In this document: positions 1-64,000 of the stretch, one piece after another | Position numbering within the stretch: the first letter of the stretch is position 1 | Layout: every line of letters starts with the position of its first letter | Virus record (IMG/VR): IMGVR_UViG_3300027804_000069 | Span: 1,353 to 65,352 of that record | Length of the DNA: 64,000 nt | Origin: a virus | Taxonomy: Duplodnaviria; Caudoviricetes | Reading direction: 5' to 3' (one strand) | Notes under the pieces: generated by a model | Told to the model about the DNA's origin: nothing | Seen by the model: the letters and a program-made list of their open reading frames with translations, nothing else | Database searches by the model: none | Made by a program: the position numbers and the translations under genes

Positions 1-181
1 GTCCAATCTGCTTATATGTAGTAGCTGACAAATAGAAAAACTCAGACCCATAGTTATAAGTTCCTAAACTATTCATTAACTGATTGTATGTAATAGTAGG
101 AGTGCTAATGCTACTTGTAGGTGGCACAGCACTAACCATTGGAACTAAAGCGGTACTTACTACTGAAGGTAATAAAGCCAT
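1..181 (-). CDS. 5' part of an ORF running off the window (MALLPSVVSTALVPMVSAVPPTSSISTPTITYNQLMNSLGTYNYGSEFFYLSATTYKQIG...), possible capsid-protein paralogue
   Basis: Not in the ORF track. ATG at 181, 2 nt after the stop of 184..510, open to the window edge. Weak similarity to the core of 25732..26430. Confidence 0.7.
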   Translation of the reverse strand, partial: MALLPSVVSTALVPMVSAVPPTSSISTPTITYNQLMNSLGTYNYGSEFFYLSATTYKQIG

Positions 182-183
182 AA

Positions 184-510
184 TTAGATTATTTTATTTC
201 CTTTTAAATCTGCAGCGAATAACCTTCCGCTACCTTTATCTTTATGCACTCTCATGCCATATTCTTTTGCAAATTCTGCGTTCATATCACCTAAAAAAGA
301 AACAGATTCACCCGCTTCTTGAGCTGATTTATAAGCACTCAATACGATTGCAGCATTTTTAACCTCGTCCTCACTTGGAGCTGATTTAGTAGATGCAGTT
401 GATTTAGACTTCTTTGATGAACCGCCAAGAGGCATAAGTTTTTTGAAAGCCCAATAAAATAGGACTGCACCACCAAAGATTAAAATGATTTTTTTAGTAT
501 CAGTATTCAT
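184..510 (-). CDS. small protein with N-terminal transmembrane anchor
   Basis: KKIILIFGGAVLFYWAFKK hydrophobic segment flanked by Lys; coupled to neighbours. Confidence 0.8.
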   Translation of the reverse strand: MNTDTKKIILIFGGAVLFYWAFKKLMPLGGSSKKSKSTASTKSAPSEDEVKNAAIVLSAYKSAQEAGESVSFLGDMNAEFAKEYGMRVHKDKGSGRLFAADLKGNKII

Positions 511-875
511 TATTTACCATATTTTTTAACGAGGAAATACACACCAACGATTGCTAAGACACCACCTACTAAATAGATAGTACCCATTTTGATACCGCCA
601 ACAAAATCACCTTCTAATCTTTGTTTCTTACTTGTATTCAAAATGTCAAGTGTTGCATCCGTTTCATTTGGAGTTACAACACCTTTTTTAGACAATAAAT
701 CGTTTAATACACCTTGCAGCCTGTCTGTATTCTTTTTTAAAAGCTCCATAGCTGCCTGACCATACTGACCATTGTTTATAGCATCAGATACTTCGCTTAA
801 TTCTGCTTTCACTTGATTTACAAGTGCATCTTTTTTATCAGGGGTCAAAATTTGCCCTTTTTTAATTTCTGCCAT
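510..875 (-). CDS. small protein with C-terminal transmembrane anchor
   Basis: TIYLVGGVLAIVGVYFLVKKYGK tail. Confidence 0.8.
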   Translation of the reverse strand: MAEIKKGQILTPDKKDALVNQVKAELSEVSDAINNGQYGQAAMELLKKNTDRLQGVLNDLLSKKGVVTPNETDATLDILNTSKKQRLEGDFVGGIKMGTIYLVGGVLAIVGVYFLVKKYGK

Positions 876-876
876 A

Positions 877-1230
877 TTAATCTCTTTTTAATTTAATAGC
901 TACTAACCCACCTATTATAATAAGACCACCTATTCCCGCCACAATATAGAGTGATTTTTTTGTTTTTTCTTTTTCAGCTTGTACTTTACCCAAAGCCTCG
1001 ATTCTAGCAACGTCTAATTTACCCAAAGTATCACCAAGTATTTGCTGTCTAGCTGCTTCACTATTAGCCTCAATTAACTGCTTGTTTAAAATAACTTTTT
1101 GGTCATAATCTAAACCTGCCAAGTTCTGAACGAACTTACGTCTTTGATTCATGTCCTTTGTATTGGCTATTGCACTAGCTATGCCTGTTAAAGCACCTGC
1201 TACGGCTGTTCCTGCTAATATGTAACTCAT
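877..1230 (-). CDS. C-terminally anchored membrane protein, paralogue of 1660..2049
   Basis: Shares NQRRKF-x-QNL...LNK-x-L with 1660..2049; C-terminal TM. Confidence 0.8.
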   Translation of the reverse strand: MSYILAGTAVAGALTGIASAIANTKDMNQRRKFVQNLAGLDYDQKVILNKQLIEANSEAARQQILGDTLGKLDVARIEALGKVQAEKEKTKKSLYIVAGIGGLIIIGGLVAIKLKRD

Positions 1231-1658
1231 TCAGCTATTTTTTTACTATTGTCAATAAATGGGTTTTCGTGTTTTTCTATTATTCTGTCCTCTATTTCTT
1301 TTAAATCTTGAGTATTGCTTGGATTGAGGTGATAAGTAGTCCAAACACAATCTTCGATTACATACAAAACTCTTCTAGTCCCTGCTTGAGTAATTCCTGT
1401 GTAAGGAGCTTCATATTCAACCCAATCACCCGCATCAATACAAACCATAACTCTACCCTTTGAAATAGTGAAGGGGTGCTCTGTTCTGTGTATTTTACTT
1501 GTAATTAAAGAACCTGCAGCCATAGTTATTTCTCTAATATACATACCATCAGTAAACCTATGCTCCAAAGGGCATACGATTTGCTCTTGCTCCAAAATAA
1601 GAGCTTCAAGCTCGTCTATTTTTGAATCGTTGGTTCTATGTAATATTTCTAAAGACAA
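1227..1658 (-). CDS. cupin-like conserved phage protein
   Basis: H-x-F-x-x-G-x-Y-x-RE...KIH-x-x-EH...SKG pattern seen in phage cupin-fold proteins (recognised by eye). Confidence 0.6.
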   Translation of the reverse strand: MSLEILHRTNDSKIDELEALILEQEQIVCPLEHRFTDGMYIREITMAAGSLITSKIHRTEHPFTISKGRVMVCIDAGDWVEYEAPYTGITQAGTRRVLYVIEDCVWTTYHLNPSNTQDLKEIEDRIIEKHENPFIDNSKKIAE

Positions 1659-1659
1659 A

Positions 1660-2049
1660 CTATGATTTTTTAACGATTAATGCTATAAGACCAATACCTA
1701 CTAAGATAAAAGCACCTGCAGCTATATATGTATTTGTTCTACTTTTTCTTTCTTTTTCAGTTACACTAGCAACTAATAAATCAATTCTTTTAGCTTGTAA
1801 ATCTGTAAGTACGTCTCTAAGAATTTTAAGTCTTTCGGTTTCACTACCTGCATCAACTAAAGCCTTATTTAGAGCTGCTTGTTGCTCCGCAGTAAGTAAA
1901 TCAAGGTTTTGAGAGAACTTACGTCTTTGGTTTGCATCACTAACTGAAGCAATAGTATTAATAGCAAGAGCAGCTACTTCGCCCCCTGCTTGTATTGCTG
2001 CAGCGGTATTTGCTGCCTGTGATGCTTGAGATGCTGCGTCTTTTGACAT
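1660..2049 (-). CDS. C-terminally anchored membrane protein, paralogue of 877..1230
   Basis: DANQRRKFSQNLD vs DMNQRRKFVQNLA; C-terminal TM followed by KKS. Confidence 0.8.
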   Translation of the reverse strand: MSKDAASQASQAANTAAAIQAGGEVAALAINTIASVSDANQRRKFSQNLDLLTAEQQAALNKALVDAGSETERLKILRDVLTDLQAKRIDLLVASVTEKERKSRTNTYIAAGAFILVGIGLIALIVKKS

Positions 2050-2058
2050 AACTTATTA

Positions 2059-2520
2059 TTATAAACCGAAAATTTTATTAGGGTCAAAAAGTGGTACACC
2101 ACCATTATTTTTTGGGGCTGCTAATAACTTTGGTACATACTGAGTATTTGACCAAACTAAATTTCTTTGTGCAGCTATTGCATCGATTTCAGCTAAACTA
2201 TCTACTTGAGTTTTACCTGTTAATGCCTTTAGTGCAGTTTGTGTTTCAGTTCCAAAATCACCATCAGCTCCGAATCTAGGTAGCTTAGATGTACCAATAG
2301 CAAGTTGTAAACGCTGCACTAAAGCTCCTTTAGAACCTTTTTTCAAAGGGAAAGAACTTGCAGGTGGTGTGGAAATTCCTCCACCGCCTCCACCATTTGA
2401 AGTTTCAATATTCCCTTCGCTATCCATAACAGAAGGTGTCTTCTTAAAATATCTAATGATGTAGTAAATGCCTACAATGCCCAAAGCTATCGGAAGTATA
2501 TATTTTTTCCCCTTTGCCAT
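2059..2520 (-). CDS. membrane-anchored peptidoglycan-binding domain protein
   Basis: N-terminal TM; LKKGSKGALVQRLQ...ADGDFGTETQTAL is the PG_binding_1 pattern. Confidence 0.75.
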   Translation of the reverse strand: MAKGKKYILPIALGIVGIYYIIRYFKKTPSVMDSEGNIETSNGGGGGGISTPPASSFPLKKGSKGALVQRLQLAIGTSKLPRFGADGDFGTETQTALKALTGKTQVDSLAEIDAIAAQRNLVWSNTQYVPKLLAAPKNNGGVPLFDPNKIFGL

Positions 2521-2585
2521 ACAATTAAAATTTAGTATAAAAATAAATAAAATTACCTACATACAGCATTTTTGTCACATTTATT

Positions 2586-2623
2586 AAAAAAAATAGCCCA
2601 ATTTCCGAAGATTTTGAGCTATT
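2586..2623 (-). terminator. rho-independent terminator
   Basis: Minus strand AATAGCTCAA-loop-TTGGGCTATT then a T run, downstream of the sulfation operon. Confidence 0.65.
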
Positions 2624-2644
2624 GTATAGGGGGGAATGGGTATT

Positions 2645-2866
2645 TTAAGTCTTTTTTTCGTCTTTCAGACCAAATTTAATGTATTTATACCAAATTCTCT
2701 CATGAATATAATATTGCAGGGGCTTATACAGTATTTCTGCTACTCCAAAGGCTGCACCTACCTTAATTGAGCCACTAGCCCACCACATAATCAAAAACCC
2801 GATTAAAGTGCTCAAAAGCCTGTAAGATATTGTTTTAGCCAAGTGCCTACTAGCCGATACTCGCAT
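2645..2866 (-). CDS. DUF2061-like small membrane protein
   Basis: RHLAKTISYR...YYIHERIW pattern. Confidence 0.7.
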   Translation of the reverse strand: MRVSASRHLAKTISYRLLSTLIGFLIMWWASGSIKVGAAFGVAEILYKPLQYYIHERIWYKYIKFGLKDEKKT

Positions 2867-3236
2867 TGTGTAATTGTTTTAGTTGTTCTCTGATTTTGGT
2901 AGCTGATATTTCTGCTATTTCAGGGGGAACTGATAGTTGCTCTACTTTATAGCCAACGTCTCTGCCATAGTAAACACCCTCAATGTCAGGTATCACCATA
3001 ACTTTCATCATTCCTTCTGAAATCCACCCAAAAGTTTCTTGGTCTTGAGTAAACATAGTCATGACCTGCTGTGCAGTAAAAGGATTTTTTTGGTCTGTAG
3101 GAACGTCCCTAATACCAATCAAAACGGGTATACCTTCAGTTATTTTCTTTCTAAATAGGTATTTGTGTCCCTCGTGAAGACTCTGATACCTTCCTATGAA
3201 AAGAGCATATTTCTTTGACGCAGTGTTTGATTCCAT
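2850..3236 (-). CDS. HIGH-type nucleotidyltransferase (cytidylyltransferase-like)
   Basis: FIGRYQSLHEGH (HxGH), NPF, ISATKIR (KMSKS-like). Confidence 0.75.
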   Translation of the reverse strand: MESNTASKKYALFIGRYQSLHEGHKYLFRKKITEGIPVLIGIRDVPTDQKNPFTAQQVMTMFTQDQETFGWISEGMMKVMVIPDIEGVYYGRDVGYKVEQLSVPPEIAEISATKIREQLKQLHNASIG

Positions 3237-3648
3237 TATTTGTAGTATTTAATATTAATAAATTAGACATTTCAAATTCGTTAGGTATGTCGAAATCTTT
3301 TACATGAAAGGACTCTCTACCCCTTATATCATTATATTGTAGGTAGACCCATACAATCTGACCTTTACAAAGCTCCTCCAAATACTCTCTAGCCTCCTTA
3401 ATTGGATAAACAGCACTAACGATTACTTCATAATACTTGTTATTCATAAAGGTAGCTATGTCACTTATCTTTTGTAAGTTCTTAATTCTACCTTCTTTTG
3501 AAAAATCTTTATTCTTAAAAAGCTCTCTAATATCGTCCCCATCTATAATTGGGGTTGAAATACCTCTTTCTAAAAATAGTTCTGATTGAACCTCTTTTGC
3601 TAATGTTGTTTTACCACTATGAGGCTGACCGAATAGTACTATAATCAT
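3151..3648 (-). CDS. cysC: adenylylsulfate kinase-like P-loop kinase
   Basis: GQPHSGKTT Walker A; IDGDDIR...FSKEGRIKN typical of APS kinase. Confidence 0.75.
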   Translation of the reverse strand: MIIVLFGQPHSGKTTLAKEVQSELFLERGISTPIIDGDDIRELFKNKDFSKEGRIKNLQKISDIATFMNNKYYEVIVSAVYPIKEAREYLEELCKGQIVWVYLQYNDIRGRESFHVKDFDIPNEFEMSNLLILNTTNNGIKHCVKEICSFHRKVSESSRGTQIPI

Positions 3649-4445
3649 GGTATTATGTAATTAAATTTTTCAAATCTTTCTTTAGGAATAGCAACACAAT
3701 CAAGACACTTACCACTATATGTTTGATATGGTTTACCCTCTTGAAATTGTTTTACTACATATCCTAACTCTTCTATTTTAGCTTTAAGTTCATTCTCTGA
3801 TGTTCCTTGTTCTTTCAATAGGTGATTCTCAAACTCTATAAACATATAAGGTCTATGTTTCTTAATAGTTTCTTTAGCACCATCAATAACATGAGATTCA
3901 TACCCTTGTACATCTATTTTAATAAATGCAACATCCCCAAATGTAAAACTATCTAAAGCTCTTTGTTGAACTATGTCTCCTCCATTATTACTAACTCTTA
4001 CATCTCCAAAATTAACATCTTCTTTACTGTGATAATCAGGAGTCTGTATGAAAACTTCTTTTTCGATACCATTTCCAATTGCTACATTTTGACAAAATAC
4101 ATTGTCTAATCCATTAAGGAATACATTAGTACACAATTGATAGTATATGATACGCTGTGGTTCAAAACTAAAAACTCTACCATGGTCACCAACTAAATGA
4201 GCAAAGTCAATAGCAAAATTACCGTTGTTAGCTCCTACATCAATAATATCTTTCCCTTCACAATCTATTTGATTTCTGTCAAGAAAGTCAAACAAATAAG
4301 GTTCATATTGCCATCCTTCTATAATAGAACTTGTAACAGCATTATCTTTAGGAAACAAAGCATAGATTAACTTGTTTACATGAAAAGCATTTCTAAAATC
4401 CTTTTTATCAAGTTGATATAAACCTATTTGAAATTTTGTCTTCAT
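3645..4445 (-). CDS. FkbM-family methyltransferase
   Basis: IIDVGANNG, FSFEPQ, FIKIDVQGYE. Confidence 0.85.
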   Translation of the reverse strand: MKTKFQIGLYQLDKKDFRNAFHVNKLIYALFPKDNAVTSSIIEGWQYEPYLFDFLDRNQIDCEGKDIIDVGANNGNFAIDFAHLVGDHGRVFSFEPQRIIYYQLCTNVFLNGLDNVFCQNVAIGNGIEKEVFIQTPDYHSKEDVNFGDVRVSNNGGDIVQQRALDSFTFGDVAFIKIDVQGYESHVIDGAKETIKKHRPYMFIEFENHLLKEQGTSENELKAKIEELGYVVKQFQEGKPYQTYSGKCLDCVAIPKERFEKFNYIIP

Positions 4446-5266
4446 TACTTACTATATCGGAATTGTTCAAAAAACCATTTATAATTTTCGTAAATCCAAT
4501 TGTTCACATCCTTGCCAAGTAATTGCTTTGCTTTAGAAGGGACAGGTTCTAATTTAGTTCTAATGACATGGTCACCAAATGTGCCATAAACTTCATCGTC
4601 TTCTTTTGTTACTTGTTCTATGTTATCAAAATCGTGCTTATAAAAAGGTATATCTAAATACTGATAAATTCTTGTCATTTCAGTATCAGGATATAAGCAT
4701 AGGTCTTCAAATTTTACAAACAGCATTTTACTATCTGTACCCATTCTAAATATCTCTGAAAGTCTTTCTATTGCTAGACCTACAGGCTGTCCTGCAGCCC
4801 ATATATCTACTCTCTTTGGTACAGTTGTACCTTGACCTTTAGCCCAATCAAGTATATCTGATTGCTTTTCAGGATGCTTTCTAAAATTATTTTCCATAGA
4901 TGCAAAAACGTCCCTCAAATCCCTAACCATGCAAATAATCTTGGGTTCGTCTTGTCTAACAAAATGTAAAAAATCGTAGTGGATTCCCCACCCCCTAGAT
5001 TTATCTATAACATATTTCTTATCAGTAATTGCATTGTAAAAAGCGTCCATACCTGCATTTGCAAAGGACTGCCAACCTTTTTTCATAAGTTCAGCGTCTT
5101 GAGCTATAAACTCAGGTGAAGTTGTATAATTAGCTCTAGCTCCAAATATCAGCTCTAATACACCACTTGTAGGAGTTGCATATATATCAGGGTTTTGAGC
5201 TAAAATATTTTGTAAAAGGGTTGAACCTGCACGAGGCAGCGAACTTTGAAAGAATAATTTTTCCAT
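4445..5266 (-). CDS. sulfotransferase family protein
   Basis: SSLPRAGSTLL (5'-PSB loop), MVRDLRDVFAS (3'-PB), VKFEDL. Confidence 0.85.
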   Translation of the reverse strand: MEKLFFQSSLPRAGSTLLQNILAQNPDIYATPTSGVLELIFGARANYTTSPEFIAQDAELMKKGWQSFANAGMDAFYNAITDKKYVIDKSRGWGIHYDFLHFVRQDEPKIICMVRDLRDVFASMENNFRKHPEKQSDILDWAKGQGTTVPKRVDIWAAGQPVGLAIERLSEIFRMGTDSKMLFVKFEDLCLYPDTEMTRIYQYLDIPFYKHDFDNIEQVTKEDDEVYGTFGDHVIRTKLEPVPSKAKQLLGKDVNNWIYENYKWFFEQFRYSK

Positions 5267-5268
5267 AA

Positions 5269-5640
5269 CTATTTGTATGATTTTTCCTCTATGATTTCAG
5301 AATTGTAGTTTGTATTGATAGCCTTTTTGACCAAAGCCCTTTTATCATTGAACTTATATACGTTTCTAGCAAGTTCAATAAATTCAGCACCAAAGTCTTT
5401 AGACTTCTCATGTGAACGCTTAGAGTTCTCTATTTCCCAAAGAATGAGGTTTATTTTGTATAGCTTCTTAAACTCCCTTGTAGACGCATATCCTTTGTCT
5501 AATTTAAGTGCCTTTTTACATAGGTAATTGTACTCTTTTAGTACGTTGTGGAGCTTTTCAGGGTCGGTTATTCTGAACCTTTTTATTTCGAGTATGGCTA
5601 TTTTATCAAATAGCTCACCTACACTTACTTTTATGGTCAT
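5269..5640 (-). CDS. DUF6165-like protein
   Basis: VSVGELFDKIAILEIK...LWEIE...FIELARNVYKFNDKR. Confidence 0.7.
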   Translation of the reverse strand: MTIKVSVGELFDKIAILEIKRFRITDPEKLHNVLKEYNYLCKKALKLDKGYASTREFKKLYKINLILWEIENSKRSHEKSKDFGAEFIELARNVYKFNDKRALVKKAINTNYNSEIIEEKSYK

Positions 5641-5712
5641 TTTGTTTATTTTGATGTAAATGTAAATGTTTTAATCAAAATATACTAAATTTATGGCGAA
5701 AAAAAACCATAA
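5641..5712. promoter_or_regulatory. divergent promoter region
   Basis: 72-bp AT-rich gap between divergent operons. TAAATTTA on + and TACATTTA on - resemble the Bacteroidota -7 box TAnnTTTG. Confidence 0.5.
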
Positions 5713-6654
5713 ATGAAGCCAATTTGTTTGAACCTGACCGAATGCAACGGTTTGGGTGATTTAATCTGTGCTACTCCTACAATCAAAAAGATACACGATT
5801 CTTACGGGCAAAAGGTAACTATCTTATCCAAGATGCCTGAACTATTTAAGACTAACCCTTATGTCGAAAAGAGCTTTAAGTCTAGCTCTGTTGATATGGG
5901 TTATTTTAATGAAAACTACCTCATGCACAACTCTTTTTACAACGTAGGTAAAAGAAATGAAAGAGGTATTGAATACAAGCATAACATGATGGACATTCGT
6001 CAGTTCCATGCTATTCATTTGGGTTTTATGTTAGGCAAAAATGAAATGGAATGTTTTTACAAGCCACTAACAGACCTTACAATAGAAGTCCCCGAAAAAT
6101 ATGTTTTGATACACCCTGTATCTACTTGGGAGGCAAGAACTTGGAAAGCAGAGAATTGGATGCAACTCACGAATAGCTTAAATGATTTGGGCTACAACGT
6201 AATATCTATAGGCAAAGACTCTTCTGAAACGGGATTTTTCAACGTAGACAAACCTGTATTCAACTTTGAAATAGAGAAAGGAATAAACCTCATGAATAAG
6301 ACTTCTATTTCTGATTGTTGGCATCTTATAAATAAAGCTCACTGCTTTGTTACAATGGATTCAGGGCTTTTACACCTTGCAGGGACTACTGACACCCATA
6401 TCATTCATTTGGGCTCTTCAATCAAACCTGAATTTAGAATGCCATACAGAAGAGGTAGACAAGGTGTTTACAAGTATGACTATGTGAGAGGTACTTGTGG
6501 CTTGGAATGTGCTTCAGATATGAAATACGGAGTTAAACAATGGGGGGATATACAAGGAGTAGCACCTCTTATCAAATGTTTGGAAGATAAGCCTACATAT
6601 GAATGCCATCCTTTTATAATAAATGTATTGAACAGAATTTTAGAAATAGATTAA
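5713..6654 (+). CDS. GT9-family glycosyltransferase
   Basis: GLGDLIC, FVTMDSGLLHLAG, C-terminal Cys cluster. Confidence 0.85.
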   Translation: MKPICLNLTECNGLGDLICATPTIKKIHDSYGQKVTILSKMPELFKTNPYVEKSFKSSSVDMGYFNENYLMHNSFYNVGKRNERGIEYKHNMMDIRQFHAIHLGFMLGKNEMECFYKPLTDLTIEVPEKYVLIHPVSTWEARTWKAENWMQLTNSLNDLGYNVISIGKDSSETGFFNVDKPVFNFEIEKGINLMNKTSISDCWHLINKAHCFVTMDSGLLHLAGTTDTHIIHLGSSIKPEFRMPYRRGRQGVYKYDYVRGTCGLECASDMKYGVKQWGDIQGVAPLIKCLEDKPTYECHPFIINVLNRILEID

Positions 6655-6655
6655 T

Positions 6656-9352
6656 ATGAAAAAGAAACTACTTATTATTTCTCCGCACTATTCTACAGGT
6701 GGAAGTGGTCAATTTAGTGTCAATAAAGTGGAATTACTAAAGAATGATTTTGAAATAAAGGTCGTAGAATATAGCTTTTTAGCGTATCAATTTGTTGTAC
6801 AAAGAAATAGAATTATTGACCTCGTAGGATTAGATAACTTTCATTCTTTAAGTGCTGATAAGTCAGGAATGCTAAAAAAGATTATTGAGGACTTTAAGCC
6901 TGATATTATATCTATGGAGGAGTTCCCTGAAATGTTTATGGACAAAGCTATAGCTGATTGGATATACCACTCTGAAAGAAGTTATAAGATTTATGAAACT
7001 ACGCATGATAGTAGCTTTAACCCAAAAAACAAAATATATACTCCTGATGAATTTGTATTTGTTAGTGCTTACAATTCACTCATGTACAAAGAATTAGAAA
7101 TACCTACTTCAGTTGTAGAATACCCAATAGACTACATAGAAAGAAATAAAAAAGAGGCTAGAGAAACATTAGAACTTGAGCATGACTATAAGCACGTTGT
7201 TATCATTGGACTTTTCACTCCTCGTAAAAACCAAAAGTATTCTTTTGAACTAGCTGAAAGACTTTCTGACTACAAAATAAAGTTTCATTTTATTGGCAAT
7301 CAGGCTGAAAACTTTGCGTTTTATTGGAAACCACTCATGGACAAAAAACCTGAAAATTGTACCATTTGGGGTGAGAGGTCAGATACAGAAACATTCTTAC
7401 AAGCTGCAGACTTATTTCTATTTACTTCAAAAGGTGATAAGGGCAATAAGGAATTAAATCCCCTTGTAATTAAAGAGGCTGCTAAATATCAAGACCTTCC
7501 AAAACTCATGTACAATTTAGACGTTTATCTAAATAAATACAATACTAGTAAAGACTTTAGCTTTTTATCAGGTGACTTATCAGAAGATACAAATAAGGTT
7601 ATAAGTCTTACTAGTCCTATAAATTTGTATGGGTCAAATGACGAATTAATCATTATAGGTACTTACCCAAATTTAAAAAGTAGAATACAACTAACAAAGG
7701 ACACCATTAAGAGCCTCAAACCAATAGGCAGGGATATACTACTCATTTCTCATTTACCTGCTGATACAGATACCCAAAAATTAGTAGAGCACTATATTTA
7801 TGACAAGTACAACCCACTAACGCACCATTCTTATTATACAAGATTTTTTAGAACCACAGACGAATACCATGCTGAAATAAATATCAATGGGCTTAAAGAT
7901 AGCAACCAATCTTTGTGCGTTTATACCAATCTACTTACCTCTGCCAAGTACGCAAAACAAATGGGTTATAAGAGGTTTTTTTATACCACTTATGACGTTA
8001 TAATAGACGAAAGAGACATACCTACAATAGAAGATAGCTTTGAGTCTGTAAAAAATACCAAAGGAGCTTATTTAGGGACTTTAGATACACCATTTGGAAA
8101 AGGAGTGCAAACCAATGGAATGACCTTTGATACCGATTATTTCTTACAGGCTTTTGAAGATATACGCACACCTGACAAGTACAATCAGCTATGTCAAATA
8201 GTTGGAGCAGAAAACTTTTTAGAGGACTTATTGATTAAAGTAATCAGAAACAATAATACAAATAATGAAGTTGTATTTAAAGATAATCGTTCTCAAACAC
8301 TACTGATACATAGTGGTTTAGGGGTGGCTTCAAATTCTGAATACTATTCTATTTTATCGGTTAAGGGCAAAGAAAATACTTTTATGTTTTACTTCTATAC
8401 CTACAATATAGATGACAGAAAGGTAAAACTGAGCATAGATAGTAAGAATTTCAATTTTATGAAAATCATTGAAATAAATAAGACTAATGAAGCTATGCAG
8501 GAGTTTGTTTATTCAGGTGAGGAAATACTTGTGACTTTAGATTTTTATGATGGTGATGTGATTTACAAAAAAGAACACTATAAGATTAATGAAGAGACAT
8601 TACCTAAATATAGTAATACAGGTCATTTCAAATGGAACAAAAGACCAAAGATTAAATTAGTACACATTCAAACTACTAGAAACGATGAAAAAGAACAAAA
8701 AAGCAGAGAGCAACTTTCAAGAGTCAAAGAGTATGGGTGGGAATATATCTTGCACACCAATACACCATACCAAGACTTGCCACCTAAACACAACTGCCAA
8801 AGACCCGATTGTGTTTCATACGAACTCTTCGATGAACAAACAATTCAGCGTCTTGGAACTGCACTTACCCCAAGTCACTATGGCTGCTATTTAGCTTTTA
8901 AAGAAGCTATTTTAACTGAATTTGAAGATTGTGACTTTTTGATTGTTTGTGAAGGTGATTGTAAAATAGAAATACCACTAGAAGATTTTATTAAAAAAGT
9001 AGAATCAACTTGCCCTACAATAGTAGATAACAACATAGGTTATATGTCTTATGGAGACAAAGCAACACTTGAACATGGGTGGCTACAATCCCCTGTAGTT
9101 AGAGAAATACCTAACCAAGACCTGCTTTACATAACCAATCACATTATAGGACTTCAATGTATTATGTTCCCTATTAAGGTAAAAAAATGGCTTAAAGAAA
9201 AGCTAAGGACTCACAGATGGGACGCAAGTGATATGTTCTACAATTCGGTATTTGTTAATTCACCTTACATTATGGCAATCCTTCATGAAAGAATAACTAC
9301 TCAATTTGATGGATATTCAACTATTGACAGAACTAATAAAACATTTTTATGA
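6656..9352 (+). CDS. multidomain glycosyltransferase (N-terminal GT4-like, C-terminal GT-A/GT25-like)
   Basis: IGLFTPRKNQK, FLFTSKG...ELNPLVIKEA; HYGCYLAF...LIVCEGDC. Confidence 0.75.
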   Translation: MKKKLLIISPHYSTGGSGQFSVNKVELLKNDFEIKVVEYSFLAYQFVVQRNRIIDLVGLDNFHSLSADKSGMLKKIIEDFKPDIISMEEFPEMFMDKAIADWIYHSERSYKIYETTHDSSFNPKNKIYTPDEFVFVSAYNSLMYKELEIPTSVVEYPIDYIERNKKEARETLELEHDYKHVVIIGLFTPRKNQKYSFELAERLSDYKIKFHFIGNQAENFAFYWKPLMDKKPENCTIWGERSDTETFLQAADLFLFTSKGDKGNKELNPLVIKEAAKYQDLPKLMYNLDVYLNKYNTSKDFSFLSGDLSEDTNKVISLTSPINLYGSNDELIIIGTYPNLKSRIQLTKDTIKSLKPIGRDILLISHLPADTDTQKLVEHYIYDKYNPLTHHSYYTRFFRTTDEYHAEININGLKDSNQSLCVYTNLLTSAKYAKQMGYKRFFYTTYDVIIDERDIPTIEDSFESVKNTKGAYLGTLDTPFGKGVQTNGMTFDTDYFLQAFEDIRTPDKYNQLCQIVGAENFLEDLLIKVIRNNNTNNEVVFKDNRSQTLLIHSGLGVASNSEYYSILSVKGKENTFMFYFYTYNIDDRKVKLSIDSKNFNFMKIIEINKTNEAMQEFVYSGEEILVTLDFYDGDVIYKKEHYKINEETLPKYSNTGHFKWNKRPKIKLVHIQTTRNDEKEQKSREQLSRVKEYGWEYILHTNTPYQDLPPKHNCQRPDCVSYELFDEQTIQRLGTALTPSHYGCYLAFKEAILTEFEDCDFLIVCEGDCKIEIPLEDFIKKVESTCPTIVDNNIGYMSYGDKATLEHGWLQSPVVREIPNQDLLYITNHIIGLQCIMFPIKVKKWLKEKLRTHRWDASDMFYNSVFVNSPYIMAILHERITTQFDGYSTIDRTNKTFL

Positions 9353-10371
9353 AAGTAATTCAAGTGATTTCAGGACATATACCTATTGAAAACACAGGGC
9401 AAAGAAGGTGGGGAGCTGTGGAGCTTATTCAATCTGAATACCAAAATGGTTTGAGGAATTTAGGTGTTGAATGTGAAATTAAATGGCTAAATGAAGTGCC
9501 AACTGATGAGAGTGTTATAGCTCATATCCACGTTGCTAATCTTTGTTTAGAGGCTCAAAAGATGGGTATACCTTATATCTACTCTAACCATGACCACACT
9601 TCTGCTCACTATGGAAAAGGAAGTTGGCTATACAATAATCAGCTACAAGCCATAAAAGGTTCTGTATTTTCTATTTGTCATGCTGAATCGGTTTTAAATT
9701 TCTTTGATTCTACCGACAAGCTATTTTACTTACCACATGGAGTAGATACTAAATACTACATCCCAAATAAATACCCTGTAACTGAAAAGAAGCTACTTAT
9801 GGTAGCTGCCAATGGAATGGCAGGGGACTATTCTTTGGATAGGAAAGGTTTTAGATTAGGTATTGAAGCTGCCAAAAAACTTGACTTACCTATAACTATT
9901 GTTGGTACTGAAGCGAATGCTAAGTTCTTTGAATTGAATAGTGACCTCTTAGAATATGATAAACTGACAGTAGATGCCACTAACCCAACAGAAGACAGAA
10001 AGCTACAATACTTCCATGAGCACAGCGTTTTTCTACACCCTTCTTATCTTGAATTTGGTAGCCCTAATATTACACTTTTAGAATCTTGGGCTTGTGGTTT
10101 GCCTATCGTTGGGTCTTATGATGGCAGTAGACACATAGAAGGCTTACAAGTATTAAAAGCACTTGAAGTAGACGAAATATGCAACAAAATAGATTTTGTA
10201 TATGATAACTATGAAGATATAAGAGCTAAAATGCTTATTGACAGAAAACAGCATGATTGGTCTACAATCGTTGGCTACCTTAAAAAAATGTATGAAGCCT
10301 ATGAGCTTGTAGGTGTACAAAATACAAGTGACGAAGTAAAAAGTAAGTATCTAAACATATACAATAAGTAA
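9349..10371 (+). CDS. GT4-family glycosyltransferase
   Basis: PHGVDT, RKGF, FLHPSYLEFGSPNITLLESWACGLP. Confidence 0.85.
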   Translation: MKVIQVISGHIPIENTGQRRWGAVELIQSEYQNGLRNLGVECEIKWLNEVPTDESVIAHIHVANLCLEAQKMGIPYIYSNHDHTSAHYGKGSWLYNNQLQAIKGSVFSICHAESVLNFFDSTDKLFYLPHGVDTKYYIPNKYPVTEKKLLMVAANGMAGDYSLDRKGFRLGIEAAKKLDLPITIVGTEANAKFFELNSDLLEYDKLTVDATNPTEDRKLQYFHEHSVFLHPSYLEFGSPNITLLESWACGLPIVGSYDGSRHIEGLQVLKALEVDEICNKIDFVYDNYEDIRAKMLIDRKQHDWSTIVGYLKKMYEAYELVGVQNTSDEVKSKYLNIYNK

Positions 10372-10372
10372 A

Positions 10373-11446
10373 ATGATGGAATATAATCTGCACCATGTAA
10401 ACGGACTTTTCTTTGAAATCAAAAGTGATGAAGGCAAAAACAGAGAGTACGATGTATCTTTTGTAGAAAGAGAAACCAATAAGACCATTTATGAAACCAA
10501 AATGAAAGTTGGTACTTGGTCAAGATTAGACCGCAAGTATCTGTCTGATTTAATGGTTTTAGTAAGGTTTGAAGGCAGAACTATCAAGCAGATAAACATA
10601 TTAGACGAAATAAGAGGAAAAAGGGTTTTCATATCTTTTGAAAGCAAGAGCTTAGGTGATACTTTGGCTTGGATGCCTTATTGTGAAGAGTTTAGAAAAG
10701 ACTATGGCTGTGAGGTTATTGTTTCTACTTTTATGAATCACTTGTTTGAAAAGGCTTACCCCGAATTAGAGTTCGTTGGTAGAGGGGTTGTGGTGCAAAA
10801 CATAGTAGGTATGTTTGAACTAGGTTGGTTTTATAACAAAGCCAAAGAGCCTCAGCATCCTGTTACTATCCCACTGCAAAAGGCAGCAACTAATATCTTG
10901 AATTTAGATTTTAGAGAGGTTATTCCTGCTTTAGACTTTACTCCAAGTAATAGACCCATTGAGCAGAAATATGTTTGTATTTCAATACATAGCACAGCTA
11001 AACTAAAATATTGGGACTATTGGCAAGAGCTTGTAGATTGGTTGGTATCTGAGGGATATCAGGTTTGTGAGGTATCAAAAGAAAAGACAGAACTAAATAA
11101 TCTTACTGAAGTTTTAGATAAAAGTATTCCTTCTGTTATGAACTATCTGCACCATGCAGAGTTTTATATTGGGCTCAGTTCAGGAATTTCATGGCTTTCT
11201 TTTGCTATGCGTAAAAGGGTATTTATGATTGCTAATTTTAGCACCAAAGACCATGAGTTCCAAACTGATTGTATTAGAATAACTGATGAATCAGTATGTC
11301 ATGGCTGTTGGAACAATCCTATGTTTCTTTTTGACAAAGGTCGTTGGGAATATTGCCCCGAACATGAAGAGACTCCACAGGCTTTTGAGTGCCATAAGTC
11401 TATTAGTGCTGAAAGGGTAATTGAGGAAATAAAAAAAGCGGGTTAA
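10373..11446 (+). CDS. autotransporter O-heptosyltransferase-like protein glycosyltransferase (Aah/TibC family)
   Basis: SKSLGDTLAW, IGLSSGISWL, and four iron-type Cys (CHGCWN...YCP...FEC). Confidence 0.8.
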   Translation: MMEYNLHHVNGLFFEIKSDEGKNREYDVSFVERETNKTIYETKMKVGTWSRLDRKYLSDLMVLVRFEGRTIKQINILDEIRGKRVFISFESKSLGDTLAWMPYCEEFRKDYGCEVIVSTFMNHLFEKAYPELEFVGRGVVVQNIVGMFELGWFYNKAKEPQHPVTIPLQKAATNILNLDFREVIPALDFTPSNRPIEQKYVCISIHSTAKLKYWDYWQELVDWLVSEGYQVCEVSKEKTELNNLTEVLDKSIPSVMNYLHHAEFYIGLSSGISWLSFAMRKRVFMIANFSTKDHEFQTDCIRITDESVCHGCWNNPMFLFDKGRWEYCPEHEETPQAFECHKSISAERVIEEIKKAG

Positions 11447-11454
11447 TTACCCGC
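11431..11454 (-). terminator. terminator hairpin built from the overlapping ends of two convergent genes
   Basis: GCGGGT-TAATT-ACCCGC with A7 on the + side, i.e. a T7 tail on the minus strand. Confidence 0.7.
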
Positions 11455-12336
11455 CTTCTCTTGTTTTCTTATAGATTCAATTATTTCGTCTGCATTGAAT
11501 ATTTCATCTTCGTTATTGTAAGGAAACTCCTCTAATAAACCAATAATATTGAATTTACTAAATACTGAAGATTTCAAATCAGGCTTCACTGTAAAAGGAG
11601 CTGCTAGTATATTGTCATGAATATCATATCCAAATACTTTTGGGGTATTTGCTACCCATAAAACCGTTGAAGGCTTTTTGATTGCAGCAGCGGTGTGTTG
11701 TAAGAAGCTATCCATGAAAAATCTTTTCTCACTCATTTCACAAAGAACTGCCATGCCTTTGAAGTTATCAGTAACAGAAAAAGTACCTTCAAAAGAAGGT
11801 TGGTCTTCTCTTCTTGCATGAATAATGTTGTATTCACCCGAAAAGGCTTTGATTACTTTTTCTACTACATTTCTAGGAATATCTCTAGCCCATGAATATT
11901 TTAGTTCTTGCCCTGCAGCACCACCATTTGTTTGAATTAACATGATAGGTCTGTCTGACTGAAATTTTTGCTTATAGAACATTCTTTCCCTTTCGTTGAT
12001 TACAACTTCAGGCTGTTCGTTATCGTATGGCACATCAAACATTTTGCACCATGTTTCAATAAGGTGCTCTTTACATAAAATGTGCTCAGTAACATTGTAT
12101 GGCTCATTTGCCATAATGATTACGTCTTGGTTCTCTATGTATTTAGAATAGAAATAGGCTTCTTGACCAAAGCCAAAAGCCATATCTACATCTTTACTAT
12201 TTGAGAAAACTTCAGGGTAACCTGTAAGTACGATTAGCTTATCGTTAGGGTATTTTTTCTTTATGGCTTTACAAACAGCAGTGGCAGTAATTGACTTACC
12301 GATACCGCCTGAAATGGAAAAAATTAAGTTTTTCAT
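11443..12336 (-). CDS. GT9-like glycosyltransferase
   Basis: SGGIGKSITATAV...KKKYP, FMDSFLQHTAAA. Confidence 0.7.
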   Translation of the reverse strand: MKNLIFSISGGIGKSITATAVCKAIKKKYPNDKLIVLTGYPEVFSNSKDVDMAFGFGQEAYFYSKYIENQDVIIMANEPYNVTEHILCKEHLIETWCKMFDVPYDNEQPEVVINERERMFYKQKFQSDRPIMLIQTNGGAAGQELKYSWARDIPRNVVEKVIKAFSGEYNIIHARREDQPSFEGTFSVTDNFKGMAVLCEMSEKRFFMDSFLQHTAAAIKKPSTVLWVANTPKVFGYDIHDNILAAPFTVKPDLKSSVFSKFNIIGLLEEFPYNNEDEIFNADEIIESIRKQEKAGN

Positions 12337-12338
12337 GA

Positions 12339-12557
12339 TTATTTTTTGATTTCTACTAAACTAGCATCTAATGCTGCAATCTTTGCTACTAATTCTGCTG
12401 CTTTCTCTTCATCAGATTTAGCTGCCTCTGCTGCTTTCCTAGCTTCTTCTTTAGCTTGGACATCTGCTAGATAAGCCTGTATTTTAGCTTCTCTAGCTTG
12501 TTGAACTTCTTGTTCTTTAGCTTGTAATTGAGCTTGTAATTCTTGTAAGTTTGCCAT
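12339..12557 (-). CDS. small coiled-coil protein
   Basis: Ala/Glu/Gln/Lys heptad composition; follows the fibre gene. Confidence 0.65.
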   Translation of the reverse strand: MANLQELQAQLQAKEQEVQQAREAKIQAYLADVQAKEEARKAAEAAKSDEEKAAELVAKIAALDASLVEIKK

Positions 12558-12585
12558 TTTTTTTGTTTTTTAAGTTTTAAAATTA

Positions 12586-15500
12586 TTATTCTACATCATT
12601 AACTTCTGTGCCATTCCAAGCATCTAAAGCTAATTTATCTTTTCTAGTTCCAATTAAGAGAACATTGTATTCTCCATCAGAGTTTGTTGTAATATCAATT
12701 TCTGTTTGTGCTTCATTTACAACACCAAATCCATATCCTAAATGGCTTTTAGCATTTACAAACACTTGGTCGTTACTATTCAATAAGCTATAGTAATCAG
12801 GTAATTGAATAGAAGCACTACAGTTTATAGCTGTAACATTAAATCTATAAATGTTATCTCCTGCTGTTGGTGATTCTACGAATGAGTGCTTTAAGAACTT
12901 ACCTTGCTCTGATTTAATAGGGTCAGGGTGAGGAATCTTGAATGAACCTGATGCTTTACTTAATGTACCACAAACACAAACATTATTAAAATACATTGTA
13001 CAAGCAGCACTTGCATTTAAATTACAACCAAATGCACCGCTATAACTTGCACTAGCAACGTTGCCATAACCACCACCTATAAATGAGTTTTGACCACAAG
13101 CTGTGTTGTTATAACCACCGCCTATAAATGAACCAAATCCATTACATCTAATTGTATTAGCACTACCACCAACAATAGCTGACGAAGAACTGTTTTCACA
13201 AATTGTATTATTAACACCACCACTAATTGTTGAATTAGGAGCAGTTGCACAAATTGTATTACCAATACCACCACTAATTACACTACTGTCATCTGAACTA
13301 ACTGTATTACTATATCCACCACCTATAAATGAGTTTTGACCACAAGCCGTGTTGTTATAACCACCGCCTATAAATGAACCAAATCCATTACATCTAATTG
13401 TATTACTACTACCACCAACAATAGATGAATTATTAACATCACATATTCTATTGCAAAAACCACCCCCTATAAAAGATTCGCAAGCATTTCCTGCTGTACC
13501 AAGAATGTTGTTATTTACACCACCAACAATACTTGAAAGAACACCACCACTAATTGTGTTGTTATACCCTGCACCAATAAATCCTTGTGAGCCATTAACT
13601 GTATTACAATATCCACCACTAATTGTTGAATTAGGAGCAGACGCACAAATTGTATTAAAAAGACCACCACTAATTAAGCTACCATAATCTGAACTAACTG
13701 TGTTACATTGTCCACCACCTATTAATGAAAAATTACCAATTGCATTATTACATTCACCACCACTAATAGATGATGTACATCCACTAGCTGCATTTGAATA
13801 ACCACCACCTACAAATGTATTATAACATGTAGTTGTATTTCCTACACCCCCTACAATAGCTGAATATACTCCACTTGCAGTATTATTATTACCTCCTCCT
13901 ACAAAAGAACCACCAGTATTAGCATTACCTCCACTTGCTGTATTAAAGAGACCTCCTCCTACAAAAGAAGCATATCCACTTGCTGTATTACCTTGACCAC
14001 CACCTGATATAGCAAAGGCTCCAGTTGCTACATTTAGATAACCACCTGAAACAGTTGAATAATTACATGCTGCTATATTATTACACCCTCCACCAACAAA
14101 TGAATGACATCCACAAGCTGTGTTACATTGACCACTTAAAGCAGCAGAATAATCCCCACAAGCAGTGTTTGAGACACCGCATCTTACTGATGAACAAGTC
14201 CCTGCACCTAAAACTATTACAGCACCAACTCCTGAAGAGCCTGAACTACCTGACGAACCATTTGTTCCTGAGCTGCCTGACGTACCACTTGAACCACTAC
14301 TTCCTGAACTTGCACTTGTGCCTGAGCTACCGCTACTGCCTGAGCTGCCTGACGTACCACTTGAACCTGACGTGCCTGAACTTGCACTCGTACCACTTGA
14401 ACCGCTAGTGCCTGAATTTCCACTAGTGCCTGAACTGCCTGAACTGCCACTGCTCCCTGAAGAGCCTGACGTTGCACTCGTACCACTAGAACCGCTGCTC
14501 CCTGAACTTCCTGAGCTGCCACTAGTTCCTGACGAACCATTTTCTCCTGAAGTTCCGCTACTGCCTGAACTACCTGAACTACCTGAACTAGCTGATGTGC
14601 CTGAACTACCTGACGTTGCAGAAGTACCTGACGAACCATTTACACCCGAAGTTCCTGAGCTGCCTGACGTTGCAGAAGTACCTGACGAACCATCAGTTCC
14701 TGCTGTGCCACTCGTCCCTGAGCTACCATCAGTTCCTGAGCTCCCTGAAGAGCCATCAGTTCCTGAGCTCCCTGACGTTGCAGAAGTACCACTACTGCCT
14801 GAAGTTGCACTCGTACCTGACGAACCATTCGTGCCTGAGCTGCCATCCGTACCACTAGTGCCTGAACTACCTGATGTGGCTGATGTACCACTTGAAGCAC
14901 TTGTACCTGAACTAGCAGAAGTGCCTGAGCTACCATCCGTACCACTTGTGCCATTCGCCCCTGAAGTACCTGACGTACCACTTGGAGGGTTAAAAGTAGT
15001 TTGTGCGTATGAGTAGTTACTTGTACCTTCTGTATAAAAAGTTAATATCTTACCTGAACCACCGTCATGTTCTGCATAGATTTGGCAATAAACCCTATCT
15101 GTTGCATTTAATGCTGTTTGACCTAAGAATAAATCAGTAAAAAATTCTTTAATGACACCTGTAGCCATAGCTTCAGTGTCTAGGTTTGTAGTACCTAATA
15201 AAGTACTTACACCACCTGTTGTATAGCTATATAATTCAATGTCTACTGCGACATTTGCATTTGTATTTATTGCAAAGTGTGTTACCCAAGCCCAATTCCC
15301 TGCAGGAATACTTGTAAAATTAGGCACACCACTATCTGTTGCATAAGTTGCAATTAGAGTTCTTACATTTTGATTTAAAGTAGTGACAACTGTGGTTTCG
15401 CCTGTTGTTGTACCAATAGGAGACCACTGCTTATATGTAGGAGAACCAAATGCACTATTTGTATTTAAAGACTCATTTAAGTAGTATACAAGACCACCCG

Positions 15501-17166
15501 CAACACCACTTACACCACTCGTTCCTGTTGTCCCTGAAGACCCTGAACTTGCTGATGTACCACTTGATGCTGAAGTGCCTGAGCTGCCTGACGTACCACT
15601 ACTTGCACTCGTGCCACTTGTGCCTGAGCTGCCATCTGTTCCACTAGTGCCTGAGCTCCCTGACGTTGCTGAAGTACCACTTGAAGCACTCGTTCCACTA
15701 CTGCCTGAGCTCCCTGACGTGCCTGACGTGCCTGTAGTTCCTGACGAACCTGAACTTGCACTCGTACCACTACTGCCTGAACTTCCTGATGTGCCACTTG
15801 ATGCACTCGTACCTGAGCTGCCATCCGTACCTGAGCTACCATCAGTGCCTGAGCTACCATCAGTGCCTGACGAACCTGAACTTGCACTTGTACCTGAGCT
15901 GCCACTAGTACCTGCAGAAGCAGACGTACCTGACGTGCCACTACTTGCACTCGTGCCCGAACTTCCATCAGTGCCTGAGCTACCATCAGTGCCTGAGCTG
16001 CCATCCGTACCCGAAGTGCCTGTCGTACCTGACGAACCTGAACTTGCACTCGTGCCACTTGAACCTGAGCTACCTGACGTTGCAGACGTGCCACTTGTCC
16101 CTGCCGTACCACTACTGCCTGAACTTGCACTCGTACCACTTGAACCTGACGAGCCACTTGTCCCTGAGCTACCTGAACTGCCTGAGCTACCTGAAGTAGC
16201 AGACGTACCACTAGTGCCTGAACTACCACTTGAAGCACTCGTACCTGAGCTTCCACTCGTGCCACTAGTCCCTGCCGTACCTGACGAACCACTAAGGCTC
16301 TTTTGGTTCATGATAGCTGTAGTGTTGTTTATCTTAATATAAACAGGGTACGCATCACCGACTGCAGGGGGAGTAGTAGATAAATTATTTACACCCGATG
16401 GGTCAAAGTAAAGCACGTCACCCACGTCACCAACTAAGGTAGGTAAGCCACTTACAATACGACCAACGGGTCTTACACGAAGATTTCCATTTTCAGGGGT
16501 ATCTGCAGAAGTAACCATACCCGCAATCTGAACGATATTGGGTTCTAAAGTAGAAGTTACTTTGACAAACTTGCCTGAACTATTTAGTTTAACAAAATCA
16601 CCCACAGCAATACCTGAATAAGTGGTATCGTTGGGGTCTATGCAGAAAAAGTCAGTTATGTAGTTTCTGAATCTGAACCTATCATGTAGGTCATTGAGCC
16701 AATTTGATAAATCACCGATTTGGCTTCTAATTTGTTCTGTAGACGTAACAATAGGAAGTCCGTCATCACCTAATCTGAATATAACACCTATAAAGCCTTC
16801 AGGAGGGAAATTGTTTCCCATGCCTGTATTATCTACAACAAGGTTGTAAAGGTCTACGTCTTGTAAAACTACCGTACAGCTCGTATTGAACTCACCGCCA
16901 ATATTAGAAATAGACAAGATTTTGTAGCAGTTACCATTTGGTAAACCAAGCCACATACCAACTTCAATATTTGTAGAAGTATAGTAAAGAGGTGGAGTAG
17001 TATCATAACTACTTGTCTCTTGGATTTCAATAGTTAAATCACATTCAAAAGTGAATGGTGAACCATTCCAAGGACTAAGTGCGTTTACATAAGTCGATAC
17101 TACACTTGTAGAACCGAAGTTTATACTCGCAGGTATTGTAATAGGTGGTTTTATCAAACTCGCCAT
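12586..17166 (-). CDS. large fibre/spike protein with Gly-X-Ser collagen-like blocks, Cys-rich GGG-x-x-N beta-roll repeats and a conserved C-terminal domain
   Basis: 1526 aa; two long (G/A)-[ST]-S tracts; SxIGGGxxN repeats; C-terminal KSGSFKIPHP...LKHSFVESP pattern of phage fibre ends. Confidence 0.85.
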   Translation of the reverse strand: MASLIKPPITIPASINFGSTSVVSTYVNALSPWNGSPFTFECDLTIEIQETSSYDTTPPLYYTSTNIEVGMWLGLPNGNCYKILSISNIGGEFNTSCTVVLQDVDLYNLVVDNTGMGNNFPPEGFIGVIFRLGDDGLPIVTSTEQIRSQIGDLSNWLNDLHDRFRFRNYITDFFCIDPNDTTYSGIAVGDFVKLNSSGKFVKVTSTLEPNIVQIAGMVTSADTPENGNLRVRPVGRIVSGLPTLVGDVGDVLYFDPSGVNNLSTTPPAVGDAYPVYIKINNTTAIMNQKSLSGSSGTAGTSGTSGSSGTSASSGSSGTSGTSATSGSSGSSGSSGTSGSSGSSGTSASSGSSGTAGTSGTSATSGSSGSSGTSASSGSSGTTGTSGTDGSSGTDGSSGTDGSSGTSASSGTSGTSASAGTSGSSGTSASSGSSGTDGSSGTDGSSGTDGSSGTSASSGTSGSSGSSGTSASSGSSGTTGTSGTSGSSGSSGTSASSGTSATSGSSGTSGTDGSSGTSGTSASSGTSGSSGTSASSGTSASSGSSGTTGTSGVSGVAGGLVYYLNESLNTNSAFGSPTYKQWSPIGTTTGETTVVTTLNQNVRTLIATYATDSGVPNFTSIPAGNWAWVTHFAINTNANVAVDIELYSYTTGGVSTLLGTTNLDTEAMATGVIKEFFTDLFLGQTALNATDRVYCQIYAEHDGGSGKILTFYTEGTSNYSYAQTTFNPPSGTSGTSGANGTSGTDGSSGTSASSGTSASSGTSATSGSSGTSGTDGSSGTNGSSGTSATSGSSGTSATSGSSGTDGSSGSSGTDGSSGTSGTAGTDGSSGTSATSGSSGTSGVNGSSGTSATSGSSGTSASSGSSGSSGSSGTSGENGSSGTSGSSGSSGSSGSSGTSATSGSSGSSGSSGSSGTSGNSGTSGSSGTSASSGTSGSSGTSGSSGSSGSSGTSASSGSSGSSGTSGSSGTNGSSGSSGSSGVGAVIVLGAGTCSSVRCGVSNTACGDYSAALSGQCNTACGCHSFVGGGCNNIAACNYSTVSGGYLNVATGAFAISGGGQGNTASGYASFVGGGLFNTASGGNANTGGSFVGGGNNNTASGVYSAIVGGVGNTTTCYNTFVGGGYSNAASGCTSSISGGECNNAIGNFSLIGGGQCNTVSSDYGSLISGGLFNTICASAPNSTISGGYCNTVNGSQGFIGAGYNNTISGGVLSSIVGGVNNNILGTAGNACESFIGGGFCNRICDVNNSSIVGGSSNTIRCNGFGSFIGGGYNNTACGQNSFIGGGYSNTVSSDDSSVISGGIGNTICATAPNSTISGGVNNTICENSSSSAIVGGSANTIRCNGFGSFIGGGYNNTACGQNSFIGGGYGNVASASYSGAFGCNLNASAACTMYFNNVCVCGTLSKASGSFKIPHPDPIKSEQGKFLKHSFVESPTAGDNIYRFNVTAINCSASIQLPDYYSLLNSNDQVFVNAKSHLGYGFGVVNEAQTEIDITTNSDGEYNVLLIGTRKDKLALDAWNGTEVNDVE
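14228..14985 (-). repeat. 9-nt-period repeat encoding collagen-like (GTS/GSS/ASS)n, block 2
   Basis: Same units as block 1; boundaries approximate. Confidence 0.9.
15498..16292 (-). repeat. 9-nt-period repeat encoding collagen-like (GTS/GSS/ASS)n, block 1
   Basis: Recurring cctgagct/cctgacg/gtacc units; boundaries approximate. Confidence 0.9.
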
Positions 17167-17174
17167 ACATCAGA

Positions 17175-17921
17175 TTAAACTTTTGCAAAGAAATAAATTG
17201 TAAGAGTTGCAGCACCAACGGTTGCATATCCTGCAAGAGTTCCTGATAAACTATAAAAAGTTATTGTAGTATATCCGCTATCTTGAAACATGGAATAGTT
17301 ACCTGTGGTGTTACCCGTAAAAGTTCTTGTAAGCACATTAGAACCATTTACACCATTTGTCCATGCACTTGTTATTACATTTCCTAAAGGATGACCTATG
17401 GTAAACTGACTACCTGAATCAATCGTAAATGACCAACCCGCTGCACCAATTAAACTTGCACCCACAGGGTCTGTTGCACTAGCTACAGCACTTAAAGCAC
17501 CATTCACCGTATTGATTACAACAGTATAAGTTTTAAGCGTACCCGCTGCACTAACACCACTTGTACCTGTAAGACCTGAACTGCCCGAAGTTCCTGAAGA
17601 GCCCAAAGCACTTGTGCCTGATGACCCTGCTGTTCCTGCTGTTCCACTTACCCCTGAGCTTCCTGATGCACCTGAGCTACCACTTGAGCCACTACTTCCG
17701 CTTGAAGCAGACGTACCGCTAGTCCCTGTAAGACCTGCAGTGCCTGAGCTACCTGAACTCGCAGAAGTGCCTGAGCTGCCACTAGTACCCGAAGTACCCA
17801 TACCCGAAGTACCACTTGTACCAAAGGTTTGACCACTAGTACCTGAAGAGCCCGAAGCTCCACCTCCACCGCTACCGCCTGAAGTAAACCCAAAATAGTC
17901 TGTACCCAAAAAGTTGCTCAT
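17175..17921 (-). CDS. second short Gly-X-Ser collagen-like fibre protein
   Basis: SGTSGSSGTS tract followed by a beta-rich C-terminal domain. Confidence 0.8.
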   Translation of the reverse strand: MSNFLGTDYFGFTSGGSGGGGASGSSGTSGQTFGTSGTSGMGTSGTSGSSGTSASSGSSGTAGLTGTSGTSASSGSSGSSGSSGASGSSGVSGTAGTAGSSGTSALGSSGTSGSSGLTGTSGVSAAGTLKTYTVVINTVNGALSAVASATDPVGASLIGAAGWSFTIDSGSQFTIGHPLGNVITSAWTNGVNGSNVLTRTFTGNTTGNYSMFQDSGYTTITFYSLSGTLAGYATVGAATLTIYFFAKV

Positions 17922-17931
17922 TATGATTTAT

Positions 17932-18330
17932 TTATACTTTTATCAATTCAGTTAGATATACCTCTTTAACAAATTTACCTGCATTAAATAGAAAGAATCT
18001 GCATTTTTCGTCATCTTCTTTATCCAAATAAACGCAAACATCAACTTGTTCGCTACCTAACTCCTCTTTAAATCCGTTTAAGAACCCAATGATATGTGGA
18101 GGTACAAACATTGTATACCCCTTCAAATCAAATTTTACGTTCAAAATATCTTTTAAACTAACCTCTTTTACAGGTTGGTTATTGTAACACACTTTATATC
18201 CTTCCTCTTCCTCCCCTTTCAAATAAAGCATTAAAGAAACTTCATGCTCTTCTTTTTTCGCTTCTGCAGCATATCTTTTTATGCCTTTACAGAAAATTTT
18301 TGTTGCCTCGCTGATAATGAAATCTTGCAT
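17932..18330 (-). CDS. hypothetical acidic protein
   Basis: ORF in operon context only. Confidence 0.6.
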   Translation of the reverse strand: MQDFIISEATKIFCKGIKRYAAEAKKEEHEVSLMLYLKGEEEEGYKVCYNNQPVKEVSLKDILNVKFDLKGYTMFVPPHIIGFLNGFKEELGSEQVDVCVYLDKEDDEKCRFFLFNAGKFVKEVYLTELIKV

Positions 18331-18362
18331 TTTTTATGGTTTTTTTTTGTGTAAGAAAATCT

Positions 18363-18641
18363 TTATGACTTAGATATAACTATTTCTGCTATGTCCCCTG
18401 CTGTCCCTGCGTCAATCGTCACTCCGTCAATCGGGTTTGATACAACCGATGCTGTTATGGTAACACCTTGTCCTTCATTTAAGGTTACAGGGTCCGAAGC
18501 AATACTTTGAAACGTACCACTACCTGCTACGGTTATTGTACCCAAACGGCATATCACACTAAGCCTCACAGCATTGTCTGATGCAGCTACTGATAAACTA
18601 TCATTGGTAAGGGTATATGTCCAAATGTTTGTTGCTCCCAT
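18363..18641 (-). CDS. small all-beta protein, candidate penton/vertex subunit
   Basis: 92 aa of alternating V/I/T strands with no TM, upstream of the fibres. Role is inference. Confidence 0.55.
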   Translation of the reverse strand: MGATNIWTYTLTNDSLSVAASDNAVRLSVICRLGTITVAGSGTFQSIASDPVTLNEGQGVTITASVVSNPIDGVTIDAGTAGDIAEIVISKS

Positions 18642-18645
18642 TTTA

Positions 18646-19134
18646 TTATTTTATTAAGCTCTTAAAATTATTTTTATACTCAAAAGGTATAGTTGTTTTG
18701 ATAAATCCACTTTCCACCTTTACAAAGCCTTTTGCCTCAAATGTCATGTCCTTAGCTGCTACGGTAAGTGACACTAAATTCACTAAATTACCTAAAACAA
18801 GTCTAGGGTCAAAGCTGAATCTATATGTAGCATCCGTTGTTTTTGCAGGTAAAACTACAATATCTTTTACATCATTCACGTTACCCACTTTAACACCATT
18901 GATTGAGAAATCAAGGTACATTTCCTTAATTGTAGCCTCCACGTTTGACGCATTATAAATGCGGTTTGTAATATCCAAAGAGATATTGTCTAAACCTACC
19001 TTCACCACCTTTAAGCCTACTACTTGATAAGTAATATCTTTAAGGAAGTTGATTTGCTGCTTATAATAGCGAACAAGGGCATAACCGATTACGGCTAACC
19101 CTGTAAATACTAAAAGTGGCTTTAACGATTTCAT
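18646..19134 (-). CDS. LEA_2-like beta-sandwich with N-terminal TM
   Basis: ITNRIYNASNVEATIKEMYLDFSINGVKVG pattern; N-terminal anchor. Confidence 0.6.
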   Translation of the reverse strand: MKSLKPLLVFTGLAVIGYALVRYYKQQINFLKDITYQVVGLKVVKVGLDNISLDITNRIYNASNVEATIKEMYLDFSINGVKVGNVNDVKDIVVLPAKTTDATYRFSFDPRLVLGNLVNLVSLTVAAKDMTFEAKGFVKVESGFIKTTIPFEYKNNFKSLIK

Positions 19135-19733
19135 TTTCTGAATATTAACGCAATTACAACTAGTGCACCTAGTCCAATTCCACCGTAAATTAATAAATTT
19201 TTATTGATTCCACCTGCACTTTTTTCATCCTTTCCCATATCAAGACCAAGTAAATCATTTTTTGCTTTATCTACCGCTGTATCAGATACATTTGTGAGGG
19301 TATCTAAAAGAGCTTTCCTTTCAGCTTCCTTCTTTTGAGTTTCAGCTATGTTTACGCAATCGTACTGATTTCTTAACCTTTTAGCGTTGGCTTCAGCCTC
19401 TACTACAATTTTCATTTGAATAGGTAGTTCAAAGCCTCCACCTTGAGCCATTTGCTTAGTAATTCTTTCTCTCTCTACCATAGCATCTTGGAGTAAACTA
19501 TCTATTCCACCGCAGGTTTTGGTGTTATAACTAGCCCACTTTGCTCTTGCATCTTTCTCTACTTGAGCAACAGACGCTTTACGCTTTTGGCTTCCAAATA
19601 GGTTGTAAAAGTCTTCCTCGCCTGTAAATCCTAAATAACTTTTAGATTTTTCGTCTACAAAGCATCTGTCATTACCTACTCTTGAAGGAGCAAGAGCACC
19701 AAGCTCATTTTGTTCAATCATGTCTATAGCCAT
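19131..19733 (-). CDS. C-terminally anchored membrane protein with FTG-acidic and MAQGG motifs
   Basis: GFTGEEDFYNLFG; KQMAQGG; C-terminal TM. Confidence 0.8.
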   Translation of the reverse strand: MAIDMIEQNELGALAPSRVGNDRCFVDEKSKSYLGFTGEEDFYNLFGSQKRKASVAQVEKDARAKWASYNTKTCGGIDSLLQDAMVERERITKQMAQGGGFELPIQMKIVVEAEANAKRLRNQYDCVNIAETQKKEAERKALLDTLTNVSDTAVDKAKNDLLGLDMGKDEKSAGGINKNLLIYGGIGLGALVVIALIFRK

Positions 19734-19742
19734 AACCTAATT

Positions 19743-20252
19743 TTATATTGTATATGTTATTTTTTTAGCAGCCCAATCTTTATTTATATCAGTAACTCTG
19801 TAAGCGGTTAAGCCACCCCACTCGTTACCTAATTCCTTTTTAACATAAGTAAACAAATCCATCTTACCACCAACAGGAATACCAAAAGCATAGTCTTGAC
19901 GGCTACCGAAGGCTTTTATAAGTTTAGCAACATCTAAGTCGTTTTTCATCTTTTTTAAAGAATCTTGTACAGCTCCATAGTCATCACCAACAGCGAATTT
20001 CATACTATTGTATATTGTATTTGCTAGTGTATTATAGGTACTTTCAGGAAAAGTAGCTTTTTGAGATTTCTGTAGTTTAACTATTTCGGTATCAATGTTT
20101 CTACCTAATTCTGCATTTCTTTTCTCTTCCGCTGAAGGAAATACAATCGTGTAAAGTTTCTTTCCTACGAAAAATAAAGCAGCAGCACCACCTACTACAA
20201 CTAAACCTTTAGCCCATTGTGGTAATTCCTTATAATACTGATATACTTTCAT
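19743..20252 (-). CDS. N-terminally anchored membrane protein with helical (possibly annexin-like) domain
   Basis: TM at residues ~15-30; GDDYGAVQDSLKKMKNDLDVAKLIKAFG. Confidence 0.6.
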   Translation of the reverse strand: MKVYQYYKELPQWAKGLVVVGGAAALFFVGKKLYTIVFPSAEEKRNAELGRNIDTEIVKLQKSQKATFPESTYNTLANTIYNSMKFAVGDDYGAVQDSLKKMKNDLDVAKLIKAFGSRQDYAFGIPVGGKMDLFTYVKKELGNEWGGLTAYRVTDINKDWAAKKITYTI

Positions 20253-20264
20253 TTTAATTATTTT

Positions 20265-20522
20265 TTATCTTACTATTTTACCACCTTTGGTATTGTAGGT
20301 TTTACCCTCAAATTCAAATGTTGGAACATTGTTTTTTGCAGCTTTAGCCCAAGGTCTTAAAAAGTTCATTCCTACTAGTTTTTTTAAATCCTCTGCAGAA
20401 CCACCATAATTGTTTGTCTTTTTGATGGTTTTTACATAAGCGTTTTTAGAGAAAAACATATAGTAAGCTCCATAAGCCACTACTGCATAAAGTCCAACGT
20501 AAAAAACTACTTTTTTATTCAT
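20265..20522 (-). CDS. small N-anchored membrane protein
   Basis: MNKKVVFYVGLYAVVAYGAYYMFF. Confidence 0.75.
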   Translation of the reverse strand: MNKKVVFYVGLYAVVAYGAYYMFFSKNAYVKTIKKTNNYGGSAEDLKKLVGMNFLRPWAKAAKNNVPTFEFEGKTYNTKGGKIVR

Positions 20523-20524
20523 AA

Positions 20525-20914
20525 TTATTCTCCTATTTGATATTTAGCAAATACTTCCTTAGCCTCACTACTAATTTGTGCAATATTTTTAGTACCTACA
20601 TACTTATTTAATCTAGCGTCTAGTGCATCAGCTACCTTTTGTAACTCATCAACACTCATTAAATTAGCGTCTAATGCTTTTTTTAACCTGTCAAAAGTAG
20701 CTTTAGCTTCATCGTTTCTCCCCGTATTAGCATCCTTCGGACTACTTGCAAGAACTGATGGTAAATCACTATTAATTTTTGCTTTTAATGAATCTATTTT
20801 TTGTTTTGACGCTGAATCATCAGGAGATTGAGCTGTCTTTTTCTTTTGGTTATTAAAGTATAAATACAATAATACACCACCGATTGCTAAAGAAATTAAT
20901 ACTTTTTTATTCAT
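20525..20914 (-). CDS. small N-anchored membrane protein
   Basis: MNKKVLISLAIGGVLLYLYF. Confidence 0.75.
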   Translation of the reverse strand: MNKKVLISLAIGGVLLYLYFNNQKKKTAQSPDDSASKQKIDSLKAKINSDLPSVLASSPKDANTGRNDEAKATFDRLKKALDANLMSVDELQKVADALDARLNKYVGTKNIAQISSEAKEVFAKYQIGE

Positions 20915-20924
20915 AACTTATTTT

Positions 20925-21728
20925 TTAATTACCCGTTGCGTAAACGTCTTTTATTTTATATTCCTCAATATAGTCCTTAATGAACTTATCAATGATGTCG
21001 TATCTTAATTTGTTCTGCTGACTTGGATAGCCAATAAATGTTTCTCCAAATGCAGAATATGCCTCCTTAATAGGATAACCTAAACCTAAATAAATAGTAA
21101 GCCCATTTAAGTCAGCTTCAGTTTCGTTTGCTATATCACTATTTACATAGTAGTGGCTAAACTCATGTAGTAAAATAGCCATTCTCATAGGAATAGTGAA
21201 AGGCAAAAAGGCTTCTTGAGAAACCTGAATCCTACCATTCTTTGTACTTATTCTAGCAGGTGTAGCCATCTTCTGACCTTTACTGCTTATGATATAAGGC
21301 AAATATTCAATCTTGAAATTACCCGCTGCACTTACATAGTCTTTCTTTGCAGAAAGCCATCCCGCATTGTAGCAGAACTTTTGAGCAAAAGCCACAAAGT
21401 TTCTAACTAATGGGGTGTCCATTTTGGTTTGACCCAAAGTAATATCAAGCTCTTCTCTTTTAACTTCTAGTACCTCAAAAGTAGGGTCTTCACCTTTCTT
21501 TTGATTACCATTCTTTTCATTATAGATACTCAAAACGCAAGTATTAGGAGCTAAAGGCATCCTAACATATAAGTCCTGAGTTCCGTCTATTGTCTTCGTT
21601 CTATTAGTAAAATAAGTATTAGCCTGACCTGCGTCATATACCTTTAATACAATAACTTGAGGACTTGTGGTCTTCACTACAACCTTAACTCGGCATGGAG
21701 AATATCTCGTCCACAACTTATATTGCAT
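20925..21728 (-). CDS. HExxH zinc metallopeptidase-like protein
   Basis: ILLHEFSHYY followed by ETEAD (zincin third-ligand pattern). Confidence 0.75.
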   Translation of the reverse strand: MQYKLWTRYSPCRVKVVVKTTSPQVIVLKVYDAGQANTYFTNRTKTIDGTQDLYVRMPLAPNTCVLSIYNEKNGNQKKGEDPTFEVLEVKREELDITLGQTKMDTPLVRNFVAFAQKFCYNAGWLSAKKDYVSAAGNFKIEYLPYIISSKGQKMATPARISTKNGRIQVSQEAFLPFTIPMRMAILLHEFSHYYVNSDIANETEADLNGLTIYLGLGYPIKEAYSAFGETFIGYPSQQNKLRYDIIDKFIKDYIEEYKIKDVYATGN

Positions 21729-22362
21729 TTTTCATTTTTTTAGTTTCGCTAATTTTTCTTTTCCACTCTTCAGTTATAACTCTTCCTTTTAATGCTTTAC
21801 TAAGTTTCATGCTCTTTTCAGGACTTCTTAAAGTAGATTTACTTTCAGGATTTTCTAAAAAATGCTTTTTTACTGATTCACTTATTTTTTTCTTAGTCTC
21901 TTCACTTATTACTCTTGAAGCATTTGCCCTCATAGCTCCTTCGTACAATTTTTTCCTATGCTCTTCAGACAACTTTTTACCATACATAAAATTGTCTTTC
22001 CCCTTATTTTGACCTGTCCTTTTTTGCCCTATTTTTATTTTAGCCTCTTCACTATGCTTATAATTTACAGAACCATCCCCACCATCTGTCATATTAACTA
22101 AACAACCTTTTTTCAAATCTTTTCTGCCATAAAAGTCAATCAAATACTTTTCTATTACACAAGCCTCTTCGTTACATATATTCTTGTGACTTATAGTAAC
22201 TACATACCCATGTTTATTGACAATATTATGCCAATAGGTATTTCTATTCCTTTTAGAATTAGCCCTACCACACCCATTCTGATTCTTTTTCCCTTTACCA
22301 ATATAGAAGGGTATTTGTGAATCAGGTGTAAAATGCTGATATATAAAGTAGCTATATTGCAT
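21718..22362 (-). mobile_element. free-standing GIY-YIG homing endonuclease with NUMOD3 repeats
   Basis: FIYQH...FYIGKG, NMTDGGDG, KHSEEAKIKIG / KLSEEHRKKL / ISEETKKKIS. Confidence 0.85.
21719..22362. repeat. 10-bp direct repeat TATATTGCAT at 21719-21728 and 22353-22362
   Basis: Exact match; brackets the endonuclease ORF. Confidence 0.85.
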
Positions 22363-22657
22363 CAGTATATAGCGGGGTTTGTATTTTATCAGGATTTACA
22401 CGACTTCTGCGTTTTTGAGATTCCATAGCCTTTTCTTTTACCGCCTTACTTGCTTGTACGGGTGGTAAAACAACTTCAAAATCTTTCAAAAAAGCATTGG
22501 TATACTTTGATGACTCTACGTTAGTAGCATCAGCAATAACTTCTTTTACTTCAGCGTCTGTCATTAATTTTTTAGGGGCTTTATTCATGCCTCTATAATA
22601 TAAGTGAGCAGCTATGCCACCAATTAAGACACCTACGAGTACATCACCTAGTTTCAT
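22352..22657 (-). CDS. small N-anchored membrane protein
   Basis: VLVGVLIGGIAAHLYY. Confidence 0.75.
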   Translation of the reverse strand: MKLGDVLVGVLIGGIAAHLYYRGMNKAPKKLMTDAEVKEVIADATNVESSKYTNAFLKDFEVVLPPVQASKAVKEKAMESQKRRSRVNPDKIQTPLYTDAI

Positions 22658-22658
22658 A

Positions 22659-22964
22659 TTATTTCTTTTTCATTATTTGACGTGCAATAACAGCTAAAAC
22701 GATTATACCACCTACGATATACAAAGTTTTTACAGGCATCCCTAATACAGTCTTTCCCATATCTTTCTTTTTAGTTTTTATTTTGGTTAAAGTTAGATTG
22801 ATTTCCTCATTTAACCCACTATTTAAAGGAAATACTCCTTTAGTTTTTTCTCTCGTTAGCCACTCTGAGAAATTGAGTGTACCGCCATCTTCTTTATATT
22901 TTTTGAAAAGTTGATTAGCGGTAAGTTGTTGGTCTAAATCAATTTGATTTTCAGCCATATTCAT
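22659..22964 (-). CDS. small C-anchored membrane protein
   Basis: LYIVGGIIVLAVIARQIMKKK. Confidence 0.75.
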   Translation of the reverse strand: MNMAENQIDLDQQLTANQLFKKYKEDGGTLNFSEWLTREKTKGVFPLNSGLNEEINLTLTKIKTKKKDMGKTVLGMPVKTLYIVGGIIVLAVIARQIMKKK

Positions 22965-22966
22965 GT

Positions 22967-23419
22967 TTATTTTTTTACTAAGTACAAAGAAGACGCATAG
23001 CCGATAACTTTGCCACCATCTTCAGAAACTTCATGCCAACCTGCAACACTAGAAGGATTGCCATATAAAGTACTTTTATTTAGTACTTTTTTTACAAGCT
23101 CACCTTTAGCACTTGGGGTCTTTCTTATGTTTAGATTACCCCCTAAAGTTCTAACTTCATAGGCTTGTTTTTGCGTTCCTGTGTTTAAGAATGCAGCACC
23201 AAGTGGGTTCGTCAAAGCTAAATTAGCAGCGACTAAAGCCTTCTTTTGCTCTTCAGTCAATTCAGTAGATGTTGGAGCTGTTGGGTCTACAATGACTCCA
23301 CCGCCTTCTACTTTGCCTTCCACTTTATTAGGAAATAATTTACTTCTTAAAGCATATAAGATACCTCCTACTGCTACTACTGAAATTACCCCGATTAATA
23401 TTTTTGTATTCTTTTCCAT
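22967..23419 (-). CDS. membrane-anchored SH3b-domain protein
   Basis: N-terminal TM; NLNIRKTPS...GWHEV...GYASSLYL. Confidence 0.8.
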   Translation of the reverse strand: MEKNTKILIGVISVVAVGGILYALRSKLFPNKVEGKVEGGGVIVDPTAPTSTELTEEQKKALVAANLALTNPLGAAFLNTGTQKQAYEVRTLGGNLNIRKTPSAKGELVKKVLNKSTLYGNPSSVAGWHEVSEDGGKVIGYASSLYLVKK

Positions 23420-23646
23420 TATTCCTCTACTTTAGGTAATAGTAATTGTGATACCAAACCGCCTATGATAGCTCCTATAAACGCTGAAGAGACTAAATTG
23501 TATTGTCGGGAGTAGCCTATTAAAAGCCCTCCCGCCATTCCAATAAAGCCTCCTGTTATAGTGCCTTTAGTTTTTTTCAAAGCCATACTATCAGACTTTG
23601 ATTTAAGCTCTTTAGCTTTCTGTAACAATTCTGATGCTTCAGCCAT
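23419..23646 (-). CDS. glycine-zipper two-TM protein (start revised to ATG 23646)
   Basis: GGFIGMAGGLLIG and GAIIGGLVS. The upstream 9 codons in the track overlap the micro-ORF 23652..23753. Confidence 0.7.
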   Translation of the reverse strand: MAEASELLQKAKELKSKSDSMALKKTKGTITGGFIGMAGGLLIGYSRQYNLVSSAFIGAIIGGLVSQLLLPKVEE

Positions 23647-23651
23647 GTTTT

Positions 23652-23753
23652 TTATTTTTGTCCGCTTTTCCAACTTTTAGAAACTACATAAACTGTAACA
23701 CCTAGTGCTACAAGTCCTAAAGCATACGCTAGTAAATTTTTTCCGTTTTTCAT
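23652..23753 (-). CDS. 33-aa membrane micropeptide MKNGKNLLAYALGLVALGVTVYVVSKSWKSGQK
   Basis: Not in the track; fills the gap exactly; paralogue of 32361..32468. Confidence 0.8.
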   Translation of the reverse strand: MKNGKNLLAYALGLVALGVTVYVVSKSWKSGQK

Positions 23754-23755
23754 TT

Positions 23756-24160
23756 TTATGGATTGAATTGTGATAAAATACTTCTTTGAGGTCTGTTACT
23801 TACTGCACATCTGCATCTGTTTTGAATACCTTTACTATCTTGCATAGCAGCATCTGCATTCGCAAACAATGGAGCACCTACACCTCTGTCATAGATATTA
23901 GGTACTAAATTTTGAGCACTCATATAAATAGGAGGCTTTACACCACTTCCTAAAGCATTAATTGTAACAGGGTTTGCTGTTAAACCACTTGGTGTCGGTA
24001 GTGGAGCAGGATTTGGGTCAGGTATACCAACTATGATTGGTGGATTTTGATTTTTCAAATCAGAAACCTTTACATCTTTTTTCTTGCTGTAGTATCTTAA
24101 TAAAAGGATAGTACCTACTACCCCTGCACCAAACCATAATATTTTGTTATCAGTTGCCAT
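23756..24160 (-). CDS. N-anchored Pro-rich membrane protein
   Basis: ILWFGAGVVGTILLL; PxP tract. Confidence 0.75.
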   Translation of the reverse strand: MATDNKILWFGAGVVGTILLLRYYSKKKDVKVSDLKNQNPPIIVGIPDPNPAPLPTPSGLTANPVTINALGSGVKPPIYMSAQNLVPNIYDRGVGAPLFANADAAMQDSKGIQNRCRCAVSNRPQRSILSQFNP

Positions 24161-24162
24161 GA

Positions 24163-24894
24163 TTATTTCTTTTTTGCTTTTACAATCAATACGATAGCAG
24201 TAATAGCAACAAGCACACCTGCACCGATAATGATGTAAGTTGTAACACTTGTCTTTTCACTAGGAGGTAAGTCTGCATTCTTTTTTAATTCATCAGCCTT
24301 TTCTTGTAAAGCTAATGCTTGAGCATTTATATTATTAGCACTAGATTGAGTTCTACTACTAATTTTTTGTAGTCCTATTTGAATACCCGCATTAATTGTG
24401 TCTTCATTACTAAGTGATTTACCAATACTAGCTAATAAACGACCAACTCCCGTCTTTCCTTCAGGATTGTCTGCAGTTACTCTCGCTTTTTTCTTGGCAG
24501 CAGCAGCTTGAGCAGCAGCAGCTTTAGAAGCAGCTGAAGCAGCTTGAGCAGCAGGGTCTTTCTTTTTACCTAGACCAAAAATATTATAAAATTCGTCCTC
24601 GCCTGTGAATTGAAAATCATCAATTCCTGTAAATCCGAAATCTTGAGAAGTACCTACAAAAGATAAAGTTTCACCTGCTTCTTTTACCTTACTTGTAAGG
24701 AAAGTAGATAACTCATTTTTGAAGTTTGGGCTCTTTGCAGAAGCCATTAATACAGCAATAGTTACTTCTTTATCAGAAGCATTGTTACCGATTACAACTC
24801 CATTTCTTTTGAGTAGTCTTTCAAGACCATTCTTATCTGTAACGAGTGCGTAAGCTAATGCTTCCTCTGTTACTTGTAGTGCACTTACTGCCAT
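24163..24894 (-). CDS. C-anchored structural protein with tandem FTG-acidic motifs
   Basis: SFVGTSQDFGFTGIDDFQFTGEDEFYNIFG; C-terminal TM. Confidence 0.8.
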   Translation of the reverse strand: MAVSALQVTEEALAYALVTDKNGLERLLKRNGVVIGNNASDKEVTIAVLMASAKSPNFKNELSTFLTSKVKEAGETLSFVGTSQDFGFTGIDDFQFTGEDEFYNIFGLGKKKDPAAQAASAASKAAAAQAAAAKKKARVTADNPEGKTGVGRLLASIGKSLSNEDTINAGIQIGLQKISSRTQSSANNINAQALALQEKADELKKNADLPPSEKTSVTTYIIIGAGVLVAITAIVLIVKAKKK

Positions 24895-24909
24895 TTTATT
24901 TTATTTTAA

Positions 24910-25212
24910 TTATTTTTTATTTACATAGTACGTTACACCATAAATAGCAAGTGTAATACCAATTACCCATGCCCATTTTTGTCCTTTAGACATTCTTACA
25001 CCAAATAAGCCTTCAACTTCGCTTACAGGATTGCTTGGGTCATTTGGCAAAGGTGCACCTTCCATAGTTTCTTTATTCTGTGGTGGTGGTGAAAATTTGC
25101 TTTCATGCCTTTTCATGCAATCTTCAAAACTGCTATATTTACTTTTATCGTAACCATAGTTACAATATTGAAATTTTGCTTCCGCTGCATTTTGTGGTGC
25201 TCGTAGTGCCAT
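24910..25212 (-). CDS. small C-anchored membrane protein
   Basis: WAWVIGITLAIYGVTYYVNKK. Confidence 0.75.
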   Translation of the reverse strand: MALRAPQNAAEAKFQYCNYGYDKSKYSSFEDCMKRHESKFSPPPQNKETMEGAPLPNDPSNPVSEVEGLFGVRMSKGQKWAWVIGITLAIYGVTYYVNKK

Positions 25213-25217
25213 TGTAA

Positions 25218-25649
25218 TTATTTTTTAGTTGTTATGATTGCAAATGCAATTAAGATAGCACCTGCAAACATTAACATACCTGTTTCCGAAGTTAATTTTT
25301 TATTATCAGCCACTTGTTGAGCTGCTTGTACTTGAAGCTGACCTGAAAAGTTCATGTAAGATTCAAGAATATTTTTATTTGGGTTTGATGCAGAGCAAGT
25401 ACACCCTTCAGGCTTTTTGCCGAATTTCTTTTCGTAGTAATCCATGAACAAGTCTTTGTCAGGATTGTTTTCGATTATTTCCATTAAAATAGGTTCTCCC
25501 TCGATGGAAACAAGTTGCTGTAAAACAGATGAAAGAGGTTGGTCTCTGTCAAATTCGTAGCCATGTCTATGTGCCAACGATTTCACGAAATACGGATTCG
25601 CTGCAGCGGTGTATGCGTATATATTTACATTACTCGACATGATATGCAA
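25218..25649 (-). CDS. C-anchored membrane protein (start possibly 25640)
   Basis: MLMFAGAILIAFAIITTKK. Confidence 0.75.
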   Translation of the reverse strand: MHIMSSNVNIYAYTAAANPYFVKSLAHRHGYEFDRDQPLSSVLQQLVSIEGEPILMEIIENNPDKDLFMDYYEKKFGKKPEGCTCSASNPNKNILESYMNFSGQLQVQAAQQVADNKKLTSETGMLMFAGAILIAFAIITTKK

Positions 25650-25664
25650 TTTAATGAATTTAAA

Positions 25665-25714
25665 GTAAAAAAGGGCGAAGCTGATATAAAATCTGCTTCA
25701 GCCCTTTCTTTTTT
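25665..25714 (-). terminator. rho-independent terminator after the capsid candidate
   Basis: Minus strand AAGGGCTGAAGC...GCTTCGCCCTT followed by a T run. Confidence 0.8.
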
Positions 25715-25731
25715 ATTTTGTACCGCCTGAA

Positions 25732-26430
25732 TTAACGAGCAGCAGGTCTGATAATCTTTGGACTACCATATTGCTTAGATACAGGGTTTCCACCTAAACC
25801 ACGAGCAATATTGATGTTATCAGAAGGGTAGAATTGGAACTGAACACTTGAACTTGCGAACATAGTGAAAGTCAATTTAGTGAAGCCATCGATACGGAAA
25901 GGTTGTTTCAATTCGATAACACCACTTTGGTTCTGATAAGGGTCAATTACAGGAGTCAAGATTTTAACAGCTTGGTTACCGTTAGCGTCTTGAGTAGTTA
26001 ATGTAATTGGTTGTAACACTTGACTTGTTGTACCATTTACAGAGCTAATCAAAGTAGAACCGATTGTGAACGGAGATACACTTGATTGGTTAAGTAAGTT
26101 GTAATAAGTTGTGTTAGAAAGGTTTGATGTAATAGTTACGTTGTTTACAGTTAAAGAACCTGCAGAGAAACCTGCATTGTTCAAATAAACATACGCACCG
26201 AATACATCTACAGAAACTGCAGCGTTTGAAGCGTTAGAAACTGTGATGATGTAAGGCTGAGATTTCATCATTCCCGCTGCTGCCATAGGAGCTGCTGCAG
26301 GAGCTGCGTCTGCACCGAAGAAATCGTCAGCACCTGTGAAATAAGTTTCATCTGCGAAACCATCCACACCAATAAACTGCTCGTTCACTGAACGATTAGC
26401 TTGTTGTAAGTACTTTTGAATACTAGACAT
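25732..26430 (-). CDS. putative major capsid protein (jelly-roll-like, 232 aa)
   Basis: Beta-rich, no TM; 13 of 14 Phe codons are TTC; own terminator; next to the packaging ATPase. The fold is inferred, not demonstrated. Confidence 0.65.
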   Translation of the reverse strand: MSSIQKYLQQANRSVNEQFIGVDGFADETYFTGADDFFGADAAPAAAPMAAAGMMKSQPYIITVSNASNAAVSVDVFGAYVYLNNAGFSAGSLTVNNVTITSNLSNTTYYNLLNQSSVSPFTIGSTLISSVNGTTSQVLQPITLTTQDANGNQAVKILTPVIDPYQNQSGVIELKQPFRIDGFTKLTFTMFASSSVQFQFYPSDNINIARGLGGNPVSKQYGSPKIIRPAAR

Positions 26431-26487
26431 TGTTAATTAATTTATTTTTTTTAAAATTTTGTTTTGTTGTAGTTAGTTCCTTATGAA

Positions 26488-26595
26488 TTAAGCACCAATC
26501 TTAGCTTTGTCAAGCAACGGCTTAACTGCTAACATATAAAGGGCTACACCCGCTGTTACTACTAAAACTTTACCTGCAAGAGATTTGAAGTCCAT
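26488..26595 (-). CDS. 35-aa membrane micropeptide MDFKSLAGKVLVVTAGVALYMLAVKPLLDKAKIGA
   Basis: Not in the track; first gene of the capsid transcript; single TM. Confidence 0.8.
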   Translation of the reverse strand: MDFKSLAGKVLVVTAGVALYMLAVKPLLDKAKIGA

Positions 26596-26718
26596 TTTTT
26601 TCTAATTTAAGTTTTTAAGAATGATTGTGTATCAACTGAATACAGATTCAAATGACACACCAAACCTAACCACTTAATTTTAATTGATAATTATATTTAA
26701 TTACTTTGTTTACTACTA

Positions 26719-26776
26719 TTGTTTGTAGCAAAAGGCACTTATTTGATTTTTTATACTTGATTTGTTTGTAGCAAAA
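26719..26776. promoter_or_regulatory. 15-bp direct repeat TTGTTTGTAGCAAAA (26719-26733, 26762-26776) upstream of the capsid operon
   Basis: Exact repeat, 43-bp period, containing the TTTG-N3-CAAA dyad. Confidence 0.65.
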
Positions 26777-26810
26777 AAAATCCCCAATAGAATTAACTAT
26801 CAGGGATAAA
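26773..26810 (-). terminator. terminator after the ATPase gene
   Basis: Minus strand ATCCCTGATAG-loop-CTATTGGGGAT then T8. Confidence 0.7.
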
Positions 26811-26830
26811 ATCAAAAACAAAAAAGGGAA

Positions 26831-27652
26831 CTATCCAATATATTGAGCAAGTAGCCTTCTTTTAACTTCGGCTCTTGCGGTTGTGTCTGTGTATTTTTTC
26901 TTATTTTTCTCGTCTTTTAGAACCATGTAAGGATTGGTTAGTGCTCTAAAGTTTTCGCTGATGTATTGGTCTACAGCATCTTCAATCATTTCTTGGCTAT
27001 AGTTACCTCTGATATTTGATTCGTCCATGTCTACATAGCAGTAAAACCGCTTGTTTCCTGAATCGTATTGGTTATTCACCATGATTTCAGCAATACGCAT
27101 ATACTCGAACTTATCAGGGAATTTGTTTTTGTGTCTTTCAACTGATTCCACGTTTTTATGGAATCTTAATTGATTCAAATTTCCCCAAAGTTTAGTAACA
27201 ATTCTACCAATAGACTGATAAGACAGAATAATATCTAAACCAACGTGACGATTTGTTGCAATAGCACCCACCAAATCTGATGGCATATGGTCTCCAATAA
27301 ATTTAGAAGGGTCTTCAATTACCAAAAGACCATTTTTGAAAGTGCTTAAAACGTAAAATAGAGCCTGAGCCCATTCGTCCAAAGTCATTCTAGTTCCATT
27401 TGGATGAAAAGGTCTTATACGTCTTACTTCTACATGGGGGTGAACTGTAAATAAGCCTACGTCATTTAGTGACAAAGCTCTAATACCAAAGACACCATAC
27501 TCGTCATTTACGTCCATGACAAGTGCCTTACGACCTTTTATACCATGATAAGGGTCTCCTTCAACATATTTGTTTATGGTAATCATGTGAGCCCATGTCT
27601 TCCCCACACCTTTTTTACCAACTGCAGCCATTAATAAAGGTTCTCTTCCCAT
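26831..27652 (-). CDS. FtsK/HerA-superfamily genome packaging ATPase (A32/P9-like)
   Basis: Walker A GKKGVGKT, Walker B LLVIED, Arg-finger/sensor TNRHVGLDIILSYQ; no TM. Confidence 0.85.
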   Translation of the reverse strand: MGREPLLMAAVGKKGVGKTWAHMITINKYVEGDPYHGIKGRKALVMDVNDEYGVFGIRALSLNDVGLFTVHPHVEVRRIRPFHPNGTRMTLDEWAQALFYVLSTFKNGLLVIEDPSKFIGDHMPSDLVGAIATNRHVGLDIILSYQSIGRIVTKLWGNLNQLRFHKNVESVERHKNKFPDKFEYMRIAEIMVNNQYDSGNKRFYCYVDMDESNIRGNYSQEMIEDAVDQYISENFRALTNPYMVLKDEKNKKKYTDTTARAEVKRRLLAQYIG

Positions 27653-27653
27653 T

Positions 27654-27941
27654 TTAATTTTTAATTTCTTTTAGTGCCATTTCTATTCTATACGAATCGT
27701 AAACTTTTGAAAATGATATTCTCCTGATTGATATGTCACACATAGCAAAGTCATACTCTATTTTCATAAAGTTTTCCTTCTTTGTAAATACGGGAATTAC
27801 TTTACAATCTTCTACACAAATAATAAAATCGTCATCGTTTTCAACAGGGAAATAAATCTTATCTGATTCCTTATCAAACACACGAATAACACTCATTATT
27901 CTTTGCTTAAATTCAATCCATTCAGGGCTTTTAATTTTCAT
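27654..27941 (-). CDS. hypothetical protein
   Basis: Operon context. Confidence 0.55.
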   Translation of the reverse strand: MKIKSPEWIEFKQRIMSVIRVFDKESDKIYFPVENDDDFIICVEDCKVIPVFTKKENFMKIEYDFAMCDISIRRISFSKVYDSYRIEMALKEIKN

Positions 27942-27942
27942 C

Positions 27943-29076
27943 TTAATCTAGTCCTTGCATTTGTGGATTTGGTTTCTCTTTTCCCTCTCTGTCCGTCTCT
28001 CTCAAAATGATTGCTTCAGCTATTTCGCTTTCGTCAATATTGTTGATATAGTCTTTTGGTCTACGTCCTCTTTTACCGTTTCCTGTCTTTCTTTGTTTCA
28101 TAGCTTCTTGATATGAACTATTGCCACCATTAGCTTTTGCTGCGTTTTCAGACCAAATCTTTTCCTTTTGTCTTTGTTCCATCAGCTTTGCCTTCCCTGT
28201 CGTAGGAACTTGTTTTTCTACTACAATAGAGTTTACTACTGCCTCATTTGAATTGAAGTTATCAAAATCTTCAGTTGCTTGGTATGTAGGTGTAGGAGTT
28301 GGTTTTGGCTCTGTAGGCTTTGGTGCACTTGGTTTTGGCTGTGATACAACTCCGCTAGATTTGATGGCTGCAGTATTTTCTACTAAAGCGTTAATTAAAT
28401 CGTTTGCGGTTGATTTCATTTGATAAATCAAAACACTCTTTACAGCAATATCCTTACCAAAAGCAAAGAGTACATACTGCTCGTCAGTCATACCTGCACC
28501 TCTTTTTTCAAGGATTCTTACAAGTGGTGGCTTAACGTCTTTTTTGAACTCTCTACTTACTACTAAAGTATCTTTTGTCTGATTGTTAAACTCTTCAATA
28601 AATTCACCTGCAGAAATAGTAGAACCATCTGCCGTTGGCACTTGAATAGACAAATCTAATTCACCCTCAGCTTGAAGTTTTTTAATTTTCTTTTCAGGAA
28701 TTTTTAGGAACATATTTCCCCATGAGTTGATTTGCTCATAGGTATCTAAAATGATTGTTGCTAAATGTTCTGCACCCGCTTTCTTTTCAGCATCACTTGC
28801 TTGATTCATGGCAGGGTTTACAGGAGCTGAATCGTTTTTACGACCACCGCCACCGCCACCATCACCCCCTAACATATCGTAAGGGTTTTCTCTTGTATTT
28901 ATAGACTGAGGCTGAAATGAAGGCTCAGGAATAATAGTTGAAAGTTGGTCTTGAGAAACAAAGCCCGTTGGCTGACTGTATGGTTTATCATTTACGTTGT
29001 CACTAAAGGGCATAAACTCCCTTTTAGGCTCTGTGAATGTTTGCTGATTTTGTTGCTGTTCAGTCTGATTTTCCAT
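27943..29076 (-). CDS. hypothetical protein upstream of the ATPase, possible packaging accessory
   Basis: 377 aa with low-complexity ends; role is inference from position. Confidence 0.65.
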   Translation of the reverse strand: MENQTEQQQNQQTFTEPKREFMPFSDNVNDKPYSQPTGFVSQDQLSTIIPEPSFQPQSINTRENPYDMLGGDGGGGGGRKNDSAPVNPAMNQASDAEKKAGAEHLATIILDTYEQINSWGNMFLKIPEKKIKKLQAEGELDLSIQVPTADGSTISAGEFIEEFNNQTKDTLVVSREFKKDVKPPLVRILEKRGAGMTDEQYVLFAFGKDIAVKSVLIYQMKSTANDLINALVENTAAIKSSGVVSQPKPSAPKPTEPKPTPTPTYQATEDFDNFNSNEAVVNSIVVEKQVPTTGKAKLMEQRQKEKIWSENAAKANGGNSSYQEAMKQRKTGNGKRGRRPKDYINNIDESEIAEAIILRETDREGKEKPNPQMQGLD

Positions 29077-29081
29077 GATGG

Positions 29082-29501
29082 TTATTTATTTAATAGTGTT
29101 TTGTCTAGTTTGTCTTTTATTTTGATATAAGGTAAATCCGATTTATATTTTGGGTTCAAAGATTCAACAAGTATTTTGTACTTGCTGATATTTGTCTTAT
29201 GCCTAGATATGAATACAGAATCACTTATTTCTCTTATTGTCATATTTTGGTAAAGGTAATAAACACAAAAGCCAACAGCAAACTTGTTGTCCCCCCTAGC
29301 GTATTTAGAATACAGCAAAGAGTCCACTTCCATACCGAAGGCTTCAGAAACGGAGTTTAATACCAAGTTTATGTAAGGGTTATCAAAAGAGGTTACTTTA
29401 CCATCTTCTATTGTAAGAGCAGCCATTGTCTTGTCATAGCCATTCTTTTTGAAGTAACTGACAAATGTGTCAAGAGCTGTGAGTGTATTATCAAGAGTCA
29501 T
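29082..29501 (-). CDS. DnaA C-terminal-like helix-turn-helix protein
   Basis: VLNSVSEAFGMEVDSLL...CVYYLYQNMTIREIS...RHKTNIS resembles the DnaA domain IV pattern. Confidence 0.55.
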   Translation of the reverse strand: MTLDNTLTALDTFVSYFKKNGYDKTMAALTIEDGKVTSFDNPYINLVLNSVSEAFGMEVDSLLYSKYARGDNKFAVGFCVYYLYQNMTIREISDSVFISRHKTNISKYKILVESLNPKYKSDLPYIKIKDKLDKTLLNK

Positions 29502-29518
29502 GGTTATTTTTTATGTTA

Positions 29519-29526
29519 CAAATGTA
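29519..29526 (-). promoter_or_regulatory. Bacteroidota-type -7 promoter box TACATTTG
   Basis: Perfect TAnnTTTG, 17 nt upstream of ATG 29501. Confidence 0.6.
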
Positions 29527-29543
29527 TTTATTTTATATCGAAA

Positions 29544-29945
29544 TTACCAACCTGATATTATATTTTTTAATTTACTTCCATTTTCCTTAAACCACTCTTT
29601 GCCTATCACTCGCAGCTTTACATCAGGGTGATATTTAGCCATTCTTTTTATCTTGGTAGCTGACTTACTATCCATGTAACCTTTAACCTCAATCCACTCA
29701 TCGTTTCCACTAGGGAAAACAACCCGAAAATCAGGTTTGTAGTTATTTGTTCCCCTTTTTATACCTTCAAAATAAAAGGTTTTTGGCTCATGTTCCCACT
29801 CTACAATGTGTTTATGCTTTTTCATAAACTCCAAATACAAAGCATATCTATATTCCCACCTACTTCTATAAAAGTTTCTTTTACCACCAATTTCAGCCCA
29901 TTCTTGTTTCCAAGTGGACTTCCCATCTTTTAAGTGTATTTGCAT
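29544..29945 (-). CDS. PD-(D/E)XK nuclease (DUF1064-like)
   Basis: YRSRWE, YKPDF, IEVKGY. Confidence 0.8.
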   Translation of the reverse strand: MQIHLKDGKSTWKQEWAEIGGKRNFYRSRWEYRYALYLEFMKKHKHIVEWEHEPKTFYFEGIKRGTNNYKPDFRVVFPSGNDEWIEVKGYMDSKSATKIKRMAKYHPDVKLRVIGKEWFKENGSKLKNIISGW

Positions 29946-30586
29946 TATAGTCCGTATCTAGCTTTGAAGTCTCTGTCTTTTACGATTGTCTCCACACAAA
30001 AAAGTGAAAAATCGTTGTCTGAAGGATAGTGAAGACCCAAATAAATTCTTGAGTATTCAATGTCCTTTGCCAAAGAATCAAAGTAGCCGAATTTTTCAGG
30101 AAAATGATTTCCTAATACATGACAAATCAAAGCTACCTGAAATGTATGTCCTGCAGGATATGAAGGTGTTTCAGCCGAAGTTGAGCTGAAAGGGAATAGT
30201 TTTAGTTTGTAGTGCTGTGCTAGTTGGTAAGGTCTAGGACGCTGAAAATGATACTTTAATTTCAGAATAACAGGTAGGCTTTCGTCAATAATCTTATCTA
30301 TTAATTCAGCACCTTTATCCCCTAAATCTTGACTTAAAATAACACTAGCAAAGATTCTTTCAATAGATGCGTCATACGACTTATATCTTTTAAGGGTCTC
30401 TTCGTCTGCCTTTACATCACCAATAAAATCAACCAATTCGTTTAGCTCCTCTCTTGTAGCTTTAGAGCTATTTAAAGGGAAACCAAATTTGATTAATTGA
30501 GGCAAATGTTTATCTAATGGGCTTTCAGCCTCTAAATAAGGTAATTGCCTTTGCGTTGGATTGCCGTATGTTATTGAATCAAGCAT
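29945..30586 (-). CDS. PAP2/vanadium-haloperoxidase-family phosphatase
   Basis: KYHFQRPRP, PSYPAGH, SRIYLGLHYPSD. Confidence 0.85.
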   Translation of the reverse strand: MLDSITYGNPTQRQLPYLEAESPLDKHLPQLIKFGFPLNSSKATREELNELVDFIGDVKADEETLKRYKSYDASIERIFASVILSQDLGDKGAELIDKIIDESLPVILKLKYHFQRPRPYQLAQHYKLKLFPFSSTSAETPSYPAGHTFQVALICHVLGNHFPEKFGYFDSLAKDIEYSRIYLGLHYPSDNDFSLFCVETIVKDRDFKARYGL

Positions 30587-30619
30587 AATTGTTTATGGTT
30601 ATTTTGTGTTTTTATATTT

Positions 30620-31054
30620 TTATATTTTCTCCCAAGTTGTTGTGAACCCTTGTCCAAGAGGTGCTCCTGTTTGTTTTCTACGATATTCGTAAGTGCCATA
30701 TTTTGTAGTTAGCCTATCACCTACATTACCTCCTCTTATATTTCCGTATTTTTGTTTTAGAGCTTCAAAAAGAACAATTTGTTCAATAATTTTTTGGTCT
30801 TGTTCAGGTGTATTAATTCCTACTAGTGGCATTCCATATTTGTCTCTACGAATTGGATTCTTACCTTCATCTACAACTCTTGTATCATTTACAAGTGGAT
30901 TGATACCTGCTCCAATGCCCCCACCGCCTCTTGCGACTACATCTTCGTATGTCTGTCCACTTGCAGTTTGGGCTTTTTTACCCATTCTAGTATAAACGTA
31001 GACCACTAATGCAGCTACACCCAAGCCAACTAATATCTTTTTATTTTTTGTCAT
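30620..31054 (-). CDS. N-anchored membrane protein
   Basis: KILVGLGVAALVVYVY. Confidence 0.7.
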   Translation of the reverse strand: MTKNKKILVGLGVAALVVYVYTRMGKKAQTASGQTYEDVVARGGGGIGAGINPLVNDTRVVDEGKNPIRRDKYGMPLVGINTPEQDQKIIEQIVLFEALKQKYGNIRGGNVGDRLTTKYGTYEYRRKQTGAPLGQGFTTTWEKI

Positions 31055-31267
31055 CTATTTATTTTTTAAATAATTATTGCCGTTATATACCAAAGTAGTA
31101 AGTCCTAAAACGAATAAACCAACCCTGATAGGATTGGATAAACTCTTTTGACTAGCTACATAAAAGCAAAATGGTGCAACTACAAAGACATCAACAAGCC
31201 TTATCTGTTGTACAGACAAAATTGGGCTATAAGTTATTGTAGTTTCTTTTTTTGTCATTTTAGCCAA
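31055..31267 (-). CDS. small two-TM protein
   Basis: IRLVDVFVVAPF...LGLTTLVYNG. Confidence 0.7.
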   Translation of the reverse strand: MAKMTKKETTITYSPILSVQQIRLVDVFVVAPFCFYVASQKSLSNPIRVGLFVLGLTTLVYNGNNYLKNK

Positions 31268-31652
31268 GTCTCATTACAGGTCTTTTACCTCTAGAACCTG
31301 ATGCGTTTACTTCTGCAGTCTTTTTAGCAGCAAGTTGTGCACTCTCTAACTTACCGATTCTCTCGATTACGTCATTGTAAGCTGTTTTCTCCATAGCCAT
31401 CATAAGCCTGAAGTATTGTATTGCATAAATACCTACACCTACTATCAAAGCAGATACGGACACCTCTACAATATTAATATCAGCAAACCAACCTTTGATA
31501 CCACCGCTACTTGCTGTTTCACCACCTTCTGCCATAGCAGGAGCAGGTGCTGCAGGTGCGGGTGCTGCCATAGGCATAGGAGCTGCTGCGGGTGCAGGAG
31601 CAGGTGTGCTTACGGGTGCAGGAGGTGCACTATTTTCTATTGTTGTATTCAT
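31260..31652 (-). CDS. Pro/Ala-rich membrane protein with MAEGG motif
   Basis: PAPAPA tract, PAMAEGGE, central TM. Confidence 0.75.
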   Translation of the reverse strand: MNTTIENSAPPAPVSTPAPAPAAAPMPMAAPAPAAPAPAMAEGGETASSGGIKGWFADINIVEVSVSALIVGVGIYAIQYFRLMMAMEKTAYNDVIERIGKLESAQLAAKKTAEVNASGSRGKRPVMRLG

Positions 31653-31653
31653 T

Positions 31654-32217
31654 TTAATCTTTTTTCTTTTTGGCTACTAAATAGATGCCTAATGCAACAA
31701 GCAATAACCACCAATAACTTTTCTTTTTTGGTTCAGGTGCAGCCTCTTCATCACCGCCACCGCCTCCACCACCGCCAATGGGTCTAATGCCTAAATTGGT
31801 TGCAGGTAAAACAGGGATAACAGGGATTGCAGGTACGACTACGTTTGTATCAGGTTTTGGTGCTGCAGTAGTAGTGCTTGTAGTAGTACTTGTTGTAGTA
31901 CTATCTTCAGGCTTATTGCAATACCTTTGAAACATATCATAAGCAGCCATTGTCTGCTCAGGAGTTGCCGAACCACCGCCATTAGTAGAAATATAAGTAG
32001 CTAAATTGGCACAAAAGTTAGGAGAATCAAGAGTAGGCAAAGGCATACCTGAACCACCACTAATTGTATCTTTAGTAGTATCATTAGGGTTCGTAGGAGC
32101 ACCATCTTGATTTACAAACTCAGCCTTTCCCGTATTAATATCATACGAGTGGTTTCGAGGTTTTACGAATTTATCTTCGCCCTCGAATATAATGACCTTT
32201 TCCTTCTTTTTTGCCAT
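31654..32217 (-). CDS. C-anchored protein with Thr-rich mucin-like stretch
   Basis: STTTSTTTSTTT; YWWLLLVALGIYLVAKKKKD. Confidence 0.75.
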   Translation of the reverse strand: MAKKKEKVIIFEGEDKFVKPRNHSYDINTGKAEFVNQDGAPTNPNDTTKDTISGGSGMPLPTLDSPNFCANLATYISTNGGGSATPEQTMAAYDMFQRYCNKPEDSTTTSTTTSTTTAAPKPDTNVVVPAIPVIPVLPATNLGIRPIGGGGGGGGDEEAAPEPKKKSYWWLLLVALGIYLVAKKKKD

Positions 32218-32222
32218 AACAC

Positions 32223-32342
32223 TTATTTTAGTTGGGCTGCAGCTCTTTTAATAGCATCAGTCCATTTTTCACCTTGTTTGCGGATTTTTTTAGCCAATTT
32301 AGCAATATCTGCTACGTTGATTTTCTTTTTAGCTGTTGCCAT
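32223..32342 (-). CDS. 39-aa basic peptide MATAKKKINVADIAKLAKKIRKQGEKWTDAIKRAAAQLK
   Basis: Not in the track; fills the gap; Lys/Arg-rich amphipathic helix. Confidence 0.75.
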   Translation of the reverse strand: MATAKKKINVADIAKLAKKIRKQGEKWTDAIKRAAAQLK

Positions 32343-32360
32343 CTTTATATTTTTTTGTGA

Positions 32361-32468
32361 TTATTGACCACTTTTCCAAGCAGAACTGATAACTCTAACG
32401 GTTACATAAAGCACTAATAAACTAAGACCAATGCCTACTGCTGTTGATACGATTCCTTTCTTTTCCAT
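32361..32468 (-). CDS. 35-aa membrane micropeptide MEKKGIVSTAVGIGLSLLVLYVTVRVISSAWKSGQ
   Basis: Not in the track; first gene after a promoter; shares WKSGQ with 23652..23753. Confidence 0.8.
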   Translation of the reverse strand: MEKKGIVSTAVGIGLSLLVLYVTVRVISSAWKSGQ

Positions 32469-32497
32469 GATTTTTATTTTTTTGATTTAAAAATAAG

Positions 32498-32511
32498 TTG
32501 TATAAAATTAG
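32498..32511 (-). promoter_or_regulatory. promoter-like 14-mer CTAATTTTATACAA (copy 1)
   Basis: Identical copy at 52302-52315; both precede long minus-strand operons. Confidence 0.6.
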
Positions 32512-32552
32512 CAATTATTTCTAATTGCCACTATTTTTTTTATTTATTTGGA

Positions 32553-33080
32553 CTATCCTTCGTCTGCAAAGCCTTTTACGACTAAATTAGACTTGGTGTC
32601 CTCAAATGCGTTATTCCAAAAGTTCTTTTCGTCTCCTGTGAATGATTTGTCCTGAAATACATCAAAACCTGCACTTTTAGAAACACCCCATACACCACTT
32701 ACAATACCCTCTTCACTACCTGTAAATGAATGCTGTTCGTCCTTGTTTCTAAGTATTTTGTGAACTAACCCTCTTTTAAGGATTTCAATTCTGTCAAAGA
32801 AACGCTGTCCATTTGGTTGAATAGACGTACCGAACTTAATACCCCAATCGTAAGCTATTAGGTAACTAGATTCACCTCTTAAAACAAAAGGCTTACCATT
32901 TATGGTTAAGTTAGCTATCCCCTTTTCATAATCAACACTATCTACCTTAATTTCAGGTGACCATACGTTGTTTTTGTAAAAGCTATAAAGACCAAAAACG
33001 GCTACAATACCTGTTGATATTGCTGCTATCTTCAGAAATACGCTATTTGCCTTGCTCAATCTACTTGTTATGTCTGCCAT
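32553..33080 (-). CDS. N-anchored membrane protein with two SFTG motifs (start revised to ATG 33080)
   Basis: The longer track start overlaps the endolysin; TM IAAISTGIVAVFGLY. Confidence 0.65.
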   Translation of the reverse strand: MADITSRLSKANSVFLKIAAISTGIVAVFGLYSFYKNNVWSPEIKVDSVDYEKGIANLTINGKPFVLRGESSYLIAYDWGIKFGTSIQPNGQRFFDRIEILKRGLVHKILRNKDEQHSFTGSEEGIVSGVWGVSKSAGFDVFQDKSFTGDEKNFWNNAFEDTKSNLVVKGFADEG

Positions 33081-33081
33081 A

Positions 33082-33681
33082 CTATGCCATTGTTGAATGA
33101 AGTGAATCAAAATGTTTTTGCCTATCAGCCAAACCAATAGTGCCTCCATTTACCCTTTTGGTAACTGCAAGTACCACTTCGTGACCATGACCTTTGTCAC
33201 AAATATCCCACAATTTATTCTTATTAAAGAAAAAAGCTGCACTCATAAGCGGATATTTACTTGCCACTAAATCAGGGTCTGCTAAAATATCGTCCTCTAC
33301 AAACTTATCAAAGTCTGTGTAATTAAACTTGCCTGTGGTTTGCAAAAATCCACGTCCTCTGAATCTAAAACCATCACCACTAGCCTCATCACCATTACCC
33401 ATACGGCTGCCATATACTCGATTTGCAATCTTTTCAGGCTGTCTTGCATACTTTGCAGCTAGTTCAGCAGTTGGGAAGTATTTAGGGAAAATCTTACGAA
33501 GTCCATCTGCAGAGTAATTTAGGTTTTCTCTTACAAACTTGAAATTTCCACTTTCGTGAGCACATTGAGCCAAGAAGTGACTAAGCCTCAAAGGGTTTGA
33601 AACTCCAAACTTTTCCATAATTGCAGGTATTTCATCTAATACTGCTTGAGGTAATTTTGATTGTAATTTTGAAATATCCAT
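33082..33681 (-). CDS. GH19-family endolysin
   Basis: FLAQCAHESGNF, RGRGFLQTTGKFNY, TKRVNGG. Confidence 0.9.
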   Translation of the reverse strand: MDISKLQSKLPQAVLDEIPAIMEKFGVSNPLRLSHFLAQCAHESGNFKFVRENLNYSADGLRKIFPKYFPTAELAAKYARQPEKIANRVYGSRMGNGDEASGDGFRFRGRGFLQTTGKFNYTDFDKFVEDDILADPDLVASKYPLMSAAFFFNKNKLWDICDKGHGHEVVLAVTKRVNGGTIGLADRQKHFDSLHSTMA

Positions 33682-33685
33682 ATCG

Positions 33686-34120
33686 TTATTTTATTGTTAT
33701 GTCTTTATTTATACCAACGGAGTAAGATGCAAAAGAATCTCCGAAAGCACTTTGTACCCCATAGCTGAGGACAAATGAATATTCTTTTTTCAAAGGTATT
33801 GTATAATTAAAATCATACTCCATTGTTATGTCTTTGTGATGATAAAAATACCCTATGGCTGCACTTACGCTAAATTTATCATAGATTGGAAATGTTGCCA
33901 TTAATTCCTGATAAAAGTCTTTACTATCATAAGTCCACCAACCGCTATTTATACCAACCGCTGTTTTACCAAAATATCTACCTACTTCTACTGTTGCTCC
34001 TAACAAGTTTTTAGTATCATTTAAAGGTGTATTGAATGCTACGTTTGGAGCAGCCATTACATAGTACTGACCTTTAGCTTGTAAGGTAAAAAATAAAAGC
34101 ATTATTACAATCAGTCTCAT
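33686..34120 (-). CDS. small outer-membrane beta-barrel-like protein
   Basis: Sec signal ending AKG|Q; amphipathic aromatic beta strands. Confidence 0.6.
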   Translation of the reverse strand: MRLIVIMLLFFTLQAKGQYYVMAAPNVAFNTPLNDTKNLLGATVEVGRYFGKTAVGINSGWWTYDSKDFYQELMATFPIYDKFSVSAAIGYFYHHKDITMEYDFNYTIPLKKEYSFVLSYGVQSAFGDSFASYSVGINKDITIK

Positions 34121-34776
34121 TTCTTTTTCTTTTTAACAGCAGCTTTTTTTACAGGCTTTTTAGCAGTTTTCTTTACTGATTTTTTGCCACTAGTCTGTCT
34201 ATTTTTAAAAATATCATATATAATAGAACCCAAAAGAGCAATAGCAAGTGCAATAGCCCCTATCATAAAATTAGAAAACTTATTTAGGAGAACTATCATC
34301 CCTTTCGTCTCTTTAGCACCTATCGTTGTCTGTATGTCTATTAAATCATTTACATATTCTAAAACAGGATAAATTTTTTCATCCATTATTTTAGCCTCTT
34401 CATCAGTAACTATTTCATCCTCAATTATTTTTTCCAAATAAGCATCGGCAGAATCAATGTATTTTTGGGCTTTATCACTTACTTCTTTCTCTTCGCCTGT
34501 TTGATATGTCTTTAAGTAAGCAGCCCACATTGTATCTGTAATAGCCTTTTCTTTTTGAATTGCTACTAAATCAATTTTGCCTCCTTTAATTACTTTAATT
34601 TGGTCTTGTATGGTAGAACCATAGTAATCAAACTTCCTACTTAAATATGGTTGTGGAACTAGCCTATCCTCATATACACTTGTTGCTGTTTCTCTAATGG
34701 TACTTTCCACATACTTACCAAACCCTGAAATAGCTAAAATAATTGCAGTTAATATGATTAATAGGATATTTTTCAT
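34117..34776 (-). CDS. four-helix-bundle sensor (4HB_MCP_1-like) two-TM protein with basic tail
   Basis: TM-SVYEDRLVP...W-x-x-Y-x-x-T...EE-TM; KKSVKKTAKK tail. Confidence 0.6.
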   Translation of the reverse strand: MKNILLIILTAIILAISGFGKYVESTIRETATSVYEDRLVPQPYLSRKFDYYGSTIQDQIKVIKGGKIDLVAIQKEKAITDTMWAAYLKTYQTGEEKEVSDKAQKYIDSADAYLEKIIEDEIVTDEEAKIMDEKIYPVLEYVNDLIDIQTTIGAKETKGMIVLLNKFSNFMIGAIALAIALLGSIIYDIFKNRQTSGKKSVKKTAKKPVKKAAVKKKKK

Positions 34777-35108
34777 CGTTTCTTTCTTGGTTTTGTTTGT
34801 TGTTTTTTCATAAATGACATTGGGTCAGAAGCAAATTGTCCACTTATCTTTAATACTCCTTGTATTATTTCAGGACTATTTAAGCCAACTAAACCATATG
34901 CAACAGCTTTATACATTGAGTCCATAGTAAATTGCTCCATGACAAACCACGCAATTAGAGAGGCTATCATAGAACTTATCATTTTTTTTACAACCTCTCC
35001 TCCTGATTGTTGTTCATTTGTGGTTACGAGTCTTGCTACCATCCCTGCTGCACCAATCATTAAAACAACCCAACCGCCATCCAAAAAGTTTTTTATAAAG
35101 TTTTCCAA
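34773..35108 (-). CDS. holin-like multi-TM protein
   Basis: Three hydrophobic segments, basic C-terminus, upstream of the endolysin. Confidence 0.55.
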   Translation of the reverse strand: MENFIKNFLDGGWVVLMIGAAGMVARLVTTNEQQSGGEVVKKMISSMIASLIAWFVMEQFTMDSMYKAVAYGLVGLNSPEIIQGVLKISGQFASDPMSFMKKQQTKPRKKR

Positions 35109-35116
35109 CCATTTAT

Positions 35117-35434
35117 TTATTTATAAGCTGATATAAAAGCTACCTTATTCATCTCTTCGGGCTTTATAAGGGCAATACCGCCCTTTTGCTCCAAGTACTG
35201 AACTTTGGTGTTTAAAGATGCTACCGAGCTATCACAATGCCTAATATGCTCTGTTTTAACGCTATCCCTATATTCTAGCATTGTTATCCTTTTGTCCTGA
35301 CTATCTGTGTATTTATGAAATGTTCCTTTCATATCTGCATAGACGTAAATAATACCTAATAGAACAATAAATAGCATAGCTACTATTGGGTTCTTTGCGA
35401 AAGTCTTATAGTCCATCGGGAGTTTGTTTTCCAT
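35117..35434 (-). CDS. TM plus coiled-coil protein, lysis-cassette associated
   Basis: FAKNPIVAMLFIVLLGIIYVY. Confidence 0.55.
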   Translation of the reverse strand: MENKLPMDYKTFAKNPIVAMLFIVLLGIIYVYADMKGTFHKYTDSQDKRITMLEYRDSVKTEHIRHCDSSVASLNTKVQYLEQKGGIALIKPEEMNKVAFISAYK

Positions 35435-35703
35435 TATGCTTCGGTTTCAGATTCTTTAGTACTTTTTTCTAAATTCTTATTTCCAAAAATGGCTTCAGCT
35501 CCTGAAATGCCTAGACAACCAAAAGTTGTATACATCAAGCCATTAAAAACGATTGGTTCTATTACAAACTCTTTATGCAAAGCCCCTGTAACCACATCTG
35601 TTAAGCCATAAACTATCATTGTTACAAATGAAATAAAACCGACTACGGTCTTTGAGTTTATATCACTTTTGTCAGAGAACATTTTGATTAAAAACTGCTT
35701 CAT
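35434..35703 (-). CDS. two-TM holin-like protein
   Basis: INSKTVVGF...LGISGAE pattern of small phage membrane proteins. Confidence 0.5.
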   Translation of the reverse strand: MKQFLIKMFSDKSDINSKTVVGFISFVTMIVYGLTDVVTGALHKEFVIEPIVFNGLMYTTFGCLGISGAEAIFGNKNLEKSTKESETEA

Positions 35704-35743
35704 ATATTTTCTATTTAGTAATTAAAATTAAGTATATTTTTGG

Positions 35744-36058
35744 TTACAAATAAATATTTACTATTACAAAGGCTAAAACCCAAAGTATTTTGTCTGCATA
35801 AAAACCTGCACTTCCCCTCTTATGCCTGTCCTTCTCATGCCTCATTTTGTAGGCTTTCCTACGTCTTTTGGCAAATTCTAGCCCTTTTTTCTGTTTCCAC
35901 AAATAAAAATCGTTCATACCCAAAGCTCCGATTGAAGCCACCTTTTCACCTTTGGCATTAAAAACATCAACCTTCTTACCTTTTACGGCAGAAGGTTTAA
36001 TGCTTACTCCTAGCTTTTTTGCAGCAGCGTAACTTCCTTTCGATATGTTGTATGCCAT
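35744..36058 (-). CDS. basic protein resembling DUF5754
   Basis: GALGMNDF...RRKAYKMRH...SAGFYADKILW. Confidence 0.55.
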   Translation of the reverse strand: MAYNISKGSYAAAKKLGVSIKPSAVKGKKVDVFNAKGEKVASIGALGMNDFYLWKQKKGLEFAKRRRKAYKMRHEKDRHKRGSAGFYADKILWVLAFVIVNIYL

Positions 36059-36059
36059 A

Positions 36060-36566
36060 TTAGTCTTCTTTCATCATTACCCTTCCTAGTGTAATTGCAG
36101 CTACAAGACCACCCAAAACCCATAAAGCCCAATTTGAACTCTCCTCCTTCTTTGGCTCAGGAGCAGGGGCAGGGGCAGGAGCAGGTGTTGGAGCAGGGGC
36201 AGGAGCAGGACTTGGTGCAGGAGCAGGTGTAGGAGGGGTAACTCCACCTTTTGCAGCCAAATCCTTTTTAGCCTTTCCTTCTAGCATTCTTGCTGTGTTT
36301 GCAGCATAAATATCTTTATTCTTAAACCATAGAGAAACCTTACCCACTAGCACGTCATCAGCTTGTTCTACTAGATTTCTTAATTCGTCTAACTCTTCTT
36401 GTAATTCCGCTTTGTCTTCGTCATCTACATCATTAAAATCATTTTGTATGTCTACAAGTGATTCGTATTGAGTGTAAAAGTCTTTAATGGCTTTTTTGAT
36501 TGGCTGTGACATTTGTTCTTTGTCAATGCCTAATTCCTCGATTTTCTGTTCAAATTTGATTGTCAT
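36060..36566 (-). CDS. C-anchored coiled-coil protein with PA hinge
   Basis: PAPAPSPAPAPAPTPAP then WALWVLGGLVAAI. Confidence 0.75.
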   Translation of the reverse strand: MTIKFEQKIEELGIDKEQMSQPIKKAIKDFYTQYESLVDIQNDFNDVDDEDKAELQEELDELRNLVEQADDVLVGKVSLWFKNKDIYAANTARMLEGKAKKDLAAKGGVTPPTPAPAPSPAPAPAPTPAPAPAPAPEPKKEESSNWALWVLGGLVAAITLGRVMMKED

Positions 36567-36591
36567 TTTTCTTTGTTTTATTGGTTATGTT

Positions 36592-37185
36592 TTATTGTTT
36601 ACTTAAACTATCTATTTCCTGAGCTATTGCCTTTGCCTGTTCCGTTTTAACAGAATGAGCACCTGCGTCAGTTGTGAAATATCCTAACTTACTTTTCATC
36701 AAATATACTCCCATGTCTTCAAACCGCTTGTAATATTTGGCAAATCTTTCCTCTAATGTAACCCTACTTGCACTACCACTCCACCCGTATGAACCCCCAT
36801 AAACATATATATCTGCCTGTGGGAATTTAGCCTTGATGGTCTTTATAAAGGTAGTCACATCGTCCTTACTACTAAACTGACCATTTGTACCGATTGAAAT
36901 AAATACTCTTGCAACGCTATTGTCTACACCTTTATTTTTAAGTGCAGCTAATACGTTTGCCATAGTCCAACCGCTTTTTGCCAATCCGCTTTCAGCTTTC
37001 GCATTTTTGGTAATAAAGCTAATGCCTACTCCATGACTATCCCCAATAATTATATTCCTACCAACTTTATTAACTTTTGGTGGGTTTGAGGTTGTAGATT
37101 TTCCTTTGAAAGTTTCAACCCCATAAATTATAAGAGCTGCAAGACCTACGATTATTAAATAGTCTTTGGCTTTATATCCTGTCAT
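36592..37185 (-). CDS. membrane-anchored SGNH/GDSL hydrolase
   Basis: IIGDSH, SIGTNG, D-x-x-x-H; N-terminal TM. Confidence 0.7.
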   Translation of the reverse strand: MTGYKAKDYLIIVGLAALIIYGVETFKGKSTTSNPPKVNKVGRNIIIGDSHGVGISFITKNAKAESGLAKSGWTMANVLAALKNKGVDNSVARVFISIGTNGQFSSKDDVTTFIKTIKAKFPQADIYVYGGSYGWSGSASRVTLEERFAKYYKRFEDMGVYLMKSKLGYFTTDAGAHSVKTEQAKAIAQEIDSLSKQ

Positions 37186-37200
37186 GGTTGGCTATTAAGT

Positions 37201-37914
37201 TTATATTGCCTTGTCTTTGTAGATAAGTGATAAGAACCCGTCTTTACCTAACATTTTCACTAGATAAGCTCTACTTTCAGCAGGTACAGAAGACATTTGT
37301 GATAGTGCTGTACTATCGATTGGGTCTAAAATAGCTTGAGTTCCTTTACTGATTGATTTAGTGTAAGCACCTGCATTGTAAGCAACCATAGCCTTATTTA
37401 GCTGACCGCCTGATAGTATGGTAGTGAATCTTTCTAGCAGCCATCTTAAAATGGTTGTACCTGCCATGACGTTGAAATTAGCGTCCTTTTGTAGATTCGT
37501 TAATATGCTACTACGAATTGCAGCAGTCATAGTCTTGCTTTTCAGTAGACTTGGTACTTTTTGATTTAATAGTGCCACAACCTCTTGAGGTAAAGGACTA
37601 TCAACTTCAGCTTTCCATTTTGTTGCCACTTCAAATATAGCAGTAGGAGTTACTTGCATAAGTCCTGTAGCCTGATACCTGTTAGGAGCTGCCATAGTAC
37701 CGCCACTTTCAGTAGCAATAAAGGCAATAATCACACCAACGGGGATTTCGTATAGTTTAGCCCACCTGTCAATGATTAGCCCATAGTTAGAATTAATAGT
37801 CTGAATGACTTTGATATTAGCTGCCTTTACTGAAGGAGTAGCATAGTCGTATGTACCCGCTTTGAAAGAGGTCTTAATATCAGGAACTTTAACTAAAATC
37901 TTTGAATAGTTCAT
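37201..37914 (-). CDS. lytic transglycosylase (SLT)
   Basis: IATESGG, GLMQV, AYNAG. Confidence 0.9.
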   Translation of the reverse strand: MNYSKILVKVPDIKTSFKAGTYDYATPSVKAANIKVIQTINSNYGLIIDRWAKLYEIPVGVIIAFIATESGGTMAAPNRYQATGLMQVTPTAIFEVATKWKAEVDSPLPQEVVALLNQKVPSLLKSKTMTAAIRSSILTNLQKDANFNVMAGTTILRWLLERFTTILSGGQLNKAMVAYNAGAYTKSISKGTQAILDPIDSTALSQMSSVPAESRAYLVKMLGKDGFLSLIYKDKAI

Positions 37915-37924
37915 TTATATAATT

Positions 37925-38071
37925 TTAAGCGTCTTTGCTATCGTCTTCTACTTCAATAGTAAAAGAGCCTTCTTTAATCTTTGTGGTGTTCTTTTTTGCC
38001 ACTAATTTGGTATAGCCATAATAACCTAACCCTAGAATAGCAAGTCCGATAACGATGTTCTTTAAATTCAT
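37925..38071 (-). CDS. 48-aa N-anchored membrane peptide (start revised)
   Basis: MNLKNIVIGLAILGLGYYGY; the longer track start overlaps the next gene. Confidence 0.65.
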   Translation of the reverse strand: MNLKNIVIGLAILGLGYYGYTKLVAKKNTTKIKEGSFTIEVEDDSKDA

Positions 38072-38075
38072 TTTT

Positions 38076-38657
38076 TTATTTTTTCTTATAATACAAATAT
38101 ATTCCAAGTCCTAATAGCAAAGCACCTAAACCCAATCCTTTCTTGTTTTTTCCCACAAATTCCACTATTTGAGCACGAAGCATGAGTAATTTGATACCAC
38201 CTGCATATTGAGAAATTTCTTTTTCAGCTTGAGGTGTTCCATAAGCACCGAATCCGTAATAACTTCTCTTTTTAAGAAGTCTTGCAAACTCTTCAGGTGT
38301 TTTGGCATTTTTCAGTTGTTCAGGTGTTACACCACCCATAGTCTTACTATAAAGCCTTACTATCTTATCAGTTGCACTATCCTGAACTGAAGCAAACTTT
38401 GCGTAGTGGTCGCTGTTTTTACATTCACCGCCACTTCTACAAGACGCACTTCTCTCATTTGCAGGAGCTAGAGAACCTCTAGTTGCTAATGGCTGACCTA
38501 TGAATTTCATACCACTAGTATTGTTATTAGCTCTGAATACGGCTGAAGTGTAGTTAGCACTCTCAAAACGGGCTTGACCTACTATCAGTTTTGCTGCAGT
38601 AGGTGTAAAGCCTTGTTTTATTGCCGTATCATATATGATTTGGTCGTAGTTTGCCAT
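38076..38657 (-). CDS. glucosaminidase-like muramidase with C-terminal TM
   Basis: QARFES...NNNTSGMK...YAKFASVQD; C-terminal LGLGALLLGLGIYLYY. Confidence 0.75.
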   Translation of the reverse strand: MANYDQIIYDTAIKQGFTPTAAKLIVGQARFESANYTSAVFRANNNTSGMKFIGQPLATRGSLAPANERSASCRSGGECKNSDHYAKFASVQDSATDKIVRLYSKTMGGVTPEQLKNAKTPEEFARLLKKRSYYGFGAYGTPQAEKEISQYAGGIKLLMLRAQIVEFVGKNKKGLGLGALLLGLGIYLYYKKK

Positions 38658-41600
38658 TATTTTTTCTTTTTAGCCATTTTCTCTTTTAGCTGTGCCATTC
38701 TAGAACCAACGATTCTTTGAGCTGATTCTTTAGCTTCCTTTTTATCGTAGGTCTTACCATAGTCCTTTTGAACTTGAGGAGCTACCTTCTTACGCTTTAG
38801 TAAAGACTCTTGAACGGCTTTTACCTTGTCAGAGAATTTGGTTTTGCCACCCATAGCCATTTCTCTTTTAGGCATAGTCTTTTTTAACCAACTTAAAACG
38901 TCAGATTCATCTAAATATTCGTTTTGTAAAGTTCCGATACTTGATTGAGAGGTTGATTCATACCTTTTGTACACACCTTTTTCTGATTTGTTAGGTATAA
39001 TGGTATCGAACACTTTTTTTCCATTTCCTCTTACATCAAGATACCTTTTAAGTTTGCCTTCCTCTTTTAACTTGTTTAAGAGTTTTAATGCTCTTTCATC
39101 TTCAGTTTCACCACCATCAGCCATTTTTGATTCAGCTTCTTTTACACTAAAAGACAAATCACCACCGAATTTAGATTTGTACTTCTCTTCGTAGTCTTCA
39201 CCCATTTCTCTAGCCTCTCTTGCATTTTTAGCTCTAAATCTTTCTTCACCTACTTCTTTACCATCTTTAGATACTTTCAAAATGTAAAGGCTATCACTTG
39301 AGTAAATGCCACCTTTAGCCATTTTTTCCTCAATTAAAGTAACCTCTCTGATTTGTGTATCAGGCATTCTCTTTAAAGCATTCATTACGTCATTTTTATC
39401 TGACATTCTACCTAAGGTGATTTCCTTCTCAAACTTTTTACCTTGAATGGTGATACCTACAACTTTCCATTTTTTTGTGTAGTTTGTTTCACCTCCTTTA
39501 GCCATCATGCCACCATCTTCAAACTTAAAGTTTTTGATAGTTGGTCTATTTAGATATTTTAAAGATTCCAAAAAGTATTTGTCTCCTAAAAATTCAAACC
39601 TATCTAATACACCCTTGTAAGAATAATCTTTCAAGAAATAAGTACCATCATTCTTTACAATCTTACCTGTATAAGCTATTTCTTTAATGAAGTTTTCAGG
39701 GTACTTATGTTCTGATGTTTGGTTTTCGTGAGCCTTTTTAATTAATTCAGCAAACTTCTTACCGCTTTCTATTTGCTGACCGAAGTTATTACCTGCTAAT
39801 TTGTATCGTACTTCACCGCCTTTAGCCATGTAGCCACCTTTCTCAAATTCAATACCTTGCTTACCCATTTCAGCTCTTGCCTTGGTAATTAGCTTTAAGT
39901 GTAGCTCTTGTCTCTTTTTGCCATTTTCACTTGATAAACTACCTTCTTTTTCGTGTAAAGCCAATATTTCTTTTGCTTTAGCTAAATCTTCTTTTGTACC
40001 GAAATGCTTTGCAAGTAGAACTACGTTTTCGCTATGTGCGTTTTCGTCTTCGTTCTTTAGGTATTCCTCTTTGATTGAGCTTAACTCACCACCTTTAGCC
40101 ATGTAGCCACCTTTCTCCATTTCAACTCTGTCATGCAGAGGAATTGGATATTTTGAAGGGAATCTGCTATCAGAAGAGTAAATAAATGTTCCACCAAACA
40201 TACCTCTACCTTCAGGTTGGTCATAAGGTATTGCATGGATATAGTCACCCCAAGGTAATTTTCTCCTAACTAATTTTACAGCAGGAGTAGATTCATCAGC
40301 ATCAAATATTTTAGGTACTTCTTTATCAACTATTATAACCCCTTTTTTACCATATAACTTATTTGTAGGGCTATCATATTGACTTCTATATATGTCTGCT
40401 GAAAGCCCTTCTAATACTCCACCATCAGCCATGTAGCCACCTTTTTCCATTTTCAAACCATCTAGGTAGTGTGTAATATCACTCAAATCAGTTTCAGCTC
40501 TTTCTGATTTTGAAAGAACCCACGCTTCGATTTCAGTATCAGGTTTAACAGCACCCGCTAACTCTTCAGCATGGTGCTTGATAGCTTTGATATTGCTCAT
40601 AAGCATTTCGTAATTGCCTTCTGCAACACTACCACCTTCAGCAAAGAATCCGAATAGTTTTGTTTCTTTTGGTTTACCACCTTCAAACTCTTCTAAATCT
40701 TTATAAACTGACTTTTGACCATCACTAAATAAGAATCTTCCTTTGTTTGCTCCTGAATCTACTTTACCGATAAACTTGAACTCTTCGCCACTTTTATCTT
40801 TGTACCAACGTCCTGCAGTCATGCCACCTAAAGCATATAAACCGCCTTTTTCAGCTTTTGCAAGTCTTAAAGCAATTTCCATTAAGTGTTGTGGAACAAA
40901 GCTGTATAAGTTAATTGCCATACCTGCTCTGAAGTTGTAAGTAGATGCACTCATAATATCACTTACAGCATGGCTGAAGTTAAGCTCACCGCCAATTCCA
41001 CCTTCTACTACCACTTTTTCGATACCGAATAGATTGTCTACATATTTAGCACAATAAGCTAAAGACTCTTTTTCAAGTTCTTTGCTATCTTTCATTATGT
41101 CTACCGCAGCTTCAAACTCTTTTACTGCAGTACCGCAAATGTCAAAGTTCTTTGTTTCGTAGCCAAATACTTCAATATTCTTTCCTGAACCGAAGTGTGC
41201 AGGTACTTGACCGCCTTTAGCCATCATTTCGCCTTTATGTGATTTAAGCCATGATTTAACTTCATCATAGAAAGGTCTTGACCTAAACTCTGCTATATGA
41301 AAAGCGTTACCCTTATAATCTTTTGAATTACTTAAATAAAAATGAGTTGAATCAATGTATGTTAAGTAGTAAGTATCGTCACCATCAGTAACTCTTTTAA
41401 CTTCACCACCATCAGCCATTTTAATTGGCTCTTCTGATAATTTTTGAGATATTTCTCTGTGTTTATCCCTTAATTCATAATCACCTATGCTATTGGCTCT
41501 GAATGCTTCACTTTCATGCTCTGATTTAGTCATTGAGTATTCATCATCAACTTCAAGCCATCTGTTACTTCCTACAAACTCTTCTTTGTAGTTTTTCCCG

Positions 41601-43561
41601 TTTTGTGACTTTAATTCACCGCCATCAGCCATGTAGCCACCATCAGCCATCATACTTGCACCTGAATTGTCAGAGGAAATTCCCATGTTACCAACGCTAG
41701 AACCTGCCGTACCTGAAATATGGTCTTTGAGTCTTTGTAAATCAGTTTCGCTAATTTTGAAAGGAACTTTTTTATCCATAGTAAAATGATGACGATAAGC
41801 ACCATTTGCATGGCTTTGGCTCATTAGCCCTCTACCTGAACTCAAATCTAAAAATCCAAATCTTGTATCAGATTGAATTGTAATAGGCTGCCCCGCTTGG
41901 TCAGCAGAAATTGGATAAACGCTAAAATCTTGCGGGTTTCTCATTCCCTTAATCTTCATCATGAATGAAGTAGTACCCATAATATTCCTTCTAATAGTAT
42001 ATATTTCGGCATTTACTACATCCATACTACCACCATCAGCCATGTAGCCACCTTTAGCGTAATCATAATCTAACCATTTATCATAAATTACATCATAGCT
42101 TACACCCTCTATTTTAGACAATTTATCGAACACTCTTTCTCTCACTAAACTATCGGCAACACCAAGATATTCATATACATCACCTTTGTCATTTAAAACC
42201 ATGCTTAAACCATTAAATGTGGCATCAGCGTTTATATCTTCACCCAAATCATCGGTTGGGAACGCACCAACATAGTAATCTTTTATTTTTTTGAGGGCAT
42301 CGGTATTTCCCCCTTTTGCGTAATTCATATCTTTATTTTTTAATTCGTTTAGTTCTTTTTCAGCGTCTTCTCTTTTGTCATGAAATTCACCATCGTAGTC
42401 GTTGTCTTCGTCTTTTGAAATGACTTTATATAAAGGCTTGTCATTGTAATTGTCACGACCTTCAAATATCACATAACCACCATGAGCATATTCAGGAGCA
42501 TCTAATCTTTCAACACCTTTTTTGCTAACTACAACACTTCTTTCGTTTCCGTTGTCCATGAGTGTTACTAAAAGGTCTCTACCTACTGAACCTGAAACAA
42601 AGCCTGTTTTACCTTGAAATAGACTTTTTGAATCAGTAATGTAAACGTCATTACCTACTGAAAAACCACCACCTAAATCAGCTCCCCAATCAATTTCACC
42701 ACCATCAGCCATTTTAGGAAAATACCTGAATTGATTTTCAAATTTTTCTGCTTTAGCTACTCCATGAGTTTTAACATTACCATCTTCGTCAATTATATTA
42801 TATTCGTAAGTTCTGTCTCCGTTGTGATATTTAACCACTCTTACTTCATCACCTTGAAACATACCTTCATCACCTTTCTCATATTTGTATTTACCATTTG
42901 GTAATTTACCACCATCAGCATAATCAGGATAAGCGTTCATTTTCAAATCTTTTAATTGCTGTACTAACAAAGTATTCATTTTGTCATGGGTTGATTTGTC
43001 TACTTTTCCATCATTAAACATGATATCGTTTGCTAAAATCTTTTCTATTGTGCTTTCAGTTGGTAAATAATATTCTTTCCCTTTTTCAATAGTAAGTCTA
43101 TAATGAGCCCATCTGTCTAATACTTGATAATATTCTAAAAACTTAGGATTGTTCAAAGTACCACCTTTAGCCAAATAAGGCTTTTTTGAAGTTTGCTTAT
43201 CAGAACGATTTGCTCTTGTTTCGTAATAAATCTTACCACTTTTAGAAATACGCTTTCCTGCAGGTAATGACTTCCTATCACCATCTCTAGCAATATTGTC
43301 CTTTTTTCTTTCCTCTTTTGCAGGAGCTTTGGCAGGTGTTTTTTTAGCCACAGACGTTTTAGCAGCTTTGATTTTTTCAGCTACTTTAGATACTTTTTTA
43401 GTTTTAACAGCTTTTTTTTCAGCAGTTTCTAACTCCTGTAGTTCCTTTTCAAGTTTGGCTTTTTGTGCCTTTAATGGAGCTATCAAATTAGAAGGGGTAG
43501 CCTTACTTTTTATGCCGTTTTCTAATTTATCTATTTTAGCTTTAAGTTCCTGCTTTGTCAT
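38657..43561 (-). CDS. giant modular polyvalent protein, about 25 [MYFL][AE]xGG linkers
   Basis: 1634 aa; linkers counted by eye in the translation. Confidence 0.85.
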   Translation of the reverse strand: MTKQELKAKIDKLENGIKSKATPSNLIAPLKAQKAKLEKELQELETAEKKAVKTKKVSKVAEKIKAAKTSVAKKTPAKAPAKEERKKDNIARDGDRKSLPAGKRISKSGKIYYETRANRSDKQTSKKPYLAKGGTLNNPKFLEYYQVLDRWAHYRLTIEKGKEYYLPTESTIEKILANDIMFNDGKVDKSTHDKMNTLLVQQLKDLKMNAYPDYADGGKLPNGKYKYEKGDEGMFQGDEVRVVKYHNGDRTYEYNIIDEDGNVKTHGVAKAEKFENQFRYFPKMADGGEIDWGADLGGGFSVGNDVYITDSKSLFQGKTGFVSGSVGRDLLVTLMDNGNERSVVVSKKGVERLDAPEYAHGGYVIFEGRDNYNDKPLYKVISKDEDNDYDGEFHDKREDAEKELNELKNKDMNYAKGGNTDALKKIKDYYVGAFPTDDLGEDINADATFNGLSMVLNDKGDVYEYLGVADSLVRERVFDKLSKIEGVSYDVIYDKWLDYDYAKGGYMADGGSMDVVNAEIYTIRRNIMGTTSFMMKIKGMRNPQDFSVYPISADQAGQPITIQSDTRFGFLDLSSGRGLMSQSHANGAYRHHFTMDKKVPFKISETDLQRLKDHISGTAGSSVGNMGISSDNSGASMMADGGYMADGGELKSQNGKNYKEEFVGSNRWLEVDDEYSMTKSEHESEAFRANSIGDYELRDKHREISQKLSEEPIKMADGGEVKRVTDGDDTYYLTYIDSTHFYLSNSKDYKGNAFHIAEFRSRPFYDEVKSWLKSHKGEMMAKGGQVPAHFGSGKNIEVFGYETKNFDICGTAVKEFEAAVDIMKDSKELEKESLAYCAKYVDNLFGIEKVVVEGGIGGELNFSHAVSDIMSASTYNFRAGMAINLYSFVPQHLMEIALRLAKAEKGGLYALGGMTAGRWYKDKSGEEFKFIGKVDSGANKGRFLFSDGQKSVYKDLEEFEGGKPKETKLFGFFAEGGSVAEGNYEMLMSNIKAIKHHAEELAGAVKPDTEIEAWVLSKSERAETDLSDITHYLDGLKMEKGGYMADGGVLEGLSADIYRSQYDSPTNKLYGKKGVIIVDKEVPKIFDADESTPAVKLVRRKLPWGDYIHAIPYDQPEGRGMFGGTFIYSSDSRFPSKYPIPLHDRVEMEKGGYMAKGGELSSIKEEYLKNEDENAHSENVVLLAKHFGTKEDLAKAKEILALHEKEGSLSSENGKKRQELHLKLITKARAEMGKQGIEFEKGGYMAKGGEVRYKLAGNNFGQQIESGKKFAELIKKAHENQTSEHKYPENFIKEIAYTGKIVKNDGTYFLKDYSYKGVLDRFEFLGDKYFLESLKYLNRPTIKNFKFEDGGMMAKGGETNYTKKWKVVGITIQGKKFEKEITLGRMSDKNDVMNALKRMPDTQIREVTLIEEKMAKGGIYSSDSLYILKVSKDGKEVGEERFRAKNAREAREMGEDYEEKYKSKFGGDLSFSVKEAESKMADGGETEDERALKLLNKLKEEGKLKRYLDVRGNGKKVFDTIIPNKSEKGVYKRYESTSQSSIGTLQNEYLDESDVLSWLKKTMPKREMAMGGKTKFSDKVKAVQESLLKRKKVAPQVQKDYGKTYDKKEAKESAQRIVGSRMAQLKEKMAKKKK

Positions 43562-43598
43562 TGTGGGTAAAATTTGTATGTAAATTTAGTAATATTTC

Positions 43599-46103
43599 TT
43601 ATACCAATAACTTTAATGCCTCTAAAGTATCTTCAGCGTCCTTATCTCCCGTTTCAGCTAAGATTTCTAAAGCAGCTATTGTTTCTAGTATTTCCTCTCT
43701 AGTAGCCTCAGCTTCAGGTTCGGGTTCTATGTCTTCAGGCTCAGGTACAACTATGGGGGGTGCAGGTTCTTCAACAATCGGAAGTACTGCCTTTTGCTCC
43801 TCTAGTTTGGTTTCCATTTCGTCTACAGAAGGCTCTACGACCTGAGCTACCAATTCGTCATTTTTAACGAAATCCACAACCTTTTCCCCACCTTTCTTTT
43901 TGTCCACAACCATACCTAGACCTGTTTCCCCGCTATTTCCTTTGTAGTCTATGTATTGGTCTTCTCTAATATCAGAAGGTGGAACGAAGTTTCCTATATC
44001 ATATTTTCTCTTAGCTACTTCAACTATTTTCTCCATGAAAGTGCCAATGTATTCTAGCTCCTTTCCTGCAGGATAAGGTCTTTGGTAGCCTTCGGCAATA
44101 ATGTCTTCCATAGGAATATCAGCAACTAGATAGTTACTTACCCTATCTGCATCAAATAACTTTTTTAGAATCCATGTTTCCCATGCTCTAGCAAAAAGCT
44201 CTACCGCACTAGTCCAATATTTAGTTCTACGAACACCGCCAATTATATATTTTTTGTATGTAGATTTTGGGTCTAAATACACATATTGAAAGTAAGAATA
44301 TGCTGTTTTATGGTATAAGTAGCTAGTTTTTAGCCTCATGGGTACGTCATAGCTTTCAAGTCCGAACTGCTTAATAATATAACCAAATATCTTTACTTGT
44401 CTAGGAAGTTTAGCTTCATCTACTTCAGCAAAATCATAAAAGTCAATCTCATTTATAGTTTGCTCTATAGTTTCTTTAATTTCTACTACCTTAGATACAT
44501 ACCTCCTATTTTCAGCGTCATAATAGGAATAATCAGGTACTTCTGTACTTTCTACAGCCATGAATTTCATAGGGACTCTTGGTGTATATAAGTTATTACC
44601 CTTGTAAATAAAGCTGAATAGTTCTTTAAAGAGAGTCTTCAATTCAGAATCAGGGCTGTAACCTTCAGAGGCAAACTGATTGGTTGCTCTTTGTTGGTCT
44701 AGCTCTACTATTACGTTGTCGAAGTAGTGACCCCACTCGTGAGCTACAGACCCGTCACCATTACTTTTAGTAAGGTTAATATCTTTTGTTTGAGGGAAAT
44801 AGGCAGCAGCGTGTCCTTTACGTCCTTTTGCCCCGAAAGCTATCTTTAACTTACCTAGCTGATTGGCTTTTTTAATATCAATATTTATCATTTCAGCCAT
44901 GTCGCTGATGGCAGCTAAAAAGTGTTTTGTATGCTCCTTACTCCATTTATCGTCTACATATTGACCATAATTCACAGCAGCAAAGCCAAACTTATTAACA
45001 ACTTCTGCAGGTGTGATTTCAGGTATCTTGTAGCCTCCTGTTCTTTTAATGTAAGAAAGGGGAGCTTTTGTATTGATAGCCTGTTCTTTAGGAGCAGCAG
45101 TGTCTTTCTTTGTTTCGTCTTTTGTTTCAGTCTTTTCAAACCAATCCCAATTATTAGGTCTAGGTGCTGCACTAAGTTGCTTTGTTGCAAGACTCATTCT
45201 TGACCTTCTCAATTCATCTTCTGAGTATTGTATTAGAAAATCTCTGAATTTCTCTATGTCAGCCTTATAAATTGATTGGTTGTAAGAATTAATTCTCCAA
45301 GAAGTCTCCATAGTTAGTAAAAGCTGCTTTCTGTCCATTTCTTTATACCTAGCTACTTTTTTCTGAAATGACTCCACAGCATTCATTTCCCTTTCTTTAA
45401 GAGCATCAATAATCTCTTTTGATTTTTCTTCGCTTATAGGCTCTTTGTCTAGTGCCTCAGACCAAATAATTGCAGCAGCGTCACTAGTTCTAAATAGTAT
45501 ATTTTCAAACCTAGAACTCATAAGCTCATTTATAATCTTTTTTACAAGACTTGAACTTTGATACAGGAAAGCCATTCTTAAATTCTTGTTTTGCTTCAAA
45601 GCATCTTCTATAGCTTTTTTAGTGTCTTCGTCTGCAGTAGCGTAATCAGGGTTGAAAAAGGTTGCAATAACTTCATTCATAGGCATACTTCTGTAGTATT
45701 CAACCATATTCCTGATTTCTTCTACATTGAAACAAGCATCTAGCTTATTTTGAAGGCTCTCTAAAAAAAGTACATAGCTCTTACGCATTCCCTTTTCGTC
45801 TTTCGGTCTTGTAGGAACAGCCTCTCTTATCTTAACTTTCAGAAACGCTGCACCTGAAGTAACACCATTTTCCTTTTGAGCTTTTACGTCAATAGGTGAC
45901 CAAACGTTGTCCTTTTTAACCATGTTGTATGCCATTACAGCGTCATCTTCTAGGTCAGTTAGGACTTTTGAATTTATTAATCTAAAGGCTGCTTTTTCCT
46001 TTTTAGTCTGTGCTACACGACCAATATCTTTGAACTCTCTATTAGATTGTTTTTCCTGTAGCCTTTGCTCTACCTGTTCCTTTATTTGATTTAAGTCAGC
46101 CAT
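43599..46103 (-). CDS. large polyvalent protein with MPTase-like HExxH and LPD1-like domains
   Basis: VAHEWGHYFD; YWTSAVELFARAWE...YP-x-G-x-E. Confidence 0.75.
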   Translation of the reverse strand: MADLNQIKEQVEQRLQEKQSNREFKDIGRVAQTKKEKAAFRLINSKVLTDLEDDAVMAYNMVKKDNVWSPIDVKAQKENGVTSGAAFLKVKIREAVPTRPKDEKGMRKSYVLFLESLQNKLDACFNVEEIRNMVEYYRSMPMNEVIATFFNPDYATADEDTKKAIEDALKQNKNLRMAFLYQSSSLVKKIINELMSSRFENILFRTSDAAAIIWSEALDKEPISEEKSKEIIDALKEREMNAVESFQKKVARYKEMDRKQLLLTMETSWRINSYNQSIYKADIEKFRDFLIQYSEDELRRSRMSLATKQLSAAPRPNNWDWFEKTETKDETKKDTAAPKEQAINTKAPLSYIKRTGGYKIPEITPAEVVNKFGFAAVNYGQYVDDKWSKEHTKHFLAAISDMAEMINIDIKKANQLGKLKIAFGAKGRKGHAAAYFPQTKDINLTKSNGDGSVAHEWGHYFDNVIVELDQQRATNQFASEGYSPDSELKTLFKELFSFIYKGNNLYTPRVPMKFMAVESTEVPDYSYYDAENRRYVSKVVEIKETIEQTINEIDFYDFAEVDEAKLPRQVKIFGYIIKQFGLESYDVPMRLKTSYLYHKTAYSYFQYVYLDPKSTYKKYIIGGVRRTKYWTSAVELFARAWETWILKKLFDADRVSNYLVADIPMEDIIAEGYQRPYPAGKELEYIGTFMEKIVEVAKRKYDIGNFVPPSDIREDQYIDYKGNSGETGLGMVVDKKKGGEKVVDFVKNDELVAQVVEPSVDEMETKLEEQKAVLPIVEEPAPPIVVPEPEDIEPEPEAEATREEILETIAALEILAETGDKDAEDTLEALKLLV

Positions 46104-46105
46104 GA

Positions 46106-49100
46106 TTATTTGAAATTAGATTTACCAAATTGTGATTGCATAATTTTAGCGTCTTCGTCTTCGTCCCCATCAATAAAACCGCCAACTGCAAAGCTCTTTT
46201 GAGGTAATTTGTTCTTTACAAGTGCTATAGCGGGTTCTAGTTCTCTTTCTGTGCTAATATTTTTAATTGAAATTGATTTGTCTTTGAAGTATTTGATTAA
46301 TTCATCAAAAGTAAGGTGTTTATCCTCCATTTTAGACTGAAGCGGACTTTTAGGCTTGTTTACAAGGTTTACTCCGTCATCTGAAAACGAGACCACTTCC
46401 CATTGGTCATTACCACCACTTGAATAAACTATTGTACCTACAGCTAACATAGGCATACCATCTGATAGTCCTAAATCGTCTGCAGTAATGTAGTGCTCGT
46501 TTACCATCATTTCCTCCATTACAGGCTCTACTTCAACTTCAACCTCTACTTCTATTTTAGGGAATAAATGGCTTTTAAGTTCTGTTTGGTAATCAGTTTC
46601 CCCGCCTTCAGCTAAATAGCCTTTGTCTACTTTTTGGTAGAACTTTATTACATCTTCGTCTTTTGACAAATCGTAATTATTTTTTATAGCCTTAGCCTTA
46701 TAATTATCATTTAATGTCATTACATTGATATAACCTTCCTCTGAAGGTATATATTCATAAATTTTAATTAATTCTCTTCCATCGTAACTTTTGGCTCTTT
46801 GAATCTTAAATTTTTCTGTCTCCCCACCATCAGCCATGTAACCCCCTTTTTCCAAAACATTAACCTTGCTAAATCTTCCCAATCTTTTCGTAAACATTTT
46901 ATAGAATACTTTACCAATGTGGAAATAATCATTAGGCTCTGTTGAATCGATAATTTTTACTTGATACACTATTTCACTAGGTCTTACTCCCTGTCTAGCA
47001 CCACTCAATACTTCATATATAAAAGTACCTTGATAACCTTCTGATATTTTTATTTTATCTCCTATTTCTAATTTATTGGCATCTTTTAACATACCACCTT
47101 CTGCCATTTCTCCACCTTTACCAAATTTTGCGACTTTCTTTAATTTAATTGAATATTGTGCTTGTCCTGTATTTTGGTTGTATTCCATATTTACTGAATC
47201 AGCATCGAAAAATTCAGCACTTGAAGTAGCCTCTTTATGTAATTTTTCAGCCATGCCTGTCGTATAATTCTCATCAAGTCCAATAATTAAAGAGTTTGAA
47301 CCTTCGTCAATATAATAAAACTTTATAGGCATTACCTTCTTTATAAATATTTCTATTTTTTGAGCTAAAAGTTTATCTGTTAATGAGTGTAAATCACCTG
47401 TAATTCCACCTTCAGCCATAGAATGTTTACAACCGCATGAGCTAACTATTTCATGGTCTTTCATCATTTTGCCACCATATTTGTACTCTTTGCCACTTGT
47501 ATAAATACTTTCAGGAATATCCCCACCATCAGCGAAAGATACACCACCACCGCTTTCATTGATTTTTGAAAGGATTTCCCTGTTCGTCATCATTTTACCT
47601 TCAAATTCACGCTTAGTATCGTCAGAAACGGCATTACGGGTAATAACCACCTCACCCCCCTCCATTTCTAAAGGTTGGTTAGTTGATTTGTTTACGGCTT
47701 TGATACCGCCTTCGCTATGTCTTTTACCAACTAAAACACCGCCAACGTTACCGCTGCCATGTGAGAAGTAGTCTTTTACGTTTTTATCGTCAGGGTTTAT
47801 TTCACCACCTGCTTTATAGTAACCACCTTTTTCCATTTTGTTGTTTTTATGTTTTCTGACCATAAAGCCATTTGGCAATAATTCAAAGCCAAACTTCTCA
47901 TAGTAAGATATTAGGTATTCTCTAGTTATTTTTTCCTTTTTAGAGCTATCCTTTATATGATTGTGTCTAGGTATCGGCTCTAAATAAACATCTATTTCGT
48001 TCTTATTTGCTAATTCTAAAAGCTCCTTTAGTTTTTCTTTACCATCTACACTTTCGTCCCTTTTCTCAAAAACGTCCAAAATCACATGATTATCCTCACT
48101 TGACATTTTACTGAACTCGTTTGGTACTGATACCATAATGGTCATCTTATCCGATACACCATTTTTGTACCAATCTTGGTATTCTTTGTAAAACTCTGTA
48201 ACACCCCCCTGAGCCATTTTATTTTGGCTTTCCATGTAGTCTAATCTTTCAATTATTTCGTTTGCCTGTCTTATGGGCTTTATTGATTTGTAAATCAGAG
48301 CTTTGTTAAATAGTGAATTATCTAGTAAATCCCCCTTAGCCATTTTATTTTGGCTTTCCATGTATTCTAGTTTCTCATAGTAGTCAATCATTTCGTCTAA
48401 ATGCTGTAGAGCAATAGTTTCCTGAACGATTGGGTTATCTGAATGTTCTGATTCTGTTTTCATTCCCTTTCTGAGCTGCTCTTCGGCATAATCTAAAGGA
48501 ACGTCCTTTTCTTTGGCTATTTGCTCAATAGTCTTTGAAGGCTTGAATAATTCAAGACCTAACTCCATTTTGATTAAATCGTGCTGAGATGGAATGGCTA
48601 AAGTACCACCATTAGCGTAATTATCTTTTATAAAAACAGCCTCTTGGTTATCAAATTCCTCTTTTAGAATGTCTTTTTTTGACCTTGACTCAGATATTGT
48701 ACCATACTTTTTATCTAATTGATTGAAATAGATATAATTACCATCGTCTTTTCTATCCTTGTATGTGATTGTATCGTTCTTATTTACAATCGTATTTATG
48801 TATTTACCATTGTCTTGAACAAACTCGAATTTTAGACCTTCTTTGAAAAAAGAGCTATCCTTTTTCCATAAAACAACTGAAAAATCATCAGCTATTTCCA
48901 ATTCTTCACCAACCTTATTGCCAACTTTTATAGTACCATTAAAATATATTTTGTTTAAATTGGGATTGTTTTTTATTATATCTATGACTTTTCTTTGACT
49001 AGGATTTCTTGAATCAATAAATTCAACATCTCTTTCGGACTCTTTTTCGTAAGAATATCCATCATTTCTTGCCACCACTACCTTATAACCTAATTTATAC

Positions 49101-52100
49101 CACTCTCTTATTTTCTTTTCTCTTTCCTTCCTTACTGATTCAATTAAATTTTCAGTTGGACTTACAATTAAACCCCCATTTTCATATTTAGGGTATTTTT
49201 TTAACACCTCACCACTATATGTTAATCTGTCCTCGTAATAGTCTGTATCACCATACACATTGTTATGTATTACTTTACTAGGGTCAAGTTCTCCTATTAC
49301 CTTTAACCCACTCGTTTCTAATAACCTTTCACCATCTGCACCTCTACTATAATTACCATAAGATACATGACCTTTTATAGGGTTTCCTTCAATTAAATAA
49401 ATTGGCAATTTATCCCCTTGCCTTACCCAATAACTTTCTTCTAGGTCATTACCAAAATCTTGAAAACCTTTTGCGTCTTCAAAGTCAATAAAAACAAATT
49501 TACTATTTGGGCTATACCTTGCAGTAAAAACAGATACACCCTTCTCTTTAGTGTTTGTTATATAGTTATATGACACTAAATAATTATCTAATCGTTTTCT
49601 TGGTAACCCAATCCTAACATATATTTCAGGTAAATCTTCAAATTTTTGTTTGCCTTTATTAGTTTTTGTGTATTTTTTTTCTAAATAATCATTACCTGCA
49701 TAAATTACTTCACCACCATTTTCATACATTTTCGGGTTGCTTAGGTAGTATATCGCAACTTCTTTGGCTGCTTTTAGTGTTTTGTAGCCACCAATAGTCT
49801 TTTGTGGCTTACCATCATGCTGCATATTTAATATCCACAATTTGTCAAGTTTGCTATAATGTATACTTGCATCTTTGTATTTGTATTCTGTATCTTCAAA
49901 AGATTCATCTATACCCAAATATTCTTTTTTTATTCTCTTAAAATCATCTGATGCACCACCATCTTCCATAAATCCTATTGGCTCAGGGTCATAAAATGTT
50001 CTGTTGTCAAACCCGCATTTGTGACAAATGTATTTATCAGATTCGTCAGAATCAGAGGTATTCCAATGCCACCCACAATTAACGCAAGTGATTTCTTGAC
50101 CTACAGAACCGCCATCAGCCATACTATCTGAGCTGAAGTTTTGCATGATTTCGTAGTAGCCCTTAATCTTTGTACCATCTGCAAGGGTTGCATTTTCTAA
50201 ATGAGTTATATATCTATAGTGAAAAGAAACTATGTTATACCCCGCTGCAGGTATGGCTTCAGTAACAAAATCAAAATAACTGCCATCTGCAAAATTAAAT
50301 CTGTAACGTCCCTCAAATCCTTTTTTACCAACTTTTAGACTTTCTCTACTTACATCAGATATTGGCTTACTAACTCTAGGGAAGTTATCTAGCACAGCCT
50401 TCAAAAATCTGTATTTCAAAGACTCAGCATAGTCTAAAATGATTTTATCCATTATAGGCTTATAATCAGATTTTAGCTCTAAGTCTTTATAGAAATTTTC
50501 AATTATTGGATAACCTCTATAGTCCTTAGTTTTAACTACTATTGGCTGACTTTCAATAAAAATGTCTCTCCAAAATACTATTGCTGTTTGTAACTTCTCT
50601 ACGTTTACCCCACCTTCTTTTTGACTTAGCTCAATATATTCTTTTATCAAACCTTCAAATCTCTCAGTTTCTCTTTCAATTACAATCTTTTCAACGTCCT
50701 TAAAGTCTTCAAAAAGCTGCTTATATAGTGATTTGAATACATCTTGATTCATTTTTGGTATCTTGGAAAGTATTTCATCCATTTGCTTTTTAGCCTCTTT
50801 TTTGAGTAGACTTTCCTGACTAAATACCTTTTTTGGAACTTTTACACCTTGCTCTTCTGCTATCTTGATTACTTCGTCTTCTGTGATTTCACCATTTTCA
50901 ATCATTTTTTTGTAGGTGTCATCTTCGATAGCTCTTCTAATTTCAGACTTATTTGACTTTTTGTAATCTGAGTTAAGTCCATCAAATATTACTTTTTCAT
51001 CAAAAAACTTATTCAAATCTTTGAAAAAAGCTATATTTTTTTCTAGTATATCTTTAGGTGTTGGTGCGGGAATAGTATAGTCATCGTATTTACGAAACTT
51101 TCTTTCATTCCAATTCTCTATTAATTGCTTTTCATCATTACTTCGGAAATAATATCCTGTTTTCTTACCATCTAAACCTCTACTAAGTACCTGCTCAAAT
51201 GTAACTTTGTAAAATCCACTATACGATGTTAATGACAAATATTTATCATTTTTTCTAGCGAATTTCTCATATTCTTTTAGAAGTGGAACAACCCTGTCTT
51301 CATACTCTGATTTAGTCATTAAGTATGCAGGTTTAGGGGTATCGTCACTCTTAGCAGCCTCTAGCTTTTGTGCGTCTATAATCTTTTGTTTTTCCCTCTT
51401 TATCTTATTTTCAAGGTCTCTTGCCTTTTTTCTTTCCTTTTCAGCAGCAGCTCCTCTATTGTATTTTTCATAATCTTCTTTAGCTCTCTCTCGTCCGAAA
51501 TCGGAGTCATCATAAACTACATAACCATAATATTCTTTGGGCATTTTGTTGTACCTAAGTCTATATCCCAAAAGTCCTTCTTTTGTCAAATCTTCAGATT
51601 CTTCCCTACCTAAATCATTTGTGGATTTATAAACACCAACAATCGTATAAGCCTCTTTGCTTTTCTTGGTTTCGCCACCATCGGCTAGTTTTGAATCAGA
51701 TAACATTTTTTCGTATTGTTTTTTTGAAACTAAATTATATCCCCACCTTTTAGCCATATCCTTTACTACACTTAACCTTTTATCACCATCAACATTATAG
51801 TAATTATTGTCACCATCTTTAGTAATTAACCAATAAAAACCACCTTCCCATTTTTCAATAAAGGCAAACTTTTTTACGTCACCCCCATCAGCCATAAGGT
51901 CATCGTCCTGAACGTATGCAGCTTTAACTTGCTGACCTGCTTTCTTTTTAAGGAATTTATTTACTCTAGCAAAGCCCCATGCTTGTCTGCTATTTGGTGC
52001 TCCACCTGTAATTGTAGGTCTGTGAGAAGTAGAATAAGCACCCATACCCCTACGCATAACTGCTTTTAGGGTTGCAACGCTTACCTTATTTTTTGGGTGA

Positions 52101-52267
52101 CTTTCGTTGTAATCTTTTGCCTTTTGGCTTAAAGTAGCTAGTATACTTTCATTTAGCTCAATCCCTTTGGCTGAGGCTTTAGAACTAGCACTTCCGACCT
52201 TGTTTTTGTCAGAGCCATAAATTCTGTCCTTTTTAGGAGCAGGGGTTTTTGATAGGCTTTTCGGCAT
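46106..52267 (-). CDS. giant modular polyvalent protein, about 19 xxxGG linkers; includes Zn ribbon, GNAT-like and DUF5824/DUF5661-like modules
   Basis: 2053 aa; CVNC...CHKC; YYEKFGF; RRGMGAY...WGFARVNKF; GMKTESEH...HLDE. Confidence 0.8.
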   Translation of the reverse strand: MPKSLSKTPAPKKDRIYGSDKNKVGSASSKASAKGIELNESILATLSQKAKDYNESHPKNKVSVATLKAVMRRGMGAYSTSHRPTITGGAPNSRQAWGFARVNKFLKKKAGQQVKAAYVQDDDLMADGGDVKKFAFIEKWEGGFYWLITKDGDNNYYNVDGDKRLSVVKDMAKRWGYNLVSKKQYEKMLSDSKLADGGETKKSKEAYTIVGVYKSTNDLGREESEDLTKEGLLGYRLRYNKMPKEYYGYVVYDDSDFGRERAKEDYEKYNRGAAAEKERKKARDLENKIKREKQKIIDAQKLEAAKSDDTPKPAYLMTKSEYEDRVVPLLKEYEKFARKNDKYLSLTSYSGFYKVTFEQVLSRGLDGKKTGYYFRSNDEKQLIENWNERKFRKYDDYTIPAPTPKDILEKNIAFFKDLNKFFDEKVIFDGLNSDYKKSNKSEIRRAIEDDTYKKMIENGEITEDEVIKIAEEQGVKVPKKVFSQESLLKKEAKKQMDEILSKIPKMNQDVFKSLYKQLFEDFKDVEKIVIERETERFEGLIKEYIELSQKEGGVNVEKLQTAIVFWRDIFIESQPIVVKTKDYRGYPIIENFYKDLELKSDYKPIMDKIILDYAESLKYRFLKAVLDNFPRVSKPISDVSRESLKVGKKGFEGRYRFNFADGSYFDFVTEAIPAAGYNIVSFHYRYITHLENATLADGTKIKGYYEIMQNFSSDSMADGGSVGQEITCVNCGWHWNTSDSDESDKYICHKCGFDNRTFYDPEPIGFMEDGGASDDFKRIKKEYLGIDESFEDTEYKYKDASIHYSKLDKLWILNMQHDGKPQKTIGGYKTLKAAKEVAIYYLSNPKMYENGGEVIYAGNDYLEKKYTKTNKGKQKFEDLPEIYVRIGLPRKRLDNYLVSYNYITNTKEKGVSVFTARYSPNSKFVFIDFEDAKGFQDFGNDLEESYWVRQGDKLPIYLIEGNPIKGHVSYGNYSRGADGERLLETSGLKVIGELDPSKVIHNNVYGDTDYYEDRLTYSGEVLKKYPKYENGGLIVSPTENLIESVRKEREKKIREWYKLGYKVVVARNDGYSYEKESERDVEFIDSRNPSQRKVIDIIKNNPNLNKIYFNGTIKVGNKVGEELEIADDFSVVLWKKDSSFFKEGLKFEFVQDNGKYINTIVNKNDTITYKDRKDDGNYIYFNQLDKKYGTISESRSKKDILKEEFDNQEAVFIKDNYANGGTLAIPSQHDLIKMELGLELFKPSKTIEQIAKEKDVPLDYAEEQLRKGMKTESEHSDNPIVQETIALQHLDEMIDYYEKLEYMESQNKMAKGDLLDNSLFNKALIYKSIKPIRQANEIIERLDYMESQNKMAQGGVTEFYKEYQDWYKNGVSDKMTIMVSVPNEFSKMSSEDNHVILDVFEKRDESVDGKEKLKELLELANKNEIDVYLEPIPRHNHIKDSSKKEKITREYLISYYEKFGFELLPNGFMVRKHKNNKMEKGGYYKAGGEINPDDKNVKDYFSHGSGNVGGVLVGKRHSEGGIKAVNKSTNQPLEMEGGEVVITRNAVSDDTKREFEGKMMTNREILSKINESGGGVSFADGGDIPESIYTSGKEYKYGGKMMKDHEIVSSCGCKHSMAEGGITGDLHSLTDKLLAQKIEIFIKKVMPIKFYYIDEGSNSLIIGLDENYTTGMAEKLHKEATSSAEFFDADSVNMEYNQNTGQAQYSIKLKKVAKFGKGGEMAEGGMLKDANKLEIGDKIKISEGYQGTFIYEVLSGARQGVRPSEIVYQVKIIDSTEPNDYFHIGKVFYKMFTKRLGRFSKVNVLEKGGYMADGGETEKFKIQRAKSYDGRELIKIYEYIPSEEGYINVMTLNDNYKAKAIKNNYDLSKDEDVIKFYQKVDKGYLAEGGETDYQTELKSHLFPKIEVEVEVEVEPVMEEMMVNEHYITADDLGLSDGMPMLAVGTIVYSSGGNDQWEVVSFSDDGVNLVNKPKSPLQSKMEDKHLTFDELIKYFKDKSISIKNISTERELEPAIALVKNKLPQKSFAVGGFIDGDEDEDAKIMQSQFGKSNFK

Positions 52268-52301
52268 TGAAAAAACTTTTTTTGAAAAATAAGTAAAAAA
52301 T

Positions 52302-52327
52302 TTGTATAAAATTAGTACTTATATTTG
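52302..52327. promoter_or_regulatory. back-to-back promoters: CTAATTTTATACAA (-, 52302-52315) and TATATTTG (+, 52320-52327)
   Basis: Intergenic between divergent genes; the + box is a perfect TAnnTTTG. Confidence 0.6.
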
Positions 52328-52363
52328 TATCTCAATATTTTTTAACCCCAAAATTCAAAAATC

Positions 52364-52480
52364 ATGTTTCAAGGATTTTTCGACATTAAAAGCGACAAGT
52401 GGCTTGGTGGTGTTAATGTACACAATACATTAGCTCTAATCGGCATTGGCTACCTAGTAGTTAAGGCTTGGAAAAAGTAA
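52364..52480 (+). CDS. 38-aa membrane micropeptide MFQGFFDIKSDKWLGGVNVHNTLALIGIGYLVVKAWKK
   Basis: Not in the track; own promoter and terminator; TM ending AWKK. Confidence 0.7.
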   Translation: MFQGFFDIKSDKWLGGVNVHNTLALIGIGYLVVKAWKK

Positions 52481-52510
52481 TTGCTCCCCTGTGGGGGCTG
52501 ACTTTCGCAG

Positions 52511-52550
52511 AATAGACCCGTTTTTCGAGAGATTGACGGGTTTATTTTTT
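52511..52550. terminator. likely bidirectional terminator
   Basis: AATAGACCCGT...ACGGGTTTATT followed by a T run, between convergent genes. Confidence 0.65.
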
Positions 52551-53772
52551 ACCCCAACCTCTTAATATCGTCAGAGAATCCTTTTGATATTGAATGCCAA
52601 TCTAGGCTCTTAACGAACTTCAAAGCCTTTTCTACTTTTAATTTTTGGTCTATTGCATTACTACGTTTATCCTTATCTACCTGACTAATAACTTCGGCTA
52701 TTTCATAGATATTACACTTCCAACGTATTATATTATCAATATTATGAACGTCAGGGGATAGCTCCTCCAAATAATAGCACCTTTCACCATTAGTACCCCC
52801 TAATTCGCCAAAAGAGGTATGTCTAGGCATGATTACAGGTGTACAAGTTGCCATAGCCTCCGTTACAGTTAATTCCCATCCCCCGCCTGTTGCTGTAGTA
52901 ATAAAACAATCTGAGGCATTATATATCTTATTAAGGGTTTCTACACTAGCTCCCTTATTATAATCTTCTTCAGAAGGGAACATATAATCTACACCCTCTA
53001 TAAGTGGGGTTTGCTGCATTACCCTTTTCAAGTCCCAACCTAAAGGGTCTTTTGGATTCATGTGCAGATATAAAAATGCGTTTTCGTTAAATTGGTTCTT
53101 GTATTCCAAAAAGCCAAATATGGTAGTAGGTATATCCTTTCGAGGCTGATTTCTATTGATATTCGTAACAATAAACTTATCAGAATTGCTACCAAAATAT
53201 TCTTTTCTAAACGAGTTATCTAGTATAGGAAAGAAGTCTTTAGTGTTCGTACCATGTGGTACAACCTTTACTTTGCCCTTTAAATCGGGTCTTTGAATAA
53301 GAACTTCTTTACGTCCAAATTCTGTGTAAGTAGCTAAAACGTCAAAAAACTCAAGCCCAACACATAGGTTTGGTACAAGTGTAGAGTCAATAGGAAAATA
53401 CAATATTGATTTGAAATTAGGCTTATTAGCTAGTCTCTTTTCCTCTTTGAACTTCTTCAAGTGAGGCACTAAACCAATGGTAACACCCAAGTCCTGAAGT
53501 ATAAATAGTACGTCATAGTCATTATCTAGTACTGATTTAAGGAAGGTATATCTACCGAAATCGTCTTTTTGGTTGTCTGTCAGCTTTGCTGATATGATTC
53601 TAGTGCCATCTTCCTCTACATACGGCTCACCAAAGTAATTGATAGCTACAATATCGAATTGAGCATCTTTTCCTAACTGCTTTTTCCAATTCTGCATTAA
53701 GTTTTTAGATACAGACGCAAAACCTGTAAAGCAATTATAATCAAATAGGCAAAGTACTTTTATTTGTTTCAT
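52549..53772 (-). CDS. GT4-family glycosyltransferase
   Basis: TGFASV, VVPHG, NRNQPRKD, GGWELTVTEAMATCTP. Confidence 0.85.
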   Translation of the reverse strand: MKQIKVLCLFDYNCFTGFASVSKNLMQNWKKQLGKDAQFDIVAINYFGEPYVEEDGTRIISAKLTDNQKDDFGRYTFLKSVLDNDYDVLFILQDLGVTIGLVPHLKKFKEEKRLANKPNFKSILYFPIDSTLVPNLCVGLEFFDVLATYTEFGRKEVLIQRPDLKGKVKVVPHGTNTKDFFPILDNSFRKEYFGSNSDKFIVTNINRNQPRKDIPTTIFGFLEYKNQFNENAFLYLHMNPKDPLGWDLKRVMQQTPLIEGVDYMFPSEEDYNKGASVETLNKIYNASDCFITTATGGGWELTVTEAMATCTPVIMPRHTSFGELGGTNGERCYYLEELSPDVHNIDNIIRWKCNIYEIAEVISQVDKDKRSNAIDQKLKVEKALKFVKSLDWHSISKGFSDDIKRLG

Positions 53773-53796
53773 GGTTATTTTTTAAAGTAATTAATT

Positions 53797-53976
53797 TTAA
53801 TTGTTTTTATTTTTTATTAAATCGGCAAAATCTGTTATTGCTTTTTCAATCTCTTCAGCATCATAACCTACTACGATTAGGGCTGAAATGAAACTTTCAA
53901 GCAGGTCATCTAGCGTACTATCAGGCTTTTCAATAGTAATTGAATTATTTAATGTCTCTAATTTAATTAAACTCAA
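53797..53976 (-). CDS. 59-aa TTG-start hypothetical protein bounded by two 21-bp repeats
   Basis: Not in the track; MSLIKLETLNNSITIEKPD...KNKNN*. Confidence 0.6.
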   Translation of the reverse strand: MSLIKLETLNNSITIEKPDSTLDDLLESFISALIVVGYDAEEIEKAITDFADLIKNKNN

Positions 53977-53987
53977 AGTAATTAATT

Positions 53988-54176
53988 TTAATTGTTTTGG
54001 GCTAGGTATCTATTGTATGCCCTTTCGTAGGCTTCTCTATTAAATGCTTCAAATGGCTTTTCCTGATTTACGCAGTTCTCATAGCTTTGATAAAATACTT
54101 CATGGTCTCTAGTGTATAGATATATAGTTTTGTGTAAAAAGTTATCCCTTAAACTTATTTGATAAATTGTGTCCAT
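53988..54176 (-). CDS. hypothetical protein
   Basis: Stop lies in the 21-bp repeat. Confidence 0.6.
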   Translation of the reverse strand: MDTIYQISLRDNFLHKTIYLYTRDHEVFYQSYENCVNQEKPFEAFNREAYERAYNRYLAQNN

Positions 54177-54592
54177 TATCTAAATATTAAATAACCTCCA
54201 CCAAGTCCTGCTATAAAAGTTCCCCATTTAGCTAGTTTCTGCCTCCTAGATATACTTCTTTGCAGTTTGTACTTTTGGTCTAGATTGTCTATTATCTTTT
54301 TATAGTTGTCGATTGTTGCCTCGTAGCTCCACATCATTTTTTCATGTAGGGCATTCTTTTCCTTCAAAAAGGTGATAACTGAATCTTTCAGAACTATACG
54401 TCCTTCTAGTAGATTTACTTTTTCATAGGTTAAGTCAAGCTCTTGCTTTACTAATTTCCCCTGCTCTATTTTGACAATAGCCAATTTTAGCTGTGAATTA
54501 GGAATACAAGTTACTGAGTCATTTGAGGTCTGCGAAATACCTCGAAATGCTATCAGAATTGTAATTACGAACAATATCGTTAGCTTTTTCAT
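54176..54592 (-). CDS. spanin-like secreted coiled-coil protein with C-terminal TM
   Basis: Signal ending GIS|Q, coiled coil, C-terminal hydrophobic segment; overlaps 54519..54890. Confidence 0.5.
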   Translation of the reverse strand: MKKLTILFVITILIAFRGISQTSNDSVTCIPNSQLKLAIVKIEQGKLVKQELDLTYEKVNLLEGRIVLKDSVITFLKEKNALHEKMMWSYEATIDNYKKIIDNLDQKYKLQRSISRRQKLAKWGTFIAGLGGGYLIFR

Positions 54593-54890
54593 ATTTGGGT
54601 TTTATGTCGTTTATCTTTTTGTCTATGGCAGAAACCTTACTTATCAGCTCCTTTTCCATACACTCAATGGTCTCAATCTGCTTTTGCCTTTGTATGAGCT
54701 GAATAGAAATAGAATCCCTTTCGGCTTTATAAAAGTCATTTTTCCTAAGTAAGCTATCGTTTATCTTCTCTATTTCTTTGATTTTGCCTTTTAACTCTTT
54801 TGTACCTGTGTCAAATAGCCCAACATACCCAATAACCACTATAACGATTATCAGAACTATGGTAAGCCAATTCTGTTTTAATTTATTCAT
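54519..54890 (-). CDS. inner-spanin-like TM plus coiled-coil protein
   Basis: N-terminal TM, long coiled coil, DSISRYF end. Confidence 0.5.
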   Translation of the reverse strand: MNKLKQNWLTIVLIIVIVVIGYVGLFDTGTKELKGKIKEIEKINDSLLRKNDFYKAERDSISIQLIQRQKQIETIECMEKELISKVSAIDKKINDIKPKYEKANDIVRNYNSDSISRYFADLK

Positions 54891-55111
54891 AAGTGCTCTT
54901 CTTTTAAGGAATATAGCTCAAGTGCTACTTTTTCGTCAAATTCATCTACAAATTTCGTGCTAATCTTTTCATCCTCTACTCTTATTTGAAAGCAGGAAAA
55001 TACCTTTTCACCAAAAAAGTACCTGATGTAAACAGCCGATTTCGCTACTATCTTGGTTATGGTGCAGGTAGCTAACCTATTGTTTATATTTATTTTTAGC
55101 GTTTTCACCAT
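54887..55111 (-). CDS. hypothetical protein
   Basis: Operon context. Confidence 0.45.
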   Translation of the reverse strand: MVKTLKININNRLATCTITKIVAKSAVYIRYFFGEKVFSCFQIRVEDEKISTKFVDEFDEKVALELYSLKEEHL

Positions 55112-55289
55112 AAATAGCGTTGTGTTTTAATATCAATTCTCCTATTACGATATTAGTACTTATTCCGAATAAAATCAAAAGTGTAAAATTCATATCTGAA
55201 ATAAATGCTTTTTTTAGGTAATTAAGCACTAGATAGCCACAGATTAAAATTACATTGAAAAAGAATAGCACATAAAGAAATACCTTCAT
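55077..55289 (-). CDS. small two-TM protein
   Basis: Two hydrophobic segments. Confidence 0.5.
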   Translation of the reverse strand: MKVFLYVLFFFNVILICGYLVLNYLKKAFISDMNFTLLILFGISTNIVIGELILKHNAIYGENAKNKYKQ

Positions 55290-55294
55290 TTTGA

Positions 55295-55981
55295 TTATTT
55301 TTTGTTTGTGTCCATAGATATAACTACTGCTTCTGATATACCTTGTTCTTGTTTATTGTATGGTGTTGTGTAAACTTCCTCATTGGGCATTCCACCCCAT
55401 TTTTTGATAAAAAGCTCCTTATTGTTTATGTAGTTACCTAAAAGAGGGTTTTTTTCAATAGTTTGAGAGTTCAGGTACACATCGGGGTTCAGGTCATCTT
55501 CATATTTGATTTTTACCCCTGCTAGTTTCATTCGGTAGTGGTAGTCATTGTCTTCAAAGTAACACTTCTCAAAGTCTTCGTCAAACTTACCAACTGAGTC
55601 ATAAACTGACTTTCTAAGCACAAAAGAAGACCAATTATAAGCGGGACGGCAAACCTGAAAGGTGTTGTCATTCCCCTTCTTTATCATCTTTTTTATAGTG
55701 TCTTCGTCCTTTTGTAAGATTACGTCATCATTGAGAATCAAAAAGTTAGTCTCCCCAAAATAAGAGGCATAGGCAATTAGGCAGTTCCAAGACCTTGCTA
55801 CTCCCATCGGCTCAGGAAATCCTAAGATGGTAACATTTGGATTTGAGCTACCTAACTCTTGCTTACCGCTATCAACTACGATAATTCTCGTACTTGGGTA
55901 GGCTTTCTCGTAGTGGTCTAATGCTTTGACTAATAAGTCCTTCCTATTGATTGTAGGAATTAGAATACAGAAATTACTCAT
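55295..55981 (-). CDS. GT2-family glycosyltransferase
   Basis: ILIPTINR, LILNDD, FEDNDY. Confidence 0.85.
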   Translation of the reverse strand: MSNFCILIPTINRKDLLVKALDHYEKAYPSTRIIVVDSGKQELGSSNPNVTILGFPEPMGVARSWNCLIAYASYFGETNFLILNDDVILQKDEDTIKKMIKKGNDNTFQVCRPAYNWSSFVLRKSVYDSVGKFDEDFEKCYFEDNDYHYRMKLAGVKIKYEDDLNPDVYLNSQTIEKNPLLGNYINNKELFIKKWGGMPNEEVYTTPYNKQEQGISEAVVISMDTNKK

Positions 55982-55990
55982 GGTTTTGTT

Positions 55991-56608
55991 TTAGTATTTA
56001 TTAAAATTTTCTCTATGTCTTCTATAATACAGCAGTCCCTGACTGACATGGCTCACACTTGCTCCCGCCACTTTTAGCTTATTCCAAAGGTTTAGGTCTT
56101 CGTCACTTCTAGGTGAAGTCCTGTTGTGCTCGTATCCCCCTACGCTTAAAGCTAGTTTTACGTCATACATCATACTGCCATGATGCTGTCCTTTTCTTGA
56201 CCAATACCAATCCCCAAAATGATGGTTTACTTCTCTTGGGTAAAAATTACGGATTTCGTCCCGAAGCTCACCTGTCACAACTATGTCACAAACTATTACG
56301 TCTGTATTCTCTTTACAAAGCTGTTCTAAGGTATCAGGTCGTAACCAATTATCTGCCCCCACAAACATAACCATATCTGTAGTAACTCTCTCTAACATAT
56401 CCTGAAAATTTGCCACAACCCCTAAATTTTTGTCCCTGAGCACAAATTCTACTTCGGGATATATGCTCACTAGCTGTTGGCAATCCCCCGCAGCATCGTC
56501 CACAAATAGTACCTTATCGAATTTACGAGTTTGGCATAAAACCGATTCTATGCAATTAGCTGCCAAATGACCATAATGGTATGAGGCAATTACGCAGGTG
56601 TAAGTCAT
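55991..56608 (-). CDS. GT2-family glycosyltransferase
   Basis: VIASYHYGH...CIESVL, FVDD, GADNW, DEDLNLW. Confidence 0.85.
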   Translation of the reverse strand: MTYTCVIASYHYGHLAANCIESVLCQTRKFDKVLFVDDAAGDCQQLVSIYPEVEFVLRDKNLGVVANFQDMLERVTTDMVMFVGADNWLRPDTLEQLCKENTDVIVCDIVVTGELRDEIRNFYPREVNHHFGDWYWSRKGQHHGSMMYDVKLALSVGGYEHNRTSPRSDEDLNLWNKLKVAGASVSHVSQGLLYYRRHRENFNKY

Positions 56609-56865
56609 GATTTTTCAATTATTGTTTTTACCTCTTGCCAATGCTCTGATTCAATACCATGTTTTAATAGCTCCCTATTATATCCTTCAGCAATATATTT
56701 AGCCATGTCCTTAACAGCCCTATCAATATTAATTTCGGGTATTAAATGTAAGTTATGAGGGAAACAAGCCCATGTACCTGTCTGAATTTTAGACCTACAA
56801 TCTGATAATAAGATTATAGCGTCCTGATTGGGTGTAAATTCCATACTATTCTGTTTCATGGTCAT
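56605..56865 (-). CDS. hypothetical protein
   Basis: Operon context. Confidence 0.5.
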   Translation of the reverse strand: MTMKQNSMEFTPNQDAIILLSDCRSKIQTGTWACFPHNLHLIPEINIDRAVKDMAKYIAEGYNRELLKHGIESEHWQEVKTIIEKS

Positions 56866-57115
56866 GGTATTGTTGGTATTGATTATAGGCTTCAGGATTT
56901 ACCTGTTTTAGATATTCTAATGAATTTAGGATTCTGTCCATTTGCTTATTACTAATATGAAGCTCATGGGTTAAAGAATCTAATATTGTGCTTTGACTGT
57001 TAATATGAGTCTTTATTTCTCCGTTCTGTAACGCTAATACGATAACCCCTACAAACGCTATTGAGGATAAGAATATTACCCATAGTACGTTTTTTATTTT
57101 TTCTATTATTCTCAT
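56846..57115 (-). CDS. TM plus coiled-coil protein
   Basis: N-terminal TM. Confidence 0.55.
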   Translation of the reverse strand: MRIIEKIKNVLWVIFLSSIAFVGVIVLALQNGEIKTHINSQSTILDSLTHELHISNKQMDRILNSLEYLKQVNPEAYNQYQQYHDHETE

Positions 57116-57756
57116 AAATAAGGTTTTTTGTTATTAAGCCATAAACTTGCTCCCTTTACAGCACCTAAATTAGTATTAATATTATTAGGCACAAAATCAT
57201 ATTTATTCCTTAATTCATCGTTATTGTTCTCTGATATATGATAATTGAATGCAAGTACCTCATAATCATGAACTATACTTATTATAATATCGTTCTCGTT
57301 CCATAAACGCATTTCTGAATTATTCCTCCATTCTTTAGGATAACCGTACTGACCGAAATAATCATGGAAATGGATAATGACCCCTTCTTTTAATTTAGGC
57401 AGGACTTCATGGATAATAAAATGTACGTCACTCCCTGTTTCGTATATATGGCTTGAATCTATAAAAAGCACGTCATTACGTTCTAGCTTTTCAAATAAAT
57501 CAAAACTTACGTCCTGAACGTATGAACGTACATAATTTATATTTGGGTAGATTATTCTAGGCATTGGGTCTATGGCAGTCAGCTCGACATTTGCTCTGCT
57601 AGATAGCCATGTGGAATAACCACAACCTACCTCTATTACCCGACTAGCTCCTTTTAAAAAGTGCCAATAGGTGAGTGCGTCTAATGGAGGGAATTGGTCG
57701 TTGTGCCAATCGAACTCTTTTGGAAAGTCAGCTATGTTTAGTTCTAATGGGTTCAT
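57112..57756 (-). CDS. class I SAM methyltransferase (Methyltransf_24-like)
   Basis: IEVGCGYST, LFIDSSH, IHFHD. Confidence 0.85.
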   Translation of the reverse strand: MNPLELNIADFPKEFDWHNDQFPPLDALTYWHFLKGASRVIEVGCGYSTWLSSRANVELTAIDPMPRIIYPNINYVRSYVQDVSFDLFEKLERNDVLFIDSSHIYETGSDVHFIIHEVLPKLKEGVIIHFHDYFGQYGYPKEWRNNSEMRLWNENDIIISIVHDYEVLAFNYHISENNNDELRNKYDFVPNNINTNLGAVKGASLWLNNKKPYL

Positions 57757-57765
57757 TTTCAGGGT

Positions 57766-58278
57766 TTAGAGGTAAGGTCTGTATACTTTGTAGCACCAAT
57801 CTTGTTCGTTAGGATTTTGGCTACCCTGAGTAACACTCCAAGCCATTTCATATCCCGCTTCTTTTACGCAGTCTATTACCATTTGGTTGAAATTGCCGTA
57901 TGGGTAAGCAAAGTACTTCATTGGGAAAGGAGGGGTTATTTCCTGCATTACTTCCGTTCTGCTGAGTTTAGTTAGGTCGGGGTGAGACCAAGTATGCCAC
58001 CCAATTTTGAAATTCAGGGTTTCAGCCATTTCGTGTATTTCGTCCCATGTGCAGTACTTCTCTAATTTGGGTACATGGGCTAAATCAAAAGAATTGTCTT
58101 TTCCAACGTAGTCTCCCATGACAAAGAAAACACCGCTTTTGCCTTCGAGTACGTCTCTATTGTCGTATACGTTTTTATAGATTCCGTCAAACCCGATTAG
58201 GTCTTTACAAGCAAGTATCTGCTCCCTAGTGTGATAGTTTGAGTGGTTTTCCGTTCCAATGTTGTGTGCTAGTACCAT
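57766..58278 (-). CDS. polysaccharide deacetylase (NodB-like)
   Basis: FDGIY, IGWHTWSHPDL, FAYPYG. Confidence 0.85.
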   Translation of the reverse strand: MVLAHNIGTENHSNYHTREQILACKDLIGFDGIYKNVYDNRDVLEGKSGVFFVMGDYVGKDNSFDLAHVPKLEKYCTWDEIHEMAETLNFKIGWHTWSHPDLTKLSRTEVMQEITPPFPMKYFAYPYGNFNQMVIDCVKEAGYEMAWSVTQGSQNPNEQDWCYKVYRPYL

Positions 58279-58757
58279 TATCTTATTTTATAAAGGGTTG
58301 TTCTTTGGGTATATTCCCTATAATTAAAATTAATTGTTTTTATCGGTTCGCCAAAGTCATAATCTATTAGCCATTCTGCTATACCTGATATAAGGATATG
58401 TTTACTGCTGCATTTCATTATCATATCATAAATAGCTTTGTGGTCGTACTGAGGGTAAAGCGTTCCTGTACTTATTACAAGGTCAAACTTCCCTTCGGGT
58501 CTAGTTACAGCTTTTACGATTTGAGGTAACCTAGACATAGCGTTGTCTGATAAGTCAAGCCCGTATATTTCTGCTGCAGGTAGCTTTTCCGTTATAAAGC
58601 CTTCGCCACAGCCAATGTCCAAAGCTCTCTTATAAAGCGGTTCGTCTTCTAGTAAGCCTAGAATGAAATCACGTCTTTTGAAATCTTCAGGGTTTGAAAA
58701 GTAGCCCCATCTGTCAGGACTATCATACCAATCTTCTAGTTCTTGTTTTGTTTGCAT
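58278..58757 (-). CDS. class I SAM methyltransferase
   Basis: ALDIGCGEG, GLDLS, FDLVI. Confidence 0.85.
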   Translation of the reverse strand: MQTKQELEDWYDSPDRWGYFSNPEDFKRRDFILGLLEDEPLYKRALDIGCGEGFITEKLPAAEIYGLDLSDNAMSRLPQIVKAVTRPEGKFDLVISTGTLYPQYDHKAIYDMIMKCSSKHILISGIAEWLIDYDFGEPIKTINFNYREYTQRTTLYKIR

Positions 58758-58758
58758 C

Positions 58759-59001
58759 TTATTTAGTATAAATGTGAATAGGTGTAAATTCCCCTACATA
58801 AGCTCCTAAAATGTTATAGTCAATCCATTCTAAAGCGTCTTGCTCACACCAATCAGAGTTATTTCTTAATAGGCATTCTGCTAACTTGTCTATATCATAA
58901 ACAGCTACATATTCAGGTGTAAACCCAATAATTGCGTCATCTAGGTCATCCCAAAGAATAGCATCAGGGTTATTTTCTTTTATTTTATCAAGTATGCTCA
59001 T
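58759..59001 (-). CDS. conserved acidic phage protein
   Basis: DDAIIG...ALEWIDYNILGAYVGEFTP pattern. Confidence 0.65.
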   Translation of the reverse strand: MSILDKIKENNPDAILWDDLDDAIIGFTPEYVAVYDIDKLAECLLRNNSDWCEQDALEWIDYNILGAYVGEFTPIHIYTK

Positions 59002-59021
59002 ATAATTAAAATTAATTGTTT

Positions 59022-59429
59022 TTAGTTATAATCAGATAACCCGTTTTTATTATAGACGTAATATCTGAATGCTTTATTGTTGTACATGACATGAATAACG
59101 TACAAATTGTACTCTTTATATAATAGGAGCTGAACTATACAACTTCTGCCGTTTTCATCAATACACTTCCAACCATGACCTTTATAGGTTTCTGATATAT
59201 CGTCACCCAAATCTTCTTTTACTGAATAAAAGGACTTGGCTACGTCATTACAACTAATGTACGTTTTACCCATAGTGAACGTTATGTCGTTGAAATTAGC
59301 TTTCTCCCATTCCCATTCTTTTGTACGTTCATTCCAATACCCTATCTGATTTTTGTACGTTTCAACTTTTGATTGAGAGAAGGCACTCATGGTCAAAGTG
59401 CAGAATAAGGCAATCAATAGATTTTTCAT
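59022..59429 (-). CDS. secreted protein (Sec signal then Gln)
   Basis: MKNLLIALFCTLTMSAFS|Q. Confidence 0.7.
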   Translation of the reverse strand: MKNLLIALFCTLTMSAFSQSKVETYKNQIGYWNERTKEWEWEKANFNDITFTMGKTYISCNDVAKSFYSVKEDLGDDISETYKGHGWKCIDENGRSCIVQLLLYKEYNLYVIHVMYNNKAFRYYVYNKNGLSDYN

Positions 59430-59439
59430 GTAATTAATT

Positions 59440-59646
59440 TTAATTGTTTTTGGTCAATAATGTTTTTACTATTTCTTTCATTTCAGGGGGTATCTTGGAC
59501 GTATGTTCCCAAAATGGTAAACCTAACTTTTTAGCGTTCTTGAGTTCAAAGTAAAGTATCTGAGGAAGTTTTGACTTGTAAGAAACAACCTGAATATTGG
59601 CATTTTTAAGTCCCTCTAGTATATCCGTCTTTAATTCTCTTTTCAT
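59440..59646 (-). CDS. hypothetical protein
   Basis: Stop lies in the 21-bp repeat. Confidence 0.55.
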   Translation of the reverse strand: MKRELKTDILEGLKNANIQVVSYKSKLPQILYFELKNAKKLGLPFWEHTSKIPPEMKEIVKTLLTKNN

Positions 59647-59973
59647 TTAGAATAAAGGTATTTGTTGAAACTTCTCTTTTTCCATCACTATCTCTTGAGC
59701 TATCTGTCCCCCCTGTTGCTGTCTTTGTTCCCATTCCTCACCTCTTAATTCAGGATTGTGCTCTTGTATCTTTCTCCATATTCTAGATATGGTTTGTGGA
59801 TTGGTGAGCTTGAATGAGAATAGTGCATCATAGTAGTCTGCCTTATTTATTCCCCAAGTCATCATTTCAATGTCATGTACTTGTTTTACGACTAGCATCC
59901 AATTATCTCTTGATTCTTTGTTGTTTGTTAAAATGCTAAAAGTCATTCTTGATATGTACCCTTTATTTTGCAT
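59647..59973 (-). CDS. hypothetical protein
   Basis: Follows a repeat variant; TISRIWRKIQEHNPELRG. Confidence 0.6.
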   Translation of the reverse strand: MQNKGYISRMTFSILTNNKESRDNWMLVVKQVHDIEMMTWGINKADYYDALFSFKLTNPQTISRIWRKIQEHNPELRGEEWEQRQQQGGQIAQEIVMEKEKFQQIPLF

Positions 59974-59994
59974 AGTAATTACTTTTAATTGTTT

Positions 59995-60555
59995 TTAGAA
60001 TACATTTTTTTCGATGTCAGACTTCTCTTTATCCCTTAAAGCCATGTTCTTGATATTCTCATAAGCTATTCTTACCTGCTTGTATTTAGAAATCTGAAGG
60101 GAAATATTAGAGTTATCCAAATCAAACCAATAGGCAGCATAGGCACATTTATCACTTACAACGGCTGTCATTTCATACCCATCACCTTCTTTGTAGGGAG
60201 TATTGAACATACTATAGGAATCTTTTGGCATTCCGTAATTAGTAGAAAGTATTTGTAAATATCTATTATAATCGTCTTTCAGGTCATACCAATTTTCAAA
60301 CTTAGGCATGAACACAACGGCTTTAAATATTGTCTTACTCTTGGGAGTTATAAATAGCATAAGTTCAACTTCTCTACTAGCAACTTCCCCTTTTAGGCTT
60401 ACACCCGATTCAAAGGTTTCTGTAACTTTATAGCCTTTAGCTTTATACTTAGCTACTGCAGTAGGTAGGTCTCCACTGATTGTTACTCCGTCAAATGATT
60501 GGCAAAATGCGTTGATTGATAATAATACGAATAATGATAATAATAACTTTTTCAT
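59995..60555 (-). CDS. secreted protein (Sec signal then Gln)
   Basis: MKKLLLSLFVLLSINAFC|Q. Confidence 0.7.
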   Translation of the reverse strand: MKKLLLSLFVLLSINAFCQSFDGVTISGDLPTAVAKYKAKGYKVTETFESGVSLKGEVASREVELMLFITPKSKTIFKAVVFMPKFENWYDLKDDYNRYLQILSTNYGMPKDSYSMFNTPYKEGDGYEMTAVVSDKCAYAAYWFDLDNSNISLQISKYKQVRIAYENIKNMALRDKEKSDIEKNVF

Positions 60556-60581
60556 AATGATTGTTTTTTAAGTAATTAATT

Positions 60582-60869
60582 TTAATTGTTTTTAATTGAT
60601 TTAGAATAAATGTGAACAGCGTCAAATACTAAGTTTCTAAAAAATTCATCGACAGAAGACATATTTGTAACTATAAGTTGTACTAACTCTTTTTCTCTAC
60701 CTTCTATGTACATACCTTTGTCGTTCAATCTTATAATATTTTGCTCTTTATATTCCCAATCTTTAATTATCTCCGATAACTTTTTATGTTTAACATCAGC
60801 ATCTTTTTCGGTCTTTTTTTCGTTGCTTGGATTTTTGGTCGTTATTGGTTTTGTTTTTTTAGTAGTCAT
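60582..60869 (-). CDS. hypothetical protein (start revised to ATG 60869)
   Basis: ATG lies 6 nt after a repeat variant; the longer start overlaps the upstream gene. Confidence 0.55.
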   Translation of the reverse strand: MTTKKTKPITTKNPSNEKKTEKDADVKHKKLSEIIKDWEYKEQNIIRLNDKGMYIEGREKELVQLIVTNMSSVDEFFRNLVFDAVHIYSKSIKNN

Positions 60870-60885
60870 ATAAAAGTAATTAATT

Positions 60886-61743
60886 TTAATTGGTTTTGAA
60901 ATAAGATACATAAACCTTTTTAAGTAGCTGAATGATATCCATTTCGTCAAACTTCTTACATACGATAAATTCCCTAGCGTACTTCTTGCGTTTCTCTTCG
61001 GGGTTTTGGTCAGCAGAGGTTGGCTTAATGCGTTTTAATACGCTTTCCATGTACCTTTCCTCTTTTTCCTTTCTGAGTTTAACGTCAGCATAGTTTAAGG
61101 CTTCGTCTATTTCGTCTTTGGTTGGATTTATCTGACTTGTAGCTTTCATCCATTTGTAAATGGACTCCTGAGTGTCCCAAAAGGTATCATTCTCCTTATA
61201 GGACTCATAAATAGATATTAAGTACTCTTTGAAGACCTGACACTTATATTCAGCGGTTACTTCTGTTTTGGTATCTAAATCCCTTCTACTTTCATACCTG
61301 TGTTTGTTATGAGCTATTTCGTTTACGAGGTACATCTTTTTAGCTTCATATGACTGCATACACTTGGATATATAAAAGGCAGATATATTCTTTTGGGTTA
61401 CATACCCTACGTCAATCTTTCCGCTTATAGACCAATTCATAGCTAAACGTATGTCAGCTAGTGTGAACTTACCGAAGTTGTCATAAATGAATTGACAGAT
61501 TACAACTAACTCCGTTTCGGTAGAATCGTTGGTTACACCTAATAGAAGCCTCCATTGAGCCATGAGCTTTACTAAATTAGCCATGTCTTCTGAGTTATAG
61601 TCTTTTATGCGTTTCTCGGAGAATGTTCTAACTGCAGCTAATTCATCGTCTGTTTTTATCCATTCGCCAATTAAATTGTTGGGCTTTTGCAACGCTATCT
61701 GAGAGTTTGCTAATAGTGTCTTTTGGATTTCTAGGTTGTTCAT
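60886..61743 (-). CDS. possible replication-initiation partner (helicase-loader position)
   Basis: Directly after the replisome-organiser-like gene; function inferred from position only. Confidence 0.4.
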   Translation of the reverse strand: MNNLEIQKTLLANSQIALQKPNNLIGEWIKTDDELAAVRTFSEKRIKDYNSEDMANLVKLMAQWRLLLGVTNDSTETELVVICQFIYDNFGKFTLADIRLAMNWSISGKIDVGYVTQKNISAFYISKCMQSYEAKKMYLVNEIAHNKHRYESRRDLDTKTEVTAEYKCQVFKEYLISIYESYKENDTFWDTQESIYKWMKATSQINPTKDEIDEALNYADVKLRKEKEERYMESVLKRIKPTSADQNPEEKRKKYAREFIVCKKFDEMDIIQLLKKVYVSYFKTN

Positions 61744-61975
61744 TTAGATATTTTGTGAATTTTTGACCAAATAGGGTTTGGGGTCTAATATACTGCTCGT
61801 ATTCAGTTCCTTTCCATTGTGATAGCTTTAAGGCTGTTACTTTTCTGAAGTCTTCCAAAGTGTGCCCTTTTTCGATTAGTCCTTTCATCAGGTCTTGGGC
61901 TTCTTTGTAATTGAAGGCATTTGAAGTATGCTCCTTAAAGTAATCTAGCACATGGTTGATTTCCTCTATACTCAT
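61643..61975 (-). CDS. phage replisome-organiser-like conserved C-terminal domain
   Basis: TLEDFRKV...W...QYIRPQTLFG-x-KFTKYLN. Confidence 0.75.
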   Translation of the reverse strand: MSIEEINHVLDYFKEHTSNAFNYKEAQDLMKGLIEKGHTLEDFRKVTALKLSQWKGTEYEQYIRPQTLFGQKFTKYLNEQPRNPKDTISKLSDSVAKAQQFNWRMDKNRR

Positions 61976-62208
61976 AGTATTTCAGTTATAGGTACGTCTA
62001 ATGCGTCTGCAAACTTCTTGGCTGTATCTAGCTTTGCTATAGGTCTGAACCCGCTGCAGATATTCGATAGGTTCGTTAGGGCTATAAAGTAGCCTGTCTT
62101 TTCAAATAGGATTTCAGCAAATTCCCTTTGCGTCATTTTCCTCTCCTTTAGGATTTCCCCTAGCTTACTTCTAGTGTAGGGTTTCTGTTTCTTTTGTGTT
62201 TGTTCCAT
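61972..62208 (-). CDS. Cro/CI-type helix-turn-helix regulator
   Basis: LKERKMTQREFAE...LSNICSG...KFADALDV. Confidence 0.75.
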   Translation of the reverse strand: MEQTQKKQKPYTRSKLGEILKERKMTQREFAEILFEKTGYFIALTNLSNICSGFRPIAKLDTAKKFADALDVPITEIL

Positions 62209-62252
62209 CAGTAATTTAATTTGATTGCAATTTAATTTAATTATAATTAGTT

Positions 62253-62426
62253 TTAATTGCTTTTATTAAAATGTTCATAAATTAGTTTATGCACCGCATC
62301 CCAAAATTCATACCTGTCTTTTGAAATGTCCTTTAGCTCTCTTTTAATTTCTGAAACCATGTATAGACATTTGAGTTCATCTTTTATCCAATGTATGATT
62401 TCATGAGCTTGTTCTTGTTCGTCCAT
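62253..62426 (-). CDS. 57-aa hypothetical protein between two repeats
   Basis: Not in the track; MDEQEQAHEIIHW...HFNKSN*. Confidence 0.65.
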   Translation of the reverse strand: MDEQEQAHEIIHWIKDELKCLYMVSEIKRELKDISKDRYEFWDAVHKLIYEHFNKSN

Positions 62427-62438
62427 AAGTAATTAATT

Positions 62439-62699
62439 TTAATTGTTTTGACCAATACCTAATTCTGCCATTTTTGAATTAAGGTGATTTAATAGGTCTA
62501 CCATAAAATCAGTCTTACCATGCAGTCTTGATATTTCATACTGCTCTATTAGTAAATCTGCAAAGTGTTCAGGGTCTTTTGGTATTTCGTCTTTTCTCCT
62601 TTCAAGTAAAATAACCTCACCTGATATGATGTGTCTTTGTTTGGTACAGAAAGTATGTATGGACTCTGCAAAATAATATAGCTTTTCCTTATCGGTCAT
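62439..62699 (-). CDS. hypothetical protein
   Basis: Flanked by 21-bp repeats. Confidence 0.6.
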   Translation of the reverse strand: MTDKEKLYYFAESIHTFCTKQRHIISGEVILLERRKDEIPKDPEHFADLLIEQYEISRLHGKTDFMVDLLNHLNSKMAELGIGQNN

Positions 62700-62710
62700 A
62701 GTAATTAATT

Positions 62711-63145
62711 TTAATTGTTTTCGTCAAATAGGATTTCGACATTTGAAAGATTTGGTTTTGGCTTTGGTTTATCATAGTCAGCCTTATAGTTAAAAAAGAG
62801 GCTTAGTTGCTCTTCATACTTTTCGTCATGCTCCTCCTGACTATACTGAATGTCCATATTTTCAAGAACGACACTATTCCAAATTGCGTATATGTATTGG
62901 GTCTTTACTTGTAAAGCACCACCCATATTCAATACTATAACCTTCTTTCTCCTTTCTAGTCTGAGGCTTTTGTGATTTATTATATCTGAAATTTCTTGGG
63001 GCTGATAAACCTCTTTGTATTTTTTATACCAATCGGTAGCCTCTTCATCGGTTTTAAAAAAATCGGTGTCAAAGTACATATCGTCTACTTTGAAAATGTA
63101 CTGACTAGTTCCGTTGGTCGTTTTCTTTTCTAATTTGAAATTCAT
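62711..63145 (-). CDS. hypothetical protein
   Basis: Stop lies in the 21-bp repeat. Confidence 0.6.
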   Translation of the reverse strand: MNFKLEKKTTNGTSQYIFKVDDMYFDTDFFKTDEEATDWYKKYKEVYQPQEISDIINHKSLRLERRKKVIVLNMGGALQVKTQYIYAIWNSVVLENMDIQYSQEEHDEKYEEQLSLFFNYKADYDKPKPKPNLSNVEILFDENN

Positions 63146-63163
63146 GGTGTTTGCTTTTATGGT

Positions 63164-63394
63164 TTAAAAATATTTAGGGAAATCGGATTTGTGACCGATG
63201 TGAATAAAAGAATCTCTTTTGAATGAATCAGGGAGCATTTGAAATACGTCCCCTTTGTCTGTAACGAAGTATTCGCTGCCACCTAGCGTGTTAAACATAT
63301 CTAGGGCATCTTTTGGCATTCCATAGCCGAAGGTGAATACATTGGTTGCTGTACGCTGAAGGTACTTGCGTGATAGGATTTTGGCTTTTGTCAT
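63164..63394 (-). CDS. hypothetical early protein
   Basis: AACCATTTAAACC-ATG leader shared with 63406..63639. Confidence 0.55.
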   Translation of the reverse strand: MTKAKILSRKYLQRTATNVFTFGYGMPKDALDMFNTLGGSEYFVTDKGDVFQMLPDSFKRDSFIHIGHKSDFPKYF

Positions 63395-63405
63395 GGTTTA
63401 AATGG

Positions 63406-63639
63406 TTATTTGGTGATAATTTCAAAAGTGTAGTTACCGCTTTTGTCGGCTCTTGTAAACATTTGGTGTAGACCTTCAGCCTCATTTCGATTTTGGAGCT
63501 GTGCGTCACTTTCATGACTCCAATGCTCTGACTGACCTAGAGCACCCAAGTCTATATGACCTGCAAAGTAGCGTACTTGGTTTAGATACCTTTGATTGGA
63601 AGATTTGACTCTAGTTCTTTTGATAACGTAGCTTTTCAT
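63406..63639 (-). CDS. hypothetical early protein
   Basis: First ORF after the right-end non-coding region. Confidence 0.55.
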   Translation of the reverse strand: MKSYVIKRTRVKSSNQRYLNQVRYFAGHIDLGALGQSEHWSHESDAQLQNRNEAEGLHQMFTRADKSGNYTFEIITK

Positions 63640-64000
63640 GGTTTAAATGGTTTTAGGATATAAAAATACTAAATTCTCATTACTAACAATGACTTATTTG
63701 TTAAAATTTTGTTAAAGAACTACAAATGCTATTAACAAATCAATATTTTTAGATAGGGACACGACCAAGTAGAAATCCACTTTTGCACTTTCTCACAGAA
63801 ACGGCTCAAATTTCGACCCAAATTTTTCGGACGATAAAATACCCGACCCGAAGGCTATCCTCGAAATTCGCAATTACAAACTATGCAGCAATCGGCATTC
63901 ACCTCCCTTCACCACATTACCCAAAACCAAAACCCCCACTCCTCCACCTATTTGAGGACTCAAACCAATTAAGTTCGTTTTTTTGTCCGAACGTCAAAGC
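63640..64000. other. non-coding region: promoter and possible origin or genome end
   Basis: No ORF; TATTTTTA-TATC promoter-like box; TTGTTAA repeats; C-rich + strand. Confidence 0.4.

Follow-up and report, generated by a model that had tools for sequence, protein, structure and literature searches.

Gene content of the locus

The window is the whole 64,000-nucleotide stretch of DNA that we analysed, and it carries genes for a small ATPase, jelly-roll proteins, membrane proteins, fibres and cell-wall enzymes together with accessory cargo. Unless stated otherwise, the features described below lie on the minus strand. At the left, profile matches define a glycan-modification island (2850..12336, with no single strand assigned) that encodes cytidylyltransferase-like, APS kinase, FkbM methyltransferase and sulfotransferase proteins, as well as GT9 and GT4 glycosyltransferases. 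Two collagen-like (Gly-X-Ser/Thr) proteins of 1526 and 248 amino acids follow (12586..17921), with genes at 12586-17166 (collagen repeat, PF01391, E 2e-50) and 17175-17921. These are probable vertex fibres, and PHROG fibre families match them on the repeats only.

A block of small proteins (18363..25649), mostly single-pass membrane or beta-rich, probably supplies internal-membrane and minor virion proteins. It yields no Pfam or PHROG matches and is interrupted by a NUMOD3 homing endonuclease (21718-22362), and its genes for proteins of 92, 132, 162 and 267 amino acids are kept in six of six genomes. Beyond the ATPase region lies a second block of small membrane proteins (30620..36566), which includes a GH19-like muramidase (33082-33681). 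The adjoining cell-wall enzyme cluster (36592..38657) comprises an unassigned 197-amino-acid membrane-anchored protein, an SLT lytic transglycosylase (37201-37914; PF01464, E 1.5e-13) and a glucosaminidase with a C-terminal membrane anchor (38076-38657; PF01832, E 1.3e-7). Three giant modular (‘polyvalent’) proteins, 1634, 834 and 2053 amino acids long, occupy 38657..52267 and contain LPD1, DUF5661 and DUF5824 domains (phrog_18947, E 7e-62). A second glycan-modification island (52549..58757), likewise defined by profile matches, encodes a GT4-like and two GT2 glycosyltransferases, methyltransferases and a polysaccharide deacetylase. Early or replication genes (60886..62208; phrog_428, E 4e-20, and PF01381) code for a 285-amino-acid protein, a 110-amino-acid protein related to replication initiation, and an XRE-type HTH regulator.

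Membrane segments were sought in 97 predicted genes with the Kyte-Doolittle scale (19-residue window, threshold 1.6). A strong segment is present in 28 of these, 26 of them single-pass, and several more have visibly weaker segments, so a count of about 30 membrane proteins holds.

Extent and termini of the genome

The source contig (65,352 bp) is incomplete, lacking ~12.6 kb at its left, and is collinear with a related genome, G001 (84,229 bp). The inner ~170 nt of the right inverted terminal repeat are found at 63832..64000 (strand not applicable), a non-coding, C-rich segment that aligns to G001 from position 83325 onward, and the contig ends inside this repeat. When G001 is compared with itself, bases 1-114 are the reverse complement of 83325-83438, and a truncated signature of inverted terminal repeats is seen in three relatives (G001, G002 and G008).

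Metagenome contigs from four lake runs either branch at the inner edge of the repeat or end at one terminus. Runs X1 and X4 each contain a single repeat contig (894 nt in X1) into which two contigs lead at G001 position 83325, and the sequence of G001 115-144 appears in reverse complement on the second of the two. The contigs that cover the repeat end at 84184-84227 in each of the four runs, and none extends past the end of this stretch. Given the repeat signature and this pattern of branching and stopping, we consider G001 to be essentially complete at ~85 kb. The genome has inverted terminal repeats of ~0.5-0.9 kb. Neither a protein-primed polymerase nor a protelomerase was detected, and no terminal-protein gene was found. 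The window represents most (~80%) of the ~80-kb linear double-stranded DNA genome of an uncultured bacterial virus from lake water.

A B204/P9-type packaging ATPase

The gene at 26831..27652 encodes a 273-amino-acid protein that we assign, on the basis of structure, motifs and profile alignment, to the B204/P9 type of genome-packaging ATPases within the FtsK-HerA superfamily. The protein lacks membrane segments and additional domains. The Walker A residues (G12, K14, G15, G17 and K18), the Walker B residues (E113 and D114) and the R135-H136...Q146 segment are invariant in 32 homologues. Its fold is established as a model prediction (AlphaFold2, pLDDT 89). Foldseek places entries for B204 of STIV and STIV2 at ranks 1-14 (E 5e-9, target TM 0.70), followed by SIR2-HerA (6e-6), Zot (1e-5) and VirB4 (4e-5). 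In VIA-align, STIV2 B204 again scores best (Z 18.2, rmsd 2.5 A, 187 of 204 residues), ahead of HerA (Z 16.0) and VirB4 (Z 15.7), with the caveat that HerA, DndH and VirB4 all fall within 2-2.5 Z units of B204. A profile of the family also aligns with ORF13 of P23-77 (hhalign E 7.5e-5, 145 columns including the R...Q segment), whereas it matches PRD1 P9 at Walker A only. PF01935 is present in the ATPases of some relatives.

A single jelly-roll protein and its paralogue

Located 400 nt downstream of the ATPase gene is a gene (25732..26430) for a 232-amino-acid protein whose model (pLDDT 86) has a helix at the N terminus, joined by a disordered linker to a beta-sandwich spanning residues 55-220. 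The single jelly-roll fold is clear, albeit as a prediction by model, and all structural matches are to jelly-roll domains (Z 4.4-5.8). These include PR772 chain O (124 aa, PRD1-like), the base of the PM2 spike protein, STIV A223, and the capsid proteins of FLiP, phiCjT23, Faustovirus and adenovirus. The matches are weak (Z <6, Foldseek E ~1e-3) and extend equally to TNF/C1q-like and fibre-head domains, and therefore the fold alone is not diagnostic of a coat protein. At the sequence level the protein shows no similarity to known capsid proteins, and hhalign against P23-77 VP16 and VP17 gave a probability below 1%.

Conservation provides further information. Of the proteins compared, the jelly-roll protein shows the highest conservation, being 80-98% identical among relatives whose ATPases are 65-74% identical (81-83% versus 68-70% among G002-G005), and its family comprises 546 clusters at 50% identity. 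We infer that it is probably the major coat protein.

A second, shorter jelly-roll paralogue (~165 aa) begins in the window, where 1..193 encodes its N-terminal part, and runs past the left edge (contig coordinates 1039-1545; hmmsearch with the A2 profile, E 9e-17). This paralogue is present in six of six genomes examined (E 9e-17 to 5e-9), lies ~26 kb from the first jelly-roll gene, and in G001 adjoins a gene for a 333-amino-acid Thr-rich spike-like protein. In one relative, two full jelly-roll domains are joined as a natural tandem fusion within a single 397-amino-acid protein, which fits the side-by-side packing seen in double jelly-roll capsomers.

Between the ATPase and coat candidate genes is a gene (26488..26595) for a 35-amino-acid peptide with one hydrophobic, membrane-spanning segment, which is kept in G002 and G005. 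It occupies the position of gpi/P20 in PRD1 and of ORF14 in P23-77. The resulting order of ATPase, small membrane peptide, jelly-roll protein and a series of membrane proteins matches both P9-gpi-P20-P3-P22 of PRD1 and ORF13-14-15-16-17 of P23-77.

Search for genes of tailed phages

No terminase, portal or HK97 capsid protein was recognized among ~60 window proteins with Pfam and PHROGs, or in six-frame searches with Terminase_6N, TerL_ATPase, Phage_portal and Phage_capsid (no matches at E <= 1). Profiles for these three also found nothing in the complete contig or in G001, and the terminase profile alone, when applied to five relatives of 79-101 kb, was likewise negative. Overall, Terminase_6N matched none of 10 genomes, and the TerL_ATPase, portal and HK97 profiles none of five. 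Tape-measure, tube, sheath and baseplate proteins gave no match except for a single tape-measure row lying at the E cutoff of 0.01, and PHROG ‘tail’ labels fell only on collagen-like repeats and one 143-amino-acid protein. Pfam is insensitive here, since DUF87 misses even the ATPase in six frames, and therefore the failure to find terminase, portal and HK97 genes is by itself evidence of limited weight.

Among G001 open reading frames of at least 250 amino acids, those lacking a profile or motif assignment measure 251-375 amino acids and are in the early module or predicted to be disordered. None in the structural region is big enough for a terminase or portal, with the caveat that five proteins of 251-375 amino acids have neither an assignment nor a predicted structure.

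An earlier note on this DNA, made from sequence alone, had described a soluble FtsK/HerA-type ATPase with an RH...Q motif, about 30 single-pass membrane proteins, fibres, a lytic cassette, and cargo consisting of glycan islands, polyvalent proteins and a homing endonuclease, and all of these held. Its beta-rich capsid candidate beside the ATPase is confirmed in fold, and its role in the coat is still inferred. The reported lack of recognizable terminase, portal, HK97 capsid and tail genes was borne out by profile searches of the window and, for the first three, also of the contig and G001. Two findings had been named as refutations: a terminase, portal or HK97 capsid gene on the contig, for which profile searches found no evidence, and an ATPase grouping with VirB4/HerA proteins in the absence of a jelly-roll, which is not what is observed given that B204 is the best match and a jelly-roll is present.

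Host

A ~43-kb integrated relative resides in a chromosome of Raineya (Bacteroidota), on a 590-kb scaffold. It encodes both the ATPase (E 1e-50) and the jelly-roll protein (E 7e-33), its genes are bounded by a CI-like repressor on one side and a tyrosine integrase on the other, and housekeeping genes flank it. Shine-Dalgarno-like motifs precede only 3% of genes versus 9.5% expected. This provirus and the motif depletion fit a Bacteroidota host, as the earlier note had proposed, and we favour a lytic-type virus of freshwater Bacteroidota.

Comparison with known viruses

We found no paper on this lineage in the literature searched. STIV and STIV2 (Turriviridae) likewise have single-domain FtsK-HerA-type ATPases (B204, among the P9/A32-like enzymes) of similar size, sharing Walker A, Walker B and the Arg...Gln segment, with the gene also beside the coat gene. 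However, sequence identity is only 13-18%, the window ATPase has an additional C-terminal helical region of ~55 residues, the STIV coat protein is a double rather than a single jelly-roll, and the hosts are archaea. The STIV genome is circular and ~17 kb.

PRD1 (Tectiviridae) is likewise linear with inverted terminal repeats, the same in gene order (P9 ATPase, small membrane proteins, coat, further small membrane proteins) and equipped with a virion lytic transglycosylase, but it differs in its double jelly-roll P3, terminal protein, protein-primed polymerase and 14.9-kb genome. Because the coat candidate is a single jelly-roll, viruses with two single jelly-roll proteins are closer than PRD1 or PM2. 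These are the Halopanivirales (P23-77 of the Matshushitaviridae and SH1-type Sphaerolipoviridae), which also carry two paralogous single jelly-roll genes per genome. P23-77 shares the alignable ATPase and the order of ATPase, small protein and coat, and Sphaerolipoviridae too have linear genomes with inverted terminal repeats (PMC12643093). Differences are nevertheless substantial: the genome is ~80-85 kb here against 17-31 kb, the jelly-roll genes are adjacent there, VP16 and VP17 lack sequence similarity to the jelly-roll protein, the repeats are ~0.5-0.9 kb without a detectable terminal-protein or polymerase gene, and the hosts are mesophilic freshwater bacteria.

SSIP-1 is another tailless, membrane-containing icosahedral phage with an unusually big genome (43.8 kb). 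It infects Salisaeta, which is placed among Bacteroidota-related bacteria, and reportedly has major capsid proteins of two types (PMC6356626). Unlike the virus described here, it has a circular genome of half the size and a hypersaline habitat, and our ATPase and jelly-roll profiles detect no similarity to it.

Some earlier claims require revision in this light. The analogy with PRD1 and PM2 is corrected in favour of P23-77 and SH1, an upper bound of ~30 kb for prokaryotic viruses of this kind fails with SSIP-1, and a size of at least 64 kb is true but understates a genome of ~80 kb of which the contig is only part. The linear form is a new finding of this analysis.

Alternative explanations

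One could argue that the virus belongs to the tailed phages (Caudoviricetes) and that divergence hides its terminase, portal, HK97 capsid and tail genes from recognition, with the small ATPase being, for example, a HerA-like helicase and the jelly-roll a fibre or decoration protein. In its favour, Pfam misses even the ATPase of this lineage, the collagen-like fibres and the 143-amino-acid protein match PHROG ‘tail fiber’ families, and large tailed phages commonly carry polyvalent proteins and glycosylation islands. However, those ‘tail fiber’ matches are to collagen repeats and a ~100-amino-acid domain that is hypothetical in most phage records, B204 ranks top by two structural methods, and both the profile searches and the inventory of G001 frames speak against this explanation, which we regard as unlikely.

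It also seems improbable that the particle is of an undescribed type, such as an enveloped or pleomorphic one, in which the jelly-roll serves as a spike or matrix protein and the ATPase still loads DNA. The resemblance to trimeric TNF/C1q-type heads, the very high load of membrane proteins, the lack of similarity to known coat proteins and a genome much bigger than that of any characterized phage on the PRD1/P23-77 plan would be consistent with this possibility. Against it stand the gene order shared with PRD1 and P23-77, the conservation of the jelly-roll protein, which is the highest among the proteins compared, the presence of its paralogue, and the tandem fusion, which is expected of capsomer-forming jelly-rolls. 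Moreover, B204/P9-type ATPases are not known to occur outside icosahedral membrane-containing viruses.

A non-viral mobile element, either a linear plasmid or a conjugative element, whose ATPase is VirB4/HerA-like is very unlikely: VirB4, TrwB and HerA do have the same fold (VIA-align Z 13-16), polyvalent proteins are found on conjugative elements too and the genome is linear with terminal repeats, but the ATPase is a bare domain covering nearly the full length of B204, neither a relaxase nor components of type IV secretion were seen, the genome has four cell-wall hydrolases, fibres and jelly-roll proteins, and the contigs, which occur widely in lake metagenomes, come from a virus collection.

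Proposed virion

We prefer a virus whose virion is probably built on the PRD1/P23-77 plan. There is no direct evidence for lipid, particle shape or taillessness, and both the absence of a tail and the presence of a membrane are inferred from gene content. According to this proposal, the 232-amino-acid protein would form an icosahedral shell, with vertices that may carry the shorter paralogue, the Thr-rich spike protein and the collagen-like fibres. An internal lipid membrane inside the shell would bear the ~30 small virus-encoded membrane proteins, and the ATPase would pump the linear genome into a preformed particle via one vertex. The membrane-anchored SLT enzyme and the glucosaminidase may break through the cell wall when the virus enters or leaves. 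With the virion type remaining an inference, the earlier proposal of a much larger lineage of tailless, lipid-containing viruses is supported, with a genome about twice that of the largest comparable cultured phage found.

Packaging ATPase

The 273-amino-acid (aa) product encoded at 26831-27652 on the minus strand fulfils the criterion for an FtsK-HerA P-loop core, which comprises Walker A, Walker B and an Arg/sensor segment. Across 32 homologues, the residues G12, K14, G15, G17 and K18 of Walker A and E113 and D114 of Walker B are invariant, as are R135, H136 and Q146 of the Arg/sensor segment. Metagenomes contain approximately 500 homologues, which lie on contigs as long as 118 kb, and a few of these homologues carry the HerA/DUF87 domain (PF01935).

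When a confident AlphaFold2 model of the protein (pLDDT 89) was submitted to Foldseek, ranks 1-14 were all occupied by B204 of STIV or STIV2 (E 5e-9, target TM 0.70), followed by SIR2-HerA (E 6e-6), Zot (1e-5) and VirB4 (4e-5). Alignment to B204 by VIA-align gave a Z score of 18.2 (rmsd 2.5 Å, 187 of 204 residues), compared with 16.4 for DndH, 16.0 for HerA, 15.7 for VirB4 and 11.1 for FtsK. The closest fold is that of a viral packaging ATPase rather than HerA, VirB4 or FtsK, albeit by a modest margin of about two Z units over HerA. The earlier note held that its reading would fall if this ATPase clustered with VirB4/HerA helicases while the 232-aa protein lacked a jelly-roll fold. Given that B204 ranks ahead of both proteins by Foldseek and by VIA-align, this objection does not apply.

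Comparison with viral ATPases at the sequence level rests solely on two hhalign runs, one of which aligned 145 columns of the ATPase profile to P23-77 ORF13, a packaging ATPase (E 7.5e-5), while the other aligned the profile to PRD1 P9 at Walker A only. Identity to reference sequences is 13-18%, which is too low for a reliable tree. The ATPase has no match in Pfam or PHROGs. Searches by tblastn with the ATPase and with the neighbouring jelly-roll protein returned no match among 50,697 phage records. Profile searches of solved-structure sequences yielded only Walker A noise, and an ESM Atlas search gave no match beyond chance. Our view that the ATPase acts like, and most resembles, packaging ATPases of the B204/P9 type is a prediction from its model.

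A single jelly-roll protein, its paralogue and a fused form

The 232-aa protein encoded at 25732-26430 on the minus strand has 559 close homologues (546 clusters at 50% identity). Among the relatives G002-G005 its identity is 81-83%, as opposed to 68-70% for the ATPase, and thus this coat candidate is the more conserved of the two. [quoted passage not shown] Among them are coat proteins of plant and picorna-like viruses, chain O of the PRD1-like phage PR772 (124 aa), the PM2 spike base, STIV A223 and capsid proteins from FLiP, phiCjT23, Faustovirus and adenovirus, as well as TNF/C1q-like heads. Neither this protein nor the 92-aa and 377-aa window proteins have a match in Pfam or PHROGs. Assignment of the 232-aa product as the major coat protein is an inference from its conservation, its position and the structure of its family. 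We consider it very likely that this is a virus and that it encodes a packaging ATPase of the B204 type together with a family of jelly-roll structural proteins.

A second, shorter jelly-roll paralogue (165-225 aa) was recovered with the family profile in all six genomes examined (E 9e-17 to 5e-9). In the window contig its gene spans the left edge of the window (1-193), and in G001, a collinear IMG/VR relative of 84,229 bp, it adjoins the gene for a protein of 333 aa that contains a long Thr-rich linker and might plausibly serve as a vertex spike. In the comparison with Bamfordvirae-type viruses (PRD1, PM2, STIV), no other window protein gave two matches to the coat profile. A protein that does contain two complete tandem jelly-roll domains (each E ~1e-41) is P0259, a distant relative of 397 aa encoded at positions 10001-11194 of locus L077 on a 107,188-bp ENA contig. 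This contig bears a similar glycosyltransferase island and a giant DUF5661 protein. We conclude that P0259 is a natural double jelly-roll that arose by fusion of two domain copies.

Gene order and membrane proteins

On the coding strand, the ATPase gene is followed by those for a 35-aa membrane peptide, the jelly-roll protein and a long series of small membrane proteins. The same order is found in PRD1 (P9, gpi, P20, P3, P22) and in P23-77 (ORF13-17). A strong hydrophobic segment is encoded by 28 of the 97 window genes, 26 of which specify single-pass proteins. This membrane load is the only signal for lipid in the virion, and it is indirect, such that the presence of lipid remains inferred. 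Near the ATPase operon lies a gene for a PAP2-superfamily lipid phosphatase (29945-30586, minus strand; PF01569, E 2e-9), which is a candidate enzyme for modifying lipids in a virus with an inferred membrane.

Searches for genes of tailed phages

The reading would also be refuted by a terminase (TerL), portal or HK97 capsid gene on the same contig, and none was found by profile searches of the window contig. When the window contig and G001-G004 were searched in six frames with the profiles Terminase_6N, TerL_ATPase, Phage_portal and HK97 Phage_capsid, nothing matched at E <= 1, and Terminase_6N was likewise without a match in five relatives of 79-101 kb (CheckV completeness 94-100%). In all, the terminase profiles PF03237 and PF03354 matched none of ten and none of five genomes, respectively, and Pfam and PHROG protein scans likewise gave no terminase. 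PF04860 (portal) and PF05065 (HK97) gave no matches, with the caveat that five unassigned proteins of 251-375 aa lack structure predictions. When approximately 60 window proteins were compared with Pfam and PHROGs, labels referring to tails appeared only on collagen-like repeats and on one 143-aa protein (1227-1658, minus strand), which has strong matches to PHROG entries named 'short tail fiber protein' (E 8e-31). Homologues of about 100 aa, mostly annotated as hypothetical, occur in the ~40-kb genomes of small podoviruses of Ralstonia, Vibrio and Shewanella. The sequence of the 143-aa protein has the appearance of a small cupin-type barrel.

These profile negatives are weak because a DUF87 search of the same six-frame kind fails to detect the ATPase itself, which indicates that profile sensitivity is limited in this lineage. 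A stronger argument against tailed-phage genes is the inventory of the complete G001 genome. Most of its frames of at least 250 aa are identified by profile match or sequence motif, and the five that remain unidentified (251-375 aa) are located in the early module or are predicted to be disordered. None of the unassigned frames of G001 reaches 400 aa. The sequence in which this relative reaches 12.6 kb further left than the window contig encodes RecT, several early-type proteins without assignment, and glycosyltransferase-like and methyltransferase-like genes recognized by their motifs. Neither head nor tail genes were found in it. We regard a tailless, membrane-containing virion as likely, although this remains an inference. 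The observation in the earlier note is confirmed, and its interpretation as a giant tailless, lipid-containing phage of Bacteroidota is supported.

A linear genome with inverted terminal repeats

The window has a G+C content of 35% and approximately 97 genes at a coding density of 95%, with 87 of the 97 on the minus strand and no tRNA genes. Its contig is collinear with G001 at ~82% nucleotide identity and was broken off within the Thr-rich repeat of a spike-like gene. No terminal direct repeat is present in the 65,352-bp IMG/VR record, of which the window comprises positions 1353-65352.

Several relatives reveal a different arrangement of the ends. Positions 1-114 of G001 are the exact reverse complement of its positions 83325-83438, and positions 640-696 of G002 are the reverse complement of its own last 57 nt. 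In G008 (ATPase identity only 52%), the same relation holds between positions 440-489 and the last 50 nt. Such a pattern results when an assembler retains the full copy of a long inverted terminal repeat at one terminus and truncates the assembly just within the repeat at the other. Contigs from four lake-metagenome runs were aligned to the right end of G001. In two of these runs (X1 and X4), a single repeat contig, 894 nt long in X1, is joined precisely at position 83325 by two different contigs. One of the two runs into the right unique sequence and the other bears the reverse complement of G001 115-144, which belongs to the unique sequence on the left. The contigs covering the repeat end at 84184-84227 in each of the four runs, and none extends beyond the end of this stretch. 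From this branching and these shared stops we conclude that the genome is linear with inverted terminal repeats of ~905 nt in G001, and that G001 is essentially complete at ~85.0 kb. Evidence for such repeats, a trait of the Tectiviridae type, thus comes from G001, G002 and G008 as well as from contig branching and termini in the four runs. Contig depth was left out as evidence of copy number given that X4 and X1 disagree: the depth over the repeat is the sum of the flanks in X4 (17.1; 9.45 + 7.55) but not in X1 (21.2; 25.5 + 20.9).

The terminal repeat of G001 (83325-84229; L017:3325-4229) is non-coding, with a plus strand that is strongly C-rich, and its inner part corresponds to the last ~170 nt of the window. 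It contains the 15-mer CTATTGACAGGCTCT three times at a spacing of ~215 nt, together with a 27-nt tandem pair, and either element could conceivably act as a replication or packaging signal. A scan of IMG/VR for the 15-mer yielded only chance hits besides G001. No protein-primed family-B polymerase (PF03175) was matched at E <= 1 in five genomes, protelomerase profiles gave no match, and none of the unassigned open reading frames of G001 is as large as a polymerase gene.

As a separate observation, a gene-junction element of ~22 nt at L017:2207-2232 (G001 ~82,207-82,232) has many copies elsewhere and repeats several times within single metagenome contigs, which agrees with a 21-bp junction repeat described in a separate note.

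Host and habitat

The right end of G001 was found in 24 runs, which derive from 23 lake or freshwater studies. Close relatives that reside in genome bins were rejected as evidence of host because they are short contigs distributed among six unrelated groups, including an archaeon, and were judged to be mis-binned. A more distant relative is embedded in a 590-kb scaffold of Raineya sp. (G011), where an ATPase gene (E 1e-50) is accompanied ~400 nt downstream by a jelly-roll gene (E 7e-33). The element extends from a CI-like repressor gene at ~467.7 kb to a tyrosine integrase gene at ~510 kb (G011:C1 ~467,700-510,900; L170-L172, L074) and also encodes a C5 methylase, a DnaA-C-like HTH protein and an amidase. 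Its neighbours are housekeeping genes, with those for acetyl-CoA synthetase and threonine aldolase at one flank and that for dihydrolipoyl dehydrogenase at the opposite flank. We conclude that it is a provirus of ~43 kb in a Bacteroidota chromosome. In the window, Shine-Dalgarno-like motifs precede 3% of genes, versus 9.5% of random positions, which fits Bacteroidota. A crude count of the Bacteroidota -7 promoter motif TAnnTTTG revealed no intergenic enrichment.

Accessory genes

A sulfation cassette (2850-5266, minus strand) encodes cytidylyltransferase-like, APS kinase, FkbM methyltransferase and sulfotransferase proteins, and it might generate sulfated and methylated glycans, perhaps on Ser/Thr-rich fibres. 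The main collagen-like fibre is 2813 aa long in G001 (26815-35256; L013:26815 into L014) versus 1526 aa in the window (12586-17166), and two DNA methyltransferase genes of G001, named by motif (415 and 510 aa), have no aligned counterpart in the window contig. Fibre length and methylation cargo therefore differ between close relatives.

The giant modular proteins (38657-52267, minus strand) carry [M/Y/F]-[A/E]-x-G-G linkers at intervals. Such linkers resemble the consensus at which adenovirus-type maturation proteases cleave, (M/I/L)-x-G-G. No protease was identified. Elsewhere, a conserved 267-aa protein (20925-21728, minus strand) bears an HExxH motif.

Relationship to known viruses and implications

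Among described viruses, members of the Halopanivirales are closest with regard to two single jelly-roll paralogues, a P23-77-like ATPase and a linear genome with terminal repeats. However, their VP16/VP17-type coat genes adjoin, whereas the two jelly-roll genes described here are ~26 kb apart, and the present genome is 3-5 times larger. By hhalign, the coat candidate has no sequence similarity to VP16 or VP17. Chains of this type are also absent from its listed fold matches, which does not exclude a relationship. Although phages with a membrane and no tail are considered abundant, nearly all described genomes are 10-30 kb. The largest cultured example we found, SSIP-1, has a circular genome of 43.8 kb and no similarity to the ATPase or jelly-roll profile. 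No description of the present lineage was found in the literature searched.

A bolder reading, which we offer only as a possibility, is that these 76-101-kb lake viruses constitute a major undescribed lineage, at the level of order or above, of tailless, membrane-containing viruses whose linear genomes have inverted end repeats of 0.5-0.9 kb. With a coat family that includes individual single jelly-rolls as well as a naturally occurring tandem fusion, the lineage would represent a living example of the transition from single to double jelly-roll. It would also be the prokaryotic counterpart of those large viruses of eukaryotes in which jelly-roll capsids, A32-type ATPases and terminal repeats occur together. 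How a linear genome with long terminal repeats is replicated without a recognizable polymerase or telomere resolvase is unexplained, and freshwater Bacteroidota are indicated as the hosts from which such a virus might be isolated. If the virion is tailless and membrane-containing as inferred, the lineage would bring another coat-protein family into discussions of the origin of double jelly-roll capsids, and the existence of a widespread freshwater lineage of 76-101 kb would mean that this virion plan scales in bacteria much as it does in the giant viruses of eukaryotes.

Follow-up and report, generated by a model that had tools for sequence, protein, structure and literature searches.

Four short open reading frames in a freshwater virus genome

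The window, a stretch of 64,000 nucleotides from an uncultured freshwater virus that probably infects Bacteroidota, contains four short open reading frames (ORFs), each encoding a peptide of 33–38 amino acids with one predicted hydrophobic membrane segment. These are p23652 (positions 23652–23753, minus strand, 33 aa), p26488 (26488–26595, minus strand, 35 aa), p32361 (32361–32468, minus strand, 35 aa) and p52364 (52364–52480, plus strand, 38 aa); p26488 and p32361 have a single predicted membrane helix. Translation confirmed that all four ORFs lie where the original prediction had placed them, with the C-terminal sequences it quoted (p23652 ending in VSKSWKSGQK, p32361 with VISSAWKSGQ and p52364 ending in VVKAWKK). 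The three minus-strand ORFs have the same orientation as the genes adjoining them. On the plus strand, p52364 diverges from a gene encoding a protein of 2053 aa and forms a small unit of its own. Genes are tightly packed around the micropeptide ORFs, which counts toward coding.

The original prediction had made its case depend on conservation of the reading frames in relatives, and the position, frame and length of the micropeptides were kept in relatives with an ATPase merely 44–70% identical to that of the window. Synonymous changes greatly exceeded non-synonymous ones in the genes for p32361 (8 synonymous and 2 non-synonymous differences between the window and locus L003), p26488 (pS 0.87 and pN 0.16 between the window and locus L012) and p52364 (pS 0.61–0.72 and pN 0.19–0.30 between relatives and the window). 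The fraction of A in the 18 nt before each micropeptide start was 0.50–0.72, compared with 0.55 ± 0.13 for large genes; the fraction found upstream of control small ORFs, 0.32 ± 0.12, was below that of the micropeptide starts. In three of the four peptides the hydrophobic segment scored 1.77–1.99 on the Kyte-Doolittle scale (1.77 in p26488). The micropeptides had been described as hidden. Standard gene callers do find them, however: their exact sequences have already been called on 18–183 public contigs (35 for p32361 and 183 for p26488), the longest of 74–87 kb. Collectively, as judged by sequence comparison, the conserved frames, the synonymous excess and the gene-like start contexts place the four ORFs far beyond chance, and we hold with high confidence that they are real genes encoding membrane peptides.

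Three peptide families and their gene neighbourhoods

The four peptides had been proposed to form one family. They fall instead into three unrelated ones, and only p23652 and p32361 are paralogues, as had been claimed for this pair: their local alignment score was 64, against 21.8 ± 4.5 in 2000 shuffles, and no shuffle came up to that score. We defined the WKSGQ family from an alignment (A4): a member should be a peptide of 31–41 aa with one hydrophobic helix and an invariant Trp within a C-terminal [SG]-[KSR]-[AG]-W-x-x-[GS]-Q-K, and should match the family profile significantly. Both paralogues fit this definition. The family HMM recovered p32361 with an E-value of 2.3e-21 and p23652 with 2.8e-13. 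The overall pattern can be written M..K..-TM with G-x-x-x-S-...V-x-S-K-A-W-K-x-G-Q-K: a short Lys-containing N-terminus is followed by about 20 hydrophobic residues that include a conserved helix-packing motif, G-x-x-x-S, and then by S-K-A-W-K-x-G-Q-K, in which the invariant Trp is interfacial. The concentration of positive charge at the C-terminus suggests that this end would lie on the cytoplasmic side. Among 1.84 billion representatives the profile matched 134 clusters (50% identity), mostly peptides of 31–41 aa, with some matches in tandem or fused to larger proteins. The longest contigs carrying the family were 40–88 kb, and no Pfam or PHROG family was found for these peptides.

Of the two WKSGQ members in the window, p32361 is the more widely conserved, being present in all 11 related loci that extend that far with a length of 35–37 aa. 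Immediately downstream lies the gene for a strongly basic, non-hydrophobic micropeptide of 39 aa (32223–32342, minus strand), which followed p32361 in 11 of 11 loci at 60–100% identity and occurs as an exact sequence on 71 contigs. The trio made of p32361, the basic peptide and the next gene was contiguous in every locus. A gap of 84 nt precedes p32361, in which the canonical TAnnTTTG box, the Bacteroidota-type -7 promoter consensus, is absent. The proposal that three of the micropeptides are the first gene after a promoter-like region is therefore uncertain for p32361; it is wrong for p23652 because this gene starts 2 nt past the preceding stop codon, in the middle of an operon, so that a position at operon starts is not general either. 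It held for p26488 and p52364, as described below.

The p23652 gene is restricted to the group of related loci at 98%. Its slot holds a different ORF of 46 aa with a hydrophobic N-terminal segment in loci L007 and L005 and is empty in L012 and L013. In a contig from run X9, which represents a relative at about 90–99% likeness from a library of unknown type, 76 other letters replace positions 23652–23748. On this distribution among loci, p23652 is dispensable and replaceable in a variable slot, a pattern that speaks against this copy being structurally essential.

The sequence of p26488 is unrelated to the other three: it was not reported by the WKSGQ HMM and its pairwise scores were within the shuffle range. 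In 14 of 14 related loci, its gene (34–38 aa) comes directly after that of a Walker-A ATPase (26831–27652, minus strand, 273 aa), a probable genome-packaging ATPase of the STIV B204 / PRD1 P9 type, and before that of a beta-rich major coat-protein candidate of 232 aa (25732–26430, minus strand), which starts 57 nt after the end of p26488. A terminator-like hairpin with an 11-pair stem and a T-run (TTTTTTTG; 26780–26807, minus strand) lies 3' of the ATPase gene and, within a gap of 235 nt, parts it from the p26488-coat unit. A TAnnTTTG box (TAGGTTTG; 26661–26668, minus strand) stands 66 nt upstream of p26488. It recurs at that distance in 9 of 10 related loci that were inspected; with the window counted in, 10 of 11 sequences have it, and they span the 98%, 69% and 44% groups.

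The suggestion that p26488 leads the capsid transcript was supported by RNA-library contigs joining it to the 5' part of the coat-candidate gene (X1, 26146–26580; X2, 26146–26611). The region was present in two freshwater metatranscriptomes from two studies. The two bridging contigs had depths of 133 and 79, most others 2–12; contig depth says little about expression levels, and RNA libraries can contain DNA. The abundance that had been attributed to the micropeptides is thus hinted at for p26488 alone, through the high-depth contigs it shares with the coat-candidate gene. No protein of the block is better conserved than the coat candidate (82% identical where the ATPase is 69%); it is represented by 559 clusters in public data, and the RNA-library contigs of highest depth fall on its gene. 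Its structure model was poor (pLDDT 48), and the best matches, which included jelly-roll coat proteins, reached Z ≤ 6.2 where the noise level is 7–8.

The remaining peptide, p52364, combines a polar N-terminal half carrying an invariant I-K...L-G-G-x-N-V-H-N with a short hydrophobic C-terminal tail, the hydrophobic stretch being about 12–15 residues long. We considered p52364 as a WKSGQ member on account of its KAWKK ending and rejected it; the HMM match had an E-value of 0.63 over 14 residues only, pairwise scores were in the shuffle range, and the Trp is a Met in three of five relatives. Homologues were found in five more distant relatives (E-values 5e-16 to 1e-4), that is, in 6 of 6 records counting the window, and the gene adjoins and diverges from a giant-protein gene in four of them, G003, G004, G005 and G000, the last being the window itself. 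A promoter-like box (TATATTTG; 52320–52327, plus strand) matching TAnnTTTG lies 37 nt upstream, and the six sequences that were compared all carry such a box at the corresponding position. Two terminator-like hairpins follow the gene (52483–52550, plus strand; stems at 52483–52498 and 52516–52541, then a T-run), and both stems are kept through two-sided changes, for example GCTCCCC/GGGGGC versus GCTCAC/GTGAGC (pairing by eye). With this box and these hairpins to itself, p52364 appears to be a unit of a single gene; given its short hydrophobic stretch and its expression apart from the structural genes, it may be non-structural.

A possible role in the virion membrane and competing explanations

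Several features of the genome fit a tailless, membrane-lined virus. In a Foldseek search of the PDB, the best 13 matches of the ATPase model were all STIV/STIV2 B204 chains (E-values 2e-5 to 1e-3, the next match being at 1e-2), the model itself being weak (pLDDT 60, TM-score 0.3–0.4) and the sequence identity to B204 14–18%. By sequence, the ATPase had no Pfam or PDB match, and its look-alikes in the ESM Atlas carry Zot or DUF87 (HerA) domains in 11–20% of members. About 30 of 94 ORFs encode a hydrophobic segment, and a conserved homologue of PAP2 lipid phosphatases is encoded nearby. Families for terminase, portal, HK97-type coat, tail tube or tape-measure proteins were not detected in the window and 26 kb of an 84-kb relative, about 90 kb scanned in total. 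Genomes of the lineage measure about 65–87 kb, and one relative has exact inverted terminal repeats of 653 bp.

The best overall explanation, to which we give an even chance, is that these are genuine micropeptide genes of three families, with a role in the virion membrane as the likeliest mechanism. That role, as components or assembly factors of the membrane, stands at an even chance or slightly under. In PRD1, membrane proteins enter the host membrane and a patch is pinched off later (PMC6356626). Similarly, the peptides would enter the cytoplasmic membrane of the infected host and pass from there into a virus-specific patch, the future internal vesicle of a tailless, membrane-lined particle. 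On this reading p26488, which shares a transcript with the coat-candidate gene behind a conserved promoter-like box of its own, could be an anchor in the membrane that links the bilayer to the coat or to the packaging vertex. At the membrane surface, the C-terminal motif of the WKSGQ peptides may dock with a partner protein or with the head groups of lipids.

The strongest competitor, which we judge clearly less probable but substantial, holds that the peptides are real membrane proteins acting on the host membrane, in lysis timing as holin or antiholin-like accessories, in superinfection exclusion or as type I-like toxins, and are not part of the particle. Such a role would suit p52364, which stands alone and divergent from the structural genes behind a host-type promoter-like box and before structured 3' hairpins, a layout that recalls the small toxic membrane peptides of type I toxin systems; what speaks against it is that neither an antisense RNA nor an antitoxin came to light. 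Variable, replaceable slots like that of p23652 are typical of accessory genes, and phages of every kind commonly encode small hydrophobic accessory proteins. For p32361, the argument comes from a GH19 endolysin-like gene (33082–33681; phrog_181, E-value 8e-67) two genes upstream. However, this linkage is not conserved: in L007 and L013 a distance of 2 kb separates the two genes, and in L012 and L015 no endolysin-like gene was found on the upstream side; what is always contiguous is the trio with the basic peptide. The smallest holins known to us are roughly twice as large as these peptides of 33–38 aa with one hydrophobic segment. This explanation is also countered by the invariable place of p26488 between the ATPase and coat-candidate genes and by the RNA-library contigs it shares with the latter.

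A highly divergent tailed phage, whose proteins with hydrophobic segments, micropeptides included, would be unrelated to any virion membrane, is considerably less probable. It would account for the PHROG matches to tail-fibre families, the collagen-like fibre and a genome size that far exceeds that of any membrane-lined bacterial virus we know of, and the coat-candidate fold, with jelly-roll matches below noise, leaves room for it. Fibre-like proteins are nevertheless also found on tailless viruses, as spikes, and both the absence of tailed-phage families from the DNA scanned and an ATPase model whose matches at E ≤ 1e-3 are all B204 speak against it. A single match to a 'head closure' family proved to be a DUF1064-like nuclease ORF.

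It is very improbable that some or all of the ORFs are regulatory leader ORFs (p26488 for the coat-candidate gene) or conserved open RNA elements: p26488 does lie inside the 5' leader of the coat-candidate transcript and conserved hairpins flank p52364, but purifying selection acts on the amino-acid sequence in the ORF frame, hydrophobic profile and length persist at 44% ATPase identity despite diverged DNA, 183 contigs carry the exact p26488 peptide, an Rfam search returned no family matches, and a WKSGQ module that is also fused and in tandem makes sense only for a protein.

It is difficult to validate membrane proteins of so small a size, which automated annotation files under "hypothetical protein"; the comparative data presented here show four such genes to be real, one of their families, WKSGQ, being widespread in public metagenome data. 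The finding is modest, since small hydrophobic proteins are expected in viruses of this sort and the roles proposed for them are putative. It nonetheless concerns an abundant freshwater lineage with genomes of up to about 87 kb, several times those of the membrane-lined bacterial viruses compared, in which p26488 and p32361 offer concrete targets for virion proteomics and for work on the coupling of bilayer and capsid.

Comparison with known systems

Filamentous phages provide one parallel. Their coat proteins are very small single-span peptides, such as the 44-aa coat protein of Pf3. The short N-terminal tail lies outside, the core is hydrophobic and the aromatic-basic C-terminus faces the cytoplasm, an arrangement resembling that predicted for the micropeptides. 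A second likeness is the Zot domain present in 13–14% of members of the ATPase's ESM Atlas look-alikes. A genome of 65–87 kb and a beta-rich coat candidate of 232 aa are, however, incompatible with a filamentous phage. STIV and STIV2 (Turriviridae), whose B204 chains were matched by the ATPase model, are viruses with an internal membrane; the host of STIV is an archaeon, whereas that of the window virus is inferred to be a bacterium.

The analogy with the small membrane proteins of PRD1 and PM2, made in the original prediction, is apt because the genome context fits a tailless, membrane-lined virus; it extends, for p26488, to a shared gene order and not to sequence homology. The annotated PRD1 record reads P9 ATPase, ORFi, P20 (42 aa), P3 coat and P22 (47 aa), and both P20 and P22 span the membrane at the unique packaging vertex (PMC4267777). 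Similarly to P20 and P22, p26488 is a small putative membrane protein with a long predicted transmembrane helix whose gene adjoins those of the probable packaging ATPase and the coat candidate, in the order ATPase, micropeptide, coat. Homology between P20 and p26488 was not significant (hhalign probability 0.3%), and a tblastn search of the PRD1 genome, P20 and P22 included, with every window protein gave no match. In the window, unlike in PRD1, p26488 is set apart from the ATPase gene by a terminator and a promoter-like box, and there is no small ORF after the coat candidate, where PRD1 has P22 after P3.

In the annotated PM2 record, the order is P9, P7 (34 aa, structural) and P2 coat, and a further small protein, P4, has 40 aa. 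The P7 gene lies 134 nt after that of the P9 ATPase, and p26488 lies 235 nt after its ATPase gene; both are peptides of about 34 aa encoded between ATPase and coat genes. In each, a short polar N-terminus containing Lys precedes the hydrophobic core, and the C-terminus is basic and amphipathic. Their comparison by hhalign revealed no significant likeness, with a probability of 0.4% (E 0.14) over 10 aligned columns. PM2 differs in having a circular genome of 10 kb, against about 65–87 kb and inverted terminal repeats in at least one relative here.

On these likenesses, p26488 may be the positional counterpart of PRD1 P20/P22 or PM2 P7. A bolder and unlikely reading is that an ATPase, a 35-aa membrane peptide and a coat protein form an ancient module common to PRD1, PM2 and this lineage, in which p26488, P7 and P20 would be divergent counterparts nucleating a membrane-spanning packaging vertex. 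If so, membrane-lined viruses would have a third hallmark gene, one that encodes a tiny membrane peptide, and the WKSGQ peptides would represent a lineage-specific, abundant element docking the bilayer to the shell. The order of ATPase, micropeptide and coat that the window has in common with PRD1 and PM2 provides, in itself, an additional and sequence-independent argument for membrane-lined, tailless particles.

Coding status and conservation of the micropeptide genes

The window spans 64,000 bases of a linear virus record from IMG/VR, itself 65,352 bases long, and contains four micropeptide ORFs, named here by their start coordinates: p23652 (23652-23753, minus strand; MKNGKNLLAYALGLVALGVTVYVVSKSWKSGQK), p32361 (32361-32468, minus strand; MEKKGIVSTAVGIGLSLLVLYVTVRVISSAWKSGQ), p26488 (26488-26595, minus strand; MDFKSLAGKVLVVTAGVALYMLAVKPLLDKAKIGA) and p52364 (52364-52480, plus strand; MFQGFFDIKSDKWLGGVNVHNTLALIGIGYLVVKAWKK). 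Their translations agree with those quoted in the original prediction, which had omitted the strands. The three minus-strand ORFs are co-oriented with nearly all adjoining genes, and p52364 is divergent from the gene for a 2053-aa protein.

Related loci (n = 14) were collected via the adjoining ATPase gene (26831-27652, minus strand) and formed three groups with 98%, about 69% and 44% ATPase identity. Conservation of the reading frames in relatives, on which the prediction depended, was found: p26488 lies directly 3' of the ATPase gene in all 14 loci (34-38 aa), p32361 is present in 11 of the 11 that reach far enough (35-37 aa), and p52364 has an identical copy in one close relative, with homologues (E 5e-16 to 1e-4) in five records that are more distant. 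Wherever its neighbours were checked, p52364 is beside and divergent from a giant-protein gene. Among the 14 loci, p23652 is limited to the 98% group. Nei-Gojobori counts in the ORF frame revealed an excess of synonymous change, with 8 synonymous and 2 non-synonymous changes in p32361 (window versus L003), pS 0.87 and pN 0.16 in p26488 (versus L012), and pS 0.61-0.72 and pN 0.19-0.30 in p52364 (versus L071-L074); p23652 showed 4 differences only, 3 of them synonymous. The A content of the 18 nt 5' of the four starts was 0.50-0.72, compared with a mean of 0.55 ± 0.13 for ORFs of at least 100 aa and 0.32 ± 0.12 for 179 control small ORFs. Exact peptides have been called on 18 (p23652), 35 (p32361), 44 (p52364) and 183 (p26488) public contigs, the longest of which are 74-87 kb, so that the "hidden" micropeptides were hidden only from the gene track used in the prediction. 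Based on their maintenance in relatives, the synonymous excess, the A-rich starts and the public calls, all four ORFs are taken to be real genes.

A fifth conserved micropeptide gene, absent from the original list, encodes a 39-aa strongly basic, non-hydrophobic peptide (32223-32342, minus strand; MATAKKKINVADIAKLAKKIRKQGEKWTDAIKRAAAQLK). It is always directly downstream of p32361 and immediately followed by the next gene, has 60-100% identity in 11 of 11 relatives, and its exact sequence occurs on 71 public contigs. A 48-aa ORF (37925-38071, minus strand; beginning MNLKNIVIGLAILGLGYYGYTKLVAKK) with an N-terminal hydrophobic segment and a start context A content of 0.83 is probably a further small membrane protein gene.

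Three peptide families, promoter-like boxes and RNA-library contigs

Local alignment of p23652 with p32361 gave a score of 64 (shuffles, 21.8 ± 4.5), which identifies them at the sequence level as paralogues. A profile of this WKSGQ family retrieved 134 clusters at E ≤ 1e-3 among 1.84 billion representative proteins, the majority of 31-41 aa, with the consensus M..K..VGxAxSLAVLYxTVxVxSKAWKxGQK and an invariant Trp; no matching family was found in Pfam or PHROG. Contigs carrying members reach at most 40-88 kb. Species genomes and IMG/VR were searched with degenerate DNA patterns, encoding KAWKKGQK and KAWKxGQK respectively; the only matches were chance ones, and therefore no host was assigned from prophages. 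In a few members the peptide is duplicated in tandem or joined to a larger protein, at the N- or C-terminus of the latter. The existence of these forms, together with selection acting on the amino-acid sequence, makes it unlikely that the micropeptides are purely regulatory upstream ORFs.

The hydrophobic segments of the micropeptides and their family structure are directly supported. The motif proposed to unite the four peptides holds for the p23652/p32361 pair and does not extend to the other two: p52364 matches the WKSGQ HMM at E 0.63 only, its Trp is a Met in three relatives and its conserved part is a polar N-terminal motif, IK...LGGxNVHN, while p26488 is unrelated in sequence to the other three. 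A single family is excluded by these observations, and the peptides therefore represent three families.

The original prediction placed three of the ORFs first after a promoter-like region. This clearly applies to p26488 and p52364, which follow conserved boxes of the TAnnTTTG type, the Bacteroidota -7 promoter consensus. The ATPase gene is followed by a terminator-like hairpin (26807-26780), a 235-nt gap and p26488, with a TAGGTTTG box 66 nt 5' of its start; of 10 related loci inspected, 9 have a TAnnTTTG box at an equal distance, and these span all three divergence levels. A TATATTTG box lies 37 nt 5' of p52364 and is kept in 6 of 6 sequences compared, and two hairpins 3' of this gene are kept through changes on both stem sides. 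The 84-nt gap preceding p32361 is without a canonical box, and p23652 is not at an operon start, since it begins 2 nt past the preceding stop codon. Across the window TAnnTTTG was not enriched (85 matches, 5 intergenic), so the boxes count as evidence only where relatives conserve them; a sigma-70-type promoter scan gave no excess over shuffles, and Rfam and tRNA scans were empty. Two other elements were noted. A TTTTTAACCCC element (52338-52348, plus strand) between the box and the start of p52364 is conserved in all relatives (L071-L075), and the stretch from the ATPase terminator to the p26488 promoter-like box has two copies of the 15-mer TTTTGCTACAAACAA, spaced about 45 nt apart (26730-26800, minus strand), which may serve to bind a regulator.

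Of the sampled words of positions 23000-32999, 59-68% are present in two freshwater metatranscriptome runs, one from each of two studies. In each run, one contig (26146-26580, depth 133, in X1; 26146-26611, depth 79, in X2) joins p26488 to the 5' part of the coat-candidate gene (25732-26430, minus strand), which supports the presence of the two genes on common RNA-library contigs. The majority of the other contigs over this 11-kb stretch have depths of 2-12, a hint that the p26488/coat-candidate region is highly expressed, contig depth being a poor measure of expression in RNA libraries that may contain DNA. All of p23652 and nearly all of p32361 are covered by other contigs, which show no differences.

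Virus architecture and gene turnover

About 30 of the 94 ORFs encode a hydrophobic segment (Kyte-Doolittle threshold of 1.6 over 19 residues). Terminase, portal, HK97-type coat, tail tube and tape-measure families were found neither in the 82 window proteins scanned nor in 22 proteins encoded by 26 kb of additional sequence in a relative of 84 kb. The record's sole match to head closure, phrog_218 (E 9e-10), was to the ORF at 29544-29945 (minus strand), described as DUF1064-like on the assumption that a DUF1064 Pfam match found in the window belongs to it; the match was discounted and the label is probably misleading. The 273-aa ATPase had no match by sequence, and neither the ATPase nor a 12-kb stretch matched a phage collection. 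For the ATPase model (pLDDT 60), 13 of 13 matches at E ≤ 1e-3 were the packaging NTPase B204 of STIV/STIV2, with TM-scores of only 0.3-0.4 and the following match at E 1e-2; in its ESM Atlas look-alikes, 11-20% of members have Zot or DUF87 domains. Within its gene block, no protein is as conserved as the 232-aa coat candidate (559 public clusters); its model was poor (pLDDT 48), with jelly-roll matches under noise level and ESM Atlas look-alikes scoring below 0.9. Taken together with other context, the hydrophobic ORFs, the lack of matches to tailed-phage families and the B204-like ATPase model make a putative tailless, membrane-lined architecture the better reading, which we hold with reasonable confidence.

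The structural block also contains a PAP2-superfamily (lipid phosphate phosphatase-like) protein (29945-30586, minus strand), with homologues of 46-92% identity in all relatives checked. A related record, G005 (74,101 bp; ends L078:1-653 and L079), ends in inverted terminal repeats of 653 bp that match exactly, suggesting that the genome is linear and complete; scans of parts of it revealed no DNA polymerase.

Runs X9 (of unstated library type) and X10 represent relatives with a likeness of about 90-99%. In a contig of X9, positions 23652-23748 are swapped for 76 other letters, and in contigs of X9 and X10 648 bases (30612-31259, covering ORFs 30620-31054 and 31055-31258) are swapped for a 10-letter filler. 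These replacements indicate that genes turn over among strains in a cassette-like manner. In the 69% group, the p23652 slot is either empty or occupied by another ORF, of 46 aa, whose N-terminal segment is hydrophobic. Near this slot, the group has paralogous small ORFs (39-90 aa) in arrays of three to five (L013:13068-13983 and L007:13109-14459). Each begins with MLKGKNLL or a similar sequence and has a hydrophobic segment at the N-terminus; together they resemble a rapidly evolving set of small membrane proteins.

A putative role in the virion membrane and comparison with PRD1, PM2 and SSIP-1

The original prediction was largely right as an observation, apart from the omitted strands, the division into three families and the finding that only two ORFs clearly follow a promoter-like box; its interpretation, putatively abundant proteins of an internal membrane that would shape the lipid vesicle, is plausible. 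We hypothesize that the micropeptides would insert into the host membrane, with a cytoplasmic C-terminus suggested by the charge distribution, and would then become part of an internal virion membrane. There, p26488 may couple the shell or packaging vertex to the membrane, and the WKSGQ peptides may dock through their W-K-x-G-Q-K end, their helices packing through G-x-x-x-S. The chief alternative is that the peptides act on the host membrane in a non-structural way; for p52364, with a unit of its own, and p23652, a dispensable gene, it is the most plausible reading. The endolysin-like gene near p32361 is also in line with such an action; however, this linkage is not conserved, which weakens the view of p32361 as part of a lysis cassette.

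The virion-membrane interpretation can be set beside known membrane-containing phages. No window protein matched PRD1, PM2 or SSIP-1 by tblastn. In SSIP-1, a membrane-containing Salisaeta phage, the gene of the structural protein gp43 (6,960 bases, about 2,300 aa; L083:26863-33822) recalls in size, without tblastn similarity, the 1526-2053-aa proteins of the window. The PRD1 membrane proteins enter the host membrane first, and a patch of it is then pinched off (PMC6356626); P20 and P22, the transmembrane proteins of the PRD1 packaging vertex, make up the DNA conduit and the nucleation site (PMC4267777). According to the annotated records, the gene order is P9 ATPase, ORFi (42 aa), P20 (42 aa), P3 coat and P22 (47 aa) in PRD1, and P9, a 134-nt gap, P7 (34 aa, structural), P2 coat, P3 and P4 (40 aa) in PM2. 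In the window it is ATPase, a 235-nt gap, p26488 (35 aa) and coat candidate. Since p26488 has no sequence homology to PM2 P7 or PRD1 P20, the resemblance is positional and architectural, not proven descent. By analogy, this gene order, which the window has in common with PRD1 and PM2, strengthens the virion-membrane interpretation for p26488.
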